Shown: piece by piece, positions 1-64,000 of the stretch | Position numbering within the stretch: position 1 is the stretch's first letter | How the letters are laid out: every line of letters begins with the position of its first letter | IMG/VR virus record: IMGVR_UViG_3300046474_000274 | Span: 36,425 to 100,424 of that record | Source of the DNA: a virus | Taxonomy: Duplodnaviria; Heunggongvirae; Uroviricota; Caudoviricetes | Direction: 5' to 3' (one strand) | Length of the DNA: 64,000 nucleotides | Notes under the pieces: model-generated | Told to the model about the DNA's origin: nothing | What the model saw: only the letters and a program-made list of their open reading frames with translations | The model's database searches: none | Program-made: the position numbers and the translations under genes

Positions 1-1
1 G

Positions 2-703
2 ATGCAGGAGATGAAGGACGCCTACAAGCGGCAGGTTCCTTACATCAAGAAGGCTCTCCGGTTCCTCGGCATTCCCCAGGTCTCAGCGCTCAACATGGAA
101 GCCGACGACCTAGGTGCGATCCTGACCGACCGCTACACTAAGACCGGCTCCAAGATCATTCTCGTCACCGGCGACAAGGACTGGCTGCAGCTCGTCTCGC
201 CCGGCGTCGTATGGAAGGACTTCGTCAACGATCGGCTCGTGACCGTGAAGAACTTCGAGGAGTTCACCGGCGTCAAGACCGTGCGCCAGTTCGTCGAGGT
301 CAAGGCGCTCGCCGGCGACATGGGCGACAACGTGGCCGGCGTCGGCGGCATCGGCCAGAAGGGCGCGATCGACTTCATCAAGGAATACGGCTCGTTCGGG
401 AACTTCTCGAACATGGCGATCCTCGACAAGACGATCGACCTCAAGAAGCTGCCGAAGAAGTATCGCGACCTTATCGAAAACGAGGACAAGGCGATCACCT
501 TCTCCCGCAACCTCGATCTCATGGATCTGCGCACGACGGCGCGTCCCGCGGCCCAGCACCTCGAGGTCGATAAGGGCACGCCCGACGCCGACAAGCTCCG
601 GCAGTTCTGTGAGCTCCTGCTGTTCAAGTCCATCCTCAAGGACTTCGACGAGTGGATCTCCGTCTTCCCCCATTTCCGCGCGCCGCGTGCGCTCGCCGCA
701 TAA
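2..703 (+). CDS. 5'-3' exonuclease / flap endonuclease (PolA N-terminal-like), 5' end lies outside the window
   Basis: ORF track 2..703; motifs LVTGDKDWLQL and the H3TH-like GVGGIGQKGA; high GC3. Confidence 0.8.
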   Translation: MQEMKDAYKRQVPYIKKALRFLGIPQVSALNMEADDLGAILTDRYTKTGSKIILVTGDKDWLQLVSPGVVWKDFVNDRLVTVKNFEEFTGVKTVRQFVEVKALAGDMGDNVAGVGGIGQKGAIDFIKEYGSFGNFSNMAILDKTIDLKKLPKKYRDLIENEDKAITFSRNLDLMDLRTTARPAAQHLEVDKGTPDADKLRQFCELLLFKSILKDFDEWISVFPHFRAPRALAA

Positions 704-720
704 CCTACGAAGGAGTGAAT

Positions 721-1881
721 ATGAGCAGTCCCGACGATATCGCAGCCGCACTTGGCGGGCTCGCCAAGCATGACGAGCTGTCTACGGTGAAGCACTATCT
801 GGACACCGGCTATCCGCCCTTGAACCACGCCCTTTCGTCGCGTTGGGATGGTGGCATGGCTTCCGGCCGTATCATCGAAATCTACGGTCCCGAGTCCGCT
901 GGCAAGACCGCGATCGCAACGATGGCGATGATCTCGGCGCAGAAGGCAGGCGGCTACGCAGCGTTCGCCGACCATGAACGGTCGTTTGCGCAGCACCTGG
1001 CCGTCGGCATGGGTCTCGATCCGCATCCCGGCCGCTTCCTCTACCGCAAGCCGAATACCTTCGAGGAGAGCCTGGCGCTCTGCATTGAGGTGGCGATGGT
1101 TATTCGCGAGAAGAAGCTGATCAAGCCGGAAGCGCCGATCTGCTGGGTCTTCGACTCCTTGCCGTTCATGATCCCGAACTCGGTCTTTTACGATCCGAAG
1201 ACGGGCAAGCCGAAGCCGCTCGGCCAGCGCTCGATGCACGACAACACGGCACTTGCCCGTGCAACGTCTGCGAACATGCCGGCATTCGCGCAGTTGGTCG
1301 ATGACCTGAACATCTGCGCTATCTTCCTCAACCAGATCCGTCTGAACATCGGCGTGGTTTACGGCAATCCCGAGACGACGCCGGGCGGCAAGACGCCTCG
1401 CTACGTCTACTCGACCCGTATCTCGCTCGGCATTCAGAAGATCGCCAAGGGCGATGGCAAGGACGCGGAAATCACCGGCTCGAAGATCACGGCCCGCACG
1501 ACCAAGAACAAGGTCTCGCGTCCGTTCCAGGCTGCATCGTTCATCCTGGATTACACCGAGGACGGCAAGGCGCGCTTCAATTTCCATCGTTCGATGATCG
1601 AGTTCCTGAAGGGCGAAAAGCTTCTCAAGATGGCCGGCGCCTACGTCGAGTGGGAGGGTAAGAAGTATTTCTCCGGCCAGCTCGCCGATAAGCTGATGGC
1701 TGAACCGGACGGCTACGATAAGCTCAAGGCTCTCCTGCCGGCAGAATACCAGCCCCCGATCATCAGCGATGACGAAGTTGCCGATATCACTGGCGAGGCA
1801 GCGGCTCCCGATATCGCATCGGCGCTGGCGAAGGCCGAGGAGCGGGCTGCGAAGTCGAAGGGTCTCGACGAAGCTGCCTAA
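721..1881 (+). CDS. recA: RecA-family recombinase (RecA/UvsX-like)
   Basis: ORF track 652..1881; start set to ATG 721 after GAAGGAG; Walker A GPESAGKT; NQIRLNIGVVYGNPETTPGG and YVEWEGKKYFSGQ align with E. coli RecA. Confidence 0.85.
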   Translation: MSSPDDIAAALGGLAKHDELSTVKHYLDTGYPPLNHALSSRWDGGMASGRIIEIYGPESAGKTAIATMAMISAQKAGGYAAFADHERSFAQHLAVGMGLDPHPGRFLYRKPNTFEESLALCIEVAMVIREKKLIKPEAPICWVFDSLPFMIPNSVFYDPKTGKPKPLGQRSMHDNTALARATSANMPAFAQLVDDLNICAIFLNQIRLNIGVVYGNPETTPGGKTPRYVYSTRISLGIQKIAKGDGKDAEITGSKITARTTKNKVSRPFQAASFILDYTEDGKARFNFHRSMIEFLKGEKLLKMAGAYVEWEGKKYFSGQLADKLMAEPDGYDKLKALLPAEYQPPIISDDEVADITGEAAAPDIASALAKAEERAAKSKGLDEAA

Positions 1882-1945
1882 GAGTAGGTGACACGACCAC
1901 GGCGGCGGGGTATTTAGCCCCGCCAACAACCTTTTGGAGAAATTA

Positions 1946-2434
1946 ATGGAAGTTATTGCACTCAAAATCCCGGCCGGAATGTATGTCGGGAACGCCGATC
2001 ATCATATCAAAACAGGCGAAGACACCATCTACTATGTCGTTGCGGATTCTTTAGCCGCAGCCCAAGACGTTCTGACTAGCTTTCTTGGCGCGCATGCGAG
2101 CGAGTCTTTCAGCTTCACCACGAAACAAGTTAACCTTTCGGAGGCGCTGAAAAACTCCTTTGAACAGTCTCAAAAGGATCGGGAAGTCGGCTACGCGACT
2201 GCCGAAGAAAAGCACATTCGTCGGCTTCTCGACAGAATATCTCTCGACCTCGGGTCGATCGTTATCGACCGCATGTTCTTCGTCATTTCGAATGAAGGAA
2301 AGCAATTGATAGGCGTGCGCATCGAAGCTCATGAGGGGGATCGTCGCCGCGTCGTGTATCTGGAAGACCAGCGCGATGCGCTGACAAACCTGAAGCCCGA
2401 GGCAATCATTCATGCCCTGGAAGAGAAGTTCTGA
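1946..2434 (+). CDS. hypothetical protein, visibly lower G+C than neighbours
   Basis: ORF track 1934..2434; ATG 1946 sits 6 nt after GGAG; AT-richer codons. Confidence 0.55.
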   Translation: MEVIALKIPAGMYVGNADHHIKTGEDTIYYVVADSLAAAQDVLTSFLGAHASESFSFTTKQVNLSEALKNSFEQSQKDREVGYATAEEKHIRRLLDRISLDLGSIVIDRMFFVISNEGKQLIGVRIEAHEGDRRRVVYLEDQRDALTNLKPEAIIHALEEKF

Positions 2435-2507
2435 GCCAAATCCCTGCATTCCCGTGCTCGTCTCGCTATAAGTGAGCAGTAAACACAAACAGCAAGTCGG
2501 GCACGCA

Positions 2508-3053
2508 ATGAAGGTTATCTCAATCTGGCAGCCCTTCGCCTCGTTAGCGGTGAAGGGCTTCAAATGTTTCGAAACACGCACCTGGCCTGCACCGGCTTCG
2601 ATTATTGGTCAAACTATTGGTATCGCGTCCACCAAGGGTCTGAAGCCGGTCCAGCGCGAATATTTCGAGGATGAGCGGTTCGCCGGATTCTACGCCTCGA
2701 CCGGAATGCCTCCTCTGGAAGAACTACCCTGCGGCTATCTGCTCGGCACCGTCACGATCGACGAATGCCTTGTCATGAGCGAGGAGTTCATGGACGAGGT
2801 ATCTGATGAGGAGAAGGCATACGGTCATTGGGAGCGGGGCAATTTTGCCTGGCGCCTGGCTGATCTAAACCCGCTCGAGCATCCGATCCCCATCCGCGGC
2901 GCCCAGGGCATATACGACTGGAACGGAGTTCTCCCCAATGGTAGCGAAGCGCAAGTTTCCCCGCCCGCCGCAGCGCAAGTTCTCGAAGGCGAACGTGAAG
3001 TGGGTGGTGAAGCGCAAGGCCAGGACCATCGGCGCGGTCTACGAATTGTCTGA
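2508..3053 (+). CDS. ASCH (PUA-like) domain protein; 3' end uncertain, the coding signal switches frame at about 2938
   Basis: ORF track 2472..3053; MKVISIWQPFASLAVKGFKCFETRTW is ASCH-like; GC3 falls after 2937 in this frame. Confidence 0.55.
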   Translation: MKVISIWQPFASLAVKGFKCFETRTWPAPASIIGQTIGIASTKGLKPVQREYFEDERFAGFYASTGMPPLEELPCGYLLGTVTIDECLVMSEEFMDEVSDEEKAYGHWERGNFAWRLADLNPLEHPIPIRGAQGIYDWNGVLPNGSEAQVSPPAAAQVLEGEREVGGEAQGQDHRRGLRIV

Positions 3054-3375
3054 TGGCAGCCTTGCCTACCTCGCCCGTCGCTGGCGCGGTGAAATCTTCT
3101 GCTGCGGAGAGGCCAATATCTCCGCAGCGATGGCCCTTAACAAGGAAGAATGGGCCTTCGACCATGACCATCTCCTCGAATTTCGCTTGAAGAAGGTGAA
3201 ATACGTCGGCGTCATCGAGCGCGAACGGGGCGGCATGATCTACCTCACGACGCTCGACGCCTGCATGGATCCGACGATCTATAAGTTCCGCAATTACGAG
3301 GCGCGGGGCGGTGCCATGCAGCACTACGTCAACCATCGGCATTTCATCAAGCTCGCCGGCAAGACGACCTTCTGA
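2938..3375 (+). CDS. hypothetical basic protein; overlaps the ASCH ORF by 116 nt in the +1 frame
   Basis: ORF track 2938..3375; very high GC3 from 2938 onward; GGAG 9 nt upstream of the ATG. Confidence 0.55.
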   Translation: MVAKRKFPRPPQRKFSKANVKWVVKRKARTIGAVYELSDGSLAYLARRWRGEIFCCGEANISAAMALNKEEWAFDHDHLLEFRLKKVKYVGVIERERGGMIYLTTLDACMDPTIYKFRNYEARGGAMQHYVNHRHFIKLAGKTTF

Positions 3376-3384
3376 ATCCGCTCG

Positions 3385-3447
3385 GAACCTGACGCGCTCC
3401 CATGCGCGTATCGCTATAAGTGACGATGTAAGTAAGAGATTACTTAG
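3385..3447 (+). promoter_or_regulatory. early promoter/operator cassette: hairpin GACGCGC..GCGCGT, then TCGCTATAAG, then palindrome TAAGTAAGagatTACTTAG, 12 nt before the sbcD ATG
   Basis: Member of a family of about 20 copies. Confidence 0.7.
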
Positions 3448-3459
3448 AAAGGAATTCAC

Positions 3460-4554
3460 ATGAAGTTCGCCGTTCTCGCTGACATTCACGCTTATGGCTC
3501 GACCGTCTATTCCGGCACCGGAGTTGATGGCATCAACACGCGCCTCTCGCTCATCCTCAGCGAACTGCAGCGGGCGGCTCTGACGCTACAGGCGCAGGGC
3601 GGCAACCTCATGTTCATCGCCGGTGATATCTTTCACACGCGCGGCTCGATCGACCCGGAAGTGTTGAACCCGCTCCGGGCGACGATCGAGGAGATCCTCA
3701 ACATGGGGATCGACATTCACGCGATCCCCGGCAACCACGATCTCAAGAGCAAGGACAGCCGGGCGCTGTCCTCGCAGATCGAGAACCTGGCCCAGATCTC
3801 CATCGCCGGTGGCATGTTCAAGTGCTACAACGAGGTCACATCCTTCCAGGTCGAGGGCGAGTGGTTCGGCTTCGTGCCGTGGCGCGCGTCCAACAAGGAT
3901 CTTCTCGAAGATCTCGGCGACCTGTCGGCGCATCCCAATCATGCCGAGATGCACGTCTTCATCCACGCAGGCATCGACGGCGTTCTCTCGGGTATGCCGG
4001 CGCATGGTCTGACCGATGGCGACCTCGCGGCGTTTGGCTTCAAGCGCGTCTACGCCGGCCACTACCACAACCATGTGATCTTCCCCGGCGACAAGGTCGT
4101 GTCGATCGGTGCGACCACCCATCACAATTGGGGTGACGTTGGCACCCGTGCCGGCTTCCTGATGGTCGAGACCGACGCCGACACGGTTTCCTTCCACGAC
4201 ACCCGCGCGCCGAAGTTCGCCGACCTGTCCGGCCTGGACGAGCTGGAAATGGAGCTCGAGTGCCGGGGCAACTATGTCCGCTTCCGCGGCCCGACCATGA
4301 CCCAGGCGGAAATCAACGAGCTCCGCGACCAGTTCCGCAAGTGGGGCGCTCTCGGCGTGTCGATCGAGGTGCCGAAGGCAACGGTCGCAACCCGCGCGGC
4401 CACCGCGACCACGAAGGGCGTCACGCTCGATCAGTCCGTCGCCAATTTTGTCGACGCGAAGAAGGACATTCCGGCGTCGATCGACCGGGCGGCCCTCAAG
4501 AAGCGCGCCCAGGAAGTCCTCGATAAGTCCCGCACGGTCTTTGAAGAAGCCTGA
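3460..4554 (+). CDS. sbcD: SbcD/Mre11-family nuclease (calcineurin-like phosphoesterase)
   Basis: ORF track; motifs LADIHAYGS, FIAGDIFH and IPGNHD; promoter cassette immediately upstream. Confidence 0.85.
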   Translation: MKFAVLADIHAYGSTVYSGTGVDGINTRLSLILSELQRAALTLQAQGGNLMFIAGDIFHTRGSIDPEVLNPLRATIEEILNMGIDIHAIPGNHDLKSKDSRALSSQIENLAQISIAGGMFKCYNEVTSFQVEGEWFGFVPWRASNKDLLEDLGDLSAHPNHAEMHVFIHAGIDGVLSGMPAHGLTDGDLAAFGFKRVYAGHYHNHVIFPGDKVVSIGATTHHNWGDVGTRAGFLMVETDADTVSFHDTRAPKFADLSGLDELEMELECRGNYVRFRGPTMTQAEINELRDQFRKWGALGVSIEVPKATVATRAATATTKGVTLDQSVANFVDAKKDIPASIDRAALKKRAQEVLDKSRTVFEEA

Positions 4555-4618
4555 CGAACTCCGCTCGCTGATGCGCTAAAACATATCAACGCATTGATTT
4601 TATACAGGAAACAGTATC

Positions 4619-4954
4619 ATGCAGCTTTACACCGTGCACTTCACGACCAAGCAGCTTGTCTCGAAGTTCGATGATAAGGGCAGGAAGATCGGCGAATACG
4701 ACATCGATTATCCGCAGACGCTTCATGCGCTGCCGCTGTCGACCTGCCAGGGCTACAAGAAGTTCGGCAATTGGCGCATCGAGCCCTATTACTCCGACGT
4801 GTCCAAGCGGCCGTTCGAAGGCAAGAAGGCAAAGACCGAATATCGCGGCTCGGTTCCGGCAGGCAAGCCCAAGGCGGCGCCCGTCACGAACACGGTCCAG
4901 AACGCCGCAGCGTCCGGGAACCTGGCCGCGGCCATCAACGCCGGGGCGAAGTGA
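4619..4954 (+). CDS. hypothetical protein ending in the AAASGNLAAAINAGAK motif
   Basis: ORF track 4619..4954. Confidence 0.6.
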   Translation: MQLYTVHFTTKQLVSKFDDKGRKIGEYDIDYPQTLHALPLSTCQGYKKFGNWRIEPYYSDVSKRPFEGKKAKTEYRGSVPAGKPKAAPVTNTVQNAAASGNLAAAINAGAK

Positions 4955-5451
4955 TGTCGATCGTCTGCCCTCATTGCGACGAGCAGCAGGAGACGGCCGA
5001 GGTTATGGACGGCCTGCTCGGCTCAATGACCTGTATTGGCTGCGGCGAGGACATGGAACTCGATCTCTATGAGCGTAACCTGATCCTTGAGCCGTTTCTC
5101 AAGCACCTGGTCGCCCTCGTTCCGGGCCTGCCGCTTGTGATCGAACTGGAAAAGGATCCGGCCGAGGAAGACGAGGCGCCGCAGCAGACGGCGATCCAGA
5201 AGGCGGCTGCTGCCGGCGACCTGGCTGCAGCGATCAGCAAGGGCAAAGCGACCGCGTTCACGCGCTTCTATCTGCGGTCCAGGCACGCCGAGGATATTTT
5301 CGTCACCAAGAACGGCTGCCTGGCGTTGTGCAGGCGGCGCAACAAGGATGGCTCGCTTCGCGGCGCCCTTCCCTTCCCGACCAAGCAGGAAGCCGAGGCG
5401 TTCTCCCAAGGCCGCTACGCGGTTGTGCCAGACATGCAGCAGGTGAACTGA
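4954..5451 (+). CDS. Zn-ribbon hypothetical protein (CPHC...CIGC) containing an AAAAGDLAAAIS motif
   Basis: In frame with ORF 4771..5451; ATG 4954 overlaps the preceding TGA (TGATG). Confidence 0.55.
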   Translation: MSIVCPHCDEQQETAEVMDGLLGSMTCIGCGEDMELDLYERNLILEPFLKHLVALVPGLPLVIELEKDPAEEDEAPQQTAIQKAAAAGDLAAAISKGKATAFTRFYLRSRHAEDIFVTKNGCLALCRRRNKDGSLRGALPFPTKQEAEAFSQGRYAVVPDMQQVN

Positions 5452-5651
5452 TGAGCTATTTCAGCGGCAATCACCAGACGGAATTCCAGTTCAAGTTCCC
5501 GGCGCCGATCGAACAGCACCCTTGCTACTGGAAGCTCGGCCGGCGCCTCTCCCACCGTGGCGTCATTCCCTACGACGACGAGCCATTCTTTTGCGAGCGC
5601 TGCTGCGCCGAATTGGATCGAACCAAGCGCGCTATTTGCGAGGAAGCCTGA
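5451..5651 (+). CDS. small Cys-rich hypothetical protein (66 aa)
   Basis: In frame with ORF 5328..5651; ATG overlaps the preceding TGA; CERCC pair. Confidence 0.5.
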   Translation: MSYFSGNHQTEFQFKFPAPIEQHPCYWKLGRRLSHRGVIPYDDEPFFCERCCAELDRTKRAICEEA

Positions 5652-5652
5652 C

Positions 5653-7590
5653 ATGAAGTTCCCCGAGCTCGAAATCCAGAACTTCCTGGCGCTGACCAAT
5701 GCCAAGGTCAATCTGTCTGATCGCGGCCTGGTCCTGATCCAGGGCGACAACCAGGCCGACACGTCGGCAGATTCCAACGGCGTCGGCAAGTCGTCCATTC
5801 CCGAAGCGCTCGAATGGTGCTGGTTCGGCGAGACGGCACGCGGCGTGTCCGGTGATGACGTGATCAACCGCGATGCGAAGAAGGATTGCTTCGTCAAGTC
5901 CGTCGCGATCGACGGTCACATCACCTACACCGCGACCAGGCACCGCAAGCACAAGACGGGCAAGAACACCTTCACCTTGAAGTCGTTCGACGGCGTGAAA
6001 GAGGTCGATCTCACCAAGGGCACCGAGAAGCTGACGCAGGAAGTTGCGATCGGCATTATCGGCTGTTCGCTCGACGTGTTCACGGCTTCGATCTATGCCG
6101 GCCAGGAGAAGATGCCTGACCTGCCGTCGATGACTGACAAGAACCTGAAGGTCATCATCGAAGAGGCATCCGGCGCATCCCTGCTCGAAGGCGCCTATCG
6201 GATGGCCCGCAAGGACCACGACGACGCGCTGAAGGCGCTCGAGGTGGTAAGGATCGAGCACGACAAGGCAGATACCCAGGAAGGCTTCCTGCGTGCCCAG
6301 GTCCACTCGGCGAAGAGCCAGCTCGGGGCGTGGGCCGGCGAGAAGACGGTGCGCGAGCAGAAGGTCAGGGATGAGATCTCCGCGGTCCTTCCTCACCTGC
6401 GGCGGGTCAAGGAAGATCTGGAGAAGTTCGACAAGGCGCTGATCGAGGCCGGCATTGCCGACTGCGACAGCAAGATCGGGCTTGTCCAGGAGGAGCAGCG
6501 GGGCCTCGCCGCGCTCGACAAGACGCTGAATGACGCCCGTGCTTATGAGATCGCCTACGCGAACGAAAAGCAGATGCACGAGCAGGCGAAGCTCCGCGCC
6601 GAGAAGTCCTTGGAGCAGATCGAGCACCAGGTCGGCTGCCCCTGCTCCTCGTGCGGCCGGCCGCTGACGGCTGCCGAGCTCGGCACGGCTAAGAGCAAGG
6701 CCACGGAGCAGTTCCAGGCTTACGACAAGGCGCTTGCCGACGCGATCACGAAGCTTGCCGGGCAGACCGACAACGTAAAGCTCGTTCAGGCCGCTCGCGA
6801 CGAATTCGCTGCATCGATGACTGATATCAGCACGGTCGCAGCCCAGCGCTCTGTATTCGAACGTCAGCTTGCAACCGTCAACGATCTGCTCAGGCATCAG
6901 ACGAGTTACGCGAACACGGCCAGGTCGTGGCGCGATCAGTTGCTGGCGATCCAGGCGGAAACTAATCCGCATCATGCGACGGTCGAGCGCCTCGAGAAGG
7001 AATTGGCCGCGGCCGAAACCAAGACGGCCGAGTTGAAGAAGAAGATCGCCGAGGAAGAGGTGAACGTCGCGCTCGAGGCCGAGGTGGTGAAGATCTATTC
7101 GCCGGCCGGCGTCCGCGCCCACATTCTCGACGATGTGACGCCCTTCCTCAATGCGCAGACGGCGAAGTATCTGACGATCCTGTCGGATGGCAACATCGAG
7201 GCTATCTGGACCACGCTGACGCCGGACTCGAAGGGCGTCATGAAGGAGAAGTTCACGATCGAGGTCACGAACGCGACGGGCGGCGGGCTGTTCAAGGGGC
7301 TGTCAGGCGGCGAGAAGCGCAAGGTTCGCGTTGCGACGGCGCTCGCGCTGCAGGATCTCGTTGCCACCCGCGCGACCAAGCCGATCGACCTGTTTATCGG
7401 CGACGAAATCGATGACGCGCTCGACAGCTCCGGCCTGGAACGGCTGATGCAGATCCTCGAGGAGAAGGCGCGCGAGCGCGGCTCCGTCTTCGTGATCAGC
7501 CACAACGAGCTCCGCGACCACATCAAGCAGGTTCTCCTGGTCGAGAAGCTGCCGAACAAGACCACAAAGATTACGGAGATGGCAGCATGA
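5653..7590 (+). CDS. sbcC: SbcC/Rad50-like SMC ATPase with a CxxC zinc hook
   Basis: In frame with ORF 5557..7590; N-terminal P-loop GVGKSS; long coiled coil; hook CPCSSC; signature LSGGEKRKV plus Walker B LFIGDEID. Confidence 0.85.
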   Translation: MKFPELEIQNFLALTNAKVNLSDRGLVLIQGDNQADTSADSNGVGKSSIPEALEWCWFGETARGVSGDDVINRDAKKDCFVKSVAIDGHITYTATRHRKHKTGKNTFTLKSFDGVKEVDLTKGTEKLTQEVAIGIIGCSLDVFTASIYAGQEKMPDLPSMTDKNLKVIIEEASGASLLEGAYRMARKDHDDALKALEVVRIEHDKADTQEGFLRAQVHSAKSQLGAWAGEKTVREQKVRDEISAVLPHLRRVKEDLEKFDKALIEAGIADCDSKIGLVQEEQRGLAALDKTLNDARAYEIAYANEKQMHEQAKLRAEKSLEQIEHQVGCPCSSCGRPLTAAELGTAKSKATEQFQAYDKALADAITKLAGQTDNVKLVQAARDEFAASMTDISTVAAQRSVFERQLATVNDLLRHQTSYANTARSWRDQLLAIQAETNPHHATVERLEKELAAAETKTAELKKKIAEEEVNVALEAEVVKIYSPAGVRAHILDDVTPFLNAQTAKYLTILSDGNIEAIWTTLTPDSKGVMKEKFTIEVTNATGGGLFKGLSGGEKRKVRVATALALQDLVATRATKPIDLFIGDEIDDALDSSGLERLMQILEEKARERGSVFVISHNELRDHIKQVLLVEKLPNKTTKITEMAA

Positions 7591-7742
7591 GCGGCTGTCT
7601 CTATCAGCTTCAGACCAACGCTCTGCCCGGTCAGATCATGATAATCGCCGGCCCGTATGACACCTACGGACGGGTGATCAAGTTGCAGGATAGTGGCTAT
7701 CACCTAATCCGCGGCCTTGGTCACAAGAAGCCCACCGAATAG
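7587..7742 (+). CDS. possible small protein (51 aa)
   Basis: ATG overlapping the sbcC stop; below the ORF-track size cutoff. Confidence 0.3.
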   Translation: MSGCLYQLQTNALPGQIMIIAGPYDTYGRVIKLQDSGYHLIRGLGHKKPTE

Positions 7743-7774
7743 GTCACAACATATAGCGCGCTCCCTCGAAAATT

Positions 7775-7806
7775 GCGCTATAACGTAAGTAAGCACTTAA
7801 TTAGAA
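7775..7806 (+). promoter_or_regulatory. promoter cassette copy (GCGCTATAACGTAAGTAAGCACTTAATTAG)
   Basis: Family member. Confidence 0.6.
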
Positions 7807-7818
7807 ATGGAGTTGAGG

Positions 7819-8289
7819 ATGCCGAAGGCGCGCACCGCTCTGAACGATGAAGTCAAGAAGATCCTGGAAGAGGTCGGCAACGAGGTCGTGGCCGCGCTCA
7901 AGGGTGAATTCTACGAGGTAGACGGCACGCCGATGGCGACCGTGAAATACGACACCGGCGCTTTCAAGAAGAAGCCGCTGATGCCGACGTGGCTCTTCCA
8001 GATCGAATACGCCTATGTCGGCGCGATGGGCAAGATCCAGTTCGGCCTCTCGCCGGAGGACGCCCAGGAATACAAGTTCGTGGAGATGCATCCGAAGGAA
8101 ATGGACGATGCCTTCCCGCTCGTAGGCCCGGCCGTCGCCAAGCACTTCGGCATCGAGGGTGAGAACCTCAAGATCGTTCTCGACGCCGAGCTGACCAGGC
8201 GCCTCAACGTGAAAGCCGACGCCGCAGAAGTCGAGCGCAAGCAGACCGAGGCCGCGTTGGAGCAGAACGAGCTGTTCGGCGCGTTCTGA
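7819..8289 (+). CDS. hypothetical protein with C-terminal ...ELFGAF
   Basis: ORF track 7807..8289; second ATG chosen because GGAGTTGAGG precedes it; promoter cassette upstream. Confidence 0.6.
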   Translation: MPKARTALNDEVKKILEEVGNEVVAALKGEFYEVDGTPMATVKYDTGAFKKKPLMPTWLFQIEYAYVGAMGKIQFGLSPEDAQEYKFVEMHPKEMDDAFPLVGPAVAKHFGIEGENLKIVLDAELTRRLNVKADAAEVERKQTEAALEQNELFGAF

Positions 8290-8316
8290 TTAACCCCTAA
8301 AAATTTGGAGTATTTG

Positions 8317-8889
8317 ATGGGCAAGATCCTCATCGCTGGCCTTGACGGGTCTCTGCGCAATTTCGGTGTCGCGACCGCTTGGCTCGACCTCGACACCCTC
8401 GAATTGGAGATCAAGGCCCTTATCCTGGTCGAAACCGAGAAGTCGAAGGTCAAGAATATCCGCGCGTCGTCCGACAATCTGGCGCGCGCCATCGAACTGC
8501 GCAAGGGCGTCCACCAGGCGCTGAAGGGCGTGACCACGGTCTTCTACGAAGTGCCCTCGGGCGGTCAGGACTACAACGCAGTCCTCGGCTTCGGCATCGT
8601 CATCGGCACGTATGCAGGCATTCCGATCCCCGGCATCGAAGTCTCGCCGGCAGAGACGAAGCTCGGCGCCGTCGGCACCAAGACCGCCTCGAAGGACGAA
8701 ATGATCGAATGGGCGTTCGAGAAGTATCCGAAGGCTCCCTGGTTGCTCACCAAGCGGGGCGGTGTGATGGTCCCGGTGAAGAAGAACGAGCACCTGGCCG
8801 ATGCTGTGGCGATCATGGAAGCCGGCATCAAGACGCCGAGCTTTGAGCAGACGCTCGCCATCCTCCGTTCTATGCCGATGGCCGCATAA
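8317..8889 (+). CDS. RuvC-like Holliday junction resolvase
   Basis: ORF track 8305..8889, which begins at a TTG; ATG 8317 follows GGAG; ILIAGLDGSLRNFGVA and HLADAVAIMEAG match RuvC catalytic regions. Confidence 0.75.
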   Translation: MGKILIAGLDGSLRNFGVATAWLDLDTLELEIKALILVETEKSKVKNIRASSDNLARAIELRKGVHQALKGVTTVFYEVPSGGQDYNAVLGFGIVIGTYAGIPIPGIEVSPAETKLGAVGTKTASKDEMIEWAFEKYPKAPWLLTKRGGVMVPVKKNEHLADAVAIMEAGIKTPSFEQTLAILRSMPMAA

Positions 8890-8905
8890 ATTATTTGTCA
8901 AGTCT

Positions 8906-8926
8906 AGTAAGTAATTACTTACTTAA
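8906..8926 (+). promoter_or_regulatory. promoter palindrome copy (TAGTAAGTAATTACTTACTTA) before nrdB
   Basis: Family member. Confidence 0.55.
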
Positions 8927-8950
8927 CTATGATGCGAACCCATCCTCGTG

Positions 8951-9955
8951 ATGGGTTCAACCATTCCCGAACCGACGAGATTTCACATGCTTTTTGAACG
9001 CCAGGTCGAGCGCTTACCCGACCATTATCCTTGGGCTCAGGACTTCATCGAAGCCATGCAGGACGGTTTCTGGACGGCCAAGAAGTTCAGCTTCGACAGT
9101 GATGTCACCGATTACGAACTGCACCTCACCGACCAGGAGCGCGAAATCATCAAGCGCTGCCTCGCCGCGATCGCGCAGATCGAGGTCAAGGTGAAGGAAT
9201 ATTGGGCGCTGCTCGGCCGCAAGCTGCAGCATCCGTCGATCTCTGATCTCGGCATCGTCATGGCGAATATCGAGGTCATTCATAATAACGCCTACGAAAA
9301 GCTCCTCAAGAAGCTCGGCCTGATCAGCGTCTTCAAGGACAACATGCACGTTCCGGCCATTGCCGGCCGCGTCAGTTATCTGAACAAGCACACGGAGCTG
9401 GCCTTCAAGGGCGACGATCGCAAGCAGTTCATCTACTCGCTGATCCTCTTCACGCTGTTTGTGGAGAACGTCAGCCTCTTCAGCCAGTTCTACATCGTTC
9501 TGTGGTTCAACCGCTTTGAGAACCGCTTCAAGGACGCGGCCCAGCAGGTGAAATACACCCGCAATGAGGAGATGCTCCACGCCCAGGCCGGCATGAAGAT
9601 CATCAACACGCTGCGCCAGGAATATCCGGAGCTCTTCGACGCCGAGCTCGAGGCGAAGATCAAGGAAGAGTGCCAGGTCGCGCTCGACGCGGAATCCGCC
9701 CTGATTGACTGGATGCTCGGCGACTACGACCAGCCGAAGCTCAATGCGTCGATCCTTAAGACCTATGTCGCCCAGCGCCTGAACGAGTCCCTCACCGGCA
9801 TTGGCTACACGCCGATGTTCGAGGTCTCCGAGGCTGAGAAGGCCGAGACCTTCTGGATGACCGAAGGGCTGCTCGCGCCCGCCAAGGTCGATTTCTTCCA
9901 CTCCGAACCCACTGCCTACCAGCAGGCCGACCAGCCTGACGACGACAATTTCTAA
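8951..9955 (+). CDS. nrdB: ribonucleotide reductase small subunit (R2, ferritin-like)
   Basis: ORF track 8948..9955; ferritin-like EVIHNNAYEKLL and FTLFVENVSLFSQF; start ambiguous, ATG 8987 is the alternative. Confidence 0.75.
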   Translation: MGSTIPEPTRFHMLFERQVERLPDHYPWAQDFIEAMQDGFWTAKKFSFDSDVTDYELHLTDQEREIIKRCLAAIAQIEVKVKEYWALLGRKLQHPSISDLGIVMANIEVIHNNAYEKLLKKLGLISVFKDNMHVPAIAGRVSYLNKHTELAFKGDDRKQFIYSLILFTLFVENVSLFSQFYIVLWFNRFENRFKDAAQQVKYTRNEEMLHAQAGMKIINTLRQEYPELFDAELEAKIKEECQVALDAESALIDWMLGDYDQPKLNASILKTYVAQRLNESLTGIGYTPMFEVSEAEKAETFWMTEGLLAPAKVDFFHSEPTAYQQADQPDDDNF

Positions 9956-9972
9956 GCAAGAAGGAAACGTAA

Positions 9973-11655
9973 ATGCGCCCTGATTGGGAACACTTCAACG
10001 ACATTGCGTTGAAGACCCTCTCCCGCGGATATCTGCGGGAGGGCATCGCAAAGGAAGACCTCAAGGATGAGGCCATCAAGCGCGCCAACGCGCTTGTTGA
10101 TGCTGCCGAGAAGGAACTCGGCATGAAGTTGCCGATGGTCCGGTTCGGCATGAAGCGCGGCTGGGTATCGCCGGCCTCGCCGATCTGGTCGAACTTCGGC
10201 ACGGATCGCGGTCTGCCGATCTCCTGCAACGGCTCGTTCATGGCCGACGACATGGACTCCATCCTGTTCAAGAACGCCGAGATCGGCGCGATGACGAAGG
10301 AAGGCGCCGGCACCTCGCTCTACATGGGCGCGCTGCGTCCGTTCGGCTCGCCGATCGCGGGCGGTGGAACGTCGGAAGGTCCGGTTCACTTCGCTCGTCT
10401 CCCGCAGGAGCAGGTCCAGGTGATTTCGCAGTCGAATGTCCGGCGCGGCAACTGCGCGGTCTATCTCGACATCGAGCACCAGGACATCGATCGCTGGATG
10501 CAGATGCGTTCGACGACCGAAGGCGTGCATCACCCGATCCAGCATCTGTCGTTCGGCGTCGTCATTGGCGATGACTGGATGAATGAAATGCTGGCCGAGG
10601 GCAAGGGCGGCCCGAAGCGCAAGCTGATGGCGAAGATCCGCAACAAGCGGCGCGAGACTGGCTTCCCCTACATCGTGTTCCGCGACAATGCGAACAACGC
10701 CCGGCCGGAGATCCTGAAGCGGCTTGGTCTGCTGATCTACGCCTCGAACCTCTGCACCGAGATCATGCTGCCGTCCAGCCCGGATGAAAGCTTCGTCTGC
10801 GATCTGTCGTCAGTCAACGTCCTCTATTACGACGAATGGAAGGGCACCGACTTCGTTCGGGAAATGATCTATTTCCTCGACGCGGTCATGTCCGAATACA
10901 TTCGCAAGACCAAGGGCAAGCGGCTCATGGCCGATGCGCGGCGCTTTGCCGTGCGTTGGCGCGCTCTCGGCCTCGGAACGCTCGGCTGGCACTCCTACCT
11001 GCAGTCGCGTGAGATCCCGATCGAGACGCAGGAAGCCCGCGACCTCAACATCGAGATCCACAAGTATCTCCATGACGAGTCCCACGCCGCGTCCCGCTGG
11101 ATGGCAGTGCAGTATGGCGAGCCTGAAGGTCTGAAGGGCACCGGCTACCGGAACCTGACCGTCAACGCGATCGCGCCGACCACTTCGTCCTCGATCATCT
11201 GCGGCCAGGTCTCGCAGTCCATCGAGCCCTGGGAAGCCGTCGTCTTCGAGAACGACAATGCCAAGGGCGTGTTCACGAACTACAATCCGCAGTTCGTCGC
11301 ACTCCTCGATCGCCTCGGCATGAACCGCACCGATGTCTGGGAGTCCATCCTGGGAGCAGGCGGCCGCGTCGAGCATCTGGACTTCCTGACCAGGCGCCAG
11401 AAGGACACCTACAAGCCGTGGGTCGACATCGACCAGATGGAGCTCGTGCGTCAGAACAACGACCGCACGCCGTTCATCGACCAGGGCATCTCCTTCAACG
11501 TCCAGCTTCCGCCCGAAGCAACCATGAAGGACGACATCGACATCATCGTGGCTCTGTGGAAGGGCGGCTCCAAGTCCGCCTACTACCGCAAGGGTCTGAA
11601 CAAGGCACAGGAGCTGGCCCGTGCCAACGCTTCGTGCGTAGCGTGCGAGGCATAA
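9973..11655 (+). CDS. nrdA: ribonucleotide reductase large subunit (class I-like)
   Basis: ORF track; catalytic SNLCTEI; C-terminal CVAC pair; AAGGAAA RBS. Confidence 0.8.
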   Translation: MRPDWEHFNDIALKTLSRGYLREGIAKEDLKDEAIKRANALVDAAEKELGMKLPMVRFGMKRGWVSPASPIWSNFGTDRGLPISCNGSFMADDMDSILFKNAEIGAMTKEGAGTSLYMGALRPFGSPIAGGGTSEGPVHFARLPQEQVQVISQSNVRRGNCAVYLDIEHQDIDRWMQMRSTTEGVHHPIQHLSFGVVIGDDWMNEMLAEGKGGPKRKLMAKIRNKRRETGFPYIVFRDNANNARPEILKRLGLLIYASNLCTEIMLPSSPDESFVCDLSSVNVLYYDEWKGTDFVREMIYFLDAVMSEYIRKTKGKRLMADARRFAVRWRALGLGTLGWHSYLQSREIPIETQEARDLNIEIHKYLHDESHAASRWMAVQYGEPEGLKGTGYRNLTVNAIAPTTSSSIICGQVSQSIEPWEAVVFENDNAKGVFTNYNPQFVALLDRLGMNRTDVWESILGAGGRVEHLDFLTRRQKDTYKPWVDIDQMELVRQNNDRTPFIDQGISFNVQLPPEATMKDDIDIIVALWKGGSKSAYYRKGLNKAQELARANASCVACEA

Positions 11656-11657
11656 AA

Positions 11658-11876
11658 ATGGGCTATCACATCATGACCAAGCCGGGCTGCAACTATTGCA
11701 CCCGCGCCAAGGCTCTCCTGAAGGGTCAGAATATCTCCTACACGATCCAGGATCACGACACCGAGGAGAAGATCCAGCGGTTCAAGGACGCTGGCTACAA
11801 GTCCTTCCCGATGATCTTCCACGATGGGGTGCTGGTCGGAGGGTATGACGCCCTCGTTGACTACCTGGAATACTAA
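11658..11876 (+). CDS. nrdH: glutaredoxin-like protein (NrdH-like redoxin)
   Basis: In frame with ORF 11418..11876; IMTKPGCNYC thioredoxin-fold motif; lies after nrdA. Confidence 0.75.
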   Translation: MGYHIMTKPGCNYCTRAKALLKGQNISYTIQDHDTEEKIQRFKDAGYKSFPMIFHDGVLVGGYDALVDYLEY

Positions 11877-11908
11877 AAAGTGGCGCTTCGGCGCCACTCT
11901 CTTTTTGT
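11876..11908 (+). terminator. rho-independent terminator after nrdH (GTGGCGC-TTCG-GCGCCAC then TCTCTTTTTGT)
   Basis: GC hairpin plus T-run. Confidence 0.8.
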
Positions 11909-11925
11909 GCGATCCCGTGACGAGC

Positions 11926-11962
11926 GCGCTATAAGTTAAGTAAGCACTTACTTTAAATAGGA
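11926..11962 (+). promoter_or_regulatory. promoter cassette copy (GCGCTATAAGTTAAGTAAGCACTTACTTT) before thyX
   Basis: Family member. Confidence 0.65.
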
Positions 11963-11968
11963 GAATTC

Positions 11969-12997
11969 ATGTCAGGTAAGGAACGCATGTTCGCCAAGAT
12001 CGTCTTGGCGTCGAAGGCAGCGAGCTCTACCGCTCTGCCGCTGATCACGATGCACCTGCATTATCCGGATATCATTCACGGCGAGGTGATGACGCATCGG
12101 GTGTTCTCACGCAACGCTCGCTCCATGCGCGCCGTCCCGGTCGCAACGATGGTCAAGGAAGTGCGCGAGGATCCTTTCGTGCCTTGGCATTGGGGCAAGA
12201 ACCAGAAGGGGATGCAGGCGTCGGAAGAATGCAACGAGCTGGTTAAGATCGGTTCCTATTGGGAAGGCGGCCCGCATAATGATCGCGAGGTCGATATCCT
12301 GAAGACCCGCGAAGAGGCATGGCGCCTCGCTGCGAATTCGGCAGCGGATTTCGCCGAGAACTACGCCCACGCCGGCTACCACAAGCAGATCGCCAACCGT
12401 ATCATCGCGCCCTACACCTGGAAGCACACGCTGATCACTTCGACCTCGTGGGCGAACTTCCTGCACCTGCGCGACCATGGAGATGCCGAGCCGCACTTCC
12501 ACGACCTGGCCGCTCTCGTTCGCGAAGCTCTCCAGGGCGCGAGGCCCGCCATCCTTCACCCCGGCGAATGGCACCTGCCCTACGTCGATCTCGGCGAATA
12601 TCACTCGATCCTGATGCGCCACGCCGGCCAGGACCGCGCGGTGGCTCTGTCGATTGCGCAGAAGCTCTCCGTCGCCCGCAGCGCCCGCATCTCCTACGCG
12701 CCGTTTGATGGTGATCCGTCGATTGAGCGTGAGCTGGAGCGCTACGACCTGCTCGTCGGCTCCTCGCCTCTCCACGCCTCGCCCACCGAACACCAGGCCA
12801 CGCCTGACACGCAGTCCACCTACCGTCGCCAGGTCAAGACCTTCGAGTCATCGATGAGTCGCGACCATGACCTCTGGAAGGCGGTCAGCGAAGGCAACGA
12901 CTGGAACAACCCGCATCTCGCCGGCAACCTCGGTCCCGGCTGGATCCAGTATCGCAAGACCCTCCTCAACGAATACATCAAGGATATCGCAGCATGA
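11969..12997 (+). CDS. thyX: FAD-dependent thymidylate synthase ThyX
   Basis: ORF track; ThyX motif HRVFSRNARSMRA (RHRxxxxxxxS); promoter cassette and AGGAGAA RBS. Confidence 0.85.
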   Translation: MSGKERMFAKIVLASKAASSTALPLITMHLHYPDIIHGEVMTHRVFSRNARSMRAVPVATMVKEVREDPFVPWHWGKNQKGMQASEECNELVKIGSYWEGGPHNDREVDILKTREEAWRLAANSAADFAENYAHAGYHKQIANRIIAPYTWKHTLITSTSWANFLHLRDHGDAEPHFHDLAALVREALQGARPAILHPGEWHLPYVDLGEYHSILMRHAGQDRAVALSIAQKLSVARSARISYAPFDGDPSIERELERYDLLVGSSPLHASPTEHQATPDTQSTYRRQVKTFESSMSRDHDLWKAVSEGNDWNNPHLAGNLGPGWIQYRKTLLNEYIKDIAA

Positions 12998-13251
12998 AGA
13001 AGCTGACCATGATCGCGGCGCTGGCCGCAACTACCCTGCTCGCTGGCTGCGGTGTCAATCCTGACTCCGCAAAGCGCTCGCTCGAGGCGCAGGGCATCAC
13101 CCAGGTCCAGATCGGCGGATACCCGTTCTGGGGCTGCTCGAAGGGCGATAACTTCGCATCGAAGTTCACCGGCATCGGCGCCAATGGAAAGCCGGTCTCC
13201 GGCGTCCTGTGCAGCGGGTTCCTGAAGGGCATCACGGTTCGCTATGACTAG
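12994..13251 (+). CDS. small lipoprotein (signal peptide plus lipobox LLAGC)
   Basis: ORF track; MKKLTMIAALAATTLLAGCG; ATGA overlap with thyX. Confidence 0.65.
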   Translation: MKKLTMIAALAATTLLAGCGVNPDSAKRSLEAQGITQVQIGGYPFWGCSKGDNFASKFTGIGANGKPVSGVLCSGFLKGITVRYD

Positions 13252-13435
13252 CATGACCATGAGTTTCGACGTGGAAGAGCGCCGGAACGGCTGGCTCTAT
13301 CGTTTCCCTTCGGGCGACGAGAAGGCCCTCTGGTTCGGCCCCTTTCAGACGCGCGCAGCGGCAGAGGAAGCCGCGATCAAGGCGTGTGAAAAGCATTTGG
13401 CGCAGTCCGTCATGGAAGCGCTTGGTTTAAAGTAA
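13244..13435 (+). CDS. hypothetical protein
   Basis: ORF track 13244..13435. Confidence 0.45.
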   Translation: MTSMTMSFDVEERRNGWLYRFPSGDEKALWFGPFQTRAAAEEAAIKACEKHLAQSVMEALGLK

Positions 13436-13441
13436 GGAGAA

Positions 13442-13918
13442 ATGAAAATGGGTGCATCCTTTAACGAAGCACAGCAGCTCCGCGTGAAGCTGCTCAACGA
13501 CGGCGCAAAGGTTCCGGAATACGGATCCGAGGAGGCAGCCGGCGCGGACCTGTTCGCGAACTTTGTCGGCCTGACCTCGCAGGATACGGTTCTGACCGTC
13601 CTTCCGGGGCAGCGCGTCCTGATTCCGACGGGTATCGCGGTGGAAATGAATCCCGGCACCTATGCCGAAGTCGCACCGCGTTCCGGCCTCGCCTTTAAGC
13701 AGGGCGTTGCGGTCCTGGGCGGTATCATCGACAGCGATTATCGCGGCGACATTGGCGTGATCCTGCTCAATACCTCGGAGAAGTCCGTTGAGCTGAAGCA
13801 CGGCGACCGGATCGCCCAGCTCATCATCAAGCCGTATGTTCGCGGCGTGTTCTCCGTCGCCGAGTCCCTCGACGAAACGAACCGCGGCGAAGGCGGCTTC
13901 GGCTCGACGGGCAAGTAA
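13442..13918 (+). CDS. dut: dUTPase
   Basis: ORF track; motifs AGADL, PRSGL, GIIDSDYRGD and GDRIAQL; AAGGAGAA RBS. Confidence 0.85.
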   Translation: MKMGASFNEAQQLRVKLLNDGAKVPEYGSEEAAGADLFANFVGLTSQDTVLTVLPGQRVLIPTGIAVEMNPGTYAEVAPRSGLAFKQGVAVLGGIIDSDYRGDIGVILLNTSEKSVELKHGDRIAQLIIKPYVRGVFSVAESLDETNRGEGGFGSTGK

Positions 13919-13919
13919 T

Positions 13920-14540
13920 ATGCTGTTCGGCATCACCGGCGCGGCCGGCACGGGAAAGACCACGCTCGCGAAGCGTGTCGCGGAAGACCTGGGCATTACC
14001 TACTTGTCTGGTTCGATCACTGAAATCGCAAAGCGCCACGGGTTTGATCCTGTGGCGCCAATGAGCCTGCAGGATCGCATCCGGCTGCAGTTCAAGCTTC
14101 TGGAAGACCATGTGTCTATGGTCGCCAAGGCAGAACGGCCGCTGATTGTCGATCGCACCCCGATTGATCTCGTTGGCTACATGCTCGCTGAAATCGACAT
14201 GCACAGCCATATGCGGCTCACCTCGGAAGAGATCGTCGCGATCGAGGAATACGTCGATCTTTGCCTCGAAACCACGGCGAAGCTCTACGACTACATCTTC
14301 ATCCTCGGCCAGCTTGATCATTACGAGGTCAAGGAAAGCCGCCCGGCCGACAACCGCGCCTACCAGACGCACACCCAGCTCATCATGCAGGGCTGCATGT
14401 CGCGGATCTACGGTCGGGTCAACTTCACGATCATCCGTCAGCAGGATCTCGAGGCGCGCCACGAGCTCGTCTTTGATACCGTGGTGAAACGGATGGACGA
14501 TATCTCGCGGGAACGGTCGAGCTCGGCTCACATTCACTGA
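13920..14540 (+). CDS. P-loop nucleotide/nucleoside kinase-like protein
   Basis: In frame with ORF 13836..14540; Walker A GITGAAGTGKTT; sits in the thyX/dut neighbourhood. Confidence 0.6.
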   Translation: MLFGITGAAGTGKTTLAKRVAEDLGITYLSGSITEIAKRHGFDPVAPMSLQDRIRLQFKLLEDHVSMVAKAERPLIVDRTPIDLVGYMLAEIDMHSHMRLTSEEIVAIEEYVDLCLETTAKLYDYIFILGQLDHYEVKESRPADNRAYQTHTQLIMQGCMSRIYGRVNFTIIRQQDLEARHELVFDTVVKRMDDISRERSSSAHIH

Positions 14541-14569
14541 ATTCTTCCCGCGCATAACCTGATGCGCTC

Positions 14570-14618
14570 CAACGAGCGCATCGCTATAAGTGAAAATGTA
14601 AGTAAGCACATACTGACA
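14570..14618 (+). promoter_or_regulatory. promoter cassette copy (hairpin GATGCGCT..AGCGCATC, then TCGCTATAAG, then TAAGTAAGCAC)
   Basis: Family member. Confidence 0.6.
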
Positions 14619-14633
14619 ACAAGAGAGACGACG

Positions 14634-14717
14634 ATGACCGGAACGCGCATCGCACAGGCCGCATTCGTCGCCTCTTTTCTCTTTGTCGCATGGTGCCTGA
14701 CGCTGAATTTGACCTGA
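14634..14717 (+). CDS. possible micro membrane peptide (27 aa)
   Basis: ATG after GAGAGACGACG; hydrophobic AAFVASFLFVAWCL; below the ORF-track cutoff. Confidence 0.3.
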   Translation: MTGTRIAQAAFVASFLFVAWCLTLNLT

Positions 14718-14737
14718 ATCCCTGAAGGAGAAAGTGC

Positions 14738-15178
14738 ATGCATCTCGAAAACCAGGCTTCCGACGCAGCCGCATCGACCGAAGTCACGAAGATCGACCCG
14801 ACCCTGGCATCGATCCGCGCTGAGCGGGAAGCTGCTGAAGCCGAACGCGCCCGCATCCAGGCTGAGCGCGAGGAAGCAGCTCGCGTCCGCGCAAAGCGCG
14901 CCCTGCTCGGCGAAGTCCTGAACATGCAGACGGACGTGGAAGCACGCTTCCAGGCGGTGAAGGCGCAGAAGAAGCTCCTCAAGAGCCTTCGCGAAGATCT
15001 GAAGGCGCTCGACACCGATGACGAGCTGACGGCCGACGAGCTCAGGGCGCTCCTGCAGCGTGGCTACGAAGCCTACACCGGCAGCGCTCCGACGTTCCAC
15101 AAGGGCGGCGTCGTCACTGCTGACACCATCATCGGCATTCTGAAGGGTGGTCTGAGCCCTGTCCGCTTCGCTGCTTGA
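14738..15178 (+). CDS. coiled-coil hypothetical protein
   Basis: ORF track; AAGGAGAAAG RBS; followed by a double hairpin. Confidence 0.6.
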   Translation: MHLENQASDAAASTEVTKIDPTLASIRAEREAAEAERARIQAEREEAARVRAKRALLGEVLNMQTDVEARFQAVKAQKKLLKSLREDLKALDTDDELTADELRALLQRGYEAYTGSAPTFHKGGVVTADTIIGILKGGLSPVRFAA

Positions 15179-15187
15179 TTGAGATAG

Positions 15188-15247
15188 GCGCCGACAACCG
15201 TCGGGTCGGCGTCTAGGGAAGCCGGCTGCCGAAAGGCCCGGCTTCCC
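15188..15247 (+). terminator. tandem hairpins (GCCGAC..GTCGGC and GGGAAGCCGG..CCGGCTTCCC) after the gene ending at 15178
   Basis: Stable stems but no clear T-run. Confidence 0.45.
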
Positions 15248-15266
15248 ACCAGCCCACGACACCTGA

Positions 15267-15340
15267 GCCGGGGTAGCTTAGGGCAGAGCAGCGACTTTCA
15301 GAGGTCGCAGGTCGAGGTTCGACTCCTTGCCCCGGAGCCA
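15267..15340 (+). tRNA. atypical tRNA-like gene: cloverleaf with a G1:A72 mismatch and an 8-nt anticodon loop UUUCAGAG (UCA if read as a 7-nt loop)
   Basis: T-arm CGAGG-TTCGACT-CCTTG; acceptor GCCGGGG/CCCCGGA with encoded CCA; D-arm TAGCTTAGGGCAGAGC; anticodon stem GCGAC/GTCGC. Confidence 0.45.
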
Positions 15341-15968
15341 AATTCGCCCGAATGGGCAGCAGAATGCCATCTTCCTGACGGGCATGTCGGTGGGTGGAGC
15401 AGCCAACAGCGAACCCGGTTGGCGCCAGCAATGGATCGGAGGGAGTATGCCCATAGGCTCCCTCCGGAAGGTTCCGAGTTTCGCCCGAACGGGTAACGAG
15501 CTGGGGCTGCGGGATCGATAAAGGTCTTGCCGGCACAGACCGAGATAACGCTCTCGGAAGCTCCAAACAGGCACGTCTGAGGCGCTGAGAAATCGATGGG
15601 CGGGTAGCAGACAAGTCCGCGATCGACCAAGGCAGGACTCAGGACGCAAACGTCAGCGCAGGCGTGACAGGCGGGGAGAGACCCGCACAAAAGATGCCCG
15701 AAAGGGCACGTCCGGGTAGCCCAAGCAGAACGCAAGAGGCAGCTCCAATGCGGGCCAAAGTGTGAGTAGGGGATGCTAAGCCGCTTTCCAGCGATGAACA
15801 TCCGACCCTCACCCTGGACACCAATTTCACAGGAATGCCGGCGCGACTCCGGCTCGCTGACCGAGGTTGAGTAAGGAAAAGTGGGTTCAAATCCCACCGA
15901 TGCGACAGACGATCGTCGCGGGACTGGATGGGTTCCAGGGGTCTGACAGTCCGGAAAGACGGACACGA
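15341..15968 (+). ncRNA. ORF-free structured region between two tRNA(-like) genes; carries a second T-arm-like element GTGGG-TTCAAAT-CCCAC (about 15885-15905) and an 8-bp hairpin GGAGGGAG..CTCCCTCC
   Basis: No ORF with coding GC3; multiple GC-rich stem-loops; repeated TTCGCCCGAAYGGG. Confidence 0.3.
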
Positions 15969-16044
15969 GGGGTCGTGGGTGAACTGGTCCAGCCACCGGA
16001 TTGCAAATCCGTCTATGCAGGTTCGAATCCTGTCGATCCCTCCA
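15969..16044 (+). tRNA. tRNA-Cys(GCA)
   Basis: GGATTGCAAATCCGTCTA is identical to the E. coli tRNA-Cys anticodon arm; T-arm GCAGG-TTCGAAT-CCTGT; acceptor GGGGTCG/CGATCCC plus T and CCA. Confidence 0.8.
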
Positions 16045-16055
16045 ACATTCTTCCC

Positions 16056-16118
16056 GCTCATCACCTACCGCACTCCGCGACGTGATGCGCTAAAACATCA
16101 TAAGTAAGTGATTACTTA
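16056..16118 (+). promoter_or_regulatory. composite element GCTCATCACCTACCGCACTCC...GCGCTAAAACATCATAAGTAAGTGATTACTTAG before the GHKL ATPase gene
   Basis: Carries both the CATCACC element and the TAAGTAAG palindrome. Confidence 0.6.
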
Positions 16119-16132
16119 GAAGAGGCAGCACA

Positions 16133-18526
16133 ATGCAGGTTTCATCGATCGCAGAACTGGACACACACGCCGTCATCGGTGGTGGAAAAGCCGAAGCTTT
16201 CGGCATGTCAGAGTCCGCAGAATTCTTCACCGTGCTTTCAGACACGCTCTATCGCGACAAGATCCGCGCGGTCGCCCGCGAAGTGATCTGCAACGCCTGG
16301 GACGCGCATATCATGGTCGGCGCAACCGACCGCCCGATCGAGATCACGCTGACTGACCAGGAGCTTATCATCCGCGACCACGGTCCCGGTATTGCGCCCG
16401 AGCGCATGCGTCCGATCTACTGCATCTACGGCGCCTCGACCAAGGTCAAGGACGAGAACCAGACGGGCGGCTTCGGTCTCGGCTCGAAGGCACCTTTCGC
16501 CTATTCCGACCACTTCTCGGTCGTCTCGGCTCATGAAGGTCTGCGCACCGTCTACGCTGTCTCGCGCGGTGGTGCAGAGACTGACGGCAAGCCCGACATG
16601 CGCGCCATGGTCCAGACGCCGACCAAGAATTCCGGCATCACCGTCTCGATCCCGATCCGCTCGCGTGATGACCGGCTCAGGTTCGAAAGCCACATCACGG
16701 CAGTCGTCAAGCAGGGCGGCATCAAGGCGCTGCTGAACGAGCAGGAGATGTTCACCTTCGATTACACCGAAGCTCGCAAGCGCGGCTATGCCCTGTGCGG
16801 CCAGAGCGCCGATTTGCGCGAGTCCCAGGTATACGTTCTCTACGGCACCGTGCTCTATCCGGTCTCCGGCACGAACTCCGACCTGGCGCACGCCGTCAAC
16901 TCGATCTCGAACTACAAGGATCACGGCGACAAGTTCATCCTGATCGCCAAGCCCAACACCGTCGGCGTGACGCCCTCCCGCGAGTCCCTCTCCTATTCTG
17001 ATCGCACTGTCGCGACGATCCTGGGGCTGATCACCAACATCAAGAAGTCGGTCGAAGGCCACGGCCGCAAGGCTGTGAAGGAGATCATCAAGGGTCGCCT
17101 GAAGGAAGCCAAGCGCTACGAAATCCGCAGCGATATCATCAACAGCGGCAGTCGGATCTCGACCCGTGGCGAAGTCGTCACCGATGCCAAGGCGCTCGCC
17201 AAGATCGCAGCGTCCGGAAACATGGACGCATTCACGACGGCGCTGCAGCGCCACAAGATCGTCATGGACGAGATGGCGAAGAAGTATCGCGACGATCGCC
17301 GCTTCTTCCGTCGCAACCGGCACACCATGTTCCGCAACCGCAGCTACTACGGTCAATACGCCGTCTCCAGCGAGCGCGACCAGTTCCTGAACGAGTCCCG
17401 GCTTGTCCGGCGCCTGATCGCCAAGTTCGATCTTTTCGGCAGCGCGTTCGTCAGCCATTGGGACGAAATCCAGGGTCGCAAGCTGATCCCGCTCGAAGAG
17501 TTCAACCACTTCGGCGCCGTCAACCAGCGCCTTATCTTCGCACCGACGCAGCGTGACGGCTTCAAGGCAGCCCGTGAATACCACGCGCTGGCGAAGGACG
17601 AGCCTGGCTACGAGCGCAAGCTGACCCTCGTCATCATCAATCGGCGCCTGTCGCCTGAAACGCTCGACAAGATCCGCGATGCTGCAAAGCACTGGAAGAT
17701 CGACATCGAGACCACGAACTTCGCCAAGCCCATCCGTCGCAAGCGGGCTGATATCGGCATCTACTACTCGCTGCGCGATGTGAAGGAAAACAAGGACGGC
17801 TACGTCCACAAGATCGATGAGATCAAGACCCTCTTAAAGGCTAACTACTACATGCCGATGCGCGGCGGGCTCGATCGCCTGGAGATGGACAAGTCTCTCT
17901 TCCAGGTGCGTGACAAGATTCTCGAACGCTATGGCGATGTTGCCTTGGCGATGTCGAGCAAGACCGAGGCGAAGCTCAAGGCTGCCGGCGCGAAGAACAT
18001 CTACGACGCACTGTTCGCCGACCTGCAGAAGGCCAACAACAGCCGCGAGGCGCAGATCGCCTCGATGATGCAGCATGACGGGTTCATCCAGAATCCGCAT
18101 TGGCACTCGCCTGGTCGCCTGATCAACGAGCTGTGCCACAAGGACATGAAGTTCGTGACCTTCTTCTTCGGCGTCAAGCCGTCGAAGGGCACGGCACTCG
18201 AAGACGCCAAGTTTCTGATGAGCGCTCTTGGCGGCAACCGCAATAGCGGTCGCGTCAGCCGTCACAATAACTCCGTCTCGCAGGAGATGGACCGGACCTA
18301 CGCTGAGGCCAAGAAGACCTTTGCGCACCTCATCCTTGACCGTGATCAGTCGGAGAAGGTCTTCGCCTGGCTCAAGCCCCTCACCGGCATGGGCGTCTCT
18401 CAGCGTGGCGACACGTCGAAGGACGATCTCATGACCATCCTGAAGTTCCTGAAGCGGACCTTCAGCGTCAAGTCTACCCCGAACAACGACAACGCAACGC
18501 TCGAAGAAGCCAAGGAGGCAGCATGA
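16133..18526 (+). CDS. Hsp90/GHKL (Bergerat-fold) ATPase family protein, 797 aa
   Basis: ORF track; N-box AREVICNAWDA (compare Hsp90 RELISNASDA); G1 IRDHGPGI; G2 TGGFGLGSKAPF; AGAGGCAGC RBS. Confidence 0.8.
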   Translation: MQVSSIAELDTHAVIGGGKAEAFGMSESAEFFTVLSDTLYRDKIRAVAREVICNAWDAHIMVGATDRPIEITLTDQELIIRDHGPGIAPERMRPIYCIYGASTKVKDENQTGGFGLGSKAPFAYSDHFSVVSAHEGLRTVYAVSRGGAETDGKPDMRAMVQTPTKNSGITVSIPIRSRDDRLRFESHITAVVKQGGIKALLNEQEMFTFDYTEARKRGYALCGQSADLRESQVYVLYGTVLYPVSGTNSDLAHAVNSISNYKDHGDKFILIAKPNTVGVTPSRESLSYSDRTVATILGLITNIKKSVEGHGRKAVKEIIKGRLKEAKRYEIRSDIINSGSRISTRGEVVTDAKALAKIAASGNMDAFTTALQRHKIVMDEMAKKYRDDRRFFRRNRHTMFRNRSYYGQYAVSSERDQFLNESRLVRRLIAKFDLFGSAFVSHWDEIQGRKLIPLEEFNHFGAVNQRLIFAPTQRDGFKAAREYHALAKDEPGYERKLTLVIINRRLSPETLDKIRDAAKHWKIDIETTNFAKPIRRKRADIGIYYSLRDVKENKDGYVHKIDEIKTLLKANYYMPMRGGLDRLEMDKSLFQVRDKILERYGDVALAMSSKTEAKLKAAGAKNIYDALFADLQKANNSREAQIASMMQHDGFIQNPHWHSPGRLINELCHKDMKFVTFFFGVKPSKGTALEDAKFLMSALGGNRNSGRVSRHNNSVSQEMDRTYAEAKKTFAHLILDRDQSEKVFAWLKPLTGMGVSQRGDTSKDDLMTILKFLKRTFSVKSTPNNDNATLEEAKEAA

Positions 18527-20067
18527 GCAAGATCCGCATCGTCGGTGCCATTGCCAGTGCAAACGGCATCACTTTCTACCTCGAAAACGGTGAAGAATTG
18601 AACCGTCCGAAGGATACCGCCCAGACGCGCCTGATCCTCGACCAGACGGTTGAAGCTCTCGCCCGTCACGAGATCGTCGAACTCGACCTGGACGACTACT
18701 CAGTCGAACGGCGCATCGAAGAACGCACGGGCGGCGCGATCCGCTTCCTGAAGACCACGGCTAAGCGCTTCAAGTCTCTCATGGGCATGGGCAACGCTTC
18801 CGACGCCGTTCTGATCGGCCGTCTGGAACGCCTGGCCGCGAAGCCTGCCCCGGCTCCCACTGCCGAGGTGGTCAAGAAGGAAGAGGAAGTCACCATCGCT
18901 GTCGTCAAGACCGCAACCGGTGAAGTCGCCATTCCGCACATCCAGCAGATCGACAAGCAGTTGGAACATGCGGCGTTCGAAAACGTCGTCGGCTTCCAGC
19001 GCTTCATGGATCGCATCGCGGCTGTTGCCTCGCAGCGCAAGCATACGGTCGATGAACTGCTCAACTTCATGAAGATGGGCGACTTGCCGATCGCGGAAGA
19101 TGGCTCGATCGTCGCCTACAAGATGCTCTACAACATGGGCGATCACTACGTCGATCCGCACACGAGGAAGGTCAAGCAGAAGCTCGGCTCGCACGTCTCG
19201 ATGCCGATCGATATCGTGGATGATAGCCGGCGCCATGAATGCTCGACGGGGCTGCACATCGCCCGTCGCGGCTATATCAAGTCGTTCAACGGCGATGCGA
19301 TCATGGTCGTAAAGGTCGCACCGGAAGACGTGATCGCGGTTCCGCACAACGAGCCGAACAAGATGCGCGCCGCTGCATATCATATCGTCGCCGAGGTGCC
19401 GAAGGAAGGTTTCGACCTGCTCAAGGCGAACCGCCCGATGACCTCGCACGAAGCGTCTTCGCGTCTCCTTGCCGATGTTATCGCCGGTCAGCATCCGAAG
19501 GTGCTCGAATACGTCCGCATCAACGGCACGATGGGCCAGGACGTGGTGATCACGCCGGCGGAAGGCACGACCTTCGAGAAGATCATGACGACCGGCAAGC
19601 TGGCGAAGGCGCTCGATGAAGGCGTCAACGTGGTCTCGCTCAAGTCGATCCGTGATCGTGCAGAGGCTGCTATCGTGGCTCAGAAGGAGGTGGAGACGCG
19701 GACTGAGGTGACGAAGCCGACGGTCGTTCAGTCCGCTGCAGCATCCGGGGATTATGGCGCCGCGATTAACGCCGCAGCGACGGCAGCGCCCACGAAGGCT
19801 GAGTCGCCGAAGGCCGCGTCTTCGCCGGCCCCGACGAAGGCAGCCAAGCCGACGCGGGCGAAGGCGGCCGAGACCGATCTGACCGACAAGAACGACGCCT
19901 ACATTGATGCGGCGCCTGCCGAGGCACCGAAGATCGACAAGAAGGCTGAAGCGCTTCGTCTGCATGGCGAAGGCAAGTCGAACCGTCAGATCGAGGCTGA
20001 GCTGCACATTTGCCGCAAGACCTTGAAGAAGTTGTTCGACAAGAACGGCCTGAAGCCCAACGGCTGA
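18523..20067 (+). CDS. hypothetical 514-aa protein with a C-terminal sigma-region-4/LuxR-like HTH and an AAASGDYGAAINAAAT linker motif
   Basis: ORF track; ATGA overlap with the GHKL gene; C-terminal GKSNRQIEAELHICRKTLKKLF. Confidence 0.7.
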   Translation: MSKIRIVGAIASANGITFYLENGEELNRPKDTAQTRLILDQTVEALARHEIVELDLDDYSVERRIEERTGGAIRFLKTTAKRFKSLMGMGNASDAVLIGRLERLAAKPAPAPTAEVVKKEEEVTIAVVKTATGEVAIPHIQQIDKQLEHAAFENVVGFQRFMDRIAAVASQRKHTVDELLNFMKMGDLPIAEDGSIVAYKMLYNMGDHYVDPHTRKVKQKLGSHVSMPIDIVDDSRRHECSTGLHIARRGYIKSFNGDAIMVVKVAPEDVIAVPHNEPNKMRAAAYHIVAEVPKEGFDLLKANRPMTSHEASSRLLADVIAGQHPKVLEYVRINGTMGQDVVITPAEGTTFEKIMTTGKLAKALDEGVNVVSLKSIRDRAEAAIVAQKEVETRTEVTKPTVVQSAAASGDYGAAINAAATAAPTKAESPKAASSPAPTKAAKPTRAKAAETDLTDKNDAYIDAAPAEAPKIDKKAEALRLHGEGKSNRQIEAELHICRKTLKKLFDKNGLKPNG

Positions 20068-20084
20068 TTCCACCTGAATAACCC

Positions 20085-20143
20085 GCGCGCAATGTGATGT
20101 CATCCGTCGCATTGCGCGCTATAAACTAAGTAAGCACTTACTT
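20085..20143 (+). promoter_or_regulatory. promoter cassette copy (10-bp hairpin GCGCGCAATG..CATTGCGCGC, then GCGCTATAAACTAAGTAAGCACTTACTTTT)
   Basis: Family member. Confidence 0.65.
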
Positions 20144-20160
20144 TTAACGGAGCATTTACT

Positions 20161-20340
20161 ATGACGGCCTGGCTCACATGCGTAATCGGCATAGTCGCCA
20201 CCCTTCTCTTGATTTTCGCCTGGCTGACGCACGTCGTCGTCTGCATCGCGACCGCCTCCTGGATGCTGCTGTTTGTCGGCGCCATCGGCTTCCCGATCGG
20301 CATCGTCCACGGCCTCATGATCTGGTTCGGCGCCATTTAA
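20161..20340 (+). CDS. small membrane protein (59 aa, two predicted TM helices)
   Basis: ATG 12 nt after the promoter palindrome; hydrophobic throughout; below the ORF-track cutoff. Confidence 0.5.
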   Translation: MTAWLTCVIGIVATLLLIFAWLTHVVVCIATASWMLLFVGAIGFPIGIVHGLMIWFGAI

Positions 20341-20349
20341 GGAATTCAC

Positions 20350-21039
20350 ATGCCCCTGATCGTTCACAAGCACACCGAAATCATGAGCCCGACGCCGGCT
20401 CCCGTCACGCGCGGCCAGTATATGCACTCCGCAAACGGCCGGAAGATCTATCCGTTCGACCCGCGTCCGGAGGAAATCAACATCGGCGTCGTCGCCCATC
20501 ACCTGGCGACCAACAATCGCTGGAATGGCGCCACGCAGCACAAGCGGTTCAGGACTCGGATCTCGTATTCGGTCGCGGAGCACTCGGTCTACTGCGCCCG
20601 CTACATTCGCGAGGTATTGCAGCGGCCGGACCTCGAACTTGAGGCGCTGCTCCACGACGGGCCGGAATACATCACCGGCGACCTGATCCGGCCGCTCAAG
20701 CATTCGCCGCAGATCCACCCGATCTATTCCCAGGTCGAGGATAAGATCGAGCAGGCGTTCGCCAAGCGTTTCGGATTGCTCTATCCGCTCCCGAAGGAAG
20801 TGAAGATGGCTGACGAAGCCGTCTGCGCCGCGGAGTCGATCCAGATCGTGCCGAAGGATCCCTGCGAAGAATGGCAGTCGGGCAAGATGCACGACGACAG
20901 CAAGGTAGCTCCTTACGAAATTCAGATGCTGGATGCCTTCCCCGCGAAGGAATTCTTCCTGATGGAATATGAAGACGCCATTCGTCGCCGGCCGAATTAC
21001 GCTGATCTCCCGTCTTCTGTTGAGCTATATTCTAAGTAA
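20350..21039 (+). CDS. HD-domain phosphohydrolase (YfbR-like 5'-deoxynucleotidase family)
   Basis: ORF track; H...HD...D pattern (VAHHLA and LLHDGPEYITGD). Confidence 0.75.
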   Translation: MPLIVHKHTEIMSPTPAPVTRGQYMHSANGRKIYPFDPRPEEINIGVVAHHLATNNRWNGATQHKRFRTRISYSVAEHSVYCARYIREVLQRPDLELEALLHDGPEYITGDLIRPLKHSPQIHPIYSQVEDKIEQAFAKRFGLLYPLPKEVKMADEAVCAAESIQIVPKDPCEEWQSGKMHDDSKVAPYEIQMLDAFPAKEFFLMEYEDAIRRRPNYADLPSSVELYSK

Positions 21040-21051
21040 TCAATTACTTAG
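21024..21051 (+). promoter_or_regulatory. promoter cassette copy (GCTATATTCTAAGTAATCAATTACTTAG)
   Basis: Family member. Confidence 0.55.
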
Positions 21052-21064
21052 CTCGGAGAAGAAC

Positions 21065-21316
21065 ATGGCCGACACCGACAACTGGCCCAGCTTCGCAGAG
21101 GAGCTGGGCCGAAAGTCCACCGATGTCATCGAAAAGTGGATGAAAGCCTACGACACCGGCCGGATCTCGCTGAAGGAATTCTATCTGATCGCGGTGTCGC
21201 TCTATGACTCCACAAGCGGCCTGGTGCCGAAAGAAATAAGCGAGCTTCTCGCCAATATAGAAAAGGAACTCAGGGATGAAGCGGCGCGTCGTAAGGCAGC
21301 AAAAGCTGGTGTGTGA
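21065..21316 (+). CDS. hypothetical protein
   Basis: In frame with ORF 20969..21316; GGAGAAGAAC RBS; promoter cassette upstream. Confidence 0.55.
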
Positions 21317-21572
21317 TGCCTGCCACCACATGGAAGAGATCGAGCGCGTCACGTTCGGCACGATCGGCAAGCGCTGCCCTTGCTGCGATACGGTCATGCT
21401 GACGGCCGAGGACTTCCGTGAGTATCGCCGCGTAGAGCGCCGCCTCGCCTGGATTGGGCTGTTCACCCGCGTCCTGGCGTTCTGCCGGCTGCTGCCGGCC
21501 GGCACGGTCGTCCGCTCGCAGATCAAGGACGGCGAGACGATTCATCGCCTGCGCGAGGGCGGCCTGCTTTGA
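21276..21572 (+). CDS. Zn-ribbon hypothetical protein (CDAC...CPCC)
   Basis: ORF track 21276..21572. Confidence 0.5.
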
Positions 21573-22105
21573 AGAAGTTTCCCAAGGATCAGTGGATCAA
21601 GGTAGCTCTGCGCAAGGGCTACCTCATCGTCTCCGAAGACGGCACGATCCGGCGCGCGAACAAGGCCGACGACAAGGGCAATGTTGACGCCTCGAAGGGC
21701 TATTCGGTCGTCACGCAACAGGTCCACAAGAAGTCCGGTCGCGTCTATTTCAACATGACCTTCATGGGCTTCACGAAGTCCGTGCTGACCAACAGGGTCG
21801 TCGCCTGGCGCTTTCACCCGAACCCTTTGAACTTGCCGCAGGTCAATCATATCGACGGCGACAAGGAAAATAACGCCAAGGACAATCTCGAATGGTCCAC
21901 CGGCGCCGACAACGAGAAGCACGCCCATCGCACCGGGCTCAAGACCGGGCGCGGCTCTGCCAATTCTAATGCGAAGCTCGATGTCGAGCGGGTGCTGAAG
22001 ATCCGTGCCTCAAATGACAACATCGAACAACTGATGGCGGAGCACAAGGTTAGTCGCTCGACCATCATCAACGTTCTCAATCGAACCACATGGACACACG
22101 TATGA
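21569..22105 (+). CDS. HNH endonuclease (probable TTG start)
   Basis: ORF track; HNH motif [17 protein letters not shown]...NEKHAH; C-terminal helix. Confidence 0.75.
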
Positions 22106-22374
22106 AGCGGAATGCGATGGGGCAGCCCCGCCCTTGGGGCCACGAAGAAATGCTTGAGGCGATGGAGGAGAAGGGCGCAATCGGTGACGAGCTTCACGCC
22201 ATCATTGAGCATCAGCCCGAAGGCACCGGTGATTTCGCGGGCTGGTCCGCCGAGGTTCTGACTAACGAGGAAGGCCAGCAGATTTTCTGCACGATGGGCT
22301 ATGAGCGCATTTCCGAGTTGAAAGAGCACCTGGTCGCCGTTGGCATCACCGATATCATGGGAGACAGCGAGTGA
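22102..22374 (+). CDS. hypothetical protein
   Basis: ORF track 22090..22374; ATG 22102 overlaps the HNH stop. Confidence 0.5.
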   Translation: MKRNAMGQPRPWGHEEMLEAMEEKGAIGDELHAIIEHQPEGTGDFAGWSAEVLTNEEGQQIFCTMGYERISELKEHLVAVGITDIMGDSE

Positions 22375-22937
22375 CCAATTCTCCGATTATCGCCGGTCTC
22401 GATTGGGAGACGACGGGCAAGAACGAGCCGGATCACCGCATCATCGAAGCCTATATTGGGCTCTACCGCGGCGGAACGAAGATCTGGGGCTATGAGCAGC
22501 GGATCGACCCGCAGCGCTCGATTTCCGCGGACGCGCAGCGCGTTCACAAGATCGCCGCGCCCGACCTGATCGGCTGCCCGATCTGGGACACCGTGGCTCC
22601 CACGATCAATCAGATCCTGCAGCGCGCCGACTTCATCGTCGCCCATAACGGCAACGAGTTCGACAAGCCGTTTGGCGAACGCGAGATGGAGCGGATTGGC
22701 CTGAAGCTGACCGAGAAGCCGTGGATCGACACCATGGTCGACGGCATGTGGGCGACCGCGGACGGCAAGAAGCCCCGCCTCGGTGAGCTCGCCTTCGCCT
22801 GTGGCGTCGACTACGACCCGTCGAAGGCGCACGGCGCAGCTTATGACGTGGATATTATGATGGACTGCTTCTACCGCGGTCTCGATTGGGGCTTCTTTGC
22901 CCTGCCTGAAACGGAAGGGTTAGCGCTCGCTGCATGA
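22371..22937 (+). CDS. DnaQ-like DEDDh 3'-5' exonuclease
   Basis: ORF track; Exo I GLDWETTG; Exo III HNGNEFDKPF; GTG start overlapping the upstream stop. Confidence 0.75.
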   Translation: MTNSPIIAGLDWETTGKNEPDHRIIEAYIGLYRGGTKIWGYEQRIDPQRSISADAQRVHKIAAPDLIGCPIWDTVAPTINQILQRADFIVAHNGNEFDKPFGEREMERIGLKLTEKPWIDTMVDGMWATADGKKPRLGELAFACGVDYDPSKAHGAAYDVDIMMDCFYRGLDWGFFALPETEGLALAA

Positions 22938-23016
22938 TCATCCTGCCGCATCCCAATTAGTGCTCTGCTATATCTAATTCATCAACAAACGCAGACACTT
23001 AGAAAGGAATGCAGCA

Positions 23017-23802
23017 ATGACCACTCCAGTCGCAGCCATCGCAGTCATGCCGAACGTAGCAGACCTTGAAGCCCTCGACGCTGTTCTCGCCGACTTCAAC
23101 CTCGAAGAAGGCACCAACGCCGACGATGACGTGATCCTCGACCCGACGCCGGAAGACGAAGCCGAGCTGGAAGCAGCCGAAGCTGCGCCGGCGATCGTCA
23201 GCGACGATGCGCTTGCCGACCTCGACCTGGCGCTTGCCAAGTCCGAGCTCTACGGCGAGCAGAAGTCCGCGTCCGTCACGACGACCGAACTGCCGAAGCC
23301 GACCGATGCCGTGCTCCCGAAGGGCCAGCGCGCGAAGAAGGCAGCCGGTTCGGCCGGTGCATCTGCCGCCCGCACGCCGCGCGATATCTCCAAGGTCGCC
23401 AACGAATTCTTCGTCCTCGCCGGTGATGTGTCGGCGATGTCGGAAGACGACCTCAAGGCCGCCCGTGACGCCACGATGAAGCTCGTGCCCAACCAGGTGA
23501 AGGTCGCCGAGAAGTTCGAAAACCTCTTCACGGCGCTCAGCGTCGGAAAGGCGCCGTCCACCTACGTCATGATCGCCTTCAAGCTGCTCGACGGCAAGGG
23601 CTCGATGACCTCCTCCGATGTCGTCGGCGCTTACAAGGCGTCCGGTCTCGGCGAAGGCACCGCTCGCTCGCAGTCGGGCCAGATCATGAACCTCTTTGCG
23701 ACTGTCAAGATTGCCGATCGGGCAGGACAGACGCTCACCCTGCGCTCGGACAGCTTGCTGGCCGAACGCCTGCGCAGCCTGCCGGCTCCTGCCGCAAGCT
23801 AG
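23017..23802 (+). CDS. acidic hypothetical protein
   Basis: ORF track; AAAGGAA RBS. Confidence 0.6.
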   Translation: MTTPVAAIAVMPNVADLEALDAVLADFNLEEGTNADDDVILDPTPEDEAELEAAEAAPAIVSDDALADLDLALAKSELYGEQKSASVTTTELPKPTDAVLPKGQRAKKAAGSAGASAARTPRDISKVANEFFVLAGDVSAMSEDDLKAARDATMKLVPNQVKVAEKFENLFTALSVGKAPSTYVMIAFKLLDGKGSMTSSDVVGAYKASGLGEGTARSQSGQIMNLFATVKIADRAGQTLTLRSDSLLAERLRSLPAPAAS

Positions 23803-23822
23803 CCCCGGCTTGCTCCGCAGAA

Positions 23823-23860
23823 GCGGCCGACGAGTCCCACCTGTTGTTCTCGTCGGCCGC
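23823..23860 (+). terminator. 12-bp hairpin GCGGCCGACGAG..CTCGTCGGCCGC after the gene ending at 23802
   Basis: No T-run. Confidence 0.35.
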
Positions 23861-23888
23861 TCACCACCTCATGCATCCCAAAATCGAT

Positions 23889-23919
23889 AGCGCTATAAGC
23901 TAAGTAAGAGATTACTTAG
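23889..23919 (+). promoter_or_regulatory. promoter cassette copy (AGCGCTATAAGCTAAGTAAGAGATTACTTAG)
   Basis: Family member. Confidence 0.65.
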
Positions 23920-23933
23920 CGGAGGAGAATTAC

Positions 23934-24215
23934 GTGAACCTCTACTTCATCAACGGAAGCGACGACAACGGCGACAGCATGGATCTCTTTGTGCGCGGCG
24001 AGTCTCCGCAGGAAGCGTTCGATATCTGGAAGGCCAACGATATCGCCCTCGGTTGGTCGGTCGTCTTCGAAGGCGTTCTTTCATCTGAGCCGGCCGAAGA
24101 AGCCGGGGTCGAAGATCTCCGCTTCTATCTCGTGCCGGAGAACAACGACGCCGGCGCCCTCGACTGGCACACGCCGGATGGCGTCAATTGCGTCGCCCAC
24201 GCCAACCCGATCTGA
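23934..24215 (+). CDS. hypothetical protein (GTG start)
   Basis: ORF track; GGAGGAG 7 nt upstream; promoter cassette upstream. Confidence 0.5.
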   Translation: MNLYFINGSDDNGDSMDLFVRGESPQEAFDIWKANDIALGWSVVFEGVLSSEPAEEAGVEDLRFYLVPENNDAGALDWHTPDGVNCVAHANPI

Positions 24216-24225
24216 GGAAACGTCC

Positions 24226-24678
24226 ATGTGGATCAACGTCTCCGACAAAGAAGCCGACCTCATCAGTTACGCGCTGAGTTCCTATTTCGCCGCGACCGGT
24301 GAAGAAGCCTGCTTCGATCTGAGGGAGAGGCTCTCGCGGCGCAAGAAAGCCTTCACCGCTGATCCTACCTGCTGCATCGACCAGATGGCCGGCGAGCTGG
24401 TCTACGGCGAAGAAGGCGGCGACTTCCAGGCTGCCGCCTTCGAGAAGCTCGACAGCCTCACCAACGGCTCCATCCACTACGACCAGGACACGATCATCGC
24501 CAGGGATGGAGCAGGTGGCGCCTACGTCATGGGCTGGATCCACATTTCAGACCTCCCGGACGATGAAGACGCCTGCCGCGAGTGCGGCGAGCACTACGCG
24601 GATGGTGGCGACGGTTACAACGGGCGCTGCCCCGACTGCGCCGATAAAGCAGAACAGGAAGGACGTTCCGATGACTGA
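24226..24678 (+). CDS. hypothetical protein with a C-terminal Zn-binding CxxC pair
   Basis: In frame with ORF 23989..24678; GAGGAAA RBS. Confidence 0.55.
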   Translation: MWINVSDKEADLISYALSSYFAATGEEACFDLRERLSRRKKAFTADPTCCIDQMAGELVYGEEGGDFQAAAFEKLDSLTNGSIHYDQDTIIARDGAGGAYVMGWIHISDLPDDEDACRECGEHYADGGDGYNGRCPDCADKAEQEGRSDD

Positions 24679-25024
24679 GATTTTCGTATTCGGCTCAAAC
24701 CTGGCCGGCCGTCACGGCGCAGGTGCCGCACTCTACGCGCTCCAGCACAAGGGCGCGATTTACGGCCAGGGCGTCGGGCTGCAGGGTGAATCCTATGGCA
24801 TCCCGACCAAGGACACTCTCATTCGCACCCTGCCGCTGCCGTATATCGACCAGGCGATCGACGACTTCATGACGTTCGCCAAGTCCCGGCCGGACCTCAC
24901 CTTCGACGTGACGCCGATCGGCTGCGGTCTGGCCGGCTATAAGCGCGAGCAGATCCGTCCTCTCTTCGAGGGTATGCCGGATAACTGCCGCTTCAACCCG
25001 AGCTGGGATGAGCATGTTGGCTAA
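24671..25024 (+). CDS. small Rossmann-like protein, possibly SLOG/LOG-DprA-like (motif FVFGSNLAGRHGAGAA)
   Basis: In frame with ORF 24506..25024; AGGAAGGA RBS. Confidence 0.45.
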   Translation: MTEIFVFGSNLAGRHGAGAALYALQHKGAIYGQGVGLQGESYGIPTKDTLIRTLPLPYIDQAIDDFMTFAKSRPDLTFDVTPIGCGLAGYKREQIRPLFEGMPDNCRFNPSWDEHVG

Positions 25025-25370
25025 GATGCGCGCACTCCTCCCCTATCAGAAGCACGCTGAGGACTTCTTCGGCATCACCAATCCCGACCGGGGCTTCTTC
25101 ATCAACGTCTATCTCCGGGAGGTCGGCACGCCTGGCGAGCATCTGGAACCGGGCAATCTCTGGGCGAACCGGAGGGAAGCTGCTGTCAACGGTCGCGCCC
25201 AGGTCAAGGGAAGCAGTGACAAGATCGCCTACCGCATTCGCGTGAAACCGAAGGGTCCGATCCCGAGGCGCCCGCCGCCCGAGCCATTCCCGTCTCGCGG
25301 GTTTTATCAGCCTTTCTATTTTCACGGGCCTTGCATGTGCCAGTCCCGTTCCATGAGGAGTTTTAGATGA
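25008..25370 (+). CDS. hypothetical protein
   Basis: ORF track 25008..25370. Confidence 0.4.
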   Translation: MSMLAKMRALLPYQKHAEDFFGITNPDRGFFINVYLREVGTPGEHLEPGNLWANRREAAVNGRAQVKGSSDKIAYRIRVKPKGPIPRRPPPEPFPSRGFYQPFYFHGPCMCQSRSMRSFR

Positions 25371-26800
25371 GCAACATCACCGGCAAGACGCTTGTTTCCT
25401 GGGGTCTGCAGCCTGGCGCCTGGTTTAAGGAGGCTCTGCCGATCGCCCGCGAAATGCGCGCCACTGGCAAGAGCGACAAGGAGATCATCCAGGCCCTGTT
25501 CCCGATGCAGGCAGCCAAGGCGATCGATGAAGGCGTGCCGCTGCGCACTAACAACATTCCATTCGGCCAGTTCATCGAGCCGGAAGGTGACGACGAGAAG
25601 GCGAATGTCGCCTCGGTTCTCGCTCATATGGACGCGCTGATGCGTGTTCCGACGATCGAGAAGGGTGCAGTCATGCCGGATGCGTGCCCTTCCGGCTCGG
25701 CGCTCGGCACCATCCCTGTCGGTGGTGTGGTCGCGACCAAGAACGCGATCCATCCGGGCTTCCACTCCGCGGACATCTGCTGCTCGATGGCGATCTCCGT
25801 CTTCAAGCGCGACACGCCTGTAGATTACGTCCTCGACATTGCGATGAAGGCGTCTCACTTCGGCGTCGGCAAGCGCACGGCATCGGAAGCGCGCCAGTAT
25901 AAGGATCTGGTGCAGTTGGTGGGCGGCTTCGATGCGAACCCCTTCCTGAAGGGCCTCGAGGATTACGCCATTCACCACTTCATGACGCAGGGCGACGGCA
26001 ATCACTTCTTCTATGTCGGGCAGCTCGAAAGCACCGGGCAGATGGCGATCGTCACGCACCACGGCTCGCGCGGTCTGGGCGGCCAGCTCTACAAGCGCGG
26101 CAAGGCAGCAGCCGAGCGTCACACGCGCATCGTCGCAGGGCGGATCCCGCTGCACAACGCATGGATCGAGGCAGATAGCCAGGTCGGCCAGGATTACTGG
26201 CAGGCGCTGCAGGCAATCCGCCTGTGGACGAAGATGAACCACTTCGCGATCCACAACATCGTCGCCAAGCGCCTCGGCAATCAGATCATCGGGCAGTTCT
26301 GGAACGAACACAACTTCGTCTTCCAGCGCTCCGACGGGCTGTTCTATCACGCCAAGGGCGCAACGCCGTCGTTCAAGGGCTTTGCGAAGGACGACCAGGG
26401 TCTGACGCTGATCCCGATGAACATGGCGCAGCCGATCCTGATCGCCGAGCACGCCGAGAATGAAGATGCCCTTGGCTTTGCACCGCACGGCGCCGGCCGC
26501 AATCTCTCCCGCACCGGGCACATCAAGCGGCTGATGGCAGAGTTCGGCGACACGCGCGGTCTGGGGCCGAATGCGATCAAGGCGATCATGGAGCGCGAGA
26601 CCAAGGGCCTCGATGTCCGCTTTTACACCGGCGACCCTGACGTTTCCGAGCTGCCGAGCGCCTACAAGAACGCGGACCAGGTCCAGGCTCAGATCGAGAA
26701 GTTCGGTCTCGCCAAGATCGCCGATCGCATTCTGCCGCGTGGCTCGATCATGGCCGGCGAAATGAAGTGGCACAAGCCCAAGAAGCCGAAGGCCGAATAA
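25367..26800 (+). CDS. rtcB: RtcB RNA 3'-phosphate/2',3'-cyclic-phosphate ligase
   Basis: ORF track; RtcB motifs GDGNHFFYVG, HHGSRGLG, NHNFV and APHGAGR; GGAG RBS. Confidence 0.9.
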   Translation: MSNITGKTLVSWGLQPGAWFKEALPIAREMRATGKSDKEIIQALFPMQAAKAIDEGVPLRTNNIPFGQFIEPEGDDEKANVASVLAHMDALMRVPTIEKGAVMPDACPSGSALGTIPVGGVVATKNAIHPGFHSADICCSMAISVFKRDTPVDYVLDIAMKASHFGVGKRTASEARQYKDLVQLVGGFDANPFLKGLEDYAIHHFMTQGDGNHFFYVGQLESTGQMAIVTHHGSRGLGGQLYKRGKAAAERHTRIVAGRIPLHNAWIEADSQVGQDYWQALQAIRLWTKMNHFAIHNIVAKRLGNQIIGQFWNEHNFVFQRSDGLFYHAKGATPSFKGFAKDDQGLTLIPMNMAQPILIAEHAENEDALGFAPHGAGRNLSRTGHIKRLMAEFGDTRGLGPNAIKAIMERETKGLDVRFYTGDPDVSELPSAYKNADQVQAQIEKFGLAKIADRILPRGSIMAGEMKWHKPKKPKAE

Positions 26801-26867
26801 CCCCTCCCGCATCCCAAAAACAACTGCGCGATACTCAATCTATCGACGCAACTGAAAGGACATGCAG

Positions 26868-28478
26868 ATGACTGCTGTTTCCGGCGTGAGTGCTCACGCC
26901 CATGACTATGACGACTTCCTGCCGTTCGCAGAAGCCGTGCGCAAGCGTTACACGGCATCGGTCGCCGGTGGTGCTCCGCTCTTCACGACCGACGCCGGCG
27001 ACCTCTGGGAGCGCTATCTCGAGGGCTTTGACGACCCGGATGAGCGCCAGCAGCACAACTGCAATTGCTGCAAGAACTTCATTCGCCATTACGGCGGCCT
27101 CGTCACCATCGACGACAAGGGTATTCAGCACTCAGCGCTCTGGGATGAGGCGCTTGTTCCGGTGTCCTTCGAGAAGGCCGCCCTTGGTCTTCGGAAGGCG
27201 GCTGTAAGGGCAACCGTCAATGGCGTCTTTCTGTCGTCCGAAACGACCTGGGGTAATGCCAAGACCGGGCTCTGGAATCACTTCTCGCTGACCCAGAGCA
27301 GCGAACGTGTCCACCGCGACCGCGTGAACACCGCGTTCCAGGTGATGGCGCAGAAGAAGCAGGACTTCGGCACGCTGAAGCATGGCCTCGCCGACTACTC
27401 CCGCGACGTTGTCGCCTCTGCAGTCAACCTGCTGGAGTCTGAAACGCTGTTTCGCTCCGAGAAGGTGATTGCGCCGGCGAAGTTCCTGCTCGCGATCCAC
27501 GACGCCTACCAGGGCAAGTTCAAGCATCGCCATGACAACCTGATCTGGAAGGCAGTCGCAACGGCCCCGGTCGGCTTCTGCACGCCGCGTTCGTCCATGA
27601 TCGGCACGCTCCTCGATGACCTGAAGGAAGGCATGAGCGTGGAGCTGGTCAAGAGCCGCTTCAAGACGAAGATGGATCCGCTGCAGTATCAGCGGCCGCA
27701 GTCAGCGCCGTCGGCAGGCAATATCGCCGTCGCCGAGAAGCTGGTCGAAAAGCTGGGCATTCAGAACTCCCTCAAGCGTCGTTTCGCCCGCCTCGACGAG
27801 GTCGAGACCATCTGGAAGCCTGCGGCACCTGCTAGTGCGCCGGCAGCGGGCGGTGTCTTCGGTCATCTGACGCCGAAGGGCGCAGCGTTCTCGATGCAGG
27901 CCGCACCCGTCGCACCGGTTAAGAACATCACCTGGGAGAAGTTCTTCCGGACGGTTGTTCCGAAGGCTCTGTCGATGGAAATGCAGATGCGTTCGGTGAG
28001 TGCCGCCTTCGTGGCGCTGGTAACGGCCGAGGATCCCGATGCCCCGCCGATCCTGCAGTGGGATAAGGAAGACAAGCGCAATCCGTTCTCCTGGTATCTC
28101 TACAGCGGTGGCTCGATGCCCGGTAATTGGAACCTGCCGTCGTCAGGCTGGATCAAGGTCAACGGCATCAGTCTGAAGCCGTCTGCCTGGCACCGCGATC
28201 CGGACGCTGAAGACAATCAGGGCAAGGGCGCTCTCTTCATCCTCGACGGCTGCCGTGACCTGCGCACGCCCGGCCTGTGCCTCTTCCCGGAGATCCTCAA
28301 GTCGAGCCTTCACGAGGTTCGCAAGACGATCGAGGCGTTCTCCCATCGCGGAACTTTGTCCGGTCAGAACGAGGCGTCCGCTTGCGGCGTCCTTTGTGGC
28401 CAGGTGGGTCTGAACTATGGCGTTCGCGTGACGACTGACCTCGGTCGCGCCGACTACCTCGTCGATCGTTGGGATTGA
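26868..28478 (+). CDS. hypothetical 537-aa protein, no recognised motifs
   Basis: ORF track 26862..28478; second ATG has better RBS spacing. Confidence 0.7.
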   Translation: MTAVSGVSAHAHDYDDFLPFAEAVRKRYTASVAGGAPLFTTDAGDLWERYLEGFDDPDERQQHNCNCCKNFIRHYGGLVTIDDKGIQHSALWDEALVPVSFEKAALGLRKAAVRATVNGVFLSSETTWGNAKTGLWNHFSLTQSSERVHRDRVNTAFQVMAQKKQDFGTLKHGLADYSRDVVASAVNLLESETLFRSEKVIAPAKFLLAIHDAYQGKFKHRHDNLIWKAVATAPVGFCTPRSSMIGTLLDDLKEGMSVELVKSRFKTKMDPLQYQRPQSAPSAGNIAVAEKLVEKLGIQNSLKRRFARLDEVETIWKPAAPASAPAAGGVFGHLTPKGAAFSMQAAPVAPVKNITWEKFFRTVVPKALSMEMQMRSVSAAFVALVTAEDPDAPPILQWDKEDKRNPFSWYLYSGGSMPGNWNLPSSGWIKVNGISLKPSAWHRDPDAEDNQGKGALFILDGCRDLRTPGLCLFPEILKSSLHEVRKTIEAFSHRGTLSGQNEASACGVLCGQVGLNYGVRVTTDLGRADYLVDRWD

Positions 28479-28483
28479 TCCCC

Positions 28484-28556
28484 TACATGGGAGCGCTCAT
28501 CACCTGGGCGCTCCCAATCTCGTTTGCGCTATAAGATAAGTAAGCAATTACTTTAG
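28484..28556 (+). promoter_or_regulatory. hairpin GGGAGCGC-tcatcacctg-GGCGCTCCC followed by GCGCTATAAGATAAGTAAGCAATTACTTTAG
   Basis: Family member. Confidence 0.65.
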
Positions 28557-28566
28557 CGAGGACGAA

Positions 28567-28755
28567 ATGAGCGAAACGCAGCGCATCGTAGGTCACGTCA
28601 CCAACGCCCGCTTTCTCACCATCGGCTCCGACAAGCAGGTGCTCGCCGGCACGCTGGACGGCAAGACCTTCTATTCCGAGCCGATCATCGAGCTCGACGG
28701 CAACATTATCCGGACTGCCAACGGCAGCTTCCGCTACAGCAGGAGCATTCACTGA
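28567..28755 (+). CDS. hypothetical protein
   Basis: ORF track; promoter cassette upstream. Confidence 0.5.
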   Translation: MSETQRIVGHVTNARFLTIGSDKQVLAGTLDGKTFYSEPIIELDGNIIRTANGSFRYSRSIH

Positions 28756-29792
28756 TGCGGGATTTCCACTACGGCATCTACATCGGCCGCTTTCAGCCGC
28801 TGCACATCGGTCATGAGCAGGTCATTCGCCAGGCGCTTGAGCGCTGCGAGACCCTGATCGTCATCGTCGGCTCGAGCCACATGGCGCGCAACCCGGTCAA
28901 TCCGTTCATCTTCGAGGAGCGCGAGGCGATGCTGCGCGCTGCCTTTCATCACGAGATGGCATCGGGCCGCATGATCGTCCTGCCCCTCTACGACTACGAG
29001 CATGACTACGACTGGTCGACCAACCTCAAGAAGGGCGTCACCGAAGCCATTCTCGATCACGCCAATAAGGGCGGCATCCGCCTGCACGGCACTCGCGACT
29101 TCAAGATCGCGCTCACCGGCTACGGCAAGGACTCCTCGTCCTACTATCTCGATATGTTCCCCGAGTGGGATAACATCCAGATCGATACGCAGCACGGCAC
29201 GATCAACGCGTCCGATATCCGCTACGATTATTTCCGTCGGCTCCCGCGCATGCCGCACGATGCCGTGTCGCCGAAGATCCTCACCTTTCTCAAGGAATTC
29301 TCGCTCACCGAGCCGTTCAAGGATCTCGTCGCCTACAAGGACGCGCTGTCCCGCGACAACATCGATTATGGTCAGGGTCCGTTTCTCGCGGCAGATGTGC
29401 TGATCACCTGGCGCGGCAAGATCCTGCTGATCACGCGCGGCAAGGATGTTGGCAAGGGCACGCTCGCCATGCCGGGCGGCTTCGTCGAGAAGGGTGAGCG
29501 CTTCCTGGACGCCGCGATCCGCGAGCTGAAGGAAGAAGCAAACATCGACGGCCAGGATATCGCCGACTACCTCGCCGGCCACACGCTGGCCGACAACCCG
29601 AAGCGCTCGCTGCGGGGCCGGATCGTGTCGATGGTCTTCCACTTTGACATTCCCGCCGAGGTCGAGGTCACGACGCCGAAGGGCGGCGACGATGCCTCGC
29701 ACGCCGATTGGTATGACTTCGAGAGCCTCGGCACCGAGCGCTTCTACGAAGATCACCACACCCTCATCACCAACATTCTTACTGGGGAGTAA
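28755..29792 (+). CDS. nadM: bifunctional NMN adenylyltransferase / Nudix hydrolase (NadM-like)
   Basis: ORF track; HxGH-type motif GRFQPLHIGH; C-terminal Nudix box GGFVEKGERFLDAAIRELKEEANI. Confidence 0.85.
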   Translation: MRDFHYGIYIGRFQPLHIGHEQVIRQALERCETLIVIVGSSHMARNPVNPFIFEEREAMLRAAFHHEMASGRMIVLPLYDYEHDYDWSTNLKKGVTEAILDHANKGGIRLHGTRDFKIALTGYGKDSSSYYLDMFPEWDNIQIDTQHGTINASDIRYDYFRRLPRMPHDAVSPKILTFLKEFSLTEPFKDLVAYKDALSRDNIDYGQGPFLAADVLITWRGKILLITRGKDVGKGTLAMPGGFVEKGERFLDAAIRELKEEANIDGQDIADYLAGHTLADNPKRSLRGRIVSMVFHFDIPAEVEVTTPKGGDDASHADWYDFESLGTERFYEDHHTLITNILTGE

Positions 29793-29794
29793 CC

Positions 29795-31246
29795 ATGAGG
29801 AACATCATCCTCTCGACCGACAGCTACAAGCACTCGCACTTCCTGCAGTATCCGCCCGGTGCGCAGTCCGTCTCCTCCTACATCGAGGCGCGCCGCGGCT
29901 CCGACAAGAAGCAGGTCTCGCTCTTCTTCGGCCTGCAGGCATTCCTGCTCGAATACCTGTCCGAATCCTTCACGCACGATGACGTGGAAGAAGCCGAGGA
30001 GCTCTGCAAGGTTCACGGCCTGCCGTTCAACCGCGAAGGCTGGGACTACATCCTCAAGGAACACCACGGCTACCTGCCGATCGAGATCCAGGCACTGCCG
30101 GAAGGCACGCTTGTTCCGCGCGGCACGCCGCTGATCCAGGTCAGGAACACCGACCCGAAGGTTCCGTGGCTGACGAGCTTCATCGAGACGGCGCTGCTGC
30201 GGGCCATCTGGTATCCGACTTCGGTCGCGACCCTGTCCTTCATCACCAAGGCGATCATCTACGACGCCCTGAAGCGCACGTCGGACAATCCGGACGCTCA
30301 GATCCCGTTCAAGCTGCACGACTTCGGCGCCCGCGGCGTCTCCTCCGGCGAGAGCGCCATGCTCGGCGGGATGGCGCACCTGGTCAACTTCAAGGGCACT
30401 GACACGCTCGAAGCCATCCAGGGCGCGATGCACTACTATCATGCTGCCTCGATGCCGGGCTTCTCCATCCCTGCATCCGAACATTCGACCATGACGAGCT
30501 GGGGCAAGGATCGCGAGTCCGCTGCCTACGCCAACATGATCGAGCGGTTCGGCGACGGGCTCTTCTCGATTGTCTCCGACAGCTACGACCTGTTCAACGC
30601 GGTCGAAAGCATCTTCGGCGACGAGCTGAAGGAGAAGATCCTCAACATCAAGGGCAAGCTGATCATCCGGCCGGACTCGGGCGACCCGATCTCGACGCCG
30701 ATCGCCGTCATCAGGAAGCTCTGGGAGATCTTCGGCGGGACCGTCAACTCGAAGGGCTACAAGGTGCTCAACGAGAAGATCGCCGTCATCCAGGGCGACG
30801 GCATGAACGGTTCCTCGATCGCCCATCTCGTGACCTCGCTGGTCGCTGAAGGCTTCTCCATCGACAATATCGCCTTCGGTATGGGCGGCGGACTGCTGCA
30901 GGGTCACATGCGCGACGACATGCGCTTCGCCATGAAGGCCAATGCGATCGACTTCGGCGATGGCTGGGTCGATGTCCAGAAGAAGCCCGCGACGGATCCC
31001 TTGAAGGCGTCGAAGGCAGGTCGCCAGGCTGTCATCAGTATCGACGGCGAGCTCGAAAGCGTCCGCGAGGATGCTCTGGAACAGCTCACCGGTGAAGTGA
31101 ACCTCCTCGAGGTCGTCTGGTCGAACGGTCAGATGGTGCGCGAGCACACCTGGGAAGAGGTCACGGAGCGCGCCCACAAGGAGCTCCAGAACTTCACCGA
31201 CACGGTGATGAAGCGCTCCGAGGAACAGGCGGAAGCGGCTGAATAA
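29795..31246 (+). CDS. nadV: nicotinamide phosphoribosyltransferase (NAMPT/NadV)
   Basis: ORF track; N-terminus ILSTDSYKHSH is typical of NAMPT; 483 aa. Confidence 0.9.
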   Translation: MRNIILSTDSYKHSHFLQYPPGAQSVSSYIEARRGSDKKQVSLFFGLQAFLLEYLSESFTHDDVEEAEELCKVHGLPFNREGWDYILKEHHGYLPIEIQALPEGTLVPRGTPLIQVRNTDPKVPWLTSFIETALLRAIWYPTSVATLSFITKAIIYDALKRTSDNPDAQIPFKLHDFGARGVSSGESAMLGGMAHLVNFKGTDTLEAIQGAMHYYHAASMPGFSIPASEHSTMTSWGKDRESAAYANMIERFGDGLFSIVSDSYDLFNAVESIFGDELKEKILNIKGKLIIRPDSGDPISTPIAVIRKLWEIFGGTVNSKGYKVLNEKIAVIQGDGMNGSSIAHLVTSLVAEGFSIDNIAFGMGGGLLQGHMRDDMRFAMKANAIDFGDGWVDVQKKPATDPLKASKAGRQAVISIDGELESVREDALEQLTGEVNLLEVVWSNGQMVREHTWEEVTERAHKELQNFTDTVMKRSEEQAEAAE

Positions 31247-31278
31247 GCCGCTCACTCCCTCCCGCGCTCCGTCGCGTT

Positions 31279-31305
31279 CAGCGATATAAGTAACTCATTA
31301 CTTAG
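31279..31305 (+). promoter_or_regulatory. promoter cassette copy (CAGCGATATAAGTAACTCATTACTTAG)
   Basis: Family member. Confidence 0.55.
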
Positions 31306-31321
31306 CTAGAGAGGAAAAATA

Positions 31322-31465
31322 ATGCGTCCCGAAGACATGAACATCATCAACAGCGACGGAAAGGCATTCAACGGCAACCGGGGCGCACTCATCGTCGCCG
31401 CCGTCATGTGCGCCGGGCTGCTGCTCGGCGCCGGCGTCAAGATCATCGCGGCGATTTTCTCATGA
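31322..31465 (+). CDS. micro membrane peptide (47 aa, one TM helix)
   Basis: GAGGAAAAATA RBS; ALIVAAVMCAGLLLGAGVKIIAAIF. Confidence 0.4.
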   Translation: MRPEDMNIINSDGKAFNGNRGALIVAAVMCAGLLLGAGVKIIAAIFS

Positions 31466-31584
31466 TCGAAGCCGTCATCATCGGTCGGCTCGTCATCGCC
31501 GCTGTCTTTTGCGCAGGAGCCTACTGGCTCCTGACCCACATCACCATCAAGCGTTCCGATAAGTCTAAAGGAGACAAGGAATAA
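31462..31584 (+). CDS. micro membrane peptide (40 aa, one TM helix)
   Basis: ATGA overlap with the previous peptide; IEAVIIGRLVIAAVFCAGAYWLL. Confidence 0.35.
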   Translation: MIEAVIIGRLVIAAVFCAGAYWLLTHITIKRSDKSKGDKE

Positions 31585-31586
31585 TC

Positions 31587-32435
31587 ATGAACCTTTTCAA
31601 GCTCATCCCGGCAGCGATTGTCGGTTTCATCGTCCTCGCTGCCGGCACTGGCTCTTTCTACCAGATCGACCAGGGCGAAGTCGGCGTCGTTCTGACCAAC
31701 GGGCGTGTGTCCTCGATCTCTGAAGCCGGTCTGCACTTCAAGACGCCGTTTGTCGATGAAGTCCGCTACATCTCCACGCAGACGCAGGCGCTGGAGTTCA
31801 AGGACGAATCCGCGTTCTCGACCGATCGTCAGGAAGTTCACGTTTCCTTCTCGATCAACTACACGCCGATCCCGTCTCAGGCCGGTGTTATCTACAGCCG
31901 CTACGGCTCGCTCGCCGTATTCGAACAGCGCGACCTGGTTCGCAAGGCACGTCAGGAGATGAAGGTCGTCGTTGGTCGCTACTCGATCGACGAGGCGATC
32001 AAGAACCGGGCAAAGCTGATTTCCGAGATCACCGGCTCCGTCACCAATCTTGGCGATGATATCGTGAAGATCGACAGCCTGCAGGTCGAAGATATCGTCT
32101 TCTCCAAGGTCGTTCTCGATGCTGCCGAAAAGCGCACCGTCGCCGAAATGCTCGTCAATACGAAGGAGCAGCAGCGCCTGGTCGCCGAGAAGGAAGCCTC
32201 GATCCAGGTGATCCAGGCTCAGGCACAGGCTGACAGTAACCTCAAGATTGCAACCGCTCAGGCTGACGCTGTGAAGCTGCAGGGCGAAGCCGAGGCTGCT
32301 GCGCTGCGTGCCAAGAACGACGCGATCAAGGAGTCTCCGAACTTGGTTGAGCTGACGAAGGCTCAGAAGTGGGATGGCAAGTTGCCGACCTCGTTCATTC
32401 CGGGCTCTGCAACGCCGTTCCTCAACATCAAGTAA
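31587..32435 (+). CDS. SPFH/band-7 (stomatin/prohibitin/HflK-like) membrane protein
   Basis: ORF track; N-terminal TM helix; SPFH core QIDQGEVGVVLTNGR...KTPFVDEV; C-terminal coiled coil. Confidence 0.85.
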   Translation: MNLFKLIPAAIVGFIVLAAGTGSFYQIDQGEVGVVLTNGRVSSISEAGLHFKTPFVDEVRYISTQTQALEFKDESAFSTDRQEVHVSFSINYTPIPSQAGVIYSRYGSLAVFEQRDLVRKARQEMKVVVGRYSIDEAIKNRAKLISEITGSVTNLGDDIVKIDSLQVEDIVFSKVVLDAAEKRTVAEMLVNTKEQQRLVAEKEASIQVIQAQAQADSNLKIATAQADAVKLQGEAEAAALRAKNDAIKESPNLVELTKAQKWDGKLPTSFIPGSATPFLNIK

Positions 32436-32458
32436 CCGCGGATCCCGCATGAACACGG

Positions 32459-32486
32459 AGAAGGCGCCCTAGTGGCGCCTTTTCTG
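32459..32486 (+). terminator. rho-independent terminator after the SPFH gene (GGCGCC-ctagt-GGCGCC then TTTTCTGG)
   Basis: Hairpin plus T-run. Confidence 0.75.
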
Positions 32487-32508
32487 GTTAGAGGCTATGG
32501 AGAGACAC

Positions 32509-33087
32509 ATGAGCACCAACTACAAGACCGCAGCCGCCCGGATCGAAGAAGCCCTCAAGGGCGCTGACGGCCTGGACAACTGGCATAAGTATGGCGAGGG
32601 CTATGGCTCGCTCCGCTCCGACATGGAAAAGCTGGCGAAGGATCTCGCCGGCAGCTACGACAACCCCGCCACCGTGGTCGTGCCGCTGGTCGAGGTCAAT
32701 GGTGGACTGCTGCTCGTGCGGCGCAAGCTCGCCGACGGCTATGGCAAGCTGGCGCTACCGGGCGGCTATCAGGCACTCGGCGAGACCTGGGAAGAAGCCG
32801 GCGCGCGTGAGGTGCTTGAGGAGACCGGCGTCGCGATCCGCCCGAGCGATCTGACGATCGTTGGTGTCGATACGGTCGAGGGTGGAAAGGTCAATCTGAT
32901 CTTCTGCCAGGCGATGTTCAAGGTCGCGGCTGACCTGAAGCCGCAGGAGGATGAGGTGATCGAGGTCGTCATCGCCGAGCGGGCGCCGGATCCCGCGGAA
33001 GTCGCCTTCCCGGCTCATTGGGCGCGTATCAACGCCTGGTTTATGATGGGTCGGGATCTGCTCTTCCCTACCGACAACCACGACTGA
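32509..33087 (+). CDS. Nudix hydrolase
   Basis: In frame with ORF 32497..33087; Nudix box GGYQALGETWEEAGAREVLEETG. Confidence 0.8.
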   Translation: MSTNYKTAAARIEEALKGADGLDNWHKYGEGYGSLRSDMEKLAKDLAGSYDNPATVVVPLVEVNGGLLLVRRKLADGYGKLALPGGYQALGETWEEAGAREVLEETGVAIRPSDLTIVGVDTVEGGKVNLIFCQAMFKVAADLKPQEDEVIEVVIAERAPDPAEVAFPAHWARINAWFMMGRDLLFPTDNHD

Positions 33088-33456
33088 GACTGCTACAGTC
33101 GACGAATCGAGAGCGAAAGCAGTATGCGCCGAGGCCAGCCGGCGCGCCGATGAAGATGGGCAACATCGGCATTGGCGAGTGCCTCGCTCTCGATGAAGGA
33201 GGTGAGAATGATGTGGTTGATACCCGTCAGGATCACGCTGCAGATACGAAAAACCCGGACGAGCTGGTCAGTGACCGTCCGGGTTAATCTTGTGTCCTAA
33301 GCAGTAAAGGTTGGCAGGGAGGTTCGCGCTTCCCTGTCAGCACTCCAAAAGATAGGCGTCGGCTCGCCGGCCGTCAATAGCCGCTGGTCACCTGCCGACT
33401 TCCATCAGCTAAATTGTCAAAATGTCTCTGTCAGCAATAAGACGGAGATCTAGGAA

Positions 33457-33762
33457 ATGTATTTTTATAGCGACACGGCGGCACGGGGCTCATCTGACAT
33501 CAATGTATGGAAGATGAACGGATCCATGCGCTACCTTGACCACTTCTCCAATTTCCTCTTCCTCAATTTTGTCGCCAAGAGCGGCTCAAGGGAGGAGCGG
33601 GCATCGGTCGAAAAGGAGATCGCTATTTGCGAGCGTAAGCTCGCCTTCTGGGAGAGGCATCCACGGTTTGACGCCGCCTTCGTTCAGCAGGAAAAGCAGA
33701 AGCTGATCCGCGCGTGGCGTCAGGAGTCCAAGGTCACCTCCGGAAAGACCTCGGCGCCATAA
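33457..33762 (+). CDS. hypothetical protein (low-GC island)
   Basis: ORF track; GGAG RBS; TTGTCA/ATAAGA-like own promoter upstream. Confidence 0.45.
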   Translation: MYFYSDTAARGSSDINVWKMNGSMRYLDHFSNFLFLNFVAKSGSREERASVEKEIAICERKLAFWERHPRFDAAFVQQEKQKLIRAWRQESKVTSGKTSAP

Positions 33763-33929
33763 AACAAGGCTTCTTTTCCTACTTCGGTTAGGTCGACCTC
33801 CTTCTGCTCGATGAATGCATCTCGCCGGAAGGGAAGCCCGTTAGTCCCGAGGTAGCCCTCGATCGCGGTCAAAATTGCTTGGCGGATCCCCTCCGCATGT
33901 TGGTAAAATTCCATATGCGTCATGCCCAT
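33720..33929 (-). CDS. small hypothetical protein, paralogue A (69 aa)
   Basis: ORF track; AGGAA RBS; homologous to the gene at 34947..35153. Confidence 0.5.
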   Translation of the reverse strand: MGMTHMEFYQHAEGIRQAILTAIEGYLGTNGLPFRRDAFIEQKEVDLTEVGKEALFYGAEVFPEVTLDS

Positions 33930-34244
33930 TGGTTCCTGTTACGTTCTATAGGAGTAAATTCCTATATGCTAGCCGATCATGTCAACCGGATTCTTTGCCG
34001 CGATGTCGTGATTGGTAAAAATTGCCTGCCGCAAGCCAAGCAGCGCTGAGATATATATAGACTTGTCATAAATCAAGAGATTTGCATGTAGCTAGCTAGC
34101 TATATAGCCATTGACTTGAGGTATAAATCAACTTTGAGTAAATATGCGCGGACCGACGGAATCATAAGAAAGTCAGACAGTTGGGCGCACATCCCGGTCA
34201 CCCATGCATACAATGCAGTCATTCTACTAGAAAGGGAAACATCA

Positions 34245-34649
34245 ATGAAGATCAATGACTTCACCCGTTCCGAACATCGTCGTCTTTCTGCCGCGATCGA
34301 GACTGCCCTGAAAAAGATCGGGGAAGATTTTGGGGTTGACTTGACGGCCGCAGGTGGCGTCTACGGGCAGACCAACCCGCACGTCAAGATCGCTGTCACG
34401 ATTCGGGACACCGGCGCCGGCGTCTCGGGTGCCAAGGCTAATTGGGATCGCTATGCGAAGCCCTACGGCATGGAGCCGGAGTGGTTCGGCCAGGCCATCA
34501 TCATCCAGAATACCGCCTACGAGATCTGCGGTTTCCTGCCGAACAAGCCGAAGTATGCGGTGCAGATCAAGCGCTGCCATGACGGAAAGATCTTCGGCAC
34601 GACCGTCTTGGCAGCGCAGCAGCAGTTGCGTATGAAGGCCGCGGCCTAA
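34245..34649 (+). CDS. hypothetical protein (low-GC island)
   Basis: In frame with ORF 34116..34649; AGGGAAA RBS. Confidence 0.5.
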   Translation: MKINDFTRSEHRRLSAAIETALKKIGEDFGVDLTAAGGVYGQTNPHVKIAVTIRDTGAGVSGAKANWDRYAKPYGMEPEWFGQAIIIQNTAYEICGFLPNKPKYAVQIKRCHDGKIFGTTVLAAQQQLRMKAAA

Positions 34650-34669
34650 CATCGCAGCAGGGGTAATTA

Positions 34670-34915
34670 ATGCAGATCGCCTATCTCGCCGTCACGCTCG
34701 CCATTCTCGGAGGTGGCAAGGTGCCCGAGCCCCAGGTCATCCCGCAGGGCTATTACGACAAGGCGGGCTGCGACGAGTGGAAGTCCAACATGGACAAGCA
34801 GGTAAAGACCACGGTCGACCCTGGCACGGGCCGGCCGCTCATCTCGCAGCAGTTCCTTTGCCAGGTGGTCGACCTTGATGACATGCAGCGGATGATCACC
34901 TCGTTCAAGCAATAG
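34670..34915 (+). CDS. small secreted/lipoprotein-like protein
   Basis: ORF track; N-terminal hydrophobic LAVTLAILGGG. Confidence 0.45.
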   Translation: MQIAYLAVTLAILGGGKVPEPQVIPQGYYDKAGCDEWKSNMDKQVKTTVDPGTGRPLISQQFLCQVVDLDDMQRMITSFKQ

Positions 34916-34946
34916 CAAAACGGCCCGTTTGGCGGGCCGTTGGCTC

Positions 34947-35153
34947 TTACTGATCTGTATCCACGGGGAATATTTCCGCTCCGTGGAAGTAGGCTTCACG
35001 AAGGAACTGACCTAAGTCAACCTCGGATTCTGCCAAGAAGCGCCCGATATTAAAGGCAATTTCCCGTTGTCTAAAATGCTCCTCGACGGCACAAATAACA
35101 GTCGCCTGAAGCTCCGATATTTGCCCTTCGAAATAGCCGCGCGTCATTGTTTT
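34947..35153 (-). CDS. small hypothetical protein, paralogue B (68 aa from the internal ATG; ORF extends to 35213)
   Basis: ORF track 34947..35213; GGGGGAGG RBS before the internal ATG; C-terminal ...VDLGQFLREAYFHGAEIFPV parallels paralogue A. Confidence 0.5.
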   Translation of the reverse strand, partial: KTMTRGYFEGQISELQATVICAVEEHFRQREIAFNIGRFLAESEVDLGQFLREAYFHGAEIFPVDTDQ

Positions 35154-35380
35154 TGTTCTCCATTTTCCCAGCACCTCCCCCTCGTTCGTCGGTGATTGAT
35201 GAGGAGATCCCAAGCGGCCTAATGATCCGATCCTTAACGCTTTGGCAACTGTTATATTCAGAAATTCTACCCAGGGTTAACGCGGATTCTACGCGCTGCC
35301 GTCGCTCTTTCGCTATAAGTGATTTCGTAACGAAACGCGCTATATGCGCGACTGCTGACACATAATTTAAGGAAATCTTC

Positions 35381-35698
35381 ATGACCGACCAGAACAACAT
35401 TTTCACGTCGTCCGAACCGGTCACGTCTAAGCTTATCGAGCCTGGTGATGTTGCCCTGCTCATCAAGAAGGACGGCACCGTCCAGCCGCTGACGTTCGGC
35501 TACGACTGCAGCAGGCTCACGCAGCCGGACGCGGCTCTCACCGACGAGGACAAGAAGATGCTCGAGCAGGGTCAGAAGCTGTTCGCCCTCGCCTTTGCGG
35601 CCGGTCATCCCAAGCTGATGCAGACGCTGATCGATATCGCCTCTGATCCCGAGGTTGTCGATCTTCAGACGCTCCGCGCCGCGACGACCCGGCACTAA
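35381..35698 (+). CDS. hypothetical protein
   Basis: ORF track; AAGGAAA RBS; variant promoter cassette with a TTTCGTAACGAAA palindrome. Confidence 0.55.
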   Translation: MTDQNNIFTSSEPVTSKLIEPGDVALLIKKDGTVQPLTFGYDCSRLTQPDAALTDEDKKMLEQGQKLFALAFAAGHPKLMQTLIDIASDPEVVDLQTLRAATTRH

Positions 35699-35704
35699 TC
35701 CGTG

Positions 35705-35962
35705 ATGGCAATGAACGTGACCAATCGACAGCGGCTGGAATTTGCAGCCGCTGGGTTCCTCGCCGAGATGCGCAAGCAATGGGCCAAGCTCCACCCCGAG
35801 GATCCCTGCCCCATTAAGAACCTCGCCGACTATCCCGAGAAGGAGCGGTCGGCGCTGATGGCTGGTGTCCAGAAGGCCGTGCAATACGCCGGCCCCGACA
35901 CCGACAACGCCTTCGCGGCCTGGATCGCGAAGCGGGAAGAAGTCAGTCCGCACACGACCTGA
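35705..35962 (+). CDS. hypothetical protein
   Basis: ORF track 35702..35962. Confidence 0.5.
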   Translation: MAMNVTNRQRLEFAAAGFLAEMRKQWAKLHPEDPCPIKNLADYPEKERSALMAGVQKAVQYAGPDTDNAFAAWIAKREEVSPHTT

Positions 35963-35980
35963 TGCGCTCCCAATGTCGTT

Positions 35981-36011
35981 TGCGCTATAAAGTAAGTAAG
36001 CAATTACTTAG
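35981..36011 (+). promoter_or_regulatory. promoter cassette copy (GCGCTATAAAGTAAGTAAGCAATTACTTAG)
   Basis: Family member. Confidence 0.65.
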
Positions 36012-36024
36012 GAAGGAACGCGAC

Positions 36025-36351
36025 ATGCTTCTGCCCATGCTCATGAACATCGCTCTCGGATCTGGAAAGCTCCAGGTCGACGAGGACGGGAAGAACTACC
36101 GGCTGGTCACCAAGAACCTCGGCGTCGTCGAGGTGCTGGCGAAGATCGACAAGGAAGCGATCTATCAGATGGCCCGGACGCCCGAGATGCCTGCCACGCG
36201 CGAGGAAGCCGTGCAGCAGGCGGCAGCGAAATTCGAGGCCGACGTTAGCGATGAGTCCAAGGTTCTCGCTGGCGAGCCTGTGCCGCTCCCTGTGCGGCGT
36301 CCTGCTCGCCAGAAGCCGCAGCTCGCCCTCATTCAGGGCGGTGCAGCATGA
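36025..36351 (+). CDS. hypothetical protein
   Basis: In frame with ORF 35962..36351; ATG after the promoter cassette and GGAAGGAA. Confidence 0.5.
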   Translation: MLLPMLMNIALGSGKLQVDEDGKNYRLVTKNLGVVEVLAKIDKEAIYQMARTPEMPATREEAVQQAAAKFEADVSDESKVLAGEPVPLPVRRPARQKPQLALIQGGAA

Positions 36352-36578
36352 GCGCCCGCCTGCTTGCCGAGGTCCAGCGCCGGCACAAGGCTGAGAACGA
36401 GAGGACGCCAACCCGCAACATGTTTGTAAAGCTCCACGTTGGCCAGGAGATCTTCAAGGGCTGGATCACCAAGATCGATCCGGCAGGCGGATATGTCGAG
36501 CTATCCCGCGACCGTAACGACGGCGGGTTGATCCTCATCGAAATGGATCGCATCGTCGCGGTCATGCCGAATTGGTGA
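36348..36578 (+). CDS. hypothetical protein
   Basis: ORF track. Confidence 0.5.
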   Translation: MSARLLAEVQRRHKAENERTPTRNMFVKLHVGQEIFKGWITKIDPAGGYVELSRDRNDGGLILIEMDRIVAVMPNW

Positions 36579-36581
36579 CCC

Positions 36582-37244
36582 ATGGTCAATATGAGCGAGT
36601 GGCTCCTCGACACCGAAGGTTGGTCAAAGGAGTTGTTGAGCGGGATCATTGCGCTGCCAAGTCGCGGCGCCGGTAAGAGCGTCTTCCAGCAGCTCTATAT
36701 GCAGCGGCCGCGTATCGATAAAGGCATCCGCGGCGCTACGGTCAACACCATCGTTGTCGACGAAGCCGCATCTGCCTTTACCGTCGATATTCTCCGCAAT
36801 GCGATTGAACACATCGAGCTCCGGCGTGACCGCCTCTCGTGGGAAGACTTCCCCAAGTTTGGTCCAATCCCGACCGCGAAGGTGGACGGTAAATGGCTCT
36901 CCCGCGATGACGTGAAGGCGACCTTTAAGGATGAGAAGCATCCCAGCGCCGACACCTACCTGGTGCTGGAAAAGCTCGACAGGAAGGATCCTCGCCATCC
37001 TAACCCGGCAGCCGGCACCCAGAGGCTTTGGTATGTCCTGCAGGGTCAGAAGCGCGTCCAGGTCAAGAACCTGTCCCAGGGCCAGGGGCGCGCCCGTGCG
37101 ATGCATCTGGCCGAGATCAAGCGGATCGAGGATGCGAAGGCTGCGGCCGAGCGCGAGCGTCTGATCGCTGCAACCGAAGCCTACGAGAAGGCACAGCGCG
37201 AACATGAACACCTAACCAACCTGCCGGCATTTGGAGGCTTCTGA
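36582..37244 (+). CDS. hypothetical protein with C-terminal ...LPAFGGF
   Basis: ORF track. Confidence 0.55.
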   Translation: MVNMSEWLLDTEGWSKELLSGIIALPSRGAGKSVFQQLYMQRPRIDKGIRGATVNTIVVDEAASAFTVDILRNAIEHIELRRDRLSWEDFPKFGPIPTAKVDGKWLSRDDVKATFKDEKHPSADTYLVLEKLDRKDPRHPNPAAGTQRLWYVLQGQKRVQVKNLSQGQGRARAMHLAEIKRIEDAKAAAERERLIAATEAYEKAQREHEHLTNLPAFGGF

Positions 37245-37591
37245 TGACCGAAGACGAGAAGAAGACCCGCATCCGCGAGCTTAACGACGAACTGCGCGCC
37301 AAGCGCCTTGTGCGCAACGGCAAGATCATCATCACCGGCGATCTGACCAACGAGGTCGACGACCGTGGGAAGATCATGGCGATCCTCGACGCCATCCGGG
37401 ACTTCAACGACTTTCCGAAGGGCAATGATCCCTATCTCGAGCACGACTTCGGCAGGTTCGCCGTCGGCGATGACACGTTCATCTTCAAGATCGACTACTA
37501 CGCCCTGGACGAGGCGACCCTTTCCCCTCACCCCGAGGATCCCGCGACCACGATCAGGGTTATGTCGGTCTTCTACGCCCACGACTATTGA
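37244..37591 (+). CDS. hypothetical protein
   Basis: ORF track. Confidence 0.55.
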   Translation: MTEDEKKTRIRELNDELRAKRLVRNGKIIITGDLTNEVDDRGKIMAILDAIRDFNDFPKGNDPYLEHDFGRFAVGDDTFIFKIDYYALDEATLSPHPEDPATTIRVMSVFYAHDY

Positions 37592-37599
37592 CTGCCATG

Positions 37600-37668
37600 T
37601 GAGCTGCGCTCGTTACCGAGCGCACTCCTACACGTTTTGCGCTATAAGCTAAGTAAGAGCTTACTTAT
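37600..37668 (+). promoter_or_regulatory. hairpin TGCGCTCG..CGAGCGCA followed by GCGCTATAAGCTAAGTAAGAGCTTACTTAT
   Basis: Family member. Confidence 0.65.
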
Positions 37669-37683
37669 AACACGGAGAAGACA

Positions 37684-37902
37684 ATGCCAGATGCCAACGT
37701 TCTCGACGCCCTGTTTGAGGCGGCGCTCGAACATGAGTTCTTCCCAAAAGGCACGATCATCAAGCGTCGTTTCGAAGGCGCTCATGGCCCTGGGTCCACT
37801 CACGACATCCTCTTTGAGGATCAGAGGACCGGCAAGACCTATCGGATCACGGCCGAGCTGCAGCCGACGCCTGTCGATTACGGCCGCTCCGTAGGCGCCT
37901 GA
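37684..37902 (+). CDS. hypothetical protein
   Basis: ORF track; promoter cassette upstream. Confidence 0.5.
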   Translation: MPDANVLDALFEAALEHEFFPKGTIIKRRFEGAHGPGSTHDILFEDQRTGKTYRITAELQPTPVDYGRSVGA

Positions 37903-37906
37903 GACG

Positions 37907-38194
37907 ATGAGCAAGCGGGTCAAGGTCGGCGATATCGAGGTCGGGGTGATGAGGAATCCTCTTCCCGAGAAAACCAATTGGATCGTCTACCGCTACCGGC
38001 CCCGGACCAACGAATACCTATCGAAGCAGGATGCCTACACCGACGTTCAGGCGGAAAACCTATTCACGCTGGTCATCGGACAGGAAGAACTTCGGCAGAA
38101 GCGGGCGGCGTTAGCGGCGTCTGCAGTGATGAGTGAGCCGGACCTGGCGGAAGTGGCTCACTACCAGACACATCCTTTCTTTGCGAGGTTCTGA
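37907..38194 (+). CDS. hypothetical protein with C-terminal ...HPFFARF
   Basis: ORF track. Confidence 0.5.
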   Translation: MSKRVKVGDIEVGVMRNPLPEKTNWIVYRYRPRTNEYLSKQDAYTDVQAENLFTLVIGQEELRQKRAALAASAVMSEPDLAEVAHYQTHPFFARF

Positions 38195-38195
38195 A

Positions 38196-38444
38196 ATGAG
38201 TGTGCAGAAGCGCAAGCGCGACCTGTTGAAGATGGCGCAGTCGATCTGCCCGAAGGCCAAAATAGAGCATTCGGGCCATCACCTAGCCATCACAATCTTC
38301 GGTCCGGAAGGATCTCGGAAGGTGTTCTGCGCATCGACCGCGTCCGACCATCGCGATGCCAAGAATATCAAGCGCGATCTCCTGGGCGCGGCGCGCGCCG
38401 TTGGTCTCGTTGCTAACCGCAATGAGCCTCCCGCATCCCAATAA
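38196..38444 (+). CDS. hypothetical protein
   Basis: In frame with ORF 38133..38444. Confidence 0.5.
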   Translation: MSVQKRKRDLLKMAQSICPKAKIEHSGHHLAITIFGPEGSRKVFCASTASDHRDAKNIKRDLLGAARAVGLVANRNEPPASQ

Positions 38445-38495
38445 TCAGCGCATTAGAATGCGAATATAAGCAACGTCTACACGAGGAAAGCTCCG

Positions 38496-39050
38496 ATGAA
38501 CCGTTATTCCGTGCATGGCGAGAACATGATCGCCAAGGCCGACCTGTTCGCCTTCGCCGCGCATACCGCGATCGGCCAGGTCCGCAAATACACTAACGAG
38601 CCCTATATTGATCATCCGCGCGCAGTCGCCGATATGGTGAGGGCTCTGCCGGATCACACCTGGCAGCAGGTCGTCCTGGCGCTGATCCACGACACGGTCG
38701 AGGATACGAAGATCGAGATGAGCCACGTCCGGGCGGTATTCGGCGAGGAGATCGCCGACGGGCTCTATTATCTGACCAATGTCGAACCCAGCGCCGGCAA
38801 TCGTGCGCGCCGGCATTACCTCAACTGCGAGCGGCTGCGGAACTCGCCCGCCCGTGTGGCGACGGTCAAGTGCCTCGACATCTTCCACAACACCGCGCGG
38901 ATCGCCGAGCTCGATCCGACTTTCGCGCCACAGTATCTGCGTGAGAAGGCCGAGGCGCTGGAGTCGCTGCGTCACGCCGACAATATCGTCTGGCGCATGA
39001 CCTGGGAGCAGATTGCCAACGCCGCACTTGCCGTAGGGGCCGCCTCATGA
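38496..39050 (+). CDS. SpoT/RelA-type HD-domain hydrolase (small alarmone hydrolase-like)
   Basis: ORF track; EPYIDHPRAVA...LIHDTVEDT aligns with the SpoT HD region EPYITHPVAVA...LLHDVIEDT. Confidence 0.75.
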   Translation: MNRYSVHGENMIAKADLFAFAAHTAIGQVRKYTNEPYIDHPRAVADMVRALPDHTWQQVVLALIHDTVEDTKIEMSHVRAVFGEEIADGLYYLTNVEPSAGNRARRHYLNCERLRNSPARVATVKCLDIFHNTARIAELDPTFAPQYLREKAEALESLRHADNIVWRMTWEQIANAALAVGAAS

Positions 39051-39586
39051 CCGACACCATCGCCGTTCACCATATCGAAGAGGTGCCGGGCGGTGCCTCC
39101 CTTCAGGTCATTTCGATCGAGGACAAGCTCGAGGGCGACAGGTTCTTCGTGCGCCTGGCCGAAGGCATGGAGTTCGAGGACACGCCCTTCGAGGACTATC
39201 CGCAAGCCTACGCGCATTGGCGCAACGTGTTGCGGACCCTCGGCATCACGGTCGCTTATGTGGCGCCAGTGGTCGAGTTCATCGACATGTCAGCGCCGGC
39301 TGACGTTCGCGGCGCCGTGGAGATCTATTTCGAGTTCCACAGCCATCTCAATCGACTTCGCGCCGGCACGGATGAGGCGACGGCGATCAGGGACAAGTAT
39401 CTGACCGACCCGGAGTTCATCGACAACGTCGCCGAGATCCTCGAGCTCGCCGGCTCCAACGGTTCCGATTGGGTCGCCGCGACCATCCGCACTGCCTGCC
39501 GGCGGGTGATGGCCCGTGAGCAGATGGCCCATAAGAAGTCCGTCGAGGAGCACCTGGGCGGCCTGTCGACCTTCGGCGCATTCTAG
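39047..39586 (+). CDS. hypothetical protein with C-terminal ...LSTFGAF
   Basis: ORF track. Confidence 0.55.
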   Translation: MTDTIAVHHIEEVPGGASLQVISIEDKLEGDRFFVRLAEGMEFEDTPFEDYPQAYAHWRNVLRTLGITVAYVAPVVEFIDMSAPADVRGAVEIYFEFHSHLNRLRAGTDEATAIRDKYLTDPEFIDNVAEILELAGSNGSDWVAATIRTACRRVMAREQMAHKKSVEEHLGGLSTFGAF

Positions 39587-39616
39587 TGGGAAGTGCTGCT
39601 CAGCAGCAGCCCCCTT

Positions 39617-39658
39617 GTCATCACCTACCGCGTTCCAACGCTGTTTTCGCTACAAATG
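39617..39658 (+). promoter_or_regulatory. GTCATCACCTACCGCGTTCCAACGC...GCTACAAATG element upstream of the gene at 39697
   Basis: Second motif family. Confidence 0.5.
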
Positions 39659-39696
39659 AATTGCAAGCGATGCAAATAGCAGAGGAGTGAGCGCTG

Positions 39697-40113
39697 ATGG
39701 TGAACGTGCCGAATGCCAAGCGCGTCATCGCGTCAATTAGAGGGCTTTTGCCCGAGACGCAGAACCTGGGCTTCAACATGGGCGGCTATGTCTACCCGAC
39801 GAGCGAAGCCCTGCCTGATCATAGCGGTCACAATCTCGAATGGGTCGCATGCGTCTGCGGCCACGCCTACATCCTCGAGACCGGGTGTTCCTTCCAGCAG
39901 GCTAAGGACGAGGAACCCGATGAGATCGAGGAAATCGCCCAGCTCTATCTGGGGCTAAGCCATGAGCAGGCAAATGCCCTGTTTTTCGATCTGCCCGATC
40001 ACCTGACGCTCGCCTGGATCCCGCTCGACCATGTGGTCGCAGTGCTGGAACGGCTGATCGCGACTGGCGAGGTCAACTGGATCCTGGAGGAAGCCCATGC
40101 CGAAGCTGCATGA
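39697..40113 (+). CDS. hypothetical protein
   Basis: ORF track; GGAGTGAG RBS. Confidence 0.55.
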   Translation: MVNVPNAKRVIASIRGLLPETQNLGFNMGGYVYPTSEALPDHSGHNLEWVACVCGHAYILETGCSFQQAKDEEPDEIEEIAQLYLGLSHEQANALFFDLPDHLTLAWIPLDHVVAVLERLIATGEVNWILEEAHAEAA

Positions 40114-40387
40114 CGGCTGGACGCAGCTCCAAGGCGTCTCCGGTGCCGGCTGGGATATCTGGGCAGGCACCAGTCCTTACATGCCGGAGGGCTCGCGCTT
40201 TGCGATGTTCCGGCGCCGCATCGCCGAGGAGGAGACCTACACCAGAGGGCTCATCTACCCGACGCTGACGCAGGTGCAGGCCGCGATCTATCAGATCCGG
40301 CTTCAATTCGAGCGCGGCAAATACCAATTCGAAGACCTCTTTCCCAATGAGGTCATCATCGATCATCCCAATTTCGGAGCATTCTGA
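40097..40387 (+). CDS. hypothetical protein with C-terminal ...HPNFGAF
   Basis: ORF track. Confidence 0.5.
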   Translation: MPKLHDGWTQLQGVSGAGWDIWAGTSPYMPEGSRFAMFRRRIAEEETYTRGLIYPTLTQVQAAIYQIRLQFERGKYQFEDLFPNEVIIDHPNFGAF

Positions 40388-40746
40388 TGAAGGTCTATCT
40401 CGCAGCCATCACTCATAAGCAGGGCATCAACCTCTATGCTGGCGCTTCCAAGGAAGAGCTGCTCTCCCAGCTCGCCGGTTATGTCCGTGAACAGGGCGGC
40501 CCGGTCGAATGGGCAGGCTCCTATGAGCCGGCAAGCCAGGACGAAATCGACGCTATGACCGACGAGAAGGTCGTGGAGCTGTATTTCGAAGGTCATCCGT
40601 CAGAGTTCATCGATGAGGATTCGTCCGAGATCTCCGAGTCGGTATGGCTCGTTTCGAGCCCCGGTGGCGCTGCGTCGAAGGCCGCCTGGGACGATTCCTA
40701 TCGTCCGCAGGGCACGGCAATTTCCAGCCAGGAGCGGAAGCATTGA
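40387..40746 (+). CDS. hypothetical acidic protein
   Basis: ORF track. Confidence 0.5.
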   Translation: MKVYLAAITHKQGINLYAGASKEELLSQLAGYVREQGGPVEWAGSYEPASQDEIDAMTDEKVVELYFEGHPSEFIDEDSSEISESVWLVSSPGGAASKAAWDDSYRPQGTAISSQERKH

Positions 40747-41177
40747 GCGACACCACTGAACCGACCAGCATCTGGACCAAGTTGAAGCTGGATCCTGACC
40801 TGGTGCCCTTCATCGTGCTCTCGCCGCTGGACATCGCCCAGATGGCCGAGCTTGCTGCGTGCGCGGAGGATCCCGTTGCCTGGCTGACCGAAGAGCTGCA
40901 CAAGCGCGGCCGGCGCCGGAGGGATATCAAGGCGGTGTTCAGGGCGCAGCGCATGGCCGAGGACGCGCGCCGGATCAAGGATTCGTCGCACTGGCCCTCC
41001 TACCCGATCCTGCCGCTGAAGTCGCAGCCGTGGGTCACTGAGGCCAATAACGGCCTTATGAAGTTCGGCTACATCAACGAGGCGAACCGGCTGATCGTCA
41101 TGGACAAGCCTGCCGGCAAGACCCTGAAGGTCTACGCCTCGGTCGAGGAGCTGGTCGAAGAATGGAGCGTGGACTGA
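40743..41177 (+). CDS. hypothetical protein (probable TTG start)
   Basis: In frame with ORF 40644..41177; no upstream ATG after the preceding stop. Confidence 0.45.
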   Translation: MSDTTEPTSIWTKLKLDPDLVPFIVLSPLDIAQMAELAACAEDPVAWLTEELHKRGRRRRDIKAVFRAQRMAEDARRIKDSSHWPSYPILPLKSQPWVTEANNGLMKFGYINEANRLIVMDKPAGKTLKVYASVEELVEEWSVD

Positions 41178-41503
41178 TGAGCGAAACCATCATCCAGCGC
41201 CCTATCGGCACGCCGTTATATTTCGTCCCGATCCGCTATTGGGAGGCTGAGCCGATTGAGACCGGCACTGTTGCGCTTCATATCGGCGTAGAGGACGAGA
41301 TTTGGGATTCCTTTACCAAGGATGGCTTCGTCTACGCCTATCACAATGACTACGGGCACGAGGTCTATATGCGGGCGGCCGACACCTTTCTGACCGTTGA
41401 GGCTGCGATGGAGGAGCGCGACCGGCGCGCCCTTGCCCGCAAGATCGAGCAAGAAGCCGAGCTTGAGGCATTCATGTTGCGGGTATTTCCTGACCATCGA
41501 TAA
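41177..41503 (+). CDS. hypothetical protein
   Basis: ORF track 41162..41503. Confidence 0.5.
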   Translation: MSETIIQRPIGTPLYFVPIRYWEAEPIETGTVALHIGVEDEIWDSFTKDGFVYAYHNDYGHEVYMRAADTFLTVEAAMEERDRRALARKIEQEAELEAFMLRVFPDHR

Positions 41504-41546
41504 GAGGTAGTTATCGATGGTTAGATGCGCCGCCCGCGACTCCCAT

Positions 41547-41592
41547 GGCTAACGGAAGCGACGACTCCAGCCGCTTCCGTTAACCTTTCATT
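41547..41592. terminator. bidirectional terminator (AACGGAAGCG..CGCTTCCGTT then TTTCATT) between convergent genes
   Basis: 10-bp stem. Confidence 0.6.
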
Positions 41593-41614
41593 AAGCCTAA
41601 ATTTCAATGGTTTA

Positions 41615-41902
41615 TTAACGCGGCAACTGCCCCAGGATCCACTTGTTTCCCTCGCGGTTTCCGCAGCTCCGACACCGCAGCCGGGGTGCGAGCGAACTTA
41701 GGTAGGTCTGCTTGCCCCATTTCTGCGACAGCTCCCAGCGGAGGAGCCACCCTTCCCGCTCGCACTTCGAGCAGTGCCCGCCGAGGGCGTGCCATTCCGG
41801 GATGTCGTCAAGGGTCGTGTGCGCCGGATCCATTACTGGACCCAGGTAGACGATCTCGTCGCGCCGTGGGCGGCCGAGCTGTATACCGCGGCGATGTTTC
41901 AT
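41615..41902 (-). CDS. Zn-ribbon protein (CxxC-x30-CxxC) on the minus strand between a bidirectional terminator and a bidirectional promoter palindrome; candidate transcription factor
   Basis: ORF track 41615..41929; ATG 41902 follows AGGAA. Confidence 0.5.
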   Translation of the reverse strand: MKHRRGIQLGRPRRDEIVYLGPVMDPAHTTLDDIPEWHALGGHCSKCEREGWLLRWELSQKWGKQTYLSSLAPRLRCRSCGNREGNKWILGQLPR

Positions 41903-41957
41903 GTTCCTAATTTGTTCATGCGACCCCAAAGAGTCAATGGTGCTTTGCTTCGGGGCG

Positions 41958-41981
41958 GAATAAGTAAGTGTTTACTTACCT
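41958..41981. promoter_or_regulatory. palindrome-only copy GGAATAAGTAAGTGTTTACTTACC lying between divergent genes (minus-strand Zn-ribbon gene and +strand tail fibre gene)
   Basis: Symmetric core, so it may act in both directions. Confidence 0.5.
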
Positions 41982-42028
41982 CACCTGGGCCAGTAAAATC
42001 AGGCTCTCTGGAACCGGACACCACACCC

Positions 42029-43876
42029 ATGAAGATCTTCGCCAAGGGCACCATGCTCGGCAATCCGCTGCTGTCGAGCGAAGTCGTAATTCCCGTCTAC
42101 CTCGCCCCGACGATGCCTCCCTCTTATACCCAGCGGTCGGGCGCGGACGAGAAGTGGGGCTTCCTGGATTCCATGGTGACCGAGGCCGGCGCCGCGGTGA
42201 ATTCGACCATTGGCCGCGTCCTGGTGACCAACGCACCCTCGCCCAACGCGCTCTACATCATGACCGGCGAGACGAACGGCCTCGCGATCGTGCCTGACAC
42301 CGGCATGATCTACGTGACGAACGGCTCGCTGCTGACGGTCGGTATTCGCACCATCACCGTCACCGCGGTCAATCTCGCCGGCTTCGCCAGCACGACCATC
42401 CGCATTGCGGTCGTGGGCACGGCGACCAACGTCATCTACATCGACCCGACGGCCGGCGATGACAGCAACACCGGCATCAAGCCCTCGCAGGCGATCAAGA
42501 CCTGGGCGGCCCGCACGTCCAAGGGCTCGGGCACGAAGACCTACGCCGTTCGCCGCGGCACCGCGCTCGATGCTGCCATGGTTCTCGCCAACAATGAAAC
42601 CGTCCGCTGCTATGGCGACCCTGCCCTGCCCGCACCGAAGATCAGCACCACGTCCGCTTTTGGGCTCACCGGCACCGATCTAGCCGGCGCAACCGTCCAG
42701 GACATCGAAATCTCGGCCGGCCAGCGCGCCGTTCACATCAACCGCGGCACGAATTTCAAGGCTTTCCGCTGCGTGTTCCGCGTCCCGACCGACGGCACCA
42801 ACCGCGCCCCCTTCTACACGACCCAGGTCACGGGTCTGAGGTTCAGGCACAATTGGGTGCCGGCGAGCTCCTATGGTGACAATGTGTATTGCCGCGGCCT
42901 GAAGAACGCCGAGCTCGCCTATAATCTACTGGAAACGCCGCTGGGCAGCACCTCGGACAATATGCAGATCACCTCGGAGCGCAACGTCCTCTACCCGTGC
43001 GCCGATGTCTGGATCCATCACAACACGATGGTCAACGTGGGCGGCACGTCCGCCAAGGGCAACTGCGTCATCGAGGGCTGCCTGCGGGCGCTGGTCGAAA
43101 ACAACGATTTCAGCGGTCTCTATTTCTGCGTATCCTCAGTGTCGACTTTCAACACCATCCGCAACAACCGGATGAGCAAGGCGACCTACAGCTCCAACTC
43201 CTTCACCATGGGCATCGGCTCGACCTACGACACTGGCGACCAGTCTTGGTATGATAATCGCCTGTCTGGGCCGGGCAACCGCGCCTTCTCGATCTCCGGC
43301 ACCGGCGAGGCTGCTGGTGCTCCGCTGTGGTCGCGCTACGACCTTGAGATTAACGACAACATCGGCGAAGGGCACACGACCTTCTTCCACCAGAACCGCC
43401 TGATGTCCGGCTACTTCCAGTATAACGTCGGACAGAGCAACGTCTCCAATACGGTCTCGGGTGTGGCGACGGTTGCGACGGGTGGCGATTACACGACCCG
43501 CACGGTCACGCCGAACTTCCTTAACACCGCAGATGGGCCGATCTGCATGGAACGGGCCAGGATCTCAGGGACGGTCCAGAATGGGCAGACCGTGACGGTC
43601 AGCGCGCCCTCCTTCACCGGCGCCGTGTCGGTTGAATATCAGTGGCGCCTGAACGGCAAGTATATCGCCGGCGAGACGGGCCAGAGCTTCACGATCCCGG
43701 CAGGCTACAGCGGCCAGGTCTCCGATCGGGTGCCGACCTTTGCCACGACCGGCTTTCCTGGTGGAGCTGCCGGCGAGCTGTCGTGCATCACCCGTGGCAT
43801 CGATGCAGCGGGCAATGTGATGATCGCCCCTGCCCTGTTTGCCAACGACGAAGCCTATATGCCGATCGCTGCATAA
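42029..43876 (+). CDS. tail fibre / tailspike-like protein with right-handed beta-helix (pectin-lyase-like) repeats
   Basis: In frame with ORF 41774..43876; repeated hydrophobic-N-N/G beta-helix signatures (IHHNTMVNVGG, NNDFSG). Confidence 0.7.
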   Translation: MKIFAKGTMLGNPLLSSEVVIPVYLAPTMPPSYTQRSGADEKWGFLDSMVTEAGAAVNSTIGRVLVTNAPSPNALYIMTGETNGLAIVPDTGMIYVTNGSLLTVGIRTITVTAVNLAGFASTTIRIAVVGTATNVIYIDPTAGDDSNTGIKPSQAIKTWAARTSKGSGTKTYAVRRGTALDAAMVLANNETVRCYGDPALPAPKISTTSAFGLTGTDLAGATVQDIEISAGQRAVHINRGTNFKAFRCVFRVPTDGTNRAPFYTTQVTGLRFRHNWVPASSYGDNVYCRGLKNAELAYNLLETPLGSTSDNMQITSERNVLYPCADVWIHHNTMVNVGGTSAKGNCVIEGCLRALVENNDFSGLYFCVSSVSTFNTIRNNRMSKATYSSNSFTMGIGSTYDTGDQSWYDNRLSGPGNRAFSISGTGEAAGAPLWSRYDLEINDNIGEGHTTFFHQNRLMSGYFQYNVGQSNVSNTVSGVATVATGGDYTTRTVTPNFLNTADGPICMERARISGTVQNGQTVTVSAPSFTGAVSVEYQWRLNGKYIAGETGQSFTIPAGYSGQVSDRVPTFATTGFPGGAAGELSCITRGIDAAGNVMIAPALFANDEAYMPIAA

Positions 43877-43882
43877 GCCGCT

Positions 43883-43920
43883 CGCATCCTGCCGCACTCC
43901 AACGCGAATACAGCTAAAAC
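43883..43920 (+). promoter_or_regulatory. CATCCTGCCGCACTCCAACGCG...GCTAAAAC element, copy 1 of two in the 520-nt ORF-free region
   Basis: Second motif family. Confidence 0.5.
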
Positions 43921-44327
43921 TTAATCATCAAGAGCGAAGCAACGAAAGACGCGAGCGACACGATGACATGGGTTTTGCTTTGAGGGTGGCTACCTCGACC
44001 ACAAATAGCCCGGCCTGGATGAAGCCGTTATCCCACATACGGTAGGCGTGCCGTTATAGGAGATGGGCAGAGCAAATAGAGCCCTACCTCCCGGACGCTG
44101 ATTCCGATCCGTCGCCCCGCCGTCACGGTTAGCCTGGGTGAAAACAACTCAACCCCTATGCCTCGAATGGTCCGGCTACCGGCCGCAGTCGTTGTCAGGG
44201 GATCTGCTTGAGTGCTCACGATCCTCTCCTAGATCCGTATCCCGCCTTCCTGAAGGGTGATGACGGTGCGGAGAGAGATCAATGAACTCTCGGCATAGCT
44301 CCATAGCTATCTAGCTGCAAAGCTACC

Positions 44328-44383
44328 GCTCATAACCTACCGCGCCCCGAGAGCTCGGTTGCTAAAACTGAACGCAGCAATGA
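44328..44383 (+). promoter_or_regulatory. CATAACCTACCGCGCCCC...GCTAAAAC element immediately upstream of the AAA ATPase gene
   Basis: Second motif family. Confidence 0.55.
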
Positions 44384-44402
44384 CAACAAGGAAAGGTCAA
44401 GC

Positions 44403-46193
44403 ATGTCCACCACCAAGGAACGCGGTCTCGAGGTTCTCGAAGAGCTCCGCAAGGACAAGATCGAGGTCATCGTGGAGAACGATGAATTTCGCCACTTCAA
44501 GCTGAATGGCGTCGAATTCATCGAATTCCTGGAGAGCGGCTACGCCTATACCAACTGGATCGAGGCGATCTCTGCCACGCTCGGCCATCACGCGCTCAGC
44601 GATCGGAACGTCTATTCCGTTTCGTTCCTCGCCAACAATATGAAGAAGCTGGTCGAGCGCATCAGGCGGGTGCAGCGGGCTTTCGATAGCAACGCCCTCT
44701 TCAAGGAATCCCGCGCGGTTCTCGAAGTCGTTAAGGCAGCGGCCGCCCGCGTCGAAGAAGATCGCCGCACGCGTTTCGATGCCGGCTTGACGACCTTCGA
44801 CGACCTGCCGTTCCTCTTCGCCGAAGACGAGCGTATCACCTGGGAAAACAGCGACGAAATCCAGGTCGGCGGGTATTTCAAGAGCGCCGAATCCAAGCGG
44901 AGCTGGGGCGGCTCCTACATGCTCTTCCAGATCGAGGTGATCGCGAAGGTCGGCGTGTCCGTCACCCGCGCTCAGGTCGCTGCGACCGTTCCCGAGTTCA
45001 GCGGCACCATGGAAGTTGCCAAGCTGCCGATCGTCAAGCTGGTCGCGGGCTCGAAGGTCGAACGTGAATTGGTCGACCGCGGTCAGATTTTCGCATCGAT
45101 TGCTTCCGGCACTGCCTATGTCGAATACACCGGAATGCTGATCAAGCCGTCTTACTGGTCCGACGCCGTGCTTCGTGCCGACGGCCGCGTCATGATTGAC
45201 CCGGAATCGATGGGCCGTATCGACAACAAGGTCTACGACCAGGCCAAGCGCCGCATCATGTCGAAGAAGGGCTACAACGAGGACGATGATGTCGAGGTGA
45301 AGATCGAGACGGTCGAGGAGAAGGATCTCTTCGCCTGCTCGCCTTATGTCCTCGGCTTCTCGTTCCGTGCGAAGACCTGGGGCATGATGTTGGTCTCCGG
45401 CATCAAGCCGATCGATTGGGCGAAGGACGCTTTCGAGCGCCTGGTCCTCGAGCCCAAGACGAAGAAGCGCGTCCGCGCCCTCGTGCAGAACTCCAGCGGA
45501 TCGTTCTCCGACATCATCGGTGGCAAGGGCGGTGGTTGCGTCTTCCTGCTGCACGGCGAACCCGGTCAGGGCAAGACGCTGACGGCTGAAACCGTCGCTG
45601 AAGACCTGCGCCGGCCGCTCTACTCGATCTCCGTCGGCGAGCTCGGCACCGATCCGGACCAGCTCGAGGAACGCCTGCGCGAAATCCTCGACCTGGCGAC
45701 CATCTGGAATGCGGTCCTGCTGCTCGATGAAGCGGACATCTTCCTCGAAGCCCGCGATGAGAAGGACGTGCTCCGCAACGCCATGGTTGGCGTGTTCCTG
45801 CGTCTGCTCGAATATCACCAGGGCGTTCTGTTCCTGACCACGAACCGCGTTCGCAACATCGATCGCGCCTTCTATAGCCGTATCTCCGTCGCGATCGCCT
45901 TCACCAAGGCCGATATCGACAAGCGGGTGAAGGTCTGGACCAACCTGCTGAAGGCTGCCGGCCTCGCCATCAATGCGAGCGACATCACCGAACTGGCCGA
46001 CTCCGATCTCAACGGGCGTCAGATCAAGAACGTGATCCGCACGGCCGCAACCCTGGCCAAGCTCGACGGCGAGGCTGTCACGACCGATCGTCTGAAGGAA
46101 GAGATCGAGGAAGCGACCCGCTTCGAGCGCGAAATGCTCCAGGCACCTGACTACCTTGAAAAGCCCAAGCCGACGCTGGTCCGCGCGGCCTAA
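44403..46193 (+). CDS. AAA+ ATPase with a long N-terminal domain
   Basis: ORF track; Walker A GEPGQGKT; Walker B LLLDEAD; sensor/arginine region TTNRVRNIDRAFYSR. Confidence 0.85.
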   Translation: MSTTKERGLEVLEELRKDKIEVIVENDEFRHFKLNGVEFIEFLESGYAYTNWIEAISATLGHHALSDRNVYSVSFLANNMKKLVERIRRVQRAFDSNALFKESRAVLEVVKAAAARVEEDRRTRFDAGLTTFDDLPFLFAEDERITWENSDEIQVGGYFKSAESKRSWGGSYMLFQIEVIAKVGVSVTRAQVAATVPEFSGTMEVAKLPIVKLVAGSKVERELVDRGQIFASIASGTAYVEYTGMLIKPSYWSDAVLRADGRVMIDPESMGRIDNKVYDQAKRRIMSKKGYNEDDDVEVKIETVEEKDLFACSPYVLGFSFRAKTWGMMLVSGIKPIDWAKDAFERLVLEPKTKKRVRALVQNSSGSFSDIIGGKGGGCVFLLHGEPGQGKTLTAETVAEDLRRPLYSISVGELGTDPDQLEERLREILDLATIWNAVLLLDEADIFLEARDEKDVLRNAMVGVFLRLLEYHQGVLFLTTNRVRNIDRAFYSRISVAIAFTKADIDKRVKVWTNLLKAAGLAINASDITELADSDLNGRQIKNVIRTAATLAKLDGEAVTTDRLKEEIEEATRFEREMLQAPDYLEKPKPTLVRAA

Positions 46194-46275
46194 GCCTCAC
46201 GCAATGATCTGGAGAGGGCGCTTTCGAGCGCCCTTTTCGATGCGCCCCACCTGCCCGCGGATCCCTTTCGAACCC

Positions 46276-46335
46276 GCTCATCACCTGCCGCTCTCCAAGC
46301 GTGCGCTTGCTAAAACTAATCATCAGCAACGCACA
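46276..46335 (+). promoter_or_regulatory. GCTCATCACCTGCCGCTCTCCAAGCG...GCTAAAAC element upstream of the gene at 46351
   Basis: Second motif family. Confidence 0.55.
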
Positions 46336-46350
46336 AAGCGAGCCAACGCC

Positions 46351-46830
46351 ATGACCGACGAAGAACGCCACGCCAAGATCCGCGAACTCCTTACCGAAGA
46401 GGAGATGCTTGCTATCGCCACGGTATGCGGTGCGGCCGACGAGACCGCGGATGTGTGCGAAAGCAATGGCGACGAGAAGGAGGCGGATGAAATCTGGGAG
46501 GCGACAGGCAAGTTGGCCGCAATTCTCGGCCCCGAGCCCGAGCAGCCCGAGATGGCGCCACTGTCTGCATTTGTCTGCGTCGACTGCAGCACCAACACCC
46601 ACGAGACCGACGAATATTACATGGTGCATGACCATGTGTGGGAGAAGGAAGCGAGCATGGACAAGGAAGGCGGCATGCTTTGCATCGGTTGCCTCGAAAC
46701 CCGCATCAAGCGCCGGCTCACCGCTGACGACTTCACCTATGCGCCGGTCAACTTCATCTTCCTGCGGTCTGAGCGTCTCGCTGACCGGCTCCAGGGAAAG
46801 TCCCCTCTCGATATGAAGGAAGCAGCGTAA
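46351..46830 (+). CDS. Zn-binding hypothetical protein
   Basis: In frame with ORF 46156..46830; ATG after the conserved upstream element. Confidence 0.55.
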   Translation: MTDEERHAKIRELLTEEEMLAIATVCGAADETADVCESNGDEKEADEIWEATGKLAAILGPEPEQPEMAPLSAFVCVDCSTNTHETDEYYMVHDHVWEKEASMDKEGGMLCIGCLETRIKRRLTADDFTYAPVNFIFLRSERLADRLQGKSPLDMKEAA

Positions 46831-47090
46831 TGGCATACGGCGACTACGACGGCCCCAATAAGCCCGACAAGGGCCACGAGAACGGCTCCTGCAACCGCAC
46901 CCGCTGCCAGGCCGCACCGGCGCGCTGGTATAACCACGGCTCATACTCCTGGTATTGCGACTCCTGCCGCAACCAGATCGAGTTCGACACCTTGAACCTG
47001 CGCGACTGGCAGCGGAACTATCAGCCTCGGCTCAAGCACCCCATGTTCGAGACCCGTGAAATGATGGACGCGCGCAAGGAGGCGGCATGA
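46830..47090 (+). CDS. Zn-ribbon hypothetical protein
   Basis: ORF track. Confidence 0.5.
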   Translation: MAYGDYDGPNKPDKGHENGSCNRTRCQAAPARWYNHGSYSWYCDSCRNQIEFDTLNLRDWQRNYQPRLKHPMFETREMMDARKEAA

Positions 47091-47326
47091 GCAAGACCGT
47101 CACCTTCGGCAAGGGTATCGTCACGTTTCATAACGACGAGGGCGAGCAGATCGGACCCGCCTACCCCTGCACCGAGTTCAAGCTAACGGTCGAGAATCCT
47201 GAGCCGGTCACTAAAACGAAGATCAAGTGGTATGTTGGGACGACCGTCGATAAGGAAGGCAAGCTCACCAACTGGACCGCGGATAGCAAAGGAGGACTGA
47301 AGCCATGCCCCAATACCGCGTTGTGA
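47087..47326 (+). CDS. hypothetical protein
   Basis: ORF track. Confidence 0.5.
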   Translation: MSKTVTFGKGIVTFHNDEGEQIGPAYPCTEFKLTVENPEPVTKTKIKWYVGTTVDKEGKLTNWTADSKGGLKPCPNTAL

Positions 47327-47550
47327 CCGTATTGACCGTCGAAGCCGACGACCCGAAGCAGGCAGCGATGAAGGTCTTCGCCTTGCACGACACCATGACG
47401 CCGGAGGACTACCAGGTCCATCTGGCCTACGGCGTCAATGAGCCCAGCGTCGACGTGTTCCTCGAGCCGGACGACAAGGACGAGGCGCGCCGGGCGTATG
47501 CAGCGGGTGAATACTTCCCCGAGGTTAATATCTCCGAGAGCAAACCGTAA
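47305..47550 (+). CDS. hypothetical acidic protein
   Basis: ORF track; rho-independent terminator follows. Confidence 0.5.
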   Translation: MPQYRVVTVLTVEADDPKQAAMKVFALHDTMTPEDYQVHLAYGVNEPSVDVFLEPDDKDEARRAYAAGEYFPEVNISESKP

Positions 47551-47583
47551 TCCTCGGCAGGATATACTTCAAGACCTTCAGCT

Positions 47584-47615
47584 AAGGCGCCACCCCAGGC
47601 GCCTTTCTTTTTGCC
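47584..47615 (+). terminator. rho-independent terminator (GGCGCC-acccca-GGCGCC then TTTCTTTTTG)
   Basis: Hairpin plus T-run. Confidence 0.8.
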
Positions 47616-47667
47616 GTATGAATTGTTTCGCGCCACTGAACTTCGCGTATAGCGGGCGGATCCCTGT

Positions 47668-47696
47668 CTAAAAGTAAGTAAGTATTTACTTATATT
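47668..47696 (+). promoter_or_regulatory. palindrome copy CTAAAAGTAAGTAAGTATTTACTTATATT
   Basis: Family member. Confidence 0.5.
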
Positions 47697-47744
47697 AGCA
47701 GACCTGATATTTGTTGTGGATCCCAACTAATAGGATCCCAGGTC

Positions 47745-48020
47745 GTGACCGAACGCTTCAATTCTACTGCGGCATCTGGCGAAAGCGCCGCATTCTCACC
47801 TGCCGGCGAAATCATCCTGCAGCTCAAGGCCGATGACCCCAGGGCGAGAGTCGCGATCAAGGCGCGCGTTGATAGCGCAGCCGATTGGGAGATCGTCGCG
47901 ATCCTCGATCGCGCGATACCGGACAACCGGTTCATCAGGCTGCCCAAGTTTCCCTACCTCAAGCTCGAAATCGTCCGCAACACGGTCGGCAAGCTCGTCT
48001 CCGTCCGGGACGACAGCTAA
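47745..48020 (+). CDS. hypothetical protein (GTG start)
   Basis: ORF track. Confidence 0.45.
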   Translation: MTERFNSTAASGESAAFSPAGEIILQLKADDPRARVAIKARVDSAADWEIVAILDRAIPDNRFIRLPKFPYLKLEIVRNTVGKLVSVRDDS

Positions 48021-48334
48021 TGCTTCGGCTTCCCCTGATCCTGCCGTTGCACGAGAGGACGCGCCTGCGGTCGCTTAGGCGCGCGCCGCCCAGCGTTCAA
48101 GAGCCTGAGATCCCGGCAGTCGGCTCGGCTCTGCTGCTGAGCGACGGTGGGGTCTTCGCCCTCGCCGGCGACCAGGCCGCCTTTGACCTCGCCATTCACT
48201 ACGCCAGCGACAGAACGCTCGGCGACCTCCCCATTCGCACAGAAGCCGCGCCCAGCGACCTGCTGCTCGTCCACACGAGCGCCGGATCGCGCAAGATCAC
48301 CCTCGGCGATCTGCTTGACTCATTGGAGACCTAA
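48020..48334 (+). CDS. hypothetical protein
   Basis: In frame with ORF 47885..48334; TAATG overlap. Confidence 0.45.
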   Translation: MLRLPLILPLHERTRLRSLRRAPPSVQEPEIPAVGSALLLSDGGVFALAGDQAAFDLAIHYASDRTLGDLPIRTEAAPSDLLLVHTSAGSRKITLGDLLDSLET

Positions 48335-51300
48335 ATGGCTGATCGCCGCTTTATAGACCAGATGTTGACCGCGTCGCCCGAGACCGTCGCCACGGGCAAC
48401 CTGATTATCGAAGCCAATGGGCAGGAATACCGCGCGACGACGGCTGTCCTCGGCGGCGTGCACCTGTTCTTCCTGGACGAAGACAACCGCACGCCGGTTG
48501 TGCAATTTCGCCTGACCAGCCCCGGCCGGACGGTCGAGAACGTTCCAGTGACTTTGACGGCGACCGCGCCGAATGGAACGGTCGTGACCAAGTCGGCAAC
48601 GACCGACGCCCTTGGCAATGGATCGTTCGATTACACCGGCATCCTGGCACGCGGCCAGACCTATACGATCGAAGCCCGTGCGGCGATCTACCTGACCGCG
48701 ACGACGCAGAAGACCATCAATGCGCTGTCTGCACCGATCGACCCTGTCACGGCCACGTCGACGGGCAAGGTTGGCGATACCATCACCGTCAACGCCCTGA
48801 ACTTCGACGGCAGCCCGACCGGCTACCGCTATCGCTATCTGCGCGGCACCTCCTACGTCATTCCCGGCGCCGAAGGGCCGATCTACACCCTGCAGGCCGA
48901 CGACGACGCCGATATCATCACGGCTCAGGTCCAGGCGACGAACGCAGGTGGCGACAGCTCCTGGTATCCCGCAAACGGCATCGGCCCGGTGTCCAACAAG
49001 ACCTCCGCGCTGCTTGCGTCTCCGGTAATCAGCGGCTCCACCGCGCCCGGTAGCCGGCTGACCGTTACCTCGCCCGGCGCCGCGAGCGAGAATGCCGTCG
49101 TCAAGTCCGACGAGTGGCAGATCAACCAGGCCAAGATCCAGGCGCTGAAGGCTCCCCTCACCCGCTACCTGGGCGGCGCTGCGGCCGGTTCTGCGCCCAC
49201 GGCCTACCCCGACGGCGCCAATCATCATGGCGTCGGTCTCTCCAGTTCCGCCTACAGCGGCTCCAACACCTATAGCTTCTCCGTCAACACCAGTGCGACC
49301 GAGAACGACTATATTCCCGTTCTCGTCGGCGCGGCCGGTGGCAACGAAGGTGCGCAGGTTTACGACCTCTTCATCCGGCACCTCAACACCAATTCCAGCA
49401 TCCGCATCAAGATGTTCGCGGCGAAGTATCGAGGCGGCGCGCTGGTCGAAGAAGCGCAGATGACCAAGGTCGGCGCGACGGCTGGGCAGGAGCTGGCCGA
49501 ATGGGCAACGGTTGCCAATTCCACGCCGCACTGGACGCTGACGCACGACTTCGGCGAATGGCTGGAAGGCGATTATCTCGTCTTCCGGCAGCAGGCTCGC
49601 AACATCTCTGGCTCTGGCGCCAACAGCTACCAGTGGGACGCCCGCGCTGGCATTTCCTATGCAACGCTGCCGATCGGCAACGTCCAGGATCTGCAGAAGA
49701 CGCTGTCGGTGTTCACCACCCGTGCCGACATGGCCGGCAAGAATGTCCGGCTGGCCCGCACCTTCTCCAATCGCAACAACGACGTGGTCGCCTACTCCAA
49801 CGAAATCAGCATGGCAGCGGCTGTAGCCCAGACCCAGGCTCCGGCAAATACGACGCTGCCGACGATTGTCGCCGCCTCCGCTCGCTCCAACACCACCTGG
49901 CAGATCGACCTCGGCGCATGGAGCAATCAGCCGACCGGCTACGGCGTTCAGTGGCGTGCCGACGGTGTCGATATCGCTGGCGCCACGCTCATGAGCTATA
50001 AGCCGACTTCCGCCCAGGAAGGCCAGACGATCACCTGTGCCGTGATCCCGACCAACGGCGTCGGTGCTGGGATCGCTGCTGTCAGTCCGGGCGTCGTTGT
50101 CCAGTCCGCTGCAGCCTACTGGAATATCGCAACCGGCAACGACCTCAATGACGGCCTGACGGCTGAATTCGCCAAGCAGAACCTGACTGGCACCGACACC
50201 ATCCCGTCGGGCGCTACGGCTATTCTGAACGGCGATTTCGGGACGCGGTTGAAGGTCGGTAGCGGCCGGTTTTACGAAGGTCTTGGCGCTGCCCTGACCT
50301 CGATCGGCTCGACCAGCACCGCCTACGCCATCGACCACTACACCGATGATGGCTCGCTCGGCCGCAGCAACGTCACCGTCCGCAAGATGCGCATCACCTC
50401 TGGTGACCGCGCCATCATGGCTCGCCAGGGCAGCAACTGGGTGATCGAGGACGTTGTCATCGACAGCGCCGGCTTCAACCCGGTCGGCTCTGCCGAGAAC
50501 GCGTCCGGCATCTATTTCTACCGCAACAACGGCATCACGCTGCGCCGCGTTCAGTTGCTCCAGGTCATGTCTGACGGGTTTTACTCCGACACCAATGACA
50601 AGATCACGGTCGAGGACTGTCTCTTCATGCCGGTCTACACGGCCGAAGGCGACACCATCCAGACCCGTGCGGACCGCAACGACAGCAATGGCGCACCTGG
50701 TCCGCACCAGAAGGGCTTCCTCATGCGGGGAACCTTCCTGGACATGCATTCGCGCAAGACCGCGTCCGGCAAGGGCTGCCTGGTCACCAACATGCACGAC
50801 TACATTTTGATCCGGGATAACATCCTGGATGGGAACAACTTCGTCCACGGCACCGACGAGGGCGACAACCAGGTCTTCTGCCGCAACGTCAGCCGCTATT
50901 CGCGCAAGAATACCTATTCCTTCGGCTATGGCATCGGTGGCTACGACAACCAGCCGTCCTCGCACAATCACCAGCTCTACGACAATTCCTGGTATGACAT
51001 GAACCGGGCGCTGTCGTTCACCGGGATCTCGGTGACCGGCTATACCGGCACCAAGTCGGGCCGTGTCGACATCGTTGCCCACGACGAGACCGTCATCAAG
51101 TGCGCCAATGGCGTTCGTATCGACCGGCCGACCTCGGGCCGCTTCCGTGGCTTTGTCTTCCACAATGTCAGCAAGCCGCTCGATCGGACGCTGACGACGC
51201 TGCCGGTGGGTGGTGATATCCAGGCTTTCTTCTGGAGCGACCACTTCATCTATAACGGCAGCATCGCAGAGCCGCCCAAGGTCTTTGCTCGCGCACAGAT

Positions 51301-51952
51301 CAGCGGCAGCCGTGTGCCCGGCCAGGTTCTCTCCGGCCCCGACAGCATCTTCGACACGGCAGCGGTGCTTGCGGCCTTCCCGACCGCGGTCATCACTCGC
51401 TCCTACCAGTGGCGCCGGCACAAGCCTGCTGTCCAGTGGGCAAACTGGACCGGCGTGCACCTGGGCTGGCTGTGCGAGTGGATCGAGGGCGCTACCTCGT
51501 CCAGCTACACCGTCACCGACGCCGAACAGGGCTGCCGCGTCAGCCGCGTCGATCGCATTCACCTGACCTTCACCGAGGCTGGTGTTACGAAGACCATCAC
51601 GGCGCTGGCCTACGATGCGACCTATTCGACCTCGAGCGAGGTGCCGCGCACGGGTGATCTTGCCATCGCCCTGCCGGCGATGCCGACCACGGGTAACATC
51701 TCTGCGGCGTCCGCTGAAGGCGCCGTGGTTGTGGACCTGCCGGCACTGCTTAACGGTGAGACGCGCACGCTGCTGCACCCCAGCCGCGGCTATGACCCCT
51801 ACACCGGCACGGCAATCACCCTCGACGCCAACGGTGACCTGGTTCGTGGCGCTGGCGTTCTGACGGCCGGTAATACGGTCAGCTTCAAGATCCGGCAGAA
51901 GCGCGGCGTCGACGTGATCGACACCTCGGCCTCTTTGACGGTCGTTGCGTAG
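48335..51952 (+). CDS. large tail fibre / host-specificity protein (1205 aa) with Ig-like N-terminal repeats and a C-terminal beta-helix depolymerase-like domain
   Basis: ORF track; GGAGACC RBS; beta-helix signatures (DNILDGNNFVHG, RRVQLLQVMSDGFY). Confidence 0.8.
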   Translation: MADRRFIDQMLTASPETVATGNLIIEANGQEYRATTAVLGGVHLFFLDEDNRTPVVQFRLTSPGRTVENVPVTLTATAPNGTVVTKSATTDALGNGSFDYTGILARGQTYTIEARAAIYLTATTQKTINALSAPIDPVTATSTGKVGDTITVNALNFDGSPTGYRYRYLRGTSYVIPGAEGPIYTLQADDDADIITAQVQATNAGGDSSWYPANGIGPVSNKTSALLASPVISGSTAPGSRLTVTSPGAASENAVVKSDEWQINQAKIQALKAPLTRYLGGAAAGSAPTAYPDGANHHGVGLSSSAYSGSNTYSFSVNTSATENDYIPVLVGAAGGNEGAQVYDLFIRHLNTNSSIRIKMFAAKYRGGALVEEAQMTKVGATAGQELAEWATVANSTPHWTLTHDFGEWLEGDYLVFRQQARNISGSGANSYQWDARAGISYATLPIGNVQDLQKTLSVFTTRADMAGKNVRLARTFSNRNNDVVAYSNEISMAAAVAQTQAPANTTLPTIVAASARSNTTWQIDLGAWSNQPTGYGVQWRADGVDIAGATLMSYKPTSAQEGQTITCAVIPTNGVGAGIAAVSPGVVVQSAAAYWNIATGNDLNDGLTAEFAKQNLTGTDTIPSGATAILNGDFGTRLKVGSGRFYEGLGAALTSIGSTSTAYAIDHYTDDGSLGRSNVTVRKMRITSGDRAIMARQGSNWVIEDVVIDSAGFNPVGSAENASGIYFYRNNGITLRRVQLLQVMSDGFYSDTNDKITVEDCLFMPVYTAEGDTIQTRADRNDSNGAPGPHQKGFLMRGTFLDMHSRKTASGKGCLVTNMHDYILIRDNILDGNNFVHGTDEGDNQVFCRNVSRYSRKNTYSFGYGIGGYDNQPSSHNHQLYDNSWYDMNRALSFTGISVTGYTGTKSGRVDIVAHDETVIKCANGVRIDRPTSGRFRGFVFHNVSKPLDRTLTTLPVGGDIQAFFWSDHFIYNGSIAEPPKVFARAQISGSRVPGQVLSGPDSIFDTAAVLAAFPTAVITRSYQWRRHKPAVQWANWTGVHLGWLCEWIEGATSSSYTVTDAEQGCRVSRVDRIHLTFTEAGVTKTITALAYDATYSTSSEVPRTGDLAIALPAMPTTGNISAASAEGAVVVDLPALLNGETRTLLHPSRGYDPYTGTAITLDANGDLVRGAGVLTAGNTVSFKIRQKRGVDVIDTSASLTVVA

Positions 51953-51967
51953 CTACATAGCTATATA

Positions 51968-52004
51968 GCTCCATAGCTGTTTGCGCGGCTATGGAGCCTT
52001 TTCG
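51968..52004 (+). terminator. terminator after the 1205-aa fibre gene (GCTCCATAGC..GCTATGGAGC then CTTTTCG)
   Basis: 10-bp stem plus short T-run; embedded in a TAGCTA array. Confidence 0.65.
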
Positions 52005-52064
52005 ACGCCCTCGACAAAACGCCCTCTCCGCGCTATCCATCAGAAAGAACGGATGAGGAACGCT

Positions 52065-52298
52065 ATGACGATCCGGCTGCCAAGGCACATCACACCATAT
52101 CCAGACCGCGACCTCGACTGCCAGCAGGCGCTGGAGGATACCTTCCGGCATATCCTCAAACTGGCCGAGGCTTCCGGCTGGGATAAGGCAGAGGCAGCCC
52201 ACGCCCTCCAGGAGCTCGCCTTCGCTCACCTCGCGGCCGAGGAGGAGAATGTCCGAACCACGGTTGCCATGATCCAGGCGGGCCTGACCAAGCATTGA
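52065..52298 (+). CDS. hypothetical protein
   Basis: In frame with ORF 51981..52298; GAGGAA RBS. Confidence 0.45.
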   Translation: MTIRLPRHITPYPDRDLDCQQALEDTFRHILKLAEASGWDKAEAAHALQELAFAHLAAEEENVRTTVAMIQAGLTKH

Positions 52299-52328
52299 TA
52301 TTTAACCAATCCCTGATGTAATGGCTGG

Positions 52329-53357
52329 ATGGCAAAACCACCCAGGAAGCCGCGTGCGATTGGCCTGCAGAAGGACACCGAGGGACCGCTGAAGAGCGGC
52401 ACCACCCGGCGCGCTGACTTTAAAAAGCCCCAGCTCCTGCTCGACCCGATGCCTGCTCGTGTTGAGCCCTGCCTCGCCGAGCTGTCAGCCAAGCCACCCA
52501 AGGGCGACCAATGGGGCTACGAGATCAAGTGGGATGGCTACCGCGGCCACATACACCGCGAGCCGAACGGCATCCGGATCCTCACCAAGAACGGGCACGA
52601 CTGGACAGCCAAGTTCCCGGCGATCGCAGAGGCAGCCCTCGCCCTCAGCCCAACCACCTACATCATGGATGGCGAGATCGTGGTGTTCGACGAGGAAGGG
52701 CGCTCCGACTTCAACCTCCTCGTTAGCTCGCTTGGTGGACGTGCAGGCCACAGGGCAGCCCCGGACGCGATGTTCATGGCTTTCGACCTCTTCTACCAGA
52801 ACGGTCACGACCTTCGCCGGATGGAATACGGCTCGAGGCGTCACATCCTCGAGCAGGCACTCGACGGTGCTGCCGGCGCAATTAGGCTCTCGGAAGAGTT
52901 CGAAGCCGACCCGGACGACCTCTTTCGCCACGCCTGCAAGCTCAACCTCGAAGGCATCATCGCCAAGGACAGAGAGGCACCGCACACACCGGGCAGAGAG
53001 GGCACCTGGCGCAAGATCAAGTGCGTGCAGTCCGATAGCTTCCGGATCATCGGCTACGAGCCCTCGAGCTCGCCTGGCGCCATAGCAAGCCTCTTGCTGG
53101 CACAGGACGACAACGGCACCCTCACCTATGTCGGCGGGGTCGGCACAGGGCTGAAGGAGCGGGATCACCGCACCATCAAGGCACAGGTCGACAAGCAGAA
53201 GATCGTAAAGCCCCTCACCCCGGTCAACACCAGCCGGAAGAACCTCGTCTTCACCAAGGCCACCCTCTATGCAGAGATCGCCTACAGGGGCTGGACAGCA
53301 GACCGGAAGCTTCGCCATGCCTCGTTCAAGGGTCTCAGGGATCCCGAAGACCTCTAA
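52329..53357 (+). CDS. ATP-dependent DNA ligase
   Basis: ORF track; motif I YEIKWDGYRG (KxDG); OB-fold C-terminus. Confidence 0.85.
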   Translation: MAKPPRKPRAIGLQKDTEGPLKSGTTRRADFKKPQLLLDPMPARVEPCLAELSAKPPKGDQWGYEIKWDGYRGHIHREPNGIRILTKNGHDWTAKFPAIAEAALALSPTTYIMDGEIVVFDEEGRSDFNLLVSSLGGRAGHRAAPDAMFMAFDLFYQNGHDLRRMEYGSRRHILEQALDGAAGAIRLSEEFEADPDDLFRHACKLNLEGIIAKDREAPHTPGREGTWRKIKCVQSDSFRIIGYEPSSSPGAIASLLLAQDDNGTLTYVGGVGTGLKERDHRTIKAQVDKQKIVKPLTPVNTSRKNLVFTKATLYAEIAYRGWTADRKLRHASFKGLRDPEDL

Positions 53358-54590
53358 TAGGTTGCACCACAACCTTTACATACAACCTTCCACATGACAA
53401 GGTTTGTCAGGTCTAGGCCCGGCCAGGCCATTAAAACAGGTATTCGGCCAGCCCAAAACGTAAAGGTCAGGCAAGGCTAAAACCCACCTTCTCTGGGACC
53501 AACCTTGACAGAGTTTTACCTTTTCTTGACAAAAACACCCGAAATCGCAAATTTCGGCAATCTGTCAAGTTAAGCAACAGCTAATCCTCGATCTCGAAAA
53601 CAGACATAGAGACTCGCTGACGCGATCCCTGACATAGAGATGAGTCACAGAGCGTCAGACACGACCCTCGCACTCACAGACGAGATATGAGCGAACCCTG
53701 GAAGCTCGGGCACCAAAGGGTCAAAACATATTCGAGCATCACGACACCCATAGAGAGGGAGACACATAGACGGGTAGCTAGATGGCTATAGAGCTAGGTG
53801 TGACCATAGAGAGGTGACGTGCGTATAGAGGGAGACAGTGCGTCGGGGTGTGCCTGGGGTGAGTGCCTGCGTGTGGAGAGGGTGCGTAGGGTAATCGTCG
53901 AGAGGAGGTAGTAGGCCGCGCCGCGGTTTCCCACGGTCGCACACGGACACCCATCACCTCCCGCCCCAGACCACGCCAATCCACGGAGACGCACGGCGCC
54001 CGACCCCTCGCCTGCCCTGATTGCACTCCATGCTGCCCTGAGCTAAACGTCAATCATCGAATTCGAGCGCTGTCACCCGGAGCGCTCTTGAGCGGAGCAG
54101 TCATGCTCCCGCTTTCTTCGTAGTTGCTGATCTCGCCGTCGGGTGCGAGCGAGACACCTAATAGGCGCGTCTGGTCCGAAATGGCCGGCGCGCCTTCTTT
54201 TTGGCATTTCGGGGAACGGGGCGCATCTGCCTCACCGGAGAGTAGGAGCCCTCACCCATGGACTGCCGTGGAGATCCGCGGATCTCATCACCGGAACCTT
54301 CATTCCCGTCCGCACACCGTCTATACCTTACACCTAATGACAAAGGTATAAGGTATATAATATTTACGATGAACGGACGGGAATGAAGGTTCCGGCATTT
54401 CGTTTCGCCGCGGCTATCCGTGGAGTTCCGTGGGTGTGACCAGTATAGGCAAAGGCTTACCTGCGGGCCGTGGCTCCCGCCCGTGTATTGCCCTCTGCCG
54501 CCCCGTCCCTCACCACTACTACCCCTAGAATTCTCTCTGTATTGTCTAATCATCGAAAGCGATAAAGCTTCGATCTAAACAGCAACACAG
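53358..54590. repeat. 1.2-kb ORF-free region: nested palindrome CTTGACA..CGAAAT-CGC-AAATTTCG..TGTCAAG, seven (C/T)ATAGAG(A/G) iterons, a purine/G-run-rich tract, palindrome GAGATCCGCGGATCTC, and a 20-bp-arm inverted repeat GGAACCTTCATTCCCGTCCG..CGGACGGGAATGAAGGTTCC around an AT-rich core; origin or terminus candidate
   Basis: No ORF with coding GC3; repeats read directly from the sequence. Confidence 0.6.
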
Positions 54591-54604
54591 AAGGAATGAC
54601 CGAA

Positions 54605-55597
54605 ATGACCAAGAAAAACGCAAAGAACACCGCCGTTGTAGTTGCCGATGCTGCTGCACCACTCGATCTTGCCTCTTTCCTCGACCTGGCAGCCGATGCG
54701 ATCGCCGATATGGGCGTTGAAGCAGCCGAACTCGCGGCCAAGGAGCAGGCAGACGCCGACGCACTTGCTGAGCTCGCAGCCCTTGCGGCAGCCAACGAGG
54801 CTCGTCCGCTCGAGACCTTCGAAGGCGAGACTGGCCGCTGGACGCAGACCGATGACGGTCCGGTCTGGACCAAGATCGAAGCTGGCCTCGAGCCCGGCCA
54901 GGTAGGCGACAAGGAGCCGGCCACCGACGGCGACACCGACCTCTCCGACATCGAGGATCCGACCCACGTTCCGGGCGAGCTCAAGACGCTGAAGGGCAAC
55001 TTCACGGCCGAGGAGAAGGAAGGCAAGCGCGACGAAATCATCTCCGAGTTCACCGACCGCAAGGCGTTCGAAGCTGCGCAGCCGGGCATGTCCTCGAAGA
55101 TGCTGCCGAACCTCGAGGCCGAGGAGAAGAAGATGGCGACGATCGGCGCTGCAGGCTTGTTCCTGGCGATGGACATCGACCCGTCCTTCATCAACCGCGA
55201 GGTCTCGACCGGCAGCCGCTTCAACGTCTACGCCTTCCAGAAGGTCAATGACCTGATCGTGGCGCTCGACGGCGGGTTCATGCAGAACGCCATCAACCGT
55301 GCGATCGTGCAGAGCCTGTTCAACTTCCGCGACGCAGGCATTCCCTTCACGGGCACTGCAGCACTCTGCGCCGCGTCCGACAAGGTGAAGGCCGATCGGG
55401 CGATCACGAAGCACCTGGTCCGGCACACGGTCAGCGCCAACACCGCCTCGACCCAGAAGTCGTCGACGATGGTGGCTCTGAAGACCCTCGGCATCGTCAC
55501 CAACTCCGGTGCACGCGGCCAGGAGGTCTGGACCTTGACCGACACGCCGCAGACGCGCCGGCTCGAAGAGGTCGTCCGGGGCAAGATCGCAGCCTGA
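54605..55597 (+). CDS. hypothetical protein with acidic N-terminal half
   Basis: In frame with ORF 54596..55597; rho-independent terminator follows. Confidence 0.55.
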   Translation: MTKKNAKNTAVVVADAAAPLDLASFLDLAADAIADMGVEAAELAAKEQADADALAELAALAAANEARPLETFEGETGRWTQTDDGPVWTKIEAGLEPGQVGDKEPATDGDTDLSDIEDPTHVPGELKTLKGNFTAEEKEGKRDEIISEFTDRKAFEAAQPGMSSKMLPNLEAEEKKMATIGAAGLFLAMDIDPSFINREVSTGSRFNVYAFQKVNDLIVALDGGFMQNAINRAIVQSLFNFRDAGIPFTGTAALCAASDKVKADRAITKHLVRHTVSANTASTQKSSTMVALKTLGIVTNSGARGQEVWTLTDTPQTRRLEEVVRGKIAA

Positions 55598-55608
55598 TAA
55601 CCAGAGGG

Positions 55609-55646
55609 GAGAAAGGGCGCTCGCGACAGCGCCCTTTCTTTTGGGT
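55609..55646 (+). terminator. rho-independent terminator (AAAGGGCGCTCGCGACAGCGCCCTTT then CTTTTGGG)
   Basis: Hairpin plus T-run. Confidence 0.8.
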
Positions 55647-55880
55647 AGGCGGAAGGGCACGGGGTTGGGGAACGGCTTAGGATCAAGGGATCCGTGGTTA
55701 GGAGGAATTGACAGGGGACGGGCTCCACCGATGGCCGTGCCCCGGCCAGGCCCTGAGACCGGCCACCCCTGCCCTACTCCCGGCCATTCCCACGGGAGCC
55801 CGTGGCACACCATCCATCACCGCGAGACACCCGCGACTGCCATTTGCGAAACTCTTCACATCAACAAAGGAGAGTTTCAA

Positions 55881-56018
55881 ATGTTCGACGACCGCAGCTT
55901 CAAGGAAATCATCCTCGACCAACTCAAGGACACCGCGGCCTTTGCTGCCGTCATTGCCCTCGTCTGGGCCATCGCTGCCTGGGCCGTCTACAACGCGCCC
56001 GCACACTTGCCTGTATAA
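55881..56018 (+). CDS. micro membrane protein (45 aa, one TM helix)
   Basis: AAAGGAGAG RBS; in frame with the C-terminus of ORF 55641..56018. Confidence 0.5.
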   Translation: MFDDRSFKEIILDQLKDTAAFAAVIALVWAIAAWAVYNAPAHLPV

Positions 56019-56023
56019 GCCTG

Positions 56024-56052
56024 TAGCTATCTAGCTAGATAGCTAATAATCT
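56024..56052. repeat. TAGCTA palindromic-hexamer array (GTAGCTATCTAGCTAGATAGCTAATAATC); one of about 11 such arrays between 44.3 and 61.4 kb
   Basis: Other arrays near 44294, 51950, 53772, 56710, 57772, 57862, 59022, 59300, 60230 and 61357. Confidence 0.6.
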
Positions 56053-56094
56053 AACAATGCAAACAGCAACTTAGCTCAAAACGGAGATAGCTAA

Positions 56095-56433
56095 ATGTCC
56101 TACCTGACCGAACTCACCACCCAGCACTCGATCGCCGAAGCAGCTCGCTCCCTCGACATCCTGCAGGCGGCTCAACAGCACAAGCTGCCTGCGGACGCCA
56201 AGAAGCACGCTCTGCTCGCAACGGTGATGCGCGAGCATGCTGACCGCTTCCAGCGCCTGGCGACGCAGCAGAGCGTCATGAGCCCGGACGAGTTCTTCAA
56301 GAAGGCGTTCGAACGTGTCCGCGAAATGCGCGCCGACGCAGCCTCGATGATGAAGATCAGGCGCGAGAAGCGCGAGCGTGATGCAGCCGAACGCGCCGAC
56401 GTGCTCGAACAGATGGGCATGATCGCCGCCTGA
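56095..56433 (+). CDS. hypothetical protein
   Basis: ORF track; ACGGAGA RBS; TAGCTA array upstream. Confidence 0.55.
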   Translation: MSYLTELTTQHSIAEAARSLDILQAAQQHKLPADAKKHALLATVMREHADRFQRLATQQSVMSPDEFFKKAFERVREMRADAASMMKIRREKRERDAAERADVLEQMGMIAA

Positions 56434-56991
56434 TCGAACGAACCGCAGCGATGACCGCAGCTCTCATGGGCTGCGGTTGTTTCTGGGCTCGGTCATAGGG
56501 CACGGGCATGGGAGAAGGGGTTTTGGGGAACGGCTTAGGATACAGGGATCCGGCGTCTGGCTGAGGCGGGCTAGGGCACGGACCCCAGGGGCGCGGGGTA
56601 GGGGTCCGCCGAACCCTTGTGACGGGTTCGGCTTTAGGCGTGCCCTGCCCCTTCCGCCTGCCCAAACGAAAGCCCCGGTCCTTGGGAGACCGAGGCTATC
56701 CGTGGATGTGGCTAGGTAGCTATATGGCTATCGAGGTCAAGCCCAGCCGCGGGCTTGCGAACCGGTTGCGATGATGAGGGTCCGGGTGATAATCAAGAGC
56801 CCGTGGCGAGACCAGGTGAACCGTGGGGAGTAGCAAGGGTTCGAGCGGATAAGCATGGTCTGGGCTCCGTGGGGATTTGGGGAACGGGGTGGCTCACCCC
56901 TATGGGTGGTCAGGGGACGCGGCAGGGAGGCGCCGGGCGTCAAGCTAATGTAGCGAGCGCTTATGTAGCGCTCGCTCTTATTAGTGCTTGC

Positions 56992-57588
56992 TTATGCAGC
57001 TATCTCGTCTTCGCTGCTTTCGTCTTCGATTTCGACCTTCGCGGTGTCGAGCTTGAACGCGTCAGCGAGAGCTTGCGCCAGTGACGTGAGGTTGACGGTG
57101 TAAGCGTTTCTCATGTCTGCGCGAGCTTCGATGATGTTCAGCGTCAGGAGCGCGTCTCTGCTCGTCTGTGACTGCGCGGCGATCGTTTCAGGCGTCTGAA
57201 TGATCGCACGACGGTAGACGAGGTGCGTCAAGCTGTCATCGACAGTTAAGTCTCTGCTAATAGACGCTTCGATCATTGCTTGCGTCAGCGGAGCGTCATT
57301 ACGGTAGCAGAGGAGCGCGGTGCGGAAGATCGCATAGGTGTTTTCGTTAAGGTCTTTGGCATTGAGAGCGACGGCTTGAGAAGCGAACTTGACGACTTTC
57401 TCACATGCATAGATGGCGCGTGAGAGACGGTCGGGATCGACGGATGCTTCGGCGAGCATATCGGCGAGCTTTTCGTTAGCGAGCATGGTGGCGAGCTTGC
57501 GCATCTTCTTTTCGTTAGAAGCGGAGCAGTCATTCGTCAGAGCGATGGAGAGACGAGCGACGATTGCAGAGTGATATTCATTAGACAT
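56992..57588 (-). CDS. hypothetical protein on the minus strand inside a lower-GC island
   Basis: ORF track; codon usage is AT-richer than the rest of the window. Confidence 0.6.
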   Translation of the reverse strand: MSNEYHSAIVARLSIALTNDCSASNEKKMRKLATMLANEKLADMLAEASVDPDRLSRAIYACEKVVKFASQAVALNAKDLNENTYAIFRTALLCYRNDAPLTQAMIEASISRDLTVDDSLTHLVYRRAIIQTPETIAAQSQTSRDALLTLNIIEARADMRNAYTVNLTSLAQALADAFKLDTAKVEIEDESSEDEIAA

Positions 57589-57861
57589 TGCTTGGACTTT
57601 CTTCGTTAGCGTTATGAGCGTTGCTTAGCTCGACTTCGAAGCGGTGCTTATTTGCTTGTTTCGCTTCGATGATTTGACTTTATCGAAGTCTTAGATTGGT
57701 TCAAGCGAGCTGATGGGGATGCCTTCTGCGGCCCAGAGATCCGGTGATCGGAACCTCCCATACCTGGCCACGTAGCTATCTAGCCAGGTCCGTTCTCTCC
57801 ACTTCTCCACCCCGGCCGCAGTTACCCCGGTGCCCTATCCTCCTCTGCCATAGCCAGGCAG

Positions 57862-57903
57862 CCAAATAGCCATCTAGCTAGATGTAAGTAAGTGTTTACT
57901 TAT
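57862..57903 (+). promoter_or_regulatory. TAGCTA array followed by the TAAGTAAGTGTTTACTTA palindrome just upstream of the tRNA-Met/Trp pair
   Basis: Carries both motif classes. Confidence 0.5.
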
Positions 57904-57937
57904 CTCTCCAAGGATGCTAGGGATTTCCTATCGTTGA

Positions 57938-58014
57938 CGCGGGATAGCTCAGTTGGTCAGAGCGCTGGACTCATAATCCAGAGGTCGTCGGTTCAAGTCC
58001 GACTCCCGCAACCA
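57938..58014 (+). tRNA. tRNA-Met(CAU) with an initiator-like C1:A72 mismatch; ends ...CCCGCAACCA as in E. coli tRNA-fMet
   Basis: D-arm TAGCTCAGTTGGTCAGAGC; anticodon arm CTGGA-CTCATAA-TCCAG; T-arm GTCGG-TTCAAGT-CCGAC; CCA encoded. Confidence 0.85.
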
Positions 58015-58029
58015 GCCTCCTCGTCGCAA

Positions 58030-58105
58030 GGGTGTGTAGCTCAATGGATCAGAGCAGCGGTCTCCAAAACCAAAGACCAGGGTTCGATTCCCTGCTCACC
58101 CGCCA
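58030..58105 (+). tRNA. tRNA-Trp(CCA)-like; anticodon loop CTCCAAA as in E. coli tRNA-Trp but the anticodon stem has two mismatches
   Basis: Acceptor GGGTGTG/CTCACCC (one mismatch); D-arm TAGCTCAATGGATCAGAGC; T-arm CAGGG-TTCGATT-CCCTG; CCA encoded. Confidence 0.6.
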
Positions 58106-58128
58106 ACTCTAACGTGGTTCGTTGCCTT

Positions 58129-58524
58129 ATGCCCTCTCCCTACAAGAACGCCGTCTGCCGCGGCTCCATCTTCCTCAACACCGGCTGCGGTCATTGCGAG
58201 CGCTGCAAGGAAGAACAGGCACGCATCGCCGAGAAGTCCGATACTCATGAAGCTGAAAAGCTGGATAGCCATGTAGCTACACAGGTCGCTGGCCTGCCGG
58301 TCGCGGGCTACAAGAAGACCCAGCCGCCTCACCTCATCGCGCTCGTCAACGAGAACAAGGTTCTCGAGGAGAAGATCCTTCGCCAGATCGACCTGCACGT
58401 CCAGCGCGGCGCCGAACTCGACCAGCGCTCGGTGCAGATGGCCCGTGGATTGATCGAGGATGCCTTCATGCGGCTCAACCGCGGCGTCTTCCAGCCGCAG
58501 CGCCTCGATGGTGACCTCGAATGA
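58129..58524 (+). CDS. Zn-finger hypothetical protein (CRGSIFLNTGCGHCERC)
   Basis: C-terminal part of ORF 57892..58524; the N-terminal part of that ORF runs across the two tRNA genes and is spurious. Confidence 0.5.
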   Translation: MPSPYKNAVCRGSIFLNTGCGHCERCKEEQARIAEKSDTHEAEKLDSHVATQVAGLPVAGYKKTQPPHLIALVNENKVLEEKILRQIDLHVQRGAELDQRSVQMARGLIEDAFMRLNRGVFQPQRLDGDLE

Positions 58525-59033
58525 GCGTCGTCATCTACGACAGCCAGCGGGGCCTGATGGCTGCTGACAGCCGCGCCTACGGTGGCGATGCGCATCCAAT
58601 CGGTAACAAGATGAAGATCCACCGGATCAAGAGCGGCCCGTTCGAAGGCTGCCTTCTCGGGGTCACCTCGGCCGTGCCCGGCATGGCAGAAGAATTCAGG
58701 CAGTGGGTGACGGAAGGCATGAACAAGGAAGCCTTTGCGCCGACGACGCCGGACCTCGATGCTCTCCTGGTGAACACTGACGGCGAGGTCTACCTCTTCA
58801 GCGATGCCTATTATCCGTCCGGGCCGCTGATGGGTGACGTGTTTACCGTCGGCTCGGGCAAGAAGTATGCGCTTGGTGCCTTTCACGCCGGCGCCAGTGC
58901 CTCCCAGGCCGTCGAGGCTGCGATCGCCTGCGATACCATGTGCGGCGGGCCGGTCGCGACCCTCGAGCTGCATCCCAGGGCCGACCCTGACCAGCTTCCG
59001 CTCGACCTCCCTTCCCCTCGCGTAGCTGAATAG
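58521..59033 (+). CDS. HslV/proteasome-like Ntn-hydrolase family protein
   Basis: ORF track; N-terminal MSVVIYDS; VFTVGSGKKYALGAFHAGA parallels the HslV segment LIAIGSGGPYAQAAARALL. Confidence 0.6.
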   Translation: MSVVIYDSQRGLMAADSRAYGGDAHPIGNKMKIHRIKSGPFEGCLLGVTSAVPGMAEEFRQWVTEGMNKEAFAPTTPDLDALLVNTDGEVYLFSDAYYPSGPLMGDVFTVGSGKKYALGAFHAGASASQAVEAAIACDTMCGGPVATLELHPRADPDQLPLDLPSPRVAE

Positions 59034-59056
59034 CTACCTAGCCAGAAAGCTATTTC

Positions 59057-59263
59057 ATGCTCAAGCACGTCCTCCTGACGCTCAACCTGTTCGCGGCGCT
59101 GATCGTCGTGGCGCTCCTCATTGCATTCGCCGGCGTCGTCATCCCGATCGCGCTCGCGTGCTTCGTCGGCTTCATCCTCTTCCTCTGGCGGATGTCGCAC
59201 CTGGTCGAAGGTGGCTACTTCCTCTGGTGCCGGCTGAAGCGGTTCCCGCGCGAGTTCGATTAA
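59057..59263 (+). CDS. small membrane protein (two TM helices)
   Basis: ORF track; a bidirectional terminator follows. Confidence 0.55.
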   Translation: MLKHVLLTLNLFAALIVVALLIAFAGVVIPIALACFVGFILFLWRMSHLVEGGYFLWCRLKRFPREFD

Positions 59264-59266
59264 ACC

Positions 59267-59299
59267 AAAAGGCCCGGCGATGACCGGGCCTTCCTCATT
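59267..59299. terminator. bidirectional terminator at the strand switch (GGCCCGG-cgatga-CCGGGCC flanked by AAAA and TTCCTCATT)
   Basis: Lies between convergent genes. Confidence 0.7.
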
Positions 59300-59318
59300 C
59301 AGCTATGTGGCTCTGTAG

Positions 59319-59567
59319 CTATTTAGCTTTTTCCTTCTCGACACGCTCCCAGGTCGCGAAGCACTCGATCAGCAGATCCTTCATGTCCATACCGCGCGAG
59401 ACCGCGGTCATTTTGAATCGGGTGTGCCAGTCGCGCGGCATGTTGAAGGTCATGCCGACCAACTTCTCACCCTTCATGTTATTGGCCGCCTCGACCGGCT
59501 TTGTCTGCTCGGGCAGGAAGGCGGTCTTCTTCGGGGGAGGGGCTACCTTGGCACGGCTCTCTATCAT
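59319..59567 (-). CDS. parG: ParG-like ribbon-helix-helix centromere-binding protein
   Basis: ORF track; ...MPRDWHTRFKMTAVSRGMDMKDLLIECF fits the ParG RHH region (HTRFK); ATGA overlap with parA. Confidence 0.65.
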   Translation of the reverse strand: MIESRAKVAPPPKKTAFLPEQTKPVEAANNMKGEKLVGMTFNMPRDWHTRFKMTAVSRGMDMKDLLIECFATWERVEKEKAK

Positions 59568-60217
59568 GCGGCTTCTCCAATAGCGCTGGCGCGATCGACA
59601 ATCTCGGCTGCGAGCAGGTCTGCAACTTCTTCCAGCTTACCCACATGCTTCTCGACCTCAGATAAGGCGTAGCCGTGGTTTTGTGCGCGCTGGTATGAAA
59701 TCTTGGCCGCGATCTCCTGGCGAGCGACATAGAAGCCGGTCGCCGTGGTCAGGTAATCGCGGGCCGCGTTGACCGCGGACTTGCTCTCGGTGATCTTGTT
59801 GAGGACGAAGACGATCCGCTCCTTCGGCACGCCCTTGGCGATGAGCTCCATACCAAAGGCAAGCTGCGGCTCCAGGTCGTCGAGCGGCAGCCCGGTCGGG
59901 ATGACGACCAGGTCCGAGAGGAGGGCGATGTCGAGTGAGGATTGATCGGAGTCCGGTCTGCCGTCGGCAACGACCAGATTGTAGTCCTCGCGGCGCATGG
60001 CTGTCGGCTGGACGAAGGGTGCTGCGTCGATGACGGGCTCGAGGCCGGCCTGCTTGCGGATCTCGGCCCATTTGACCGAGGTGAGCTGCTTCGTGTTGAA
60101 GTCCGCGATCTTCACGGTCCATTGGGCCGTGGCGTATGTTCTGGCAATCAGACGGGCGAGGGTGGACTTGCCAACCCCGCCCTTCTGGGACAGGCATGCG
60201 ATGATCAGGTCAGCCAT
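59564..60217 (-). CDS. parA: ParA/ParF-type partition ATPase
   Basis: ORF track; deviant Walker A LSQKGGVGKST; 217 aa. Confidence 0.85.
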   Translation of the reverse strand: MADLIIACLSQKGGVGKSTLARLIARTYATAQWTVKIADFNTKQLTSVKWAEIRKQAGLEPVIDAAPFVQPTAMRREDYNLVVADGRPDSDQSSLDIALLSDLVVIPTGLPLDDLEPQLAFGMELIAKGVPKERIVFVLNKITESKSAVNAARDYLTTATGFYVARQEIAAKISYQRAQNHGYALSEVEKHVGKLEEVADLLAAEIVDRASAIGEAA

Positions 60218-60285
60218 ATGTCTATGTCCCTATGTAGCTATCTAAGTGGATAGCTACAGGGCTACCTGATTCAGGTTAATGGAGT

Positions 60286-60726
60286 CTATACCGAATAGCC
60301 GCGCATCATCATTTCGCGACGACGTTCCATGTATTCCCGATCCGGAGGACCATCGGCCGGCTCGAACCAGTCCATGTCGAAGATCTCCTCGAGCTGATCC
60401 TTGTCGACCTGTAAGACCCGGTAGCGGTAGTCCTTGCAGTCCTGCGCGAAGTTCTCGATAACCTCGCACTCCTCCTTCGAGACGCCGTGCTTCTTAAACA
60501 CCTCTGCCTCGAATTCAGGGCCATACTCAGCAAGGTGAAGATTGTCGATCCGGAAATGAGCCCATTCGATCGACAAGCGCAGCTCGCGCACCGCTTCGAA
60601 AGTGGGCAAGGCTCCAGAAGCGGCGAACGAGACTTCGGGCGCGATCGCGATCCTGTGTTCGCGCTGGCCGGGGCGAGGGGAGATCTTAGCCTCCCCAACC
60701 CGGCGATTGCCGAGATACACCTGCAT
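60286..60726 (-). CDS. hypothetical protein
   Basis: ORF track. Confidence 0.55.
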   Translation of the reverse strand: MQVYLGNRRVGEAKISPRPGQREHRIAIAPEVSFAASGALPTFEAVRELRLSIEWAHFRIDNLHLAEYGPEFEAEVFKKHGVSKEECEVIENFAQDCKDYRYRVLQVDKDQLEEIFDMDWFEPADGPPDREYMERRREMMMRGYSV

Positions 60727-61289
60727 CAGTGAACACGCCCGATGACGGTGACCAGCTTCTCCATGAGATCCAGGCGCGCGGCCTTCGAATCCATGCCGCG
60801 GGCGAGACCATCATTGTGAATGATGTGATCGGCGTATTCGGGATTATAGCGGTCGAACTCGTAAGGGCTCTCGCCTGCCAGCGGGTTCTTGATCTCGAGG
60901 ACGAGAGCGCCCTTTTCCTTCCAGTAGCGACCCTGCTCACGCCGGACGGAGCCGAACACGGAGTAGGCGCCCTTCGGCCGGGCGTTGTGGCTCATGATCG
61001 GGATGATGTCGCCGCCGAACTTCTCTTCGAAGGCATTGCCGATTTCGCCGAGGATCTCGCGCACGACCCACTCGCGGCCGTTGAGCGTGACCTTTTCGAG
61101 CTTGCCTTCCTGGGTGAAGACCTGCTCGGGCGTGAGGCCGAAATAGTCGATGGCGATCATGCGCAAGGGCCGGCCGTCATCGGCGACATCGTGACCGTAG
61201 ATTTCGTTGATGATCTCGGAAGCCGTGGTCTTGCCGGACGTGGGATTGCCGCAAAGGGCGATGATCTTCGGGATGCTCGGGGTGGTCAT
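60726..61289 (-). CDS. deoxynucleoside monophosphate kinase-like P-loop protein
   Basis: ORF track; P-loop CGNPTSGKTT; AGGAGA RBS; minus-orientation promoter cassette upstream. Confidence 0.7.
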   Translation of the reverse strand: MTTPSIPKIIALCGNPTSGKTTASEIINEIYGHDVADDGRPLRMIAIDYFGLTPEQVFTQEGKLEKVTLNGREWVVREILGEIGNAFEEKFGGDIIPIMSHNARPKGAYSVFGSVRREQGRYWKEKGALVLEIKNPLAGESPYEFDRYNPEYADHIIHNDGLARGMDSKAARLDLMEKLVTVIGRVH

Positions 61290-61308
61290 AAGCGCTTGTC
61301 TCCTGCGA

Positions 61309-61340
61309 CTAAGTAAGTGCTTACTTACTTATAGCGAGAC
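61309..61340 (-). promoter_or_regulatory. promoter cassette in minus orientation (reads CTCGCTATAAGTAAGTAAGCACTTACTTAG on the minus strand) upstream of the minus-strand dNMP kinase operon
   Basis: Its orientation follows gene orientation. Confidence 0.65.
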
Positions 61341-61382
61341 AGCGGGAGCGCTGCATATTTAGCTAGGCAGCTAGATAGCTAT

Positions 61383-61571
61383 TCAGCCAGAAATGACAGG
61401 TTCGGCTTCGTCCTCGCCGGCGAGCACAGCCAGGCGCATTGCGAGCGAGCGGCAGCGCCGCTCAAGCTCGTCGTTTTCGTCCCGCAGCCGCTGCAGCTCG
61501 GCGTGCAGGTGATCAGCAGATAAAATCGAGTGGCCGCGCTCGTTGAAGAAATGGATCGGATTGATCAGCAT
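61383..61571 (-). CDS. possible small protein
   Basis: ORF track; start overlaps the helicase stop. Confidence 0.35.
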   Translation of the reverse strand: MLINPIHFFNERGHSILSADHLHAELQRLRDENDELERRCRSLAMRLAVLAGEDEAEPVISG

Positions 61572-63145
61572 CAGGCGGCTGCCTTCCTCTCGAAGACTTC
61601 CCAGGGGAAGTTCTGGTTAGCGGCCAAGATCCCCTCAACGAAGCCCGGCGTCTGGCGCACGATGTTCTCGCGCTTGCGAGCGTGGTCGCGCAGGGTGCCA
61701 TTGAGATTGATCGAATAGTCCGCGATGAACGTGATGTTCGGTCCCTTCTTCTTATAGCGCAGACCGCGCCCGATGCGCTGACGAAGTTCGACTTCCGCCT
61801 TCATCCCGCCACCCAACTGCACCAGGCCGATCGCCGGGCAGTCGACGCCGACATCGAGGATCTTGGTGCCGATGATGAAATCGATGACGCCGGCAGCCAG
61901 GTCCGCGAGCTTTGCCTTGCGCACCTTCTGATCGTCGTCGCCGCGCAGGAAGACGCCCTTGAGCCCATGACGCTTGTAGAGCGCCAGGAGATTGTCGCCG
62001 GCCTCGGTGCGGGCAACCAGCGTCAGCACCGGCAGGCCATAGAGCTGTGCCATGCGCGCGTCCCGCAGCATCGCGGCATGCATAGGGGAGGTGTCCTTGA
62101 CGTAGCCCAGCGTATAGGCGCGCTCGAAGGGCGAGGACTTGTGCAGGCCCTTCGGCGCCTCGCAGTCGATGAACTTGAAATAGGGCTTGGCGAGAATGCC
62201 GCGCTCGATCAGCAACGACTCCGGAATGTCGATCAGGATCGGGCCGAAGGCAGCCATCAAACGCATGTTGTCGGCTGCCGAGTCCTTCATGAAGGGCGTA
62301 GCCGTCAGCGCCACACGGATCGTCGCGTTCTTGCAGTGGCGCAGGATCTCGTAATAGGCCGTGCCACCCGCCTCATGGGCTTCCTCGCCGATGACGACCT
62401 CGACAAGCTCGAGGAACTTCTTGATCGCTTCCCGGCGCTTGGTCTTCCTGTCGAACTTCGCCTGGGCGAGCTTTAAAATGTCGTCGCGGGACATGTTCGC
62501 GTCCTTGTTCTTCGACAGGTGCTGCGACTTCACGATCGCGCGGATCTCGGCGTTGATATCCGGCTCTTCGAGCGCCTGGATCAGCGTCTGGACCATGCCG
62601 AGGTTGACGCCCCGCACAAAGCGCAGCTCGCCATCACCGATCTGCCCGGTGTTGAGCCCGATCTCCTTGAGCTGGTCGTCCATCTGATAGAGCAGGATCC
62701 CGCGCGTGGTCAGGAACAGGGTCATGCGCCGGAAGCGGGCCGCGATCAGCTTGGCGATCTTCGACTTGCCACCGCCCGTCGCTACACGAATGATGCCGGC
62801 GCCATGCTTCTCGACCTGGCGCAGCGCCTTCATCTGGTAGTCGTAGCGCGGATCATCATTGCCGAACTCATCCACGATCGGGTTTTCGGGGCCGAGCGGC
62901 GTGGCGTGCGGCCGGGCGACCTCGTAGACGGTGTGGCCGATCTTCTCGAGCTCCGACTTGACGAGATAGGCAAAGCCAGCCGGGAAGCTGTTCCTGGTGA
63001 CGGAAAAGAAGCTCGACGTGCCGGAGAAGCCGAGACCGCCTTCAACCTGGTAGGAGAGCAGGTTGGTGACGAAAGCCTTGACCTCCTTGGGCGGGTCGCG
63101 GAGCTGGGCGACGACTGCATTGCGGGCGATCGTGACGACGGCCAT
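61571..63145 (-). CDS. SF2 DEAD/DEAH-box DNA helicase
   Basis: ORF track; Walker A ATGGGKS; DExH box IGEEAHEAGG; helicase C-terminal motifs. Confidence 0.85.
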   Translation of the reverse strand: MAVVTIARNAVVAQLRDPPKEVKAFVTNLLSYQVEGGLGFSGTSSFFSVTRNSFPAGFAYLVKSELEKIGHTVYEVARPHATPLGPENPIVDEFGNDDPRYDYQMKALRQVEKHGAGIIRVATGGGKSKIAKLIAARFRRMTLFLTTRGILLYQMDDQLKEIGLNTGQIGDGELRFVRGVNLGMVQTLIQALEEPDINAEIRAIVKSQHLSKNKDANMSRDDILKLAQAKFDRKTKRREAIKKFLELVEVVIGEEAHEAGGTAYYEILRHCKNATIRVALTATPFMKDSAADNMRLMAAFGPILIDIPESLLIERGILAKPYFKFIDCEAPKGLHKSSPFERAYTLGYVKDTSPMHAAMLRDARMAQLYGLPVLTLVARTEAGDNLLALYKRHGLKGVFLRGDDDQKVRKAKLADLAAGVIDFIIGTKILDVGVDCPAIGLVQLGGGMKAEVELRQRIGRGLRYKKKGPNITFIADYSINLNGTLRDHARKRENIVRQTPGFVEGILAANQNFPWEVFERKAAA

Positions 63146-63186
63146 TATTGTTCCTTCAAAACTTGCCTATTGCGTTCTCAACCAGA

Positions 63187-63214
63187 TATAGTAAGTAATC
63201 ACTTACTTATTCGG
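63187..63214 (+). promoter_or_regulatory. promoter cassette copy (ATATAGTAAGTAATCACTTACTTATTCGG) before the ParB-like gene
   Basis: Family member. Confidence 0.6.
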
Positions 63215-63224
63215 AACCATCCAT

Positions 63225-63965
63225 ATGCGCAAGATTGAATATCTGAACGTCGCTGTTTCCCAGTTGCGGAAGAACCCCTGGAATACCAATAAGGTCTCGC
63301 CTGAAAACGAGCTCAAGATCCGCGAAAGCCTCAACCGCAACGGCATGTTCAAGCCGATTGTCGTTCGCGAAGTCGAGGGTGTGCCTGGCTATGAGATCCT
63401 GGGCGGCGAGCATCGCTGGGAACAGGCGATCGAACTTGGCGAATCTGAGGTGCCTGTTGCCAACCTCGGCGTCATTGCCGAAAAGCAGGCCAAGGAAATC
63501 GGTCTCATCGACAACGCCCGGTATGGCGCCGATGACACGCTCGGTCTTTCTGATCTTCTCAAGGAGATTGGTGACGTTCCTGAACTTCAAAGCTTTCTTC
63601 CTTATGGGCAGGCCGATATTGACGCTATTTTCTCAGCGTCAGTTATAGCGCTCGACGACTTGGAGATTGACGAAAGCTTCGAAAAGTCGTCCGAAACGGA
63701 CGAGGCTGAAACGCCTCTGCCGAAGGTCGCCAAGACCCACGCCGTCATGCGCTACAAGGTGCCGCTCGCCGACGCCGAACGGCTGACCGCTCTCATCGCA
63801 AAGACCCAGAAGAGCCACGGCTACACGACCGAGGACGAGCTCACCAACGCCGGTGACGCCCTGGTCCATCTCCTCTCCGATCATCTGAAGCGCGCCAGCG
63901 GCCCCAAGGACGAAGACCTTGAAGCCGTGCTCGACGCTGCTCTCGCCAACCCGGAAGATCTCTGA
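63225..63965 (+). CDS. ParB-like nuclease-domain protein (ParB/Srx fold)
   Basis: ORF track; KPIVVRE and ILGGEHRWEQA ParB-box motifs; promoter cassette upstream. Confidence 0.8.
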   Translation: MRKIEYLNVAVSQLRKNPWNTNKVSPENELKIRESLNRNGMFKPIVVREVEGVPGYEILGGEHRWEQAIELGESEVPVANLGVIAEKQAKEIGLIDNARYGADDTLGLSDLLKEIGDVPELQSFLPYGQADIDAIFSASVIALDDLEIDESFEKSSETDEAETPLPKVAKTHAVMRYKVPLADAERLTALIAKTQKSHGYTTEDELTNAGDALVHLLSDHLKRASGPKDEDLEAVLDAALANPEDL

Positions 63966-64000
63966 TGTCTGAACACGCCATCGAAATTGTCGATATCACC
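63964..64000 (+). CDS. start of a further ORF that runs off the window
   Basis: ATG overlapping the ParB-like stop (TGATG). Confidence 0.3.

Follow-up and report, generated by a model that had tools for sequence, protein, structure and literature searches.

The stretch at 15341-15968 of the window (the whole 64-kb piece of viral DNA analysed here, from a Rhizobium phage) is a ~630-base gap flanked by an odd tRNA and tRNA-Cys, and it is non-coding. We read it, with moderate confidence, as a non-coding RNA island in the phage's small tRNA locus, immediately 5' of rIIA, assembled as a mosaic of independent short modules. One of these modules, R1, is on comparative sequence evidence a widespread RNA family of ~70 nt that has no match in Rfam 15.

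Both boundary genes lie on the + strand, and ARAGORN and Rfam bear out the earlier placement of the gap between a tRNA-like gene and tRNA-Cys. The upstream one (15267-15340) is called 'tRNA-??? (tcag)' by ARAGORN and scores 45.3 bits with the Rfam tRNA model; it has a G1.A72 mismatch, an 8-nt anticodon loop UUUCAGAG that varies between relatives, and an encoded GCCA end. The downstream one (15969-16044) is tRNA-Cys(GCA). ARAGORN with default settings, lowered thresholds, introns or the mitochondrial mode revealed no further tRNA, only implausible models, and neither a sigma-70-like promoter nor an intrinsic terminator was found on the + strand of the region.

The proposed mosaic is based on some 15 rhizobiophages and phage-plasmids that are related to this phage. 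The corresponding slot in these relatives, between the gene for a 146-aa protein and rIIA, spans 640-2300 nt and is mostly ORF-free; only in V1VFA-S, which carries a deletion, is it as short as 150 nt. It is made of different module subsets in different orders; module A, for example, comes first in the window and last in L017, L036 and L039. Modules B and D of the relatives show covariation. About half of the 628 nt in the window (15496-15607 and 15710-15936) had no homologue outside the window's own lineage in nhmmer searches of the fetched loci, and no remote homologue of 15825-15936 was detected by nhmmer. The segment 15496-15607 (+ strand) is an orphan spacer with local hairpins. Because the orphan segments lack homologues outside their own lineage and fold no better than shuffled sequences, they may be non-functional filler.

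Module A is a 111-nt element (15364-15474, + strand) that is near-invariant in rhizobiophages. It is 97-98% identical in L017, L036, L038 and L039 and 90% identical in pLM21S1, whereas the flanking genes share 72-81% (about 75%) identity; it stands elsewhere in their arrays than in the window. At a background identity of 80%, the probability of at least 111 identical positions in 113 is 5e-9. The substitutions are too few for covariation to be assessed, and the near-identity could stem from recent lateral transfer instead of selection. L017 was the only carrier of module A found in IMG/VR. A host origin of the module was rejected, as none of 185,579 species genomes contains its 23-mer; a single metagenome contig matches this 23-mer by chance, inside a membrane-protein gene.

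Module A is flanked by two copies of a short hairpin (the h-hairpin) arranged as a direct repeat with a spacing of 137 nt. Copy 1 (15343-15358; repeat families D1/D5) reads UUC-GCCC-GAAU-GGGC-A and copy 2 (15480-15495) UUC-GCCC-GAAC-GGGU-A; a third copy, AU-GCCC-GAAA-GGGC-AC (15694-15709), follows directly 3' of R1, all three being on the + strand. The repeat TTCGCCCGAAYGGG pointed out earlier thus occurs twice, at 15343 and at 15480, and once more in variant form at 15696, and the hairpin quoted as GGAGGGAG...CTCCCTCC is also there. In pLM21S1, module A is followed by h-hairpin copy 2, the same arrangement as in the window. In RHph_X66 the copy-1 16-mer immediately precedes tRNA-Cys, and in unrelated contigs it stands just after R1 or inside arrays, always co-oriented; the succession of R1 and an h-hairpin recurs in six unrelated contigs (L045, L050, L080, L084, L094 and L095). 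R1, h-hairpins, tRNAs and tRNA-like genes are co-oriented throughout.

R1 is a three-hairpin motif, of which the covariance model found a single match in the 64-kb window (15608-15691, + strand, 45 bits, E = 2.9e-8). All motif elements are present in this canonical copy: P1 (15615-18 paired with 15642-45), P2 (ACGUC at 15650-54 with GGCGU at 15661-65), the linker GACAG, P3 (GCGGG at 15671-75, loop GAGAGA, CCCGC at 15682-86) and the tail ACAAA. The conserved unpaired parts of the family are GUGACAR before P3, the GAGAGA loop and ACA after P3. R1 was found in over 100 contigs of IMG/VR and in 7 bacterial genomes, several of them alphaproteobacterial; an exact 23-mer of the motif is shared by 47 IMG/VR contigs and by 7 contigs from bacterial genomes. 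When the P3 stem was left free in the search, 82 more viral loci were recovered, 56 of which have perfectly complementary (5/5) P3 stems; 15 or more different sequences occur among these stems. The carrier contigs are GC-rich as well as AT-rich and range from fragments of a few kb up to 330-410 kb, and some of them are T7-like phages. Among GenBank phages, the R1 core matched only in B1VFA at the search sensitivity used, and literature searches with the core sequence gave nothing relevant.

The earlier note had named covariation as a check, and this was carried out on 68 copies of R1 aligned with the covariance model, with 500 shuffles and slid controls for comparison. Paired cells amounted to 95%, compared with 68.6% in the shuffles, and double-sided (compensatory) changes were seen in 15 of the 17 base pairs, involving all three helices. 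The covariation score was 0.541 versus 0.139 for the shuffles (none of the 500 reached 0.541), and the slid controls did not exceed 0.076. The covariation holds equally on an alignment made with MAFFT only. That all three helices show compensatory changes, in over 100 unrelated viral contigs, indicates selection for RNA structure.

R1 usually occurs once per stretch examined, and its genomic neighbourhood is variable. Clustering of the ORFs within 6 kb on either side of 54 loci gave no protein family present in more than 10 loci, and the genes that follow R1 are a mixed set (DNA polymerase, ribonucleotide reductase, capsid, kinase and tRNAs). The motif often begins 0-15 nt after a stop codon and ends ~20-25 nt before the next start codon; in B1VFA, L034, L051, L071 and L086 its 3' end lies 4-10 nt before the +1 position of a tRNA. 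A role as a tRNA leader was rejected, since only about 10 of 62 copies adjoin a tRNA; 41 of the 62 loci have no tRNA. A stop-codon read-through or recoding signal was likewise dismissed, as in-frame continuation was seen in one locus only, a split T7-like RNA polymerase gene (L043).

A degenerate second R1 copy (15895-15969, + strand) stands directly before tRNA-Cys, with GUCCG-GAAAGA-CGGAC as its P3; the R1 model with filters off gave it 8.5 bits (E = 0.04 in 1.1 kb). Within this interval, the 32 nt at 15937-15968 correspond to the last codons and the following hairpin of the HNH endonuclease gene of pLM21S1, which holds a 166-aa HNH ORF in the homologous slot. The stretch 15937-16130 is 86% identical to positions 2862-3056 of L040, where a 166-aa HNH ORF ends in GAG GTC TGA. 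In its 3' third the region retains the end of an HNH homing-endonuclease gene that has been lost. A tblastn search with the pLM21S1 HNH protein against the intergenic region of the window gave only noise (E = 5.6), with no HNH remnant or small ORF. SegB-type endonucleases are described as remodelling phage tRNA regions (PMC13096335). Compared with free-standing HNH homing-endonuclease genes in phage tRNA regions, of which pLM21S1 has a 166-aa ORF, the window has only the 32-nt tail.

Between R1 and this tail lies a candidate 115-nt tRNA-like RNA (15710-15824, + strand) with the pairing GUCCGGG/CCUGGAC; A-CCA comes after the 3' strand, and AUUUC after that. Its 7-bp closing stem is present in the MFE fold, and in place of the T-arm stands GUGAG/CUCAC, a 5-bp helix that encloses an elaborated loop (41-nt insert). 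It is the sole combination of a 7-bp closure with NCCA in the region, and 23% of shuffles yield one by chance. The candidate starts 18 nt after R1, and both this position and the 5' strand GUCC... are as in the tRNA-like RNAs of L039, L041 and L035, although nhmmer revealed no sequence homologue, those RNAs included. The D-type tRNA-like RNAs of the relatives also follow R1 and have covarying acceptor stems and an encoded GCCA; unlike the window candidate, they feature a canonical T-arm (5 bp and a UUCGANU loop) beside the 3' acceptor strand. Taken together, the modelled fold and the position support only moderate confidence that 15710-15824 is a tRNA-like RNA.

Two T-arm-like elements follow on the + strand. 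The element at 15856-15880 (CUGACCGAGGUUGAGUAAGGAAAA; repeat D6) is a decayed T-arm-like relic that resembles CUGACCGAGGUUCGAUUCCUCG of the L039 and L041 tRNA-like genes and the T-arm of the odd tRNA. At 15881-15904 is the orphan hairpin GUGGG-UUCAAAU-CCCAC followed by CGAUGCG; it was correctly picked out in the earlier note as having no matching 5' acceptor strand, and no complement was found in 15100-15900 even with G-U pairs allowed. The sequence CCACCGAUGC after this hairpin is the 5' flank of R1 in B1VFA, L036 and L039. The idea of decayed tRNA genes fits the 3' third in part, where these two elements resemble T-arms of tRNA-like genes in relatives.

Comparison with known RNA families yielded the two tRNAs only. 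Rfam 15 was searched at the gathering score over the whole window and at E<=10 over 15150-16120, which covers the tmRNA, Y_RNA, group I intron and RNase P models suggested at the outset; in scans of 24 related or R1-bearing loci, neither the module sites nor the R1 sites matched a known family. A tmRNA was rejected because ARAGORN found none, including permuted forms and relaxed thresholds, and no tag peptide, Rfam gave none at E<=10, and CGAUGCG has no acceptor complement. A Y RNA (YrlA-like) found no Rfam match over the same interval, and no TROVE/Rsr domain was detected among the large window ORFs scanned against Pfam, so that this suggestion was given up as well. Nor did a group I intron remnant find support: there was no Rfam match at E<=10, no split tRNA halves that could serve as exons were found, and ARAGORN in intron mode produced only poor, mismatched models. 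GOLLD and ROOL were discarded on the lack of an Rfam match and the modularity of the region in relatives.

The region had also been called highly structured, which the folding energies do not bear out: the MFE z-score of the whole region is -1.8, with 1 of 20 shuffles folding equally well, and sub-segments give -1.5 (module A), -0.6 and -0.2 (15496-15607). GC-rich sequence of this composition folds about equally well by chance, and the evidence for structure thus rests on the comparison of modules and not on folding energy.

Four other explanations have to be weighed. That the region codes for a protein is extremely improbable. The sole long ORF in the gap is an antisense frame of 232 aa (15298-15996), which is open and has been annotated as a gene in two contigs of Logan, but it overlaps both tRNA genes, has no Pfam match and found no homologue except itself in an exhaustive search of 1.84 billion representative proteins. 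Its GC content is flat across codon positions, and that of the gap by phase is equally flat (0.61/0.59/0.61), compared with GC3 of 0.75-0.82 and GC2 of 0.40-0.46 in the flanking genes. The modules beneath this ORF are shuffled in the relatives, which leaves no co-linear protein possible there. These data agree with the earlier view of the gap as ORF-free and lacking coding GC3, and no homology to a coding gene, which would have spoken against it, came from Pfam, from the protein search or from tblastn for an HNH remnant. Annotators should be warned that the 232-aa 'gene' of automatic pipelines is spurious. A single long structured ncRNA of ~630 nt (tmRNA-like, Y-RNA-like, a group I remnant or of the GOLLD/ROOL type) is very improbable too. 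The absence of ORFs, the flanking tRNAs, the many hairpins, the T-arm-like element and RtcB, which is encoded 10 kb away (25367-26800, next to a 538-aa protein matching only phrog_1735), all invite this reading; against it are the negative Rfam, ARAGORN and TROVE/Rsr results and a fold no better than that of shuffles, and the relatives carry the pieces apart and reordered, which is incompatible with one co-folding unit. Of the novel structured ncRNA proposed earlier, what stands is R1 as a covariation-supported family outside Rfam; in place of one 630-nt RNA there is an array of modules.

It is rather unlikely that the region is mostly junk, that is, decayed tRNA genes, homing scars and recombination debris with no function of its own besides the two tRNAs. 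The slot shrinks to 150 nt and grows to 2.3 kb among relatives, nearly all of it being lost in V1VFA-S; HNH genes occupy it; SegB-type endonucleases are known to remodel phage tRNA regions (PMC13096335); and in the window T-arm relics and an HNH tail are found, and half of the region is lineage-specific and without special stability. However, the compensatory changes of R1 across unrelated viral contigs, the conservation of module A far above its flanks and the covariation of modules B and D in relatives speak against debris, an explanation that may fit the orphan segments and not the whole island. We consider it quite improbable that R1 and the GCCC-GAAN-GGGC hairpins are cis elements, i.e. 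processing, stability or put/nut-like antitermination signals of the tRNA-rIIA unit. The tight placement of R1 after stop codons and before start codons or tRNAs fits a cis mRNA element as well as a trans RNA, and its usual single occurrence without a constant protein neighbour and the form of the hairpins, which we take to resemble lambda boxB, also agree with a cis role. On the other side, the genes downstream of R1 are heterogeneous, and in tRNA arrays R1 fills a tRNA-sized, gene-like slot; the T7-like carriers, which use an RNA polymerase of their own for middle and late genes, argue against an antiterminator of the host RNA polymerase.

For the island as a mosaic of short RNA modules, our best guess is that its RNAs would be small RNAs co-transcribed with the tRNAs, excised and acting in trans. 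The island may be transcribed from the + strand together with both tRNAs and then cut into separate small RNAs by tRNA-processing enzymes; RNase P would act at the 5' ends of the tRNAs or tRNA-like RNAs, and cleavage of the RNase E type would take place at the RUUUC that recurs after each ...CCA end. As most R1 copies are not beside tRNAs, release by tRNA processing is not general for this motif. Gene conversion driven by homing endonucleases and illegitimate recombination at the GCCC-GAAN-GGGC repeats would shuffle the modules between phages. The most speculative step is that R1 would act in trans, its conserved unpaired nucleotides engaging some conserved component of the host; it could, for instance, inhibit an RNase or an RNA-targeting defence of the host, or serve as a decoy for one of these. 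In its fullest form this becomes a tentative and, in our estimate, unlikely proposal: R1 might be a mobile, usually single-copy class of phage small RNA in which the unpaired GUGACAR, GAGAGA and ACA, held in place by the three covarying helices, form an active site or a host ligand (decoy, RNase or defence inhibitor, or self-processing ribozyme), and the island an RNA arsenal swapped by homing endonucleases. R1 is in any case a concrete handle: its covariation is of textbook quality, its unpaired nucleotides are conserved, and the viral contigs that carry it number over 100 and differ greatly. In the cultured Rhizobium phage B1VFA it lies directly upstream of tRNA-Cys, which makes its function accessible to deletion and end-mapping.

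Several known systems share features with this locus. An IMG/VR catalogue contains 8,495 'DNAVirus_N' csRNAs, which have a median length of 65 nt, covary and are intergenic, some being tRNA-like (PMC10690425). R1 resembles them as a short, covarying, intergenic phage motif also drawn from IMG/VR, and its novelty is to be understood as relative to Rfam 15. With the tRNA-like domains of tmRNA and viral TLS, the D-type RNAs share the acceptor closure of their 5' and 3' ends, a T-arm, NCCA and the lack of an anticodon arm, and the window candidate shares the acceptor closure and ACCA; unlike those domains, they have no tag frame, pseudoknot series or G3.U70 and are not recognised by ARAGORN or Rfam, and the candidate has no T-loop. 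The antitermination elements HK022 put and lambda nut (boxA/boxB) are short hairpins of phage transcripts (~15-70 nt) found once or twice per genome, and put requires no dedicated phage protein. R1 and the h-hairpins, which look like boxB, are close to them by resemblance only; R1 differs in being found in T7-like phages and within tRNA arrays as well.

In T4, RNAC and RNAD (species 1 and 2 RNAs) lie in the tRNA cluster and are cut from the tRNA precursor. They are phage small RNAs whose function is still without assignment (PMC9697503), and the T4 tRNA region also carries the homing endonuclease SegB (PMC13096335). The window modules resemble these small non-coding RNAs from a phage with a tRNA gene cluster in location and co-orientation, but they are more numerous and shuffled among relatives, and most R1 copies lie outside tRNA clusters. 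Phage tRNA genes with small non-coding RNAs encoded next to them are familiar since the work on T4, and the locus described here suggests that RNAs of this kind can be organised as an island of modules open to exchange.

The region at 15341-15968 (628 nt) belongs to a Rhizobium phage with a genome of roughly 120 kb, whose closest named relatives are RHph_X66, B1VFA and V1VFA-S (~84% nucleotide identity over nrdAB-thyX-dut, just upstream of the region). It is bordered by an unusual tRNA (15267-15340) and by tRNA-Cys(GCA) (15969-16044), with a gene for a 146-aa protein on the 5' side and rIIA (16133-18526) on the 3' side. The region is non-coding, as the earlier note had claimed: its GC content per phase is flat (0.61/0.59/0.61), while the neighboring genes have a GC3 of 0.75-0.82 and a GC2 of 0.40-0.46. 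The sole long ORF, a 232-aa antisense frame overlapping both tRNAs, has flat codon-position GC and no Pfam domain, and it matched only itself among 1.84 billion representative proteins. This frame is auto-annotated as a gene in two public Logan contigs (L023 and L025, 3061-3759, equal to window 15298-15996, minus strand); such an antisense "gene" across the RNA island is spurious.

The observation behind the earlier note proved largely right. The hairpins it quoted are found in the region, the TTCGCCCGAAYGGG repeat is present in three copies, and the orphan T-arm-like hairpin (15881-15904) is there, for which a search found no 5' acceptor strand. Its description of the region as highly structured is not supported by energy alone, since the region as a whole folds no better than dinucleotide shuffles (z-score -1.8 for the whole region, -0.2 to -1.5 for sub-segments). 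As to identity, it had listed a tmRNA, a Y RNA, decayed tRNA genes, a group I intron remnant and a novel ncRNA. The Rfam 15 scan that it had proposed had no match beyond the two tRNAs, whether at gathering score or at E<=10; ARAGORN with relaxed settings and introns allowed reported no tmRNA and no further credible tRNA; and TROVE/Rsr was not found among the large ORFs scanned. On these negatives the tmRNA, the Y RNA and the group I intron are rejected, as are GOLLD and ROOL; decayed tRNA-like pieces and a novel ncRNA fit, which makes the note's interpretation partly right. Ro60/Rsr in bacteria often adjoins RtcB, the gene that had suggested a Y RNA. RtcB (477 aa, 25367-26800) is followed here by a 538-aa protein (the pair spans 25367-28478), which has the size of Ro60/Rsr but no detected TROVE signal; it matched only phrog_1735 (function unknown), with no Pfam or PDB sequence match.

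Relatives were fetched through the upstream 146-aa protein, a conserved block 3' of tRNA-Cys and BLAST against plasmids, the last of which yielded two phage-plasmids, a Shinella plasmid and pLM21S1 from Sinorhizobium sp. LM21, described as a plasmid-like prophage related to RHEph10 (PMC5537653). In every relative but the deletion variant V1VFA-S (150 nt), 640-2300 nt of mostly ORF-free sequence separates the 146-aa gene from rIIA, and the content of this slot varies from phage to phage. By pairwise comparison, the parts of the window common to relatives are 15362-15474, about 15559-15693 and 15937-15968; 15496-15558 and 15694-15936 have homologues only in near-identical copies of the same phage (L023-L025 and L031), merely three substitutions apart in the region. 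The region is modular, and phages exchange its modules with one another; filler may account for about half of the 628 nt. The homologous slot of pLM21S1 (753-3059 of the fetched locus, 2.3 kb) holds module B (described below), a 63-aa ORF, the RNA motif R1, a tRNA-like gene whose T-arm has been deleted, three GCCC-GAAN-GGGC type hairpins, module A and, immediately 5' of tRNA-Cys, an HNH endonuclease ORF of 166 aa.

At its 3' end, the second shared block has the sequence GTGACARGCGGGGAGAGACCCGC, with 96-100% conservation across all relatives. A scan with this 23-mer found 47 IMG/VR contigs of widely differing size and GC content and 7 bacterial genome contigs (Rhizobiales, Rhizobium leguminosarum, Ancylobacter, Methylocystis, Amaricoccus, Boseongicola and an unclassified proteobacterial MAG). 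The surrounding motif of ~70 nt, R1, consists of P1 (5-7 bp, loop U[A/C]GC[G/U]), a short linker, P2 (AC-NNN ... NNN-GU), GACAR, P3 (5 bp, loop GAGAGA) and ACA. A covariance model built on 14 copies gave a single strong match over the 64-kb window (15608-15691, 45 bits, E = 2.9e-8) and usually one match in each of the other loci, related or unrelated. Because the exact-pattern search forced an invariant P3, we rescanned with the stem left free (GTGACAR-N5-GAGAGA-N5-ACA); perfectly complementary P3 stems, expected by chance in ~0.7% of matches, were present in 56 of 82 new loci, with at least 15 different sequences. The comparative alignment proposed in the earlier note did show compensatory changes in R1. 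In the model-based alignment of 68 copies, which leans towards structure and joins related sequences, 95.0% of the paired cells were complementary versus 68.6% in shuffles, both-sided changes occurred in 15 of 17 pairs (including all five of P3), and the covariation score was 0.541 versus 0.139, reached by none of 500 shuffles, with slid controls at or below 0.076; a MAFFT-only alignment gave the same picture. The effect size and the independent P3 test argue, despite alignment bias and relatedness, that R1 is a real RNA structure, and on this comparative evidence the region holds one member of an RNA family backed by covariation. Rfam 15 had no match at R1 sites even at E<=10, and a literature search with the core sequence returned nothing; R1 may or may not be among the unnamed RNAs of the IMG/VR csRNA catalogue (PMC10690425).

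R1 always has the orientation of its neighbors. Many copies begin 0-15 nt from a stop codon, with 20-25 nt left between their end and the next start codon. R1 adjoins tRNA genes in about 10 of 62 copies, ending 4-10 nt before tRNA +1 or starting just after a CCA end, and some of these copies lie inside large tRNA arrays; a tRNA is wholly absent at 41 of 62 loci. The genes beside R1 vary widely (DNA polymerases, ribonucleotide reductase, 5-hmdU kinase, T7-like capsid, integrase), and none of the protein families nearby recurs with R1 in more than 10 of 54 loci. The hairpin UUCGCCCGAAUGGGCAACGAG, often directly 3' of R1, occurs in all fetched sequence only beside R1 or in these arrays; one of its three window copies (15694-15709) directly follows R1. 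In one R1-bearing locus (L043, 10350-11304, minus strand), R1 marks the exact point at which the gene for a T7-like RNA polymerase is broken into parts of 282 aa and about 600 aa. The N-terminal ORF stops at a UAG within the P1 helix; its frame has no further stop through R1 for 608 codons, and 70 nt further on there is a new RBS with an ATG. Such a split occurs at just one of about 50 distinct loci and represents either a mobile R1 whose insertion is tolerated or a site of recoding. More speculatively, R1 might act in trans on a conserved host component.

The region also holds one ultra-conserved element, module A (15364-15474, 111 nt), which is 97-98% identical in four relatives (L017, L036, L038 and L039) that share 72-81% identity with the window in the flanking genes, and 90% identical in pLM21S1. 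With a background identity of 80%, 111 or more matches in 113 positions have a probability of 5e-9; the near-identity could reflect strong constraint or recent lateral transfer. In the four relatives module A follows a tRNA-like ...GCCA GUUUCG end and is the last element before tRNA-Cys; in the window it comes first after the odd tRNA and is bracketed by two GCCC-GAAN-GGGC hairpin copies. Module A may fold with a CUUCC/GGAAG closure and loop-to-helix complementarity (AUGCCC/GGGCAU), a modeled structure for which the few substitutions give no covariation and the folding z is -1.5. Module B, absent from the window, is an RNA of ~90 nt in which a 12-bp stem encloses two hairpins (joined B1VFA 294-387; related loci L017 2105-2198 and L007 3363-3456; pLM21S1 1118-1200). 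It shows clear compensatory changes (GGCGUUGAGUGC/GCGCUCAACGCC versus GGUGAUGAGCUC/GAGCUCAUCACC), has UAGGAGCCCUGG, GGAUAUCACUGG and AGAGGGGUAUA invariant, and had no Rfam match in L017, L007 or the related locus L002.

In relatives, R1 is followed by a 121-135-nt tRNA-like RNA that has an acceptor stem and a T-arm, encodes its GCCA and lacks an anticodon arm (L039 1266-1391, L041 2529-2654, L035 3315-3435, L017 2321-2455), and the acceptor stems covary (GUCCAGU/ACUGGAC in L039 versus GUCCGGC/GCCGGAC in L041). In place of the D and anticodon arms they have a short palindromic hairpin and a large extra domain, the latter with a second T-loop-like hairpin in L039 and L041; neither ARAGORN nor Rfam recognizes these RNAs. 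At the matching place in the window (15710-15824), GUCCGGG ... CCUGGAC-A-CCA-AUUUC forms a stem closed in the MFE fold, the only such closure in the region, yet one that arises in 23% of shuffles; the T-loop is absent, and this segment is a candidate tRNA-like RNA only. Next come a decayed T-arm look-alike (15856-15880), the orphan T-arm-like hairpin and a weak, degenerate second R1 (15895-15969, 8.5 bits) directly 5' of tRNA-Cys, the place of a canonical R1 in B1VFA. The last 32 nt of the degenerate R1 equal the end of the 166-aa HNH gene plus a hairpin in pLM21S1; the window has otherwise kept no HNH remnant.

In the odd upstream tRNA, G1 and A72 are mismatched and the anticodon loop has 8 nt (UUUCAGAG). 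The loop differs from one close relative to another: CUACAGAG stands in its place in a near-identical phage, and three of that phage's ten differences over the whole intergenic region sit in this anticodon stem-loop. Counterparts in L017 and L038 have a 7-nt loop with CAG, and those in RHph_X66, L028 and L032-34 have CUG; RHph_X66 and L017 carry C in place of the expected U33. It looks like a fast-evolving or non-standard tRNA. tRNA-Cys(GCA) exists in two forms within the phage group, one of 76 nt (window, RHph_X66, pLM21S1, L032/33) and one of 86-88 nt with a long extra arm, unusual in tRNA-Cys (B1VFA, L036, L039, L002 344-430, L017 2583-2669, L007 3124-3211, L041 2958-3044). Directly 3' of the 146-aa gene, 15185-15247 forms two strong hairpins (TAGGCGCCGAC...GTCGGCGTCTA and GGGAAGCCGG...CCGGCTTCCC) with equivalents in all relatives; both lack a U-tract and are for that reason not called intrinsic terminators. 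The 88 nt from tRNA-Cys to the rIIA start (16045-16132) are strongly conserved across all relatives, with CCTACCGCACTCCG and GCGCTATAA invariant and ATAAGTAAG..ATTACTTAG forming a palindrome; they probably serve rIIA-rIIB as a phage-specific promoter or operator, which a sigma-70 consensus scan missed.

We propose that the island would be co-transcribed on the plus strand with both tRNAs and its modules released by tRNA-processing nucleases, and that homing endonucleases and recombination at the repeated hairpins would shuffle the modules. A precedent for endonuclease-driven remodeling of a phage tRNA region is T4 SegB (PMC13096335). The main value of this analysis lies in the R1 motif and in the picture of a modular RNA island. 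By analogy, the closest counterparts of its small RNAs would be T4 RNAC and RNAD, small phage RNAs whose function is still unknown (PMC9697503).

Follow-up and report, generated by a model that had tools for sequence, protein, structure and literature searches.

In the 64-kb stretch of Rhizobium phage-plasmid DNA analysed here (the window, to which all coordinates refer unless another genome is named), one promoter architecture appears to drive most of the early and DNA-metabolism operons, and the recurring element noticed in the preliminary description would be its upstream half. The sites are very probably promoters, and the sequences are best read as a single promoter family, specific to this lineage, whose upstream block would be recognised by a phage-encoded factor, an activator or an ECF-like sigma. 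The early genes served include those for rIIA/rIIB-like proteins, ribonucleotide reductase, NAD salvage, and RtcB.

Form and distribution of the promoter motif

Alignment of the window sites gave the full form CCGCTCAtcACCTnnCGCnCTCCnA-N10-GCGCTAtAAg, and a position weight matrix derived from 20 aligned sites identified about 20 of them between 2.4 and 46.3 kb, all on the + strand and each preceding a start codon at a constant distance of 39-51 nt. The consensus proposed earlier, CATCACCTRCCGCNCTCCAA, had five + strand matches with up to three mismatches (14553, 16059, 39619, 44331, and 46279) versus none in 100 shuffles, which confirms that the repeated element is real. The similarity also persisted in a controlled motif search: with leave-one-out scoring, 14 of the 20 sites lay above the shuffle maximum of 17.9, and at scores above 20 the matrix scan returned 19 matches on the + strand and none on the - strand. 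The upstream block is asymmetric and extends from about -49 to -25; its parts, CTCC near -30, ACCT near -40, and CCGCTCA near -47, follow one another at intervals of about one helical turn. From -34 to -25 the consensus reads CGCnCTCCnA, and CTCC at about -30 is conserved as strongly as the -10 in all sites. The promoter or activator nature suggested earlier is supported by the strand specificity, the spacing to start codons, the alphaproteobacterial -10, and the conservation of orthologous positions in Rhizobium phage B1VFA, our comparison genome, which shares 78% nucleotide identity with the window.

Twelve of the 20 sites carry the element together with the TAAGTAAG palindrome (the number in brackets being the position by which we refer to the site). 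The first, 3378..3420 (3413), is a full block with block scores of 27.7/17.4, followed by a palindrome at 3429-3446 and a metallophosphoesterase gene at 3460-4554. The site at 7742..7784 (7777; GCGCTCCCT-N10-GCTATAAC) would serve an ORF at 7807-8289, and the core-only site at 11894..11935 (11928), with a terminator-like hairpin before it and the palindrome behind, an ORF at 11969-12997. A full block at 14548..14590 (14583; CATAACCTGATGCGCTCCAA; scores 29.2/17.4) is followed by a degenerate palindrome, while that at 16054..16096 (16089), with a GCTAAAAC -10 and a palindrome at 16101-16118, precedes the gene of the rIIA-like GHKL ATPase (16133-18526) and an rIIB-like gene. Further downstream lie 20083..20125 (20118; TCCGT-N10-GCTATAAA), the weak site 20988..21031 (21024; CTCCCG..GCTATATT), and a full block at 23857..23899 (23892; 25.2/16.0). 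The full block at 28493..28535 (28528) sits in a local hairpin (GGGAGCGC...GCGCTCCC) ahead of an operon running from 28567 to NadM-like and NAMPT genes; the remaining sites are the full blocks at 31248..31290 (31283; GATATAAG -10; 24.4/15.4) and 35948..35991 (35984), and the site at 37606..37648 (37641).

The other eight sites have no palindrome. At 2431..2472 only the core is present (CCCGT-N9-GCTATAAG; ORF 2508-3053, with an ortholog at B1VFA 109053), and 4540..4582 has a weak block (CTCCGC-N10-GCTAAAAC; ORF 4619-4954). The site at 22932..22974 (CATCCTGCCGCATCCCAA-N..-GCTATATC, TAATTCATCAAC start region) would serve an ORF at 23017-23802, and that at 26793..26837 an ORF at 26862-28478, its degenerate -10 (GATACTCA) being kept at B1VFA 11666. 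A full block at 39614..39656 with a GCTACAAA -10 (22.5/14.8) precedes an ORF at 39697-40113. The site at 46274..46316 (GCTAAAAC -10, TAATCATCAGCAAC start region; 30.8/13.7) is the best match to the earlier consensus, with no mismatch, and precedes an ORF at 46351-46830; it probably also serves the genes on the + strand as far as about 53.4 kb. The last two, at 43878..43920 and 44326..44368, are discussed below with the structured RNA.

All copies listed earlier at 16056, 39617, 43883, 44328, 46276, 22936, 23858, 26799, and 28484 proved to be real sites; the hairpin described at 28484 is real as well, but peculiar to that one copy. At 4562 the CTCC block and the -10 are present but the far-upstream part is absent. 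The copy proposed at 53950 (CCCATCACCTCCCGC) had to be dropped, having neither CTCCAA nor a -10 in register; the closest promoter-like site lies about 70 nt downstream, a weak one on the + strand (54019..54060), in which CTCCA-N11-GCTAAAC at 54027-54046 is followed by AATCATCGA.

A host-type -10 box without a -35

GCTAAAAC, which occurs six times versus 0.69 expected, and GCTATAAG represent the same -10 box, that of alphaproteobacterial RpoD, in two variants; one of them or a close variant is present in 19 of the 20 sites. The promoter consensus of C. crescentus sigma73 is TTGaCg / GCtANAWC (PMC13004042), the latter half being matched by GCTAAAAC at 8/8 and by GCTATAAG at 7/8 positions, and that of S. 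meliloti sigma70 is CTTGAC-N17-CTATAT (PMC2873474), whose CTATAT the phage -10 fits as well. Intergenic regions at unrelated phage and prophage loci of alphaproteobacteria contain the same -10 8-mer, and at one of these loci a TTGACT -35-like hexamer precedes it. Neither CTTGAC nor TTGaCg is present about 17 bp upstream in our sites, the columns -36 to -31 reading n-c-G-C-n-C. Alphaproteobacterial housekeeping promoters therefore have the same -10 8-mer as the phage sites but a -35 hexamer at 16-18 bp, where the phage sites show nCGCn and then CTCC at about -30. Since TTGAC-N15-18-[CT]TAnA[AT] had no site in the whole window and none in B1VFA, and E. coli-type promoter matches were not enriched (6 versus 5.2 expected), the motif sites are the only recognisable early-gene promoters.

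From these features, we infer that the host primary sigma (RpoD) in the RNA polymerase holoenzyme recognises the -10, while the block at about -49 to -25 would substitute for the -35 contact and dock a phage-encoded specificity factor, in a mode of action comparable to T4 MotA boxes, pho boxes, and DriD sites. To this specific division of labour we assign a little under an even chance. If the phage factor is required, the first genes expressed after infection must depend on -35-independent basal activity. A search of B1VFA for activators gave no candidate, HTH domains being limited to an HTH_3 protein and the probable small terminase.

The palindrome and promoter subclasses

In the preliminary description, the element was thought to be restricted to a different gene subset and separate from the early cassette. 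It precedes most TAAGTAAG cassettes too, with the same -10, and with both features combined in 12 of 20 sites and upstream-block scores of 19.6 with and 19.8 without the palindrome (p = 0.79), neither claim holds: the sites are of the promoter or activator kind, as proposed, but the element does not set a second class apart. The differences between promoters would lie downstream, where the palindrome TAAGTAAG...CTTACTTA overlies the predicted start site in most of them and may add a further level of control. About 20 other copies of the palindrome stand apart from any promoter, mostly adjoining Shine-Dalgarno sites, and for this reason a role at the RNA level is possible.

The copies without a palindrome do form a true subclass, as had been suspected, whose marks are a TAAAAC -10 and a AATCATCA start region and not the upstream element. 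The palindrome is absent from eight of nine TAAAAC -10 sites versus 10 of 31 sites with other -10 variants (pooled p = 0.0055, the orthologous pairs in the pool not being independent). Promoters of this subclass should escape palindrome control, and their kinetics could well differ from those of the palindrome-bearing promoters.

Conservation and lineage distribution

Between orthologous sites of the window and B1VFA, the upstream block is 75-100% and the core -10 positions are 81-100% identical, compared with 31-81% for the spacer and 37-75% for the flanking DNA upstream; the block is evidently under purifying selection. The promoter of the rIIA-like gene has GCTAAAAC in the window and GCTATAAA in its B1VFA ortholog at 475. 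A scan of the whole B1VFA genome gave 20 + strand sites and no others, located at 0.4-31 kb and at 85-122 kb. A late class, which had also been considered, is unlikely because the whole-genome scan found no copy in the B1VFA structural-gene region at 31-85 kb.

The motif was also found in further clade members, and RHEph10-type phages have it in diverged form, as CCTnCCGCnnTCC-N-GCGATAAC. In PLSDB, it was limited to the phage-plasmids pRlX6 and pLM21S1, and the Rhizobium megaplasmids showed no trace of the element, so far as these sequences tell confining the motif to this phage-plasmid lineage. Members of the lineage are B1VFA, V1VFA-S, RHph_X66, pRlX6, pLM21S1, and RHEph10, known chiefly through genome announcements and comparative genomics surveys; in the genome descriptions examined, we found no promoter analysis. 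The motif yields an operon map covering about half the genome and predicts two regulatory subclasses set by the downstream palindrome. It also raises the biochemical question of what substitutes for the -35 contact, the answer to which would reveal how a temperate phage-plasmid of a nitrogen fixer captures host transcription.

Comparison with other promoter systems

T4 middle promoters combine a MotA box at -30 with a sigma70 -10 and rely on sigma appropriation by MotA and AsiA. Our sites appear analogous in that a good -10 of the host type is joined by an asymmetric, phage-specific element centred near -30, a -35 is missing, and early/middle genes including rIIA/rIIB homologs lie behind them, but the element is unrelated to the MotA box and much longer (about 25 bp, reaching -49). 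Indeed, a MotA box, (a/t)(a/t)(a/t)TGCTTtA at -30, was rejected, as the phage sites read CGCnCTCCnA at -34 to -25. No motA or asiA homologs are annotated in B1VFA or RHEph10, a statement based on annotation only, with most genes hypothetical. The phage-plasmid P1 has many dispersed C1 operators on its early promoters, and in its late promoters a -10 is combined with a special element farther upstream that Lpa recognises. Here, too, a phage-plasmid repeats an operator-like palindrome over many promoters and has the -35 replaced, but the sequences are unrelated, and the Rhizobium palindrome occurs about 20 times promoter-less. DriD-regulated Caulobacter promoters and pho boxes are activator-dependent and lack a -35; they likewise have a conserved site at a fixed distance 5' of a recognisable -10 (PMC13004042), whereas the phage element differs in sequence and is lineage-specific.

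Other promoter types were discarded. An N4-type hairpin promoter would carry a conserved hairpin of 5-7 bp; the mean best stem of 40 sites was 3.5 bp, versus 3.40 for shuffled sequences and 3.69 for 31-mers taken at random from the genome. A T7-like single-subunit promoter would be a contiguous consensus of about 20 bp that ends at +1, and our motif consists of two parts separated by a variable 10-nt spacer; an RNA polymerase domain was found neither among the large window ORFs nor in the annotation of B1VFA. The sigma54 pattern GG-N10-GC (-24/-12) does not fit an aligned consensus that has CC upstream, 12 nt before GC.

Alternative readings of the upstream block

Both promoter halves could be read by the phage's own ECF-like sigma on host core polymerase, with region 4 on CGCnCTCC and region 2 on the GCTATAAG box, the motif then marking a sigma-dependent delayed-early or middle regulon; we consider this possible but rather unlikely. 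The candidate, the ortholog of B1VFA_132 and RHEph10 gp045, is encoded outside the 64-kb window, and every complete motif-bearing relative has a sigma-70 family gene in conserved synteny (CobT, CobS-like, sigma, DNA polymerase III alpha). B1VFA_132 has a Sigma70_r2 domain (E = 4e-7), a weak sigma70-ECF match (TIGR02937) below the curated cut-off, and a conserved C-terminal segment resembling a region 4 HTH; the lineage specificity of the motif would fit as well, as would the core-type sites preceding the sigma operon itself, which is expected of an autoregulated ECF sigma. However, ECF sigmas typically use a short, CGT-type -10, while the box found here is a housekeeping-type extended -10, and the aligned sites contain neither a GGAAC-type -35 nor, at a spacing of 16-17 bp, a short -10 of the CGT type. 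Moreover, lineages with sigmas of only 34% identity have nearly the same upstream block, the motif is missing from the structural genes, on which phage sigmas usually act, and the very first transcripts show no promoter of another type.

The perfect -10 consensus, together with several working-looking sites that have only the core (2465, 4575, and 11928), would also suit the host holoenzyme acting alone on a -35-independent extended -10, the block serving as insulation from read-through or for binding of a repressor or nucleoid protein. This is quite improbable, as CTCC at about -30 is conserved like the -10, the block is under purifying selection, and the element was not found on Rhizobium megaplasmids. 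The far-upstream part (CCGCTCATCA...) might instead act on the RNA of the upstream gene, as a boxA-like antitermination or processing signal abutting the promoter by chance: several of its copies begin right after stop codons (TAAgCCGCTCA at 31283, 43913, and B1VFA 16117), and it loosely resembles boxA, CGCTCTT(T)A. But it stands in a fixed register with the -10, forms no conserved hairpin (mean best stem 3.5 bp versus 3.4 in shuffles), and is also found behind a tRNA gene (16056) and where a non-coding RNA unit begins, so that a function of this kind is hardly to be expected.

A structured RNA behind one promoter

Two copies had been assigned to the AAA ATPase gene. The downstream one, a full block at 44326..44368 (GCTAAAAC -10, no palindrome; 28.4/11.7), does serve this gene (44403-46193), but the copy at 43878..43920 (full block, GCTAAAAC -10, TTAATCATCAAG start region, no palindrome; 30.1/11.7) precedes a conserved structured non-coding RNA on the + strand, whose core of about 318 nt (43976..44293) lies between the two promoters. 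No conserved ORF follows the latter copy, and the coding DNA on either side is less conserved than the RNA region, whose indels do not come in multiples of three. An alignment of 12 sequences supports 49 pairs, 14 of them with compensatory changes; 94.8% of cells are paired in the predicted structure, and the covariation is 0.238 versus 0.113 in shuffles (0/500) and 0.04-0.09 when slid. Among 4227 Rfam covariance models, none reached its gathering score for the RNA, the window region gave only chance-level matches (E >= 0.25), and the RNA in four divergent homologs had no matches. On this comparative evidence, the 43883 copy drives a previously undescribed conserved structured RNA of about 310 nt and not a protein gene.

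More tentatively, and with the odds against it, we propose that a phage factor redirects host RNA polymerase to -35-less promoters across the ~100-120 kb Rhizobium/Sinorhizobium phage-plasmid clade, as an alphaproteobacterial counterpart of sigma appropriation, and that one member gives rise to a structured RNA of ~310 nt which represents a new class and is better conserved than any neighbouring protein. As a large covarying RNA common to rhizobial phages, it is a separate lead.

Phage Lineage and Gene Content

The window belongs to a rhizobial phage-plasmid. It shares ~78% nucleotide identity with Rhizobium phage B1VFA (122 kb), further relatives being V1VFA-S, RHph_X66, and the R. beringeri plasmid pRlX6. 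Siphophages of the B1VFA type carry repC, parA, and parB, and the literature on them consists of a genome announcement only (PMC12509600). From position 1 to ~53 kb nearly all genes lie on the plus strand, their products including RecA, a metallophosphoesterase, an SbcC-like nuclease, ribonucleotide reductase, rIIA-like and rIIB-like proteins, a dNMP phosphatase, an exonuclease, RtcB, NAD-salvage enzymes, an AAA ATPase, and a ligase. The gene at 16133–18526, initially described as a GHKL ATPase, is rIIA-like (PHROG E = 7e-128), and the adjacent gene at 18523–20067 is rIIB-like (E = 1e-106; annotated as “N4 gp34-like” in B1VFA). At 15267–15340, ARAGORN revealed a tRNA, confirmed as such by Rfam, with a 4-base anticodon loop (tcag), which may be a frameshift-suppressor-like tRNA or a pseudo-tRNA.

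A Single Promoter Family with a Palindrome-Less Subclass

The recurring upstream motif reported in the preliminary description is real, as its consensus at up to three mismatches was found at 5 sites versus 0 in 100 shuffles, and GCTAAAAC occurs 6 times versus 0.69 expected. Collecting sites by anchoring on the −10-like box and then aligning them yielded 20 plus-strand sites between 2.4 and 46.3 kb, with the common form CCGCTCAtcACCTnnCGCnCTCCnA-N10(±1)-GCGCTAtAAg; 14 of them surpassed the best of 50 shuffles in a leave-one-out score, and a two-block score above 20 was reached by 19 matches on the plus strand and by none on the minus strand. Counted from the −10 box, the conserved blocks are CTCC (about −30 to −27), CGC (−34 to −32), ACCT (−40 to −37), and CCGCTCA (−49 to −43), and in 18/20 sites the box is located 39–51 nt upstream of a start codon with a Shine–Dalgarno sequence. 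Two weaker copies fared differently: the one at 4562 has the core, consisting of CTCC and the −10 box, but not the full upstream block, while that at 53950 is in register with no −10 box, a weak site lying ~70 nt downstream of it (54019–54060). The minus strand has a promoter-like cassette of the palindrome type, GCGCTCCC..GCTATAAGTAAGTAAGcacTTACTTAG at 61289–61345, followed by a Shine–Dalgarno sequence and ATG, that was missed by the matrix; its spacer is shorter and it serves the minus-strand gene 60726–61289.

The motif had been proposed to be a second element, separate from the palindrome cassette, and this separation did not hold. All TAAGTAAG cassettes upstream of genes in the 2–38 kb region share the CTCCnA-N10-GCTATAAG core, and in many cases (−10 boxes at 3413, 14583, 16089, 23892, 28528, 31283, and 35984) the full upstream block and the TAAGTAAG cassette occur together. 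Upstream-block scores did not differ between sites with (19.6, n = 12) and without (19.8, n = 8) the palindrome (p = 0.79). The −10 box of the rIIA-like gene reads GCTAAAAC in the window versus GCTATAAA in B1VFA, and GCTAAAAC and GCTATAAG represent a single box in two interchangeable forms. We conclude that there is one promoter family and not two upstream elements, the original observation having been correct but mis-partitioned.

Of the idea of a second class, what stands is the existence of a palindrome-less subclass, although it is not set apart by the upstream element; what makes it a genuine subclass lies downstream of the −10 box. The palindrome is absent in 8/9 TAAAAC sites versus 10/31 sites with other −10 variants (p = 0.0055 when pooling the window and B1VFA, whose orthologous pairs are not independent; p = 0.11 for the window alone), and many TAAAAC sites are followed by (A)ATCATCA/G in its place. 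Window members, by −10 position, are 4575, 22967, 26830, 43913, 44361, and 46309, with 2465 and 39649 as looser members.

The palindrome itself, (T)AAGTAAG-N2-4-CTTACTT(A), is present in ~43 copies in B1VFA and in 17 in the window (3429, 7786, 8904, 11937, 16101, 20127, 21033, 23901, 28537, 31287, 35993, 37650, 41961, 47675, 57885, 61310, and 63192). About half of the copies directly follow a −10 box, across the predicted start site; the remainder, including those in most structural-gene intergenic regions, have no promoter, usually lie 5–25 nt upstream of a start codon and usually abut the Shine–Dalgarno site. Since it also occurs without a promoter, the palindrome is a separate control element overlaid on the promoter family; it is either an operator or a 5′-UTR hairpin. 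In the more distant Rhizobium phage RHEph10, the corresponding palindromes look different, being of the AGTCA...TGACT type. Promoters without the palindrome should escape palindrome-linked control, and this is the testable core of the earlier suggestion of different expression kinetics.

Nature of the Promoter and Its Proposed Reader

The sites are very probably promoters. Their −10 8-mer matches the Caulobacter housekeeping sigma −10 consensus GCtANAWC (PMC13004042) and includes the CTATAT of S. meliloti (PMC2873474), while CTTGAC was not found at its expected position. The element is thus a host-type −10 box with the −35 replaced by a long, asymmetric, lineage-specific block. Phage-specific promoters with a replaced −35 are an already known kind of element; what is new for this little-studied lineage is which consensus is used, how long it is, and what reads it. 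Canonical host promoters were considered as an alternative, but a regex scan revealed none anywhere in the window or B1VFA and matches in an E. coli-type scan stayed at chance level, leaving the early and DNA-metabolism genes with the described sites as their recognisable promoters. Promoters of single-subunit polymerases, of sigma54, and of the ECF consensus were also tested and did not fit. Stems around CTCC at 14583, 3413, and 28484 brought up a hairpin promoter or terminator, but the best stems of 40 sites were no longer than those of shuffles, and this reading was dismissed.

As for the reader of the upstream block, we tentatively favor a division of labor in which RpoD would read the −10 box and a phage factor would dock on the block, a plausible though by no means assured arrangement. 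It is favored by the housekeeping type of the −10 box, by first transcripts that have no other promoter, and by the stability of the block across lineages whose sigma factors are only 34% identical. Those sigma factors are themselves the second, somewhat less probable candidate for reading the promoter. The relatives encode an ECF-like phage sigma (B1VFA_132, RHEph10 gp045) with an HTH-like segment at its C-terminal end; its gene belongs to a conserved operon, upstream of which lies a Cro/CI-type HTH gene adjoining repC. The complete two-domain architecture of this sigma, its co-occurrence with the promoter motif, and the lack of an identified candidate activator all speak for it. A peptide-pattern search among more distant relatives matched in the close clade only; the RHEph10 annotation shows the sigma to be conserved there, beyond that clade.

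Conservation and Spread of the Motif

In B1VFA, 20 sites exceeded the shuffle maximum, all on the plus strand at 0.4–31 kb and 85–122 kb, and none in the structural-gene region at 31–85 kb. Across 16 orthologous pairs between the window and B1VFA, identity was 75–100% in the upstream block and 81–100% in the −10 box core, compared with 31–81% in the 10-nt spacer and 37–75% in the upstream flank. Other IMG/VR members of the clade also carry the motif, and RHEph10-type phages have a diverged form, CCTnCCGCnnTCC-N-GCGATAAC. Among 72,556 plasmids, the consensus 46-mer matched only in the phage-plasmids pRlX6 and pLM21S1. The motif was absent from contigs fetched via the AAA ATPase (L007–L042), which share only that protein, so the AAA ATPase is not a lineage marker; a single pattern match in another contig (L048) was attributed to chance.

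A Conserved Structured RNA

The promoter copy at 43883 is followed by no conserved ORF. The ~320 nt separating this copy from the next promoter exceed coding DNA in conservation, have indels of lengths not divisible by three, and contain a conserved structured RNA of ~318 nt (43976–44293, plus strand). A conserved-block search found homologs in 17 viral contigs of ~28–120 kb, most above 100 kb; one of them (L064) looked like a chance match, leaving ~16 IMG/VR contigs. BLAST located the RNA in RHph_X66, V1VFA-S, B1VFA, RHph_Y2_11, RHph_Y2_17_1, and RHEph10; in five of the six it carries no annotation. Folding of a 12-sequence alignment revealed eight helices comprising 49 pairs, with compensatory changes at 14 of these pairs, and 94.8% of the alignment cells were paired; the covariation score of 0.238 compares with 0.113 for shuffled alignments (0/500 reach 0.238) and 0.04–0.09 for slid partners. 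A pseudoknot between GGCUA in the first hairpin loop and a downstream UAGCC is possible, a single covarying pair supporting it.

The promoter architecture at the RNA is kept in distant relatives. Both upstream and downstream neighbor genes vary among the relatives, so the RNA is probably not the leader of one gene, and no family of Rfam 15 matches it. A short ORF (MTW...) directly upstream of the RNA recurs in many homologs.

Other Repeats

Arrays of TAGCT-N3-TAGCT, with TAGCT every 8 bp, gave 16 matches versus 0.01 expected (34089, 44296–44316, 51950–51978, 56024–56045, 59023, 59316, and 61361–61381) and lie at transcription-unit ends, for example directly after the structured RNA and directly after a 1205-aa gene. 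Units resembling CATAGAGA recur in the non-coding region 53380–53900, which also contains several TTGACA/CTTGAC motifs and could represent an origin, iterons, or a terminal-repeat region. An inverted repeat, ATTCCCGTCC...GGACGGGAAT, surrounds an AT-rich stretch at 54300–54390, and its B1VFA copies (54258–54340 and ~84170) bracket the structural-gene block, making it a candidate late-control element.

Follow-up and report, generated by a model that had tools for sequence, protein, structure and literature searches.

The DNA comes from a Rhizobium phage of ∼120 kb, which is described as a siphophage and has RHph_X66 and B1VFA among its relatives. All three open reading frames (ORFs) of the original prediction, encoding a small protein, an RtcB RNA ligase and a large protein, were found on the plus strand with matching coordinates, in an early/accessory region 3' of rIIA-rIIB. 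They belong to a longer series of genes and signals, given here as positions in the window, the whole stretch of 64,000 nucleotides that was analysed.

23860..23918, plus strand: promoter-like motif, GCATCCCA - N13 - GCTATAAG - TAAGTAAGAGATTACTT, located at 23901, ahead of the first gene of the unit
23934..24215, plus strand: 93-aa ORF, first gene of the unit, from the ORF list; kept among close relatives only
24223..24678, plus strand: 151-aa ORF, phrog_6739 (3.2e-16)
24671..25024, plus strand: 117-aa predicted mini-macrodomain (A1S_2505 / N4 gp14-like / phrog_2072)
25008..25370, plus strand: 120-aa ORF whose stop codon overlaps the RtcB start (ATGA)
25367..26800, plus strand: RtcB RNA ligase homologue, 477 aa (Pfam RtcB, phrog_1075, catalytic motifs)
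26862..28478, plus strand: DUF8224 / phrog_1735 protein, 538 aa (alternative start 26868)
28488..28516, plus strand: 12-bp hairpin (8 G-C) at the end of the unit, from a scan for terminator-like sequences
28755..29792, plus strand: NMN adenylyltransferase (NMNAT)/Nudix protein (Pfam CTP_transf_like and NUDIX)
29795..31246, plus strand: nicotinamide phosphoribosyltransferase (NAMPT; Pfam NAMPT_N and NAPRTase)

The window contains 7 copies of the extended promoter-like motif and about 18 of its palindromic core, with about 0 expected in either case, and the copies mostly sit immediately 5' of a ribosome binding site and start codon, a pattern which suggests that the copy at 23901 acts as a promoter. 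The hairpin is, again by its pattern, a putative terminator, and the next promoter-like motif (28527-28554) lies directly 3' of it. Overlaps between ORFs within the unit are 4 to 17 nt. We regard the six genes from the 23901 motif to the end of the hairpin at 28516 as one putative unit, and the combination of motif, overlapping or tightly spaced ORFs and hairpin indicates that the macrodomain, RtcB and DUF8224 genes probably share a single transcript. Because phage accessory genes cluster irrespective of common function, such co-transcription says little either way about whether the products work together. The 93-aa and 120-aa ORFs have no match in Pfam or PHROG; the latter varies between relatives, being kept in X66 and having an unrelated 91-aa ORF at its position in B1VFA and V1VFA-S. 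The 151-aa ORF has a Cys-rich, zinc-ribbon-like C-terminus with a weak match to Pfam DZR (0.013).

RtcB matched its Pfam family above the gathering threshold (1.6e-25) and phrog_1075 at 2.2e-95, and is 95.6% identical to RtcB of RHph_X66. Its motifs were read from an alignment to the P. horikoshii RtcB structures and from the invariant columns of 30 homologues. The claim that all hallmark motifs are present was borne out: D136 and C139 (SADICC), H213 (GNHF), H231 (HHGSRG), H315 (EHN) and H374 (PHGAGR), the GMP-attachment histidine, comprise all six metal and nucleophile residues of the E. coli and P. horikoshii enzymes, which are of similar length, and the catalytic motifs are invariant in the clade. 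The protein is a bona fide homologue of the ligases that seal RNA 5'-OH ends to 3'-phosphate or 2',3'-cyclic-phosphate ends. Phage RtcB genes have been annotated in mycobacteriophages and in Listeria, Caulobacter and jumbo phages. Compared with known RtcBs, this one belongs to a divergent alphaproteobacterial-phage clade; the protein falls below the NCBIfam equivalog cut-offs, matches RtcBs in the PDB only at about 1e-7 and is extended at its N-terminus by about 90 clade-specific aa that the RtcB profile does not cover. It also differs in having no linkage to RtcA, RtcR, archease or Ro60; as had been noted from the sequence, no archease is apparent, there being no Pfam or PHROG match to one among the ORFs of 20-33 kb.

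The small protein (24671-25024), which carries FVFGSNLAGRHGAGAA, had been tentatively assigned as SLOG/LOG-like. The gene is real; the assignment was wrong. The protein matched NCBIfam A1S_2505_Nterm (4.5e-44) and phrog_2072 (6.9e-45), and all 50 of the best PDB matches of its AlphaFold (AF2) model (pLDDT 91.5) in Foldseek were macrodomains or OSH55-series serine-hydrolase designs sharing that fold, with no SLOG/LOG structure among them. We therefore rejected the SLOG/LOG identity. The top macrodomains were DarG, TARG1, Poa1p, SCO6735 and viral macrodomains, at TM-scores of 0.6-0.7. Asn10 (24698-24700) and Lys47 (24809-24811) are invariant in 35 homologues and align with N23 and K78 of AdfM (gp104) of phage PhiKZ, in an hhalign comparison with an E value of 4.9e-5 and a probability of only 68%. 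AdfM, DarG2, TARG1 and SCO6735 are ADP-ribosyl hydrolases for thymidine-linked DNA ADP-ribosylation, and the phage protein shares their fold and collinear motifs. The TARG1 Asp125 position is presumably an alanine in the phage protein. AdfM has been characterised experimentally, and its N23 and K78 correspond to DarG2 N22 and K80 (PMC13309987). Like AdfM, the phage macrodomain is a stand-alone early phage gene; unlike AdfM, DarG2 and TARG1, it falls in a family of its own. We predict that it is a DarG/TARG1/AdfM-type mini-macrodomain with ADP-ribose hydrolase activity, and by analogy its best-precedented job would be ADP-ribose removal rather than tRNA repair. It is, however, short, with 30-40 residues fewer than DarG, TARG1 and AdfM (117 aa, compared with about 150-160 in AdfM, DarG2, TARG1 and SCO6735, at about 20% identity); this short length, together with the alanine, the modest hhalign probability and the TM-scores, means that it may only bind, or may have another ADP-ribose derivative as its substrate.

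The large ORF encodes 538 aa from the ATG at 26862 or 536 aa from that at 26868, the 537 aa originally given being 536 aa plus the stop codon. It had been described as having no recognisable motifs, which is correct for our local Pfam, NCBIfam and PADLOC scans and incorrect in that the protein belongs to two named families, Pfam DUF8224 (PF26675, precomputed) and phrog_1735 (7e-118). DUF8224 is a large, widespread stand-alone family (about 4,100 clusters at 50% identity), whose AlphaFold model is confident yet has no fold match in the PDB. Its genes mostly belong to phage modules for DNA replication or nucleotide metabolism and have no RtcB nearby, the dominant neighbours being SSB, RecA/RecT, PolA, SNF2, methylases, ThyA/ThyX, dUTPase and clamp loader; none of 82 viral/other loci had RtcB near DUF8224, no Rtc gene lay in the vicinity in more than 95% of the DUF8224 loci examined, and in GenBank phages the host genera of DUF8224 carriers and RtcB carriers are largely different. 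The gene also behaves as a cassette. In sister phage V1VFA-S it is missing precisely from the interval between RtcB stop codon and terminator: the same hairpin and promoter-like motif come straight after the stop codon. These contexts and the cassette-like indel are what would be expected if DUF8224 were a DNA replication/nucleotide-metabolism protein, or an unrelated anti-defence protein, that is purely a passenger and comes near RtcB by hitch-hiking in a hotspot. We consider this possible but not probable, and hotspot hitch-hiking leaves unexplained two chromosomal operons that start with DUF8224.

In these operons (L168 and L186) RtcR is divergent and DUF8224 is the first gene past a sigma54-type promoter, followed by RtcA and RtcB in L168 and by RtcB in L186. 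Identity between the two DUF8224 proteins is only about 50%, and the L168 protein has its closest relatives in phage DNA modules, so that its recruitment to an rtc operon appears recent. On an unrelated phage contig (L253), DUF8224 and a canonical-type RtcB, different in type from the RtcB studied here, are 4 nt apart, and L204 and L286 also have DUF8224 in proximity to RtcB. In total RtcB was nearby in about 5 of ∼230 DUF8224 loci against roughly 0.4 expected, by a rough estimate. Salmonella-type rsr-yrlBA-rtcBA operons combine Ro60/Rsr, Y RNAs, RtcB and RtcA under RtcR/sigma54. The L168 and L186 proteins (about 540 aa) are similar in size to Rsr and likewise come first after an RtcR-dependent promoter, ahead of RtcA/RtcB. 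Unlike Ro60/Rsr, DUF8224 gives no Pfam signal for TROVE or vWA, and it does not match Ro60 in structure; a search for a Y-RNA-like gene detected none, and unlike the Salmonella-type system the phage has neither RtcR nor RtcA. A second reading is possible but again not probable: DUF8224 would be an Rtc-associated nucleic-acid damage factor, that is a scaffold, sensor or end-processing protein and not an RtcB subunit, which fills the Ro60/Rsr slot and helps to repair or triage broken RNA, or else DNA ends with a 3'-phosphate. The many invariant Arg/Lys residues and the CxxC...H set of the family, and its insertion inside the RtcB transcription unit of this phage, are consistent with such a role. 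A role in DNA damage, too, has been discussed for RtcB and Rsr (PMC7790460); this would square the damage-factor reading with the presence of DUF8224 in DNA modules.

Conservation of the neighbourhood bears on the proposal that the genes form a dedicated tRNA-repair module, with the small and large proteins as RtcB partners and the latter as a specificity or cofactor subunit replacing archease. No gene family lay beside RtcB in more than 8 of the 80 loci of the phage RtcB clade. DUF8224 was adjacent in 1/80, only the closest relatives having it next to RtcB, and L086, with a 93%-identical RtcB, has none nearby. The macrodomain was within 6 kb in 10/80: just 5' of RtcB in 6 (the closest relatives, RtcB identity 66% or more) and elsewhere in that range in 4, where RtcB identity is in some cases much lower. 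The HD-DnaQ-p261-...-RtcB synteny holds down to about 50% RtcB identity, and the presence of the macrodomain, DUF8224 and NARP2 genes varies across relatives. RtcB is the constant element, holding its syntenic position across the phage lineage, and the trio is not a conserved module. Since V1VFA-S has RtcB without DUF8224, the latter is no obligate cofactor; it is an optional cassette beside this RtcB. Tight packing and co-transcription, phage tRNAs, the two RtcR/sigma54 operons and the L253 arrangement speak for a dedicated module, which nevertheless appears unlikely given these counts, the retention of RtcB alone in V1VFA-S and L086, the predominance of DUF8224 loci without Rtc genes and the identity of the small protein as a macrodomain; moreover, E. 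coli-type RtcB functions without archease. What survives of the proposed partnership is some independent Rtc link (L168, L186 and L253), which fits an optional accessory and not a specificity subunit or archease replacement. Very improbable is cooperation of the macrodomain and RtcB on ADP-ribosylated RNA, the former stripping ADP-ribose from phosphorylated RNA ends, or clearing ADP-ribose-1''-phosphate-type by-products, before RtcB seals: its structural neighbours include TARG1 and Poa1p, which serves yeast tRNA splicing as ADP-ribose-1''-phosphatase, and it recurs near RtcB as above, but the N4 gp14-like family (429 GenBank phage records) is mostly from N4-like and other phages without RtcB association, the established biochemistry of RtcB to our knowledge yields neither a 2'-phosphate nor an Appr>p by-product, and no KptA/Tpt1 was seen in the region.

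The surroundings fit a counter-defence setting. By sequence, 28755..31246 is the next transcription unit and encodes a NARP2-type NAD+ reconstitution pair (PHROG 395 and 448). The NARP2 pathway (10.1101/2024.02.11.579819; PMC13464706) consists of NAMPT and a bifunctional NMNAT/Nudix protein, exactly such a pair as is found here, in a separate unit past the hairpin with its own promoter-like motif and thus outside the RtcB operon. Its presence shows that the region collects counter-defence genes. The phage carries its own tRNAs, as predicted, with four in the window and two within 10 kb 5' of the RtcB unit. From ligase homology and co-location with tRNAs and NARP2-type genes, we infer that RNA-repair counter-defence is the natural reading for RtcB. 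The original reading as a tRNA-damage counter-defence island is partly supported.

Our preferred interpretation, which we hold to be probable, is a co-transcribed accessory operon in which RtcB, the macrodomain and DUF8224 most likely act independently and form no single machine. RtcB would work alone, using GTP and Mn2+ and becoming guanylylated on His374 by homology to characterised enzymes, and during infection it would mend tRNAs, or other RNAs, after cleavage by metal-independent host ribonucleases; repair of tRNAs so cut has already been discussed for phage RtcBs (PMC7824862). The macrodomain, as a minimal DarG2/TARG1/AdfM-like protein with Asn10/Lys47, would most likely hydrolyse ADP-ribose off nucleic acid (DarT-type modification) or off a small ADP-ribose derivative. 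DUF8224 would be a cassette of 1.7 kb, inserted after the RtcB stop codon and before the terminator of the operon, and RtcB function would not depend on it. Its recurrent adjacency to Rtc genes, seen in three or four independent settings, speaks against its being fully independent of RtcB, and since it has been recruited repeatedly to Rtc systems it may target the kind of damaged nucleic acid that RtcB does, whether by binding it, by acting as a scaffold or by processing its ends. The phage thus has an ordinary phage RtcB within an accessory operon, and the connection of DUF8224 to Rtc RNA repair offers a modest new lead. If DUF8224 is indeed a damage factor, phages that carry it alone would pair it with host RtcB or DNA-repair enzymes.

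In nucleotide comparison, a 5-kb query around the trio under study (a 117-aa protein, RtcB and a DUF8224 protein) had matches confined to Rhizobium phages; RHph_X66 (X66), B1VFA and V1VFA-S showed 84–87% identity across most of the query and have genomes of ∼118–122 kb. The X66 genome is of siphovirus type, with lambda-like tail genes, DNA polymerase III alpha, RNR, ThyX and rIIA/rIIB, and it encodes its own sigma-70-type factor. Almost all genes of the window are on the + strand, with the trio just downstream of rIIA/rIIB.

Features of the window around the trio
15267–15340, + strand: unusual tRNA (ARAGORN, 4-base anticodon, tcag; Rfam tRNA, 45.3 bits)
15969–16044: tRNA Cys-GCA (ARAGORN and Rfam)
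16133–18526: rIIA
18523–20067: rIIB
24671–25024, + strand: 117-aa protein
25367–26800, + strand: RtcB
26862–28478, + strand: DUF8224 protein
28488–28516: 12-bp hairpin closing the six-ORF unit
28755–31246, + strand: NMN adenylyltransferase/Nudix and nicotinamide phosphoribosyltransferase pair, NARP2-type (Pfam, PHROGs)
∼57.9–58.1 kb: tRNAs Met-CAT and Trp-CCA, the latter at 58030–58105 (ARAGORN and Rfam)
Promoter-like motif sites: 3429, 7786, 8908, 11937, 14599, 16101, 20127, 21033, 23901, 28537, 31287, 35993, 37650, 41961, 47675, 57885, 61310, 63192

A recurrent motif, GCTCCCA - N12-13 - GCTATAAG - TAAGTAAG-nnnn-TTACTTA, has ∼18 copies in the window against ∼0 expected, intergenic and usually 10–20 nt before a ribosome binding site and start codon. 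When ≤3 mismatches are allowed, the 17-nt palindromic core is matched 37 times, counted by strand, where 0.03 matches would be expected; V1VFA-S has this motif too. Judged from the sequence, the motif probably serves as a promoter peculiar to the phage, with a palindrome resembling an operator. The interval 23901–28537 holds six tightly packed or overlapping ORFs, encoding a 93-aa protein, a 151-aa protein, the 117-aa protein (a macrodomain, see below), a 120-aa protein, RtcB and DUF8224. Motif, ORF packing and closing hairpin together say that the trio is a putative co-transcribed set.

RtcB (477 aa) matches Pfam PF01139 with 90.7 bits, against a gathering cut-off of 27, and phrog_1075 at 2.2e-95. 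Its residues D136, C139, H213, H231 and H315 align with the metal ligands Asp95, Cys98, His203, His234 and His329 of P. horikoshii RtcB, and H374 aligns with the GMP-accepting His404; all six are invariant in 30 clade members, which bears out the original prediction of an RtcB with all hallmark motifs. The clade is divergent, scoring below the NCBIfam equivalog cut-offs, and has a clade-specific N-terminal extension of ∼90 aa (residues 1–95, 25367–25651) outside the RtcB profile, in which residues 4–33 (TGKTLVSWGLQPGAWFKEAL...) match the tail domain of tRNA nucleotidyltransferase (CCA-enzyme), PF13735, but short of significance (E 0.22). As had been noted, no archease is apparent: none was matched by Pfam or PHROG among the ORFs of 20–33 kb. 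The 120-aa ORF upstream of RtcB is without a family match, and an unrelated ORF takes its place in B1VFA and V1VFA-S. By homology, the enzyme is predicted to perform GTP/Mn2+-dependent sealing of 3'-P or 2',3'>P with 5'-OH ends, and RtcB alone would be the phage's one-enzyme sealer of RNA breaks of this kind. RtcB in phages is already known and not new, being found in 379 GenBank phage records, mainly from Mycobacterium, Listeria, Caulobacter, Erwinia and Rhizobium phages. The accepted view of phage RtcBs is that they serve counter-defence (PMC7824862), and the same role is predicted by analogy for the RtcB of the window.

The 117-aa protein had been tentatively called SLOG-like, and here the outcome was a different fold. 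It matches the NCBIfam ‘A1S_2505 family phage non-structural protein’ (4.5e-44) and phrog_2072 (6.9e-45), and no SLOG/LOG Pfam model. Among PDB sequences, a profile of 35 homologues matched best, though weakly, to the macrodomain SCO6735 of S. coelicolor, with an identical IGCGLAG motif. When the AF2 model (pLDDT 91.5) was compared with the PDB by Foldseek, the best 50 matches were all macrodomains or designed hydrolases on that fold, with no SLOG/LOG protein among them. They were led by a Bacteroides structural-genomics protein, DarG of M. tuberculosis and T. aquaticus, TARG1, SCO6735 and Poa1p, with a Foldseek probability of 1.00 to DarG, TARG1, Poa1p and SCO6735 and query-normalised TM values of 0.6–0.7.

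AdfM (PhiKZ gp104) is a DarG2-like macrodomain that strips DarT2 ADP-ribose from DNA, and its active site residues N23/K78 are the equivalents of DarG2 N22/K80 (PMC13309987). An hhalign comparison of our family profile with PhiKZ gp104 (E 4.9e-5) placed N10 on N23 and K47 on K78, and both residues are invariant across the 35 family homologues. The protein is, however, 30–40 residues shorter than characterised macrodomains of the DarG2/TARG1/AdfM class, and its predicted activity is therefore plausible but uncertain. Most likely it would remove ADP-ribose from DNA, RNA or small ADP-ribose derivatives, like AdfM and DarG2. GenBank has 429 phage records with a member of the A1S_2505/N4 gp14-like family, many from N4-like phages (‘N4 gp14-like protein’); in a few the gene is annotated as an ADP-ribose hydrolase or adjoins an ADP-ribosyltransferase. 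The mini-macrodomain, which keeps the DarG2/AdfM catalytic pair, is a cheap candidate for a second and far smaller class of factors that counter DarT or clear ADP-ribose.

Conservation of the trio was examined in 80 viral loci of the window RtcB clade. The position of RtcB after HD-DnaQ-p261 is kept down to ∼50% RtcB identity. DUF8224 adjoins RtcB in a single locus, that of the closest relative, while 10 loci have a macrodomain no more than 6 kb from RtcB and 3–4 have NARP2 genes. Clustering of the ORFs neighbouring RtcB gave a largest family present in ≤8 of the 80 loci, and no shared partner emerged around RtcB, nor around DUF8224 in viral or genome loci. The trio thus has the anatomy of one putative transcription unit, but it is not a conserved module, as the same partners are not kept with RtcB across diverged genomes. 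In V1VFA-S, this same hairpin and promoter motif come straight after the stop codon of RtcB. It follows from this arrangement that the window phage, B1VFA and X66 carry DUF8224 as a 1.7-kb cassette inserted between the RtcB stop codon and the terminator, and, since sister phages of the V1VFA-S type have RtcB without DUF8224, that DUF8224 is not an obligate RtcB cofactor.

A gene of the SPFH/Band-7 (prohibitin) family lies at 31587–32435 (+ strand), ∼5 kb downstream of RtcB, and 9 of the 80 clade loci (L086, L088, L091, L095, L097, L111, L120, L122 and L124), some with just 54–61% RtcB identity, have a homologue at most 6 kb from RtcB. SPFH modules feature in the literature as proposed scaffolds for RNA repair.

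The 537/538-aa protein had been described as having no recognisable motifs, which agrees with the lack of a match in our local Pfam copy, but it does belong to a family, matching phrog_1735 over its full length (7.1e-118) and carrying PF26675 (DUF8224). The latter assignment is precomputed annotation that covers the identical protein P0001 and each of the 120 homologues listed; the model is absent from the local Pfam copy. Homologues are 45–55% identical across very distant hosts, for example Priestia, Alcaligenaceae and Obscuribacterales. A profile search of 1.84 billion representatives gave 4141 clusters at 50% identity; nearly all of the best 150 of these 4141 representatives are stand-alone proteins of 520–560 aa, and a domain-fusion search found no Pfam domains in the six longer proteins among them. 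tblastn places the family in 560 GenBank phage records, among them those of Salmonella, Klebsiella, Bacillus, Serratia and Caulobacter phages, and the annotation is almost always ‘hypothetical protein’. In the confident AlphaFold model (pLDDT 87.6), an alpha/beta region at the N-terminus, which bears an invariant CxxC, leads into a helical middle and a beta-rich C-terminus. A 48-sequence profile found no match among PDB sequences at E up to 10, and the model's matches in BFVD were uncharacterised viral proteins only. DUF8224 is therefore neither a recognisable enzyme nor a recognisable structural protein, the latter being the identity that would have counted against the original prediction. 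PADLOC defence models matched none of the four proteins scanned. A literature search returned no paper naming DUF8224 or PF26675, and its matches to A1S_2505 were unrelated.

Large lytic phages (Ackermannviridae, Herelleviridae, phiCbK-like) carry a ∼675-aa version, namely Det7 gp39 (L337, 4995–7010), Ccr10 gp277 (L338, 4998–7028) and JBP901 gp067 (L339, 4998–7034), which has residues 18 to ∼450 in common with DUF8224 and a different C-terminus; these relatives had no Pfam and no PDB matches. Some Dickeya phages (H66, H67) encode just the CxxC-bearing N-terminal domain, residues 18–96. The existence of these two versions indicates that the family is modular.

The neighbourhoods of DUF8224 were searched with divergent phage RtcB, then with canonical RtcB, RtcA and RtcR. 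Within 6–8 kb of DUF8224 there was no RtcB, RtcA or RtcR in any of 82 viral or other loci, canonical queries included; with the canonical queries the viral count was still zero, and bacterial and metagenome cases emerged. In GenBank, DUF8224 phages infect mainly Salmonella, Klebsiella, Bacillus and Serratia, and RtcB phages mainly other host genera. On a 227-kb bacterial contig (L168), DUF8224, rtcA and rtcB follow one another, with rtcR divergent from them. A scan of species-representative genomes revealed a second such operon (L186), in which RtcR (Pfam 6.9e-80) is divergent from DUF8224, followed by RtcB, and a looser case of DUF8224 near Rtc genes (L204). A sigma54-type promoter lies ∼45–50 nt upstream of DUF8224 in both operons, TGGCAC-N5-TTGA in L168 and TGGCAC-N5-CTGCA in L186. 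Their DUF8224 proteins are ∼50% identical to each other, and the closest relatives of the L168 protein (70–76% identity) are in phage DNA modules; on sequence, the two look like separate, recent recruitments. In a metagenome scan we found a phage contig (L253) where DUF8224 is followed, after a gap of 4 nt, by a canonical-type RtcB with 28% identity to that of the window, and a further phage with DUF8224 and RtcB 5 kb apart. The L253 RtcB (3132–4336) was seen as two ORFs of 161 aa and 232 aa, corresponding to Pfam RtcB positions 14–164 and 207–425, so that either a frameshift or sequencing error or a truly split or decayed gene is involved. RtcB is near DUF8224 in ∼5 of ∼230 distinct loci against roughly 0.4 expected, a rough figure that ignores phylogeny and is based on RtcB in 0.75% of phage records and on <1 copy per bacterial genome within a 16-kb span. 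The suggestion that the 537-aa protein is a partner of RtcB thus fails for an obligate one, as V1VFA-S demonstrates, yet keeps some force in this recurrence beside Rtc genes (L168, L186, L253).

That DUF8224 is an unrelated DNA-metabolism or anti-defence passenger is possible, though less likely than not. Its usual neighbours in prophages and phage contigs are SSB, RecA/RecT, PolA, SNF2 helicases, methylases, DUF2800 nucleases, ThyA/ThyX and dUTPase, and the Det7 relative lies beside clamp-loader genes; hitch-hiking hardly accounts for the two RtcR operons. Compared with the Salmonella rsr-yrlBA-rtcBA operon, which includes Ro60/Rsr, DUF8224 holds the Ro60/Rsr position (PMC7790460), but it is not a Ro60 homologue and has no accompanying Y-RNA-like gene; at Rfam gathering thresholds, neither a Y-RNA nor a tRNA-like gene was seen next to DUF8224 in the window, L168, L186 or L204. 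Identity with Ro60/Rsr was rejected, as tests for TROVE/vWA domains and a Ro60-like fold were negative by Pfam, PDB sequence and structure comparison.

Neighbour clustering also grouped two ORFs in three deltaproteobacterial genomes (L196, L201, L208), which by eye, from sequence alone, resemble a transglutaminase-like protein and an ADP-ribosylglycohydrolase. Both are within ∼2 kb downstream of DUF8224 in L201, and in L208 a sigma54-activator-type gene is ∼5 kb away. These loci may be another link of DUF8224 to ADP-ribose or stress systems.

The phage does carry tRNAs, as claimed, and ARAGORN and Rfam agree on four in the window. The anticodon loop of the unusual one (15267–15340) is TTTCAGAG (8 nt), with UCA at the anticodon position; it resembles an opal suppressor or frameshift-type tRNA, and ARAGORN found no counterpart in the corresponding part of X66. 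In Salmonella, the SOS response induces the rtc operon, and certain tRNAs are reported to be cut in the anticodon loop during it (PMC7790460). The phage Cys-GCA and Trp-CCA tRNAs share their anticodons with tRNAs reported as cleaved in that response, which may be coincidence or a hint at the host tRNAs targeted. X66 has a second, ATP-type RNA ligase, since a 201-aa protein matching Pfam RNA_ligase (PF09414, 1.5e-15) is encoded between rIIB and the HD phosphohydrolase (L001, the X66 locus, 1468–2073). B1VFA has a ∼200-aa ORF, annotated hypothetical, at this position (L002, the B1VFA locus, 1884–2495). The X66 ligase had no tblastn match anywhere in the window, where the same position (20067–20350) holds only a 59-aa hydrophobic ORF (20161–20340).

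The next unit after that of RtcB and DUF8224 is the pair of a bifunctional NMNAT/Nudix gene and a NAMPT gene, and a second Nudix gene was seen at 32497–33087. NARP2 is a published phage counter-defence against NAD+-depleting immunity (10.1101/2024.02.11.579819; PMC13464706), and the pair next door would restore NAD+.

An early accessory operon that has gathered several independent counter-measures is the best description of the region, and the dedicated tRNA-repair machine of the original prediction gives way to it. RtcB, the macrodomain and NARP2 each add a member to a known kind, and experimental precedents now exist for phage macrodomains and NARP2. Because these three have precedents, the core of our finding is routine annotation with one correction (macrodomain, not SLOG), and the DUF8224–Rtc association is the only new lead. 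As an optional cassette, DUF8224 would at best guess, and a low-confidence guess it is, be a binder or processor of damaged nucleic acid able to work beside Rtc enzymes. A fuller reading, which we regard as doubtful, is that DUF8224 is a so far unrecognised accessory to Rtc-type repair of nucleic acids. Bacteria would have captured it independently under RtcR/sigma54 control, in the slot that Ro60/Rsr has in Salmonella, and unrelated phages would have taken it up inside or beside their RtcB genes. It would bind or process the broken RNA (or 3'-phosphate DNA) ends that RtcB seals, and phages carrying it alone would use host enzymes.

Among uncharacterised phage protein families, DUF8224 ranks with the larger ones; it has a confident model and no structural relative, and its occurrence as first gene of RtcR/sigma54 operons and within phage RtcB operons is a first testable functional handle. 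B1VFA, with DUF8224, and V1VFA-S, without it, are a ready-made natural comparison pair. If true, the DUF8224–Rtc link would supply a very large orphan phage family with a function, and Rtc repair with a further component.
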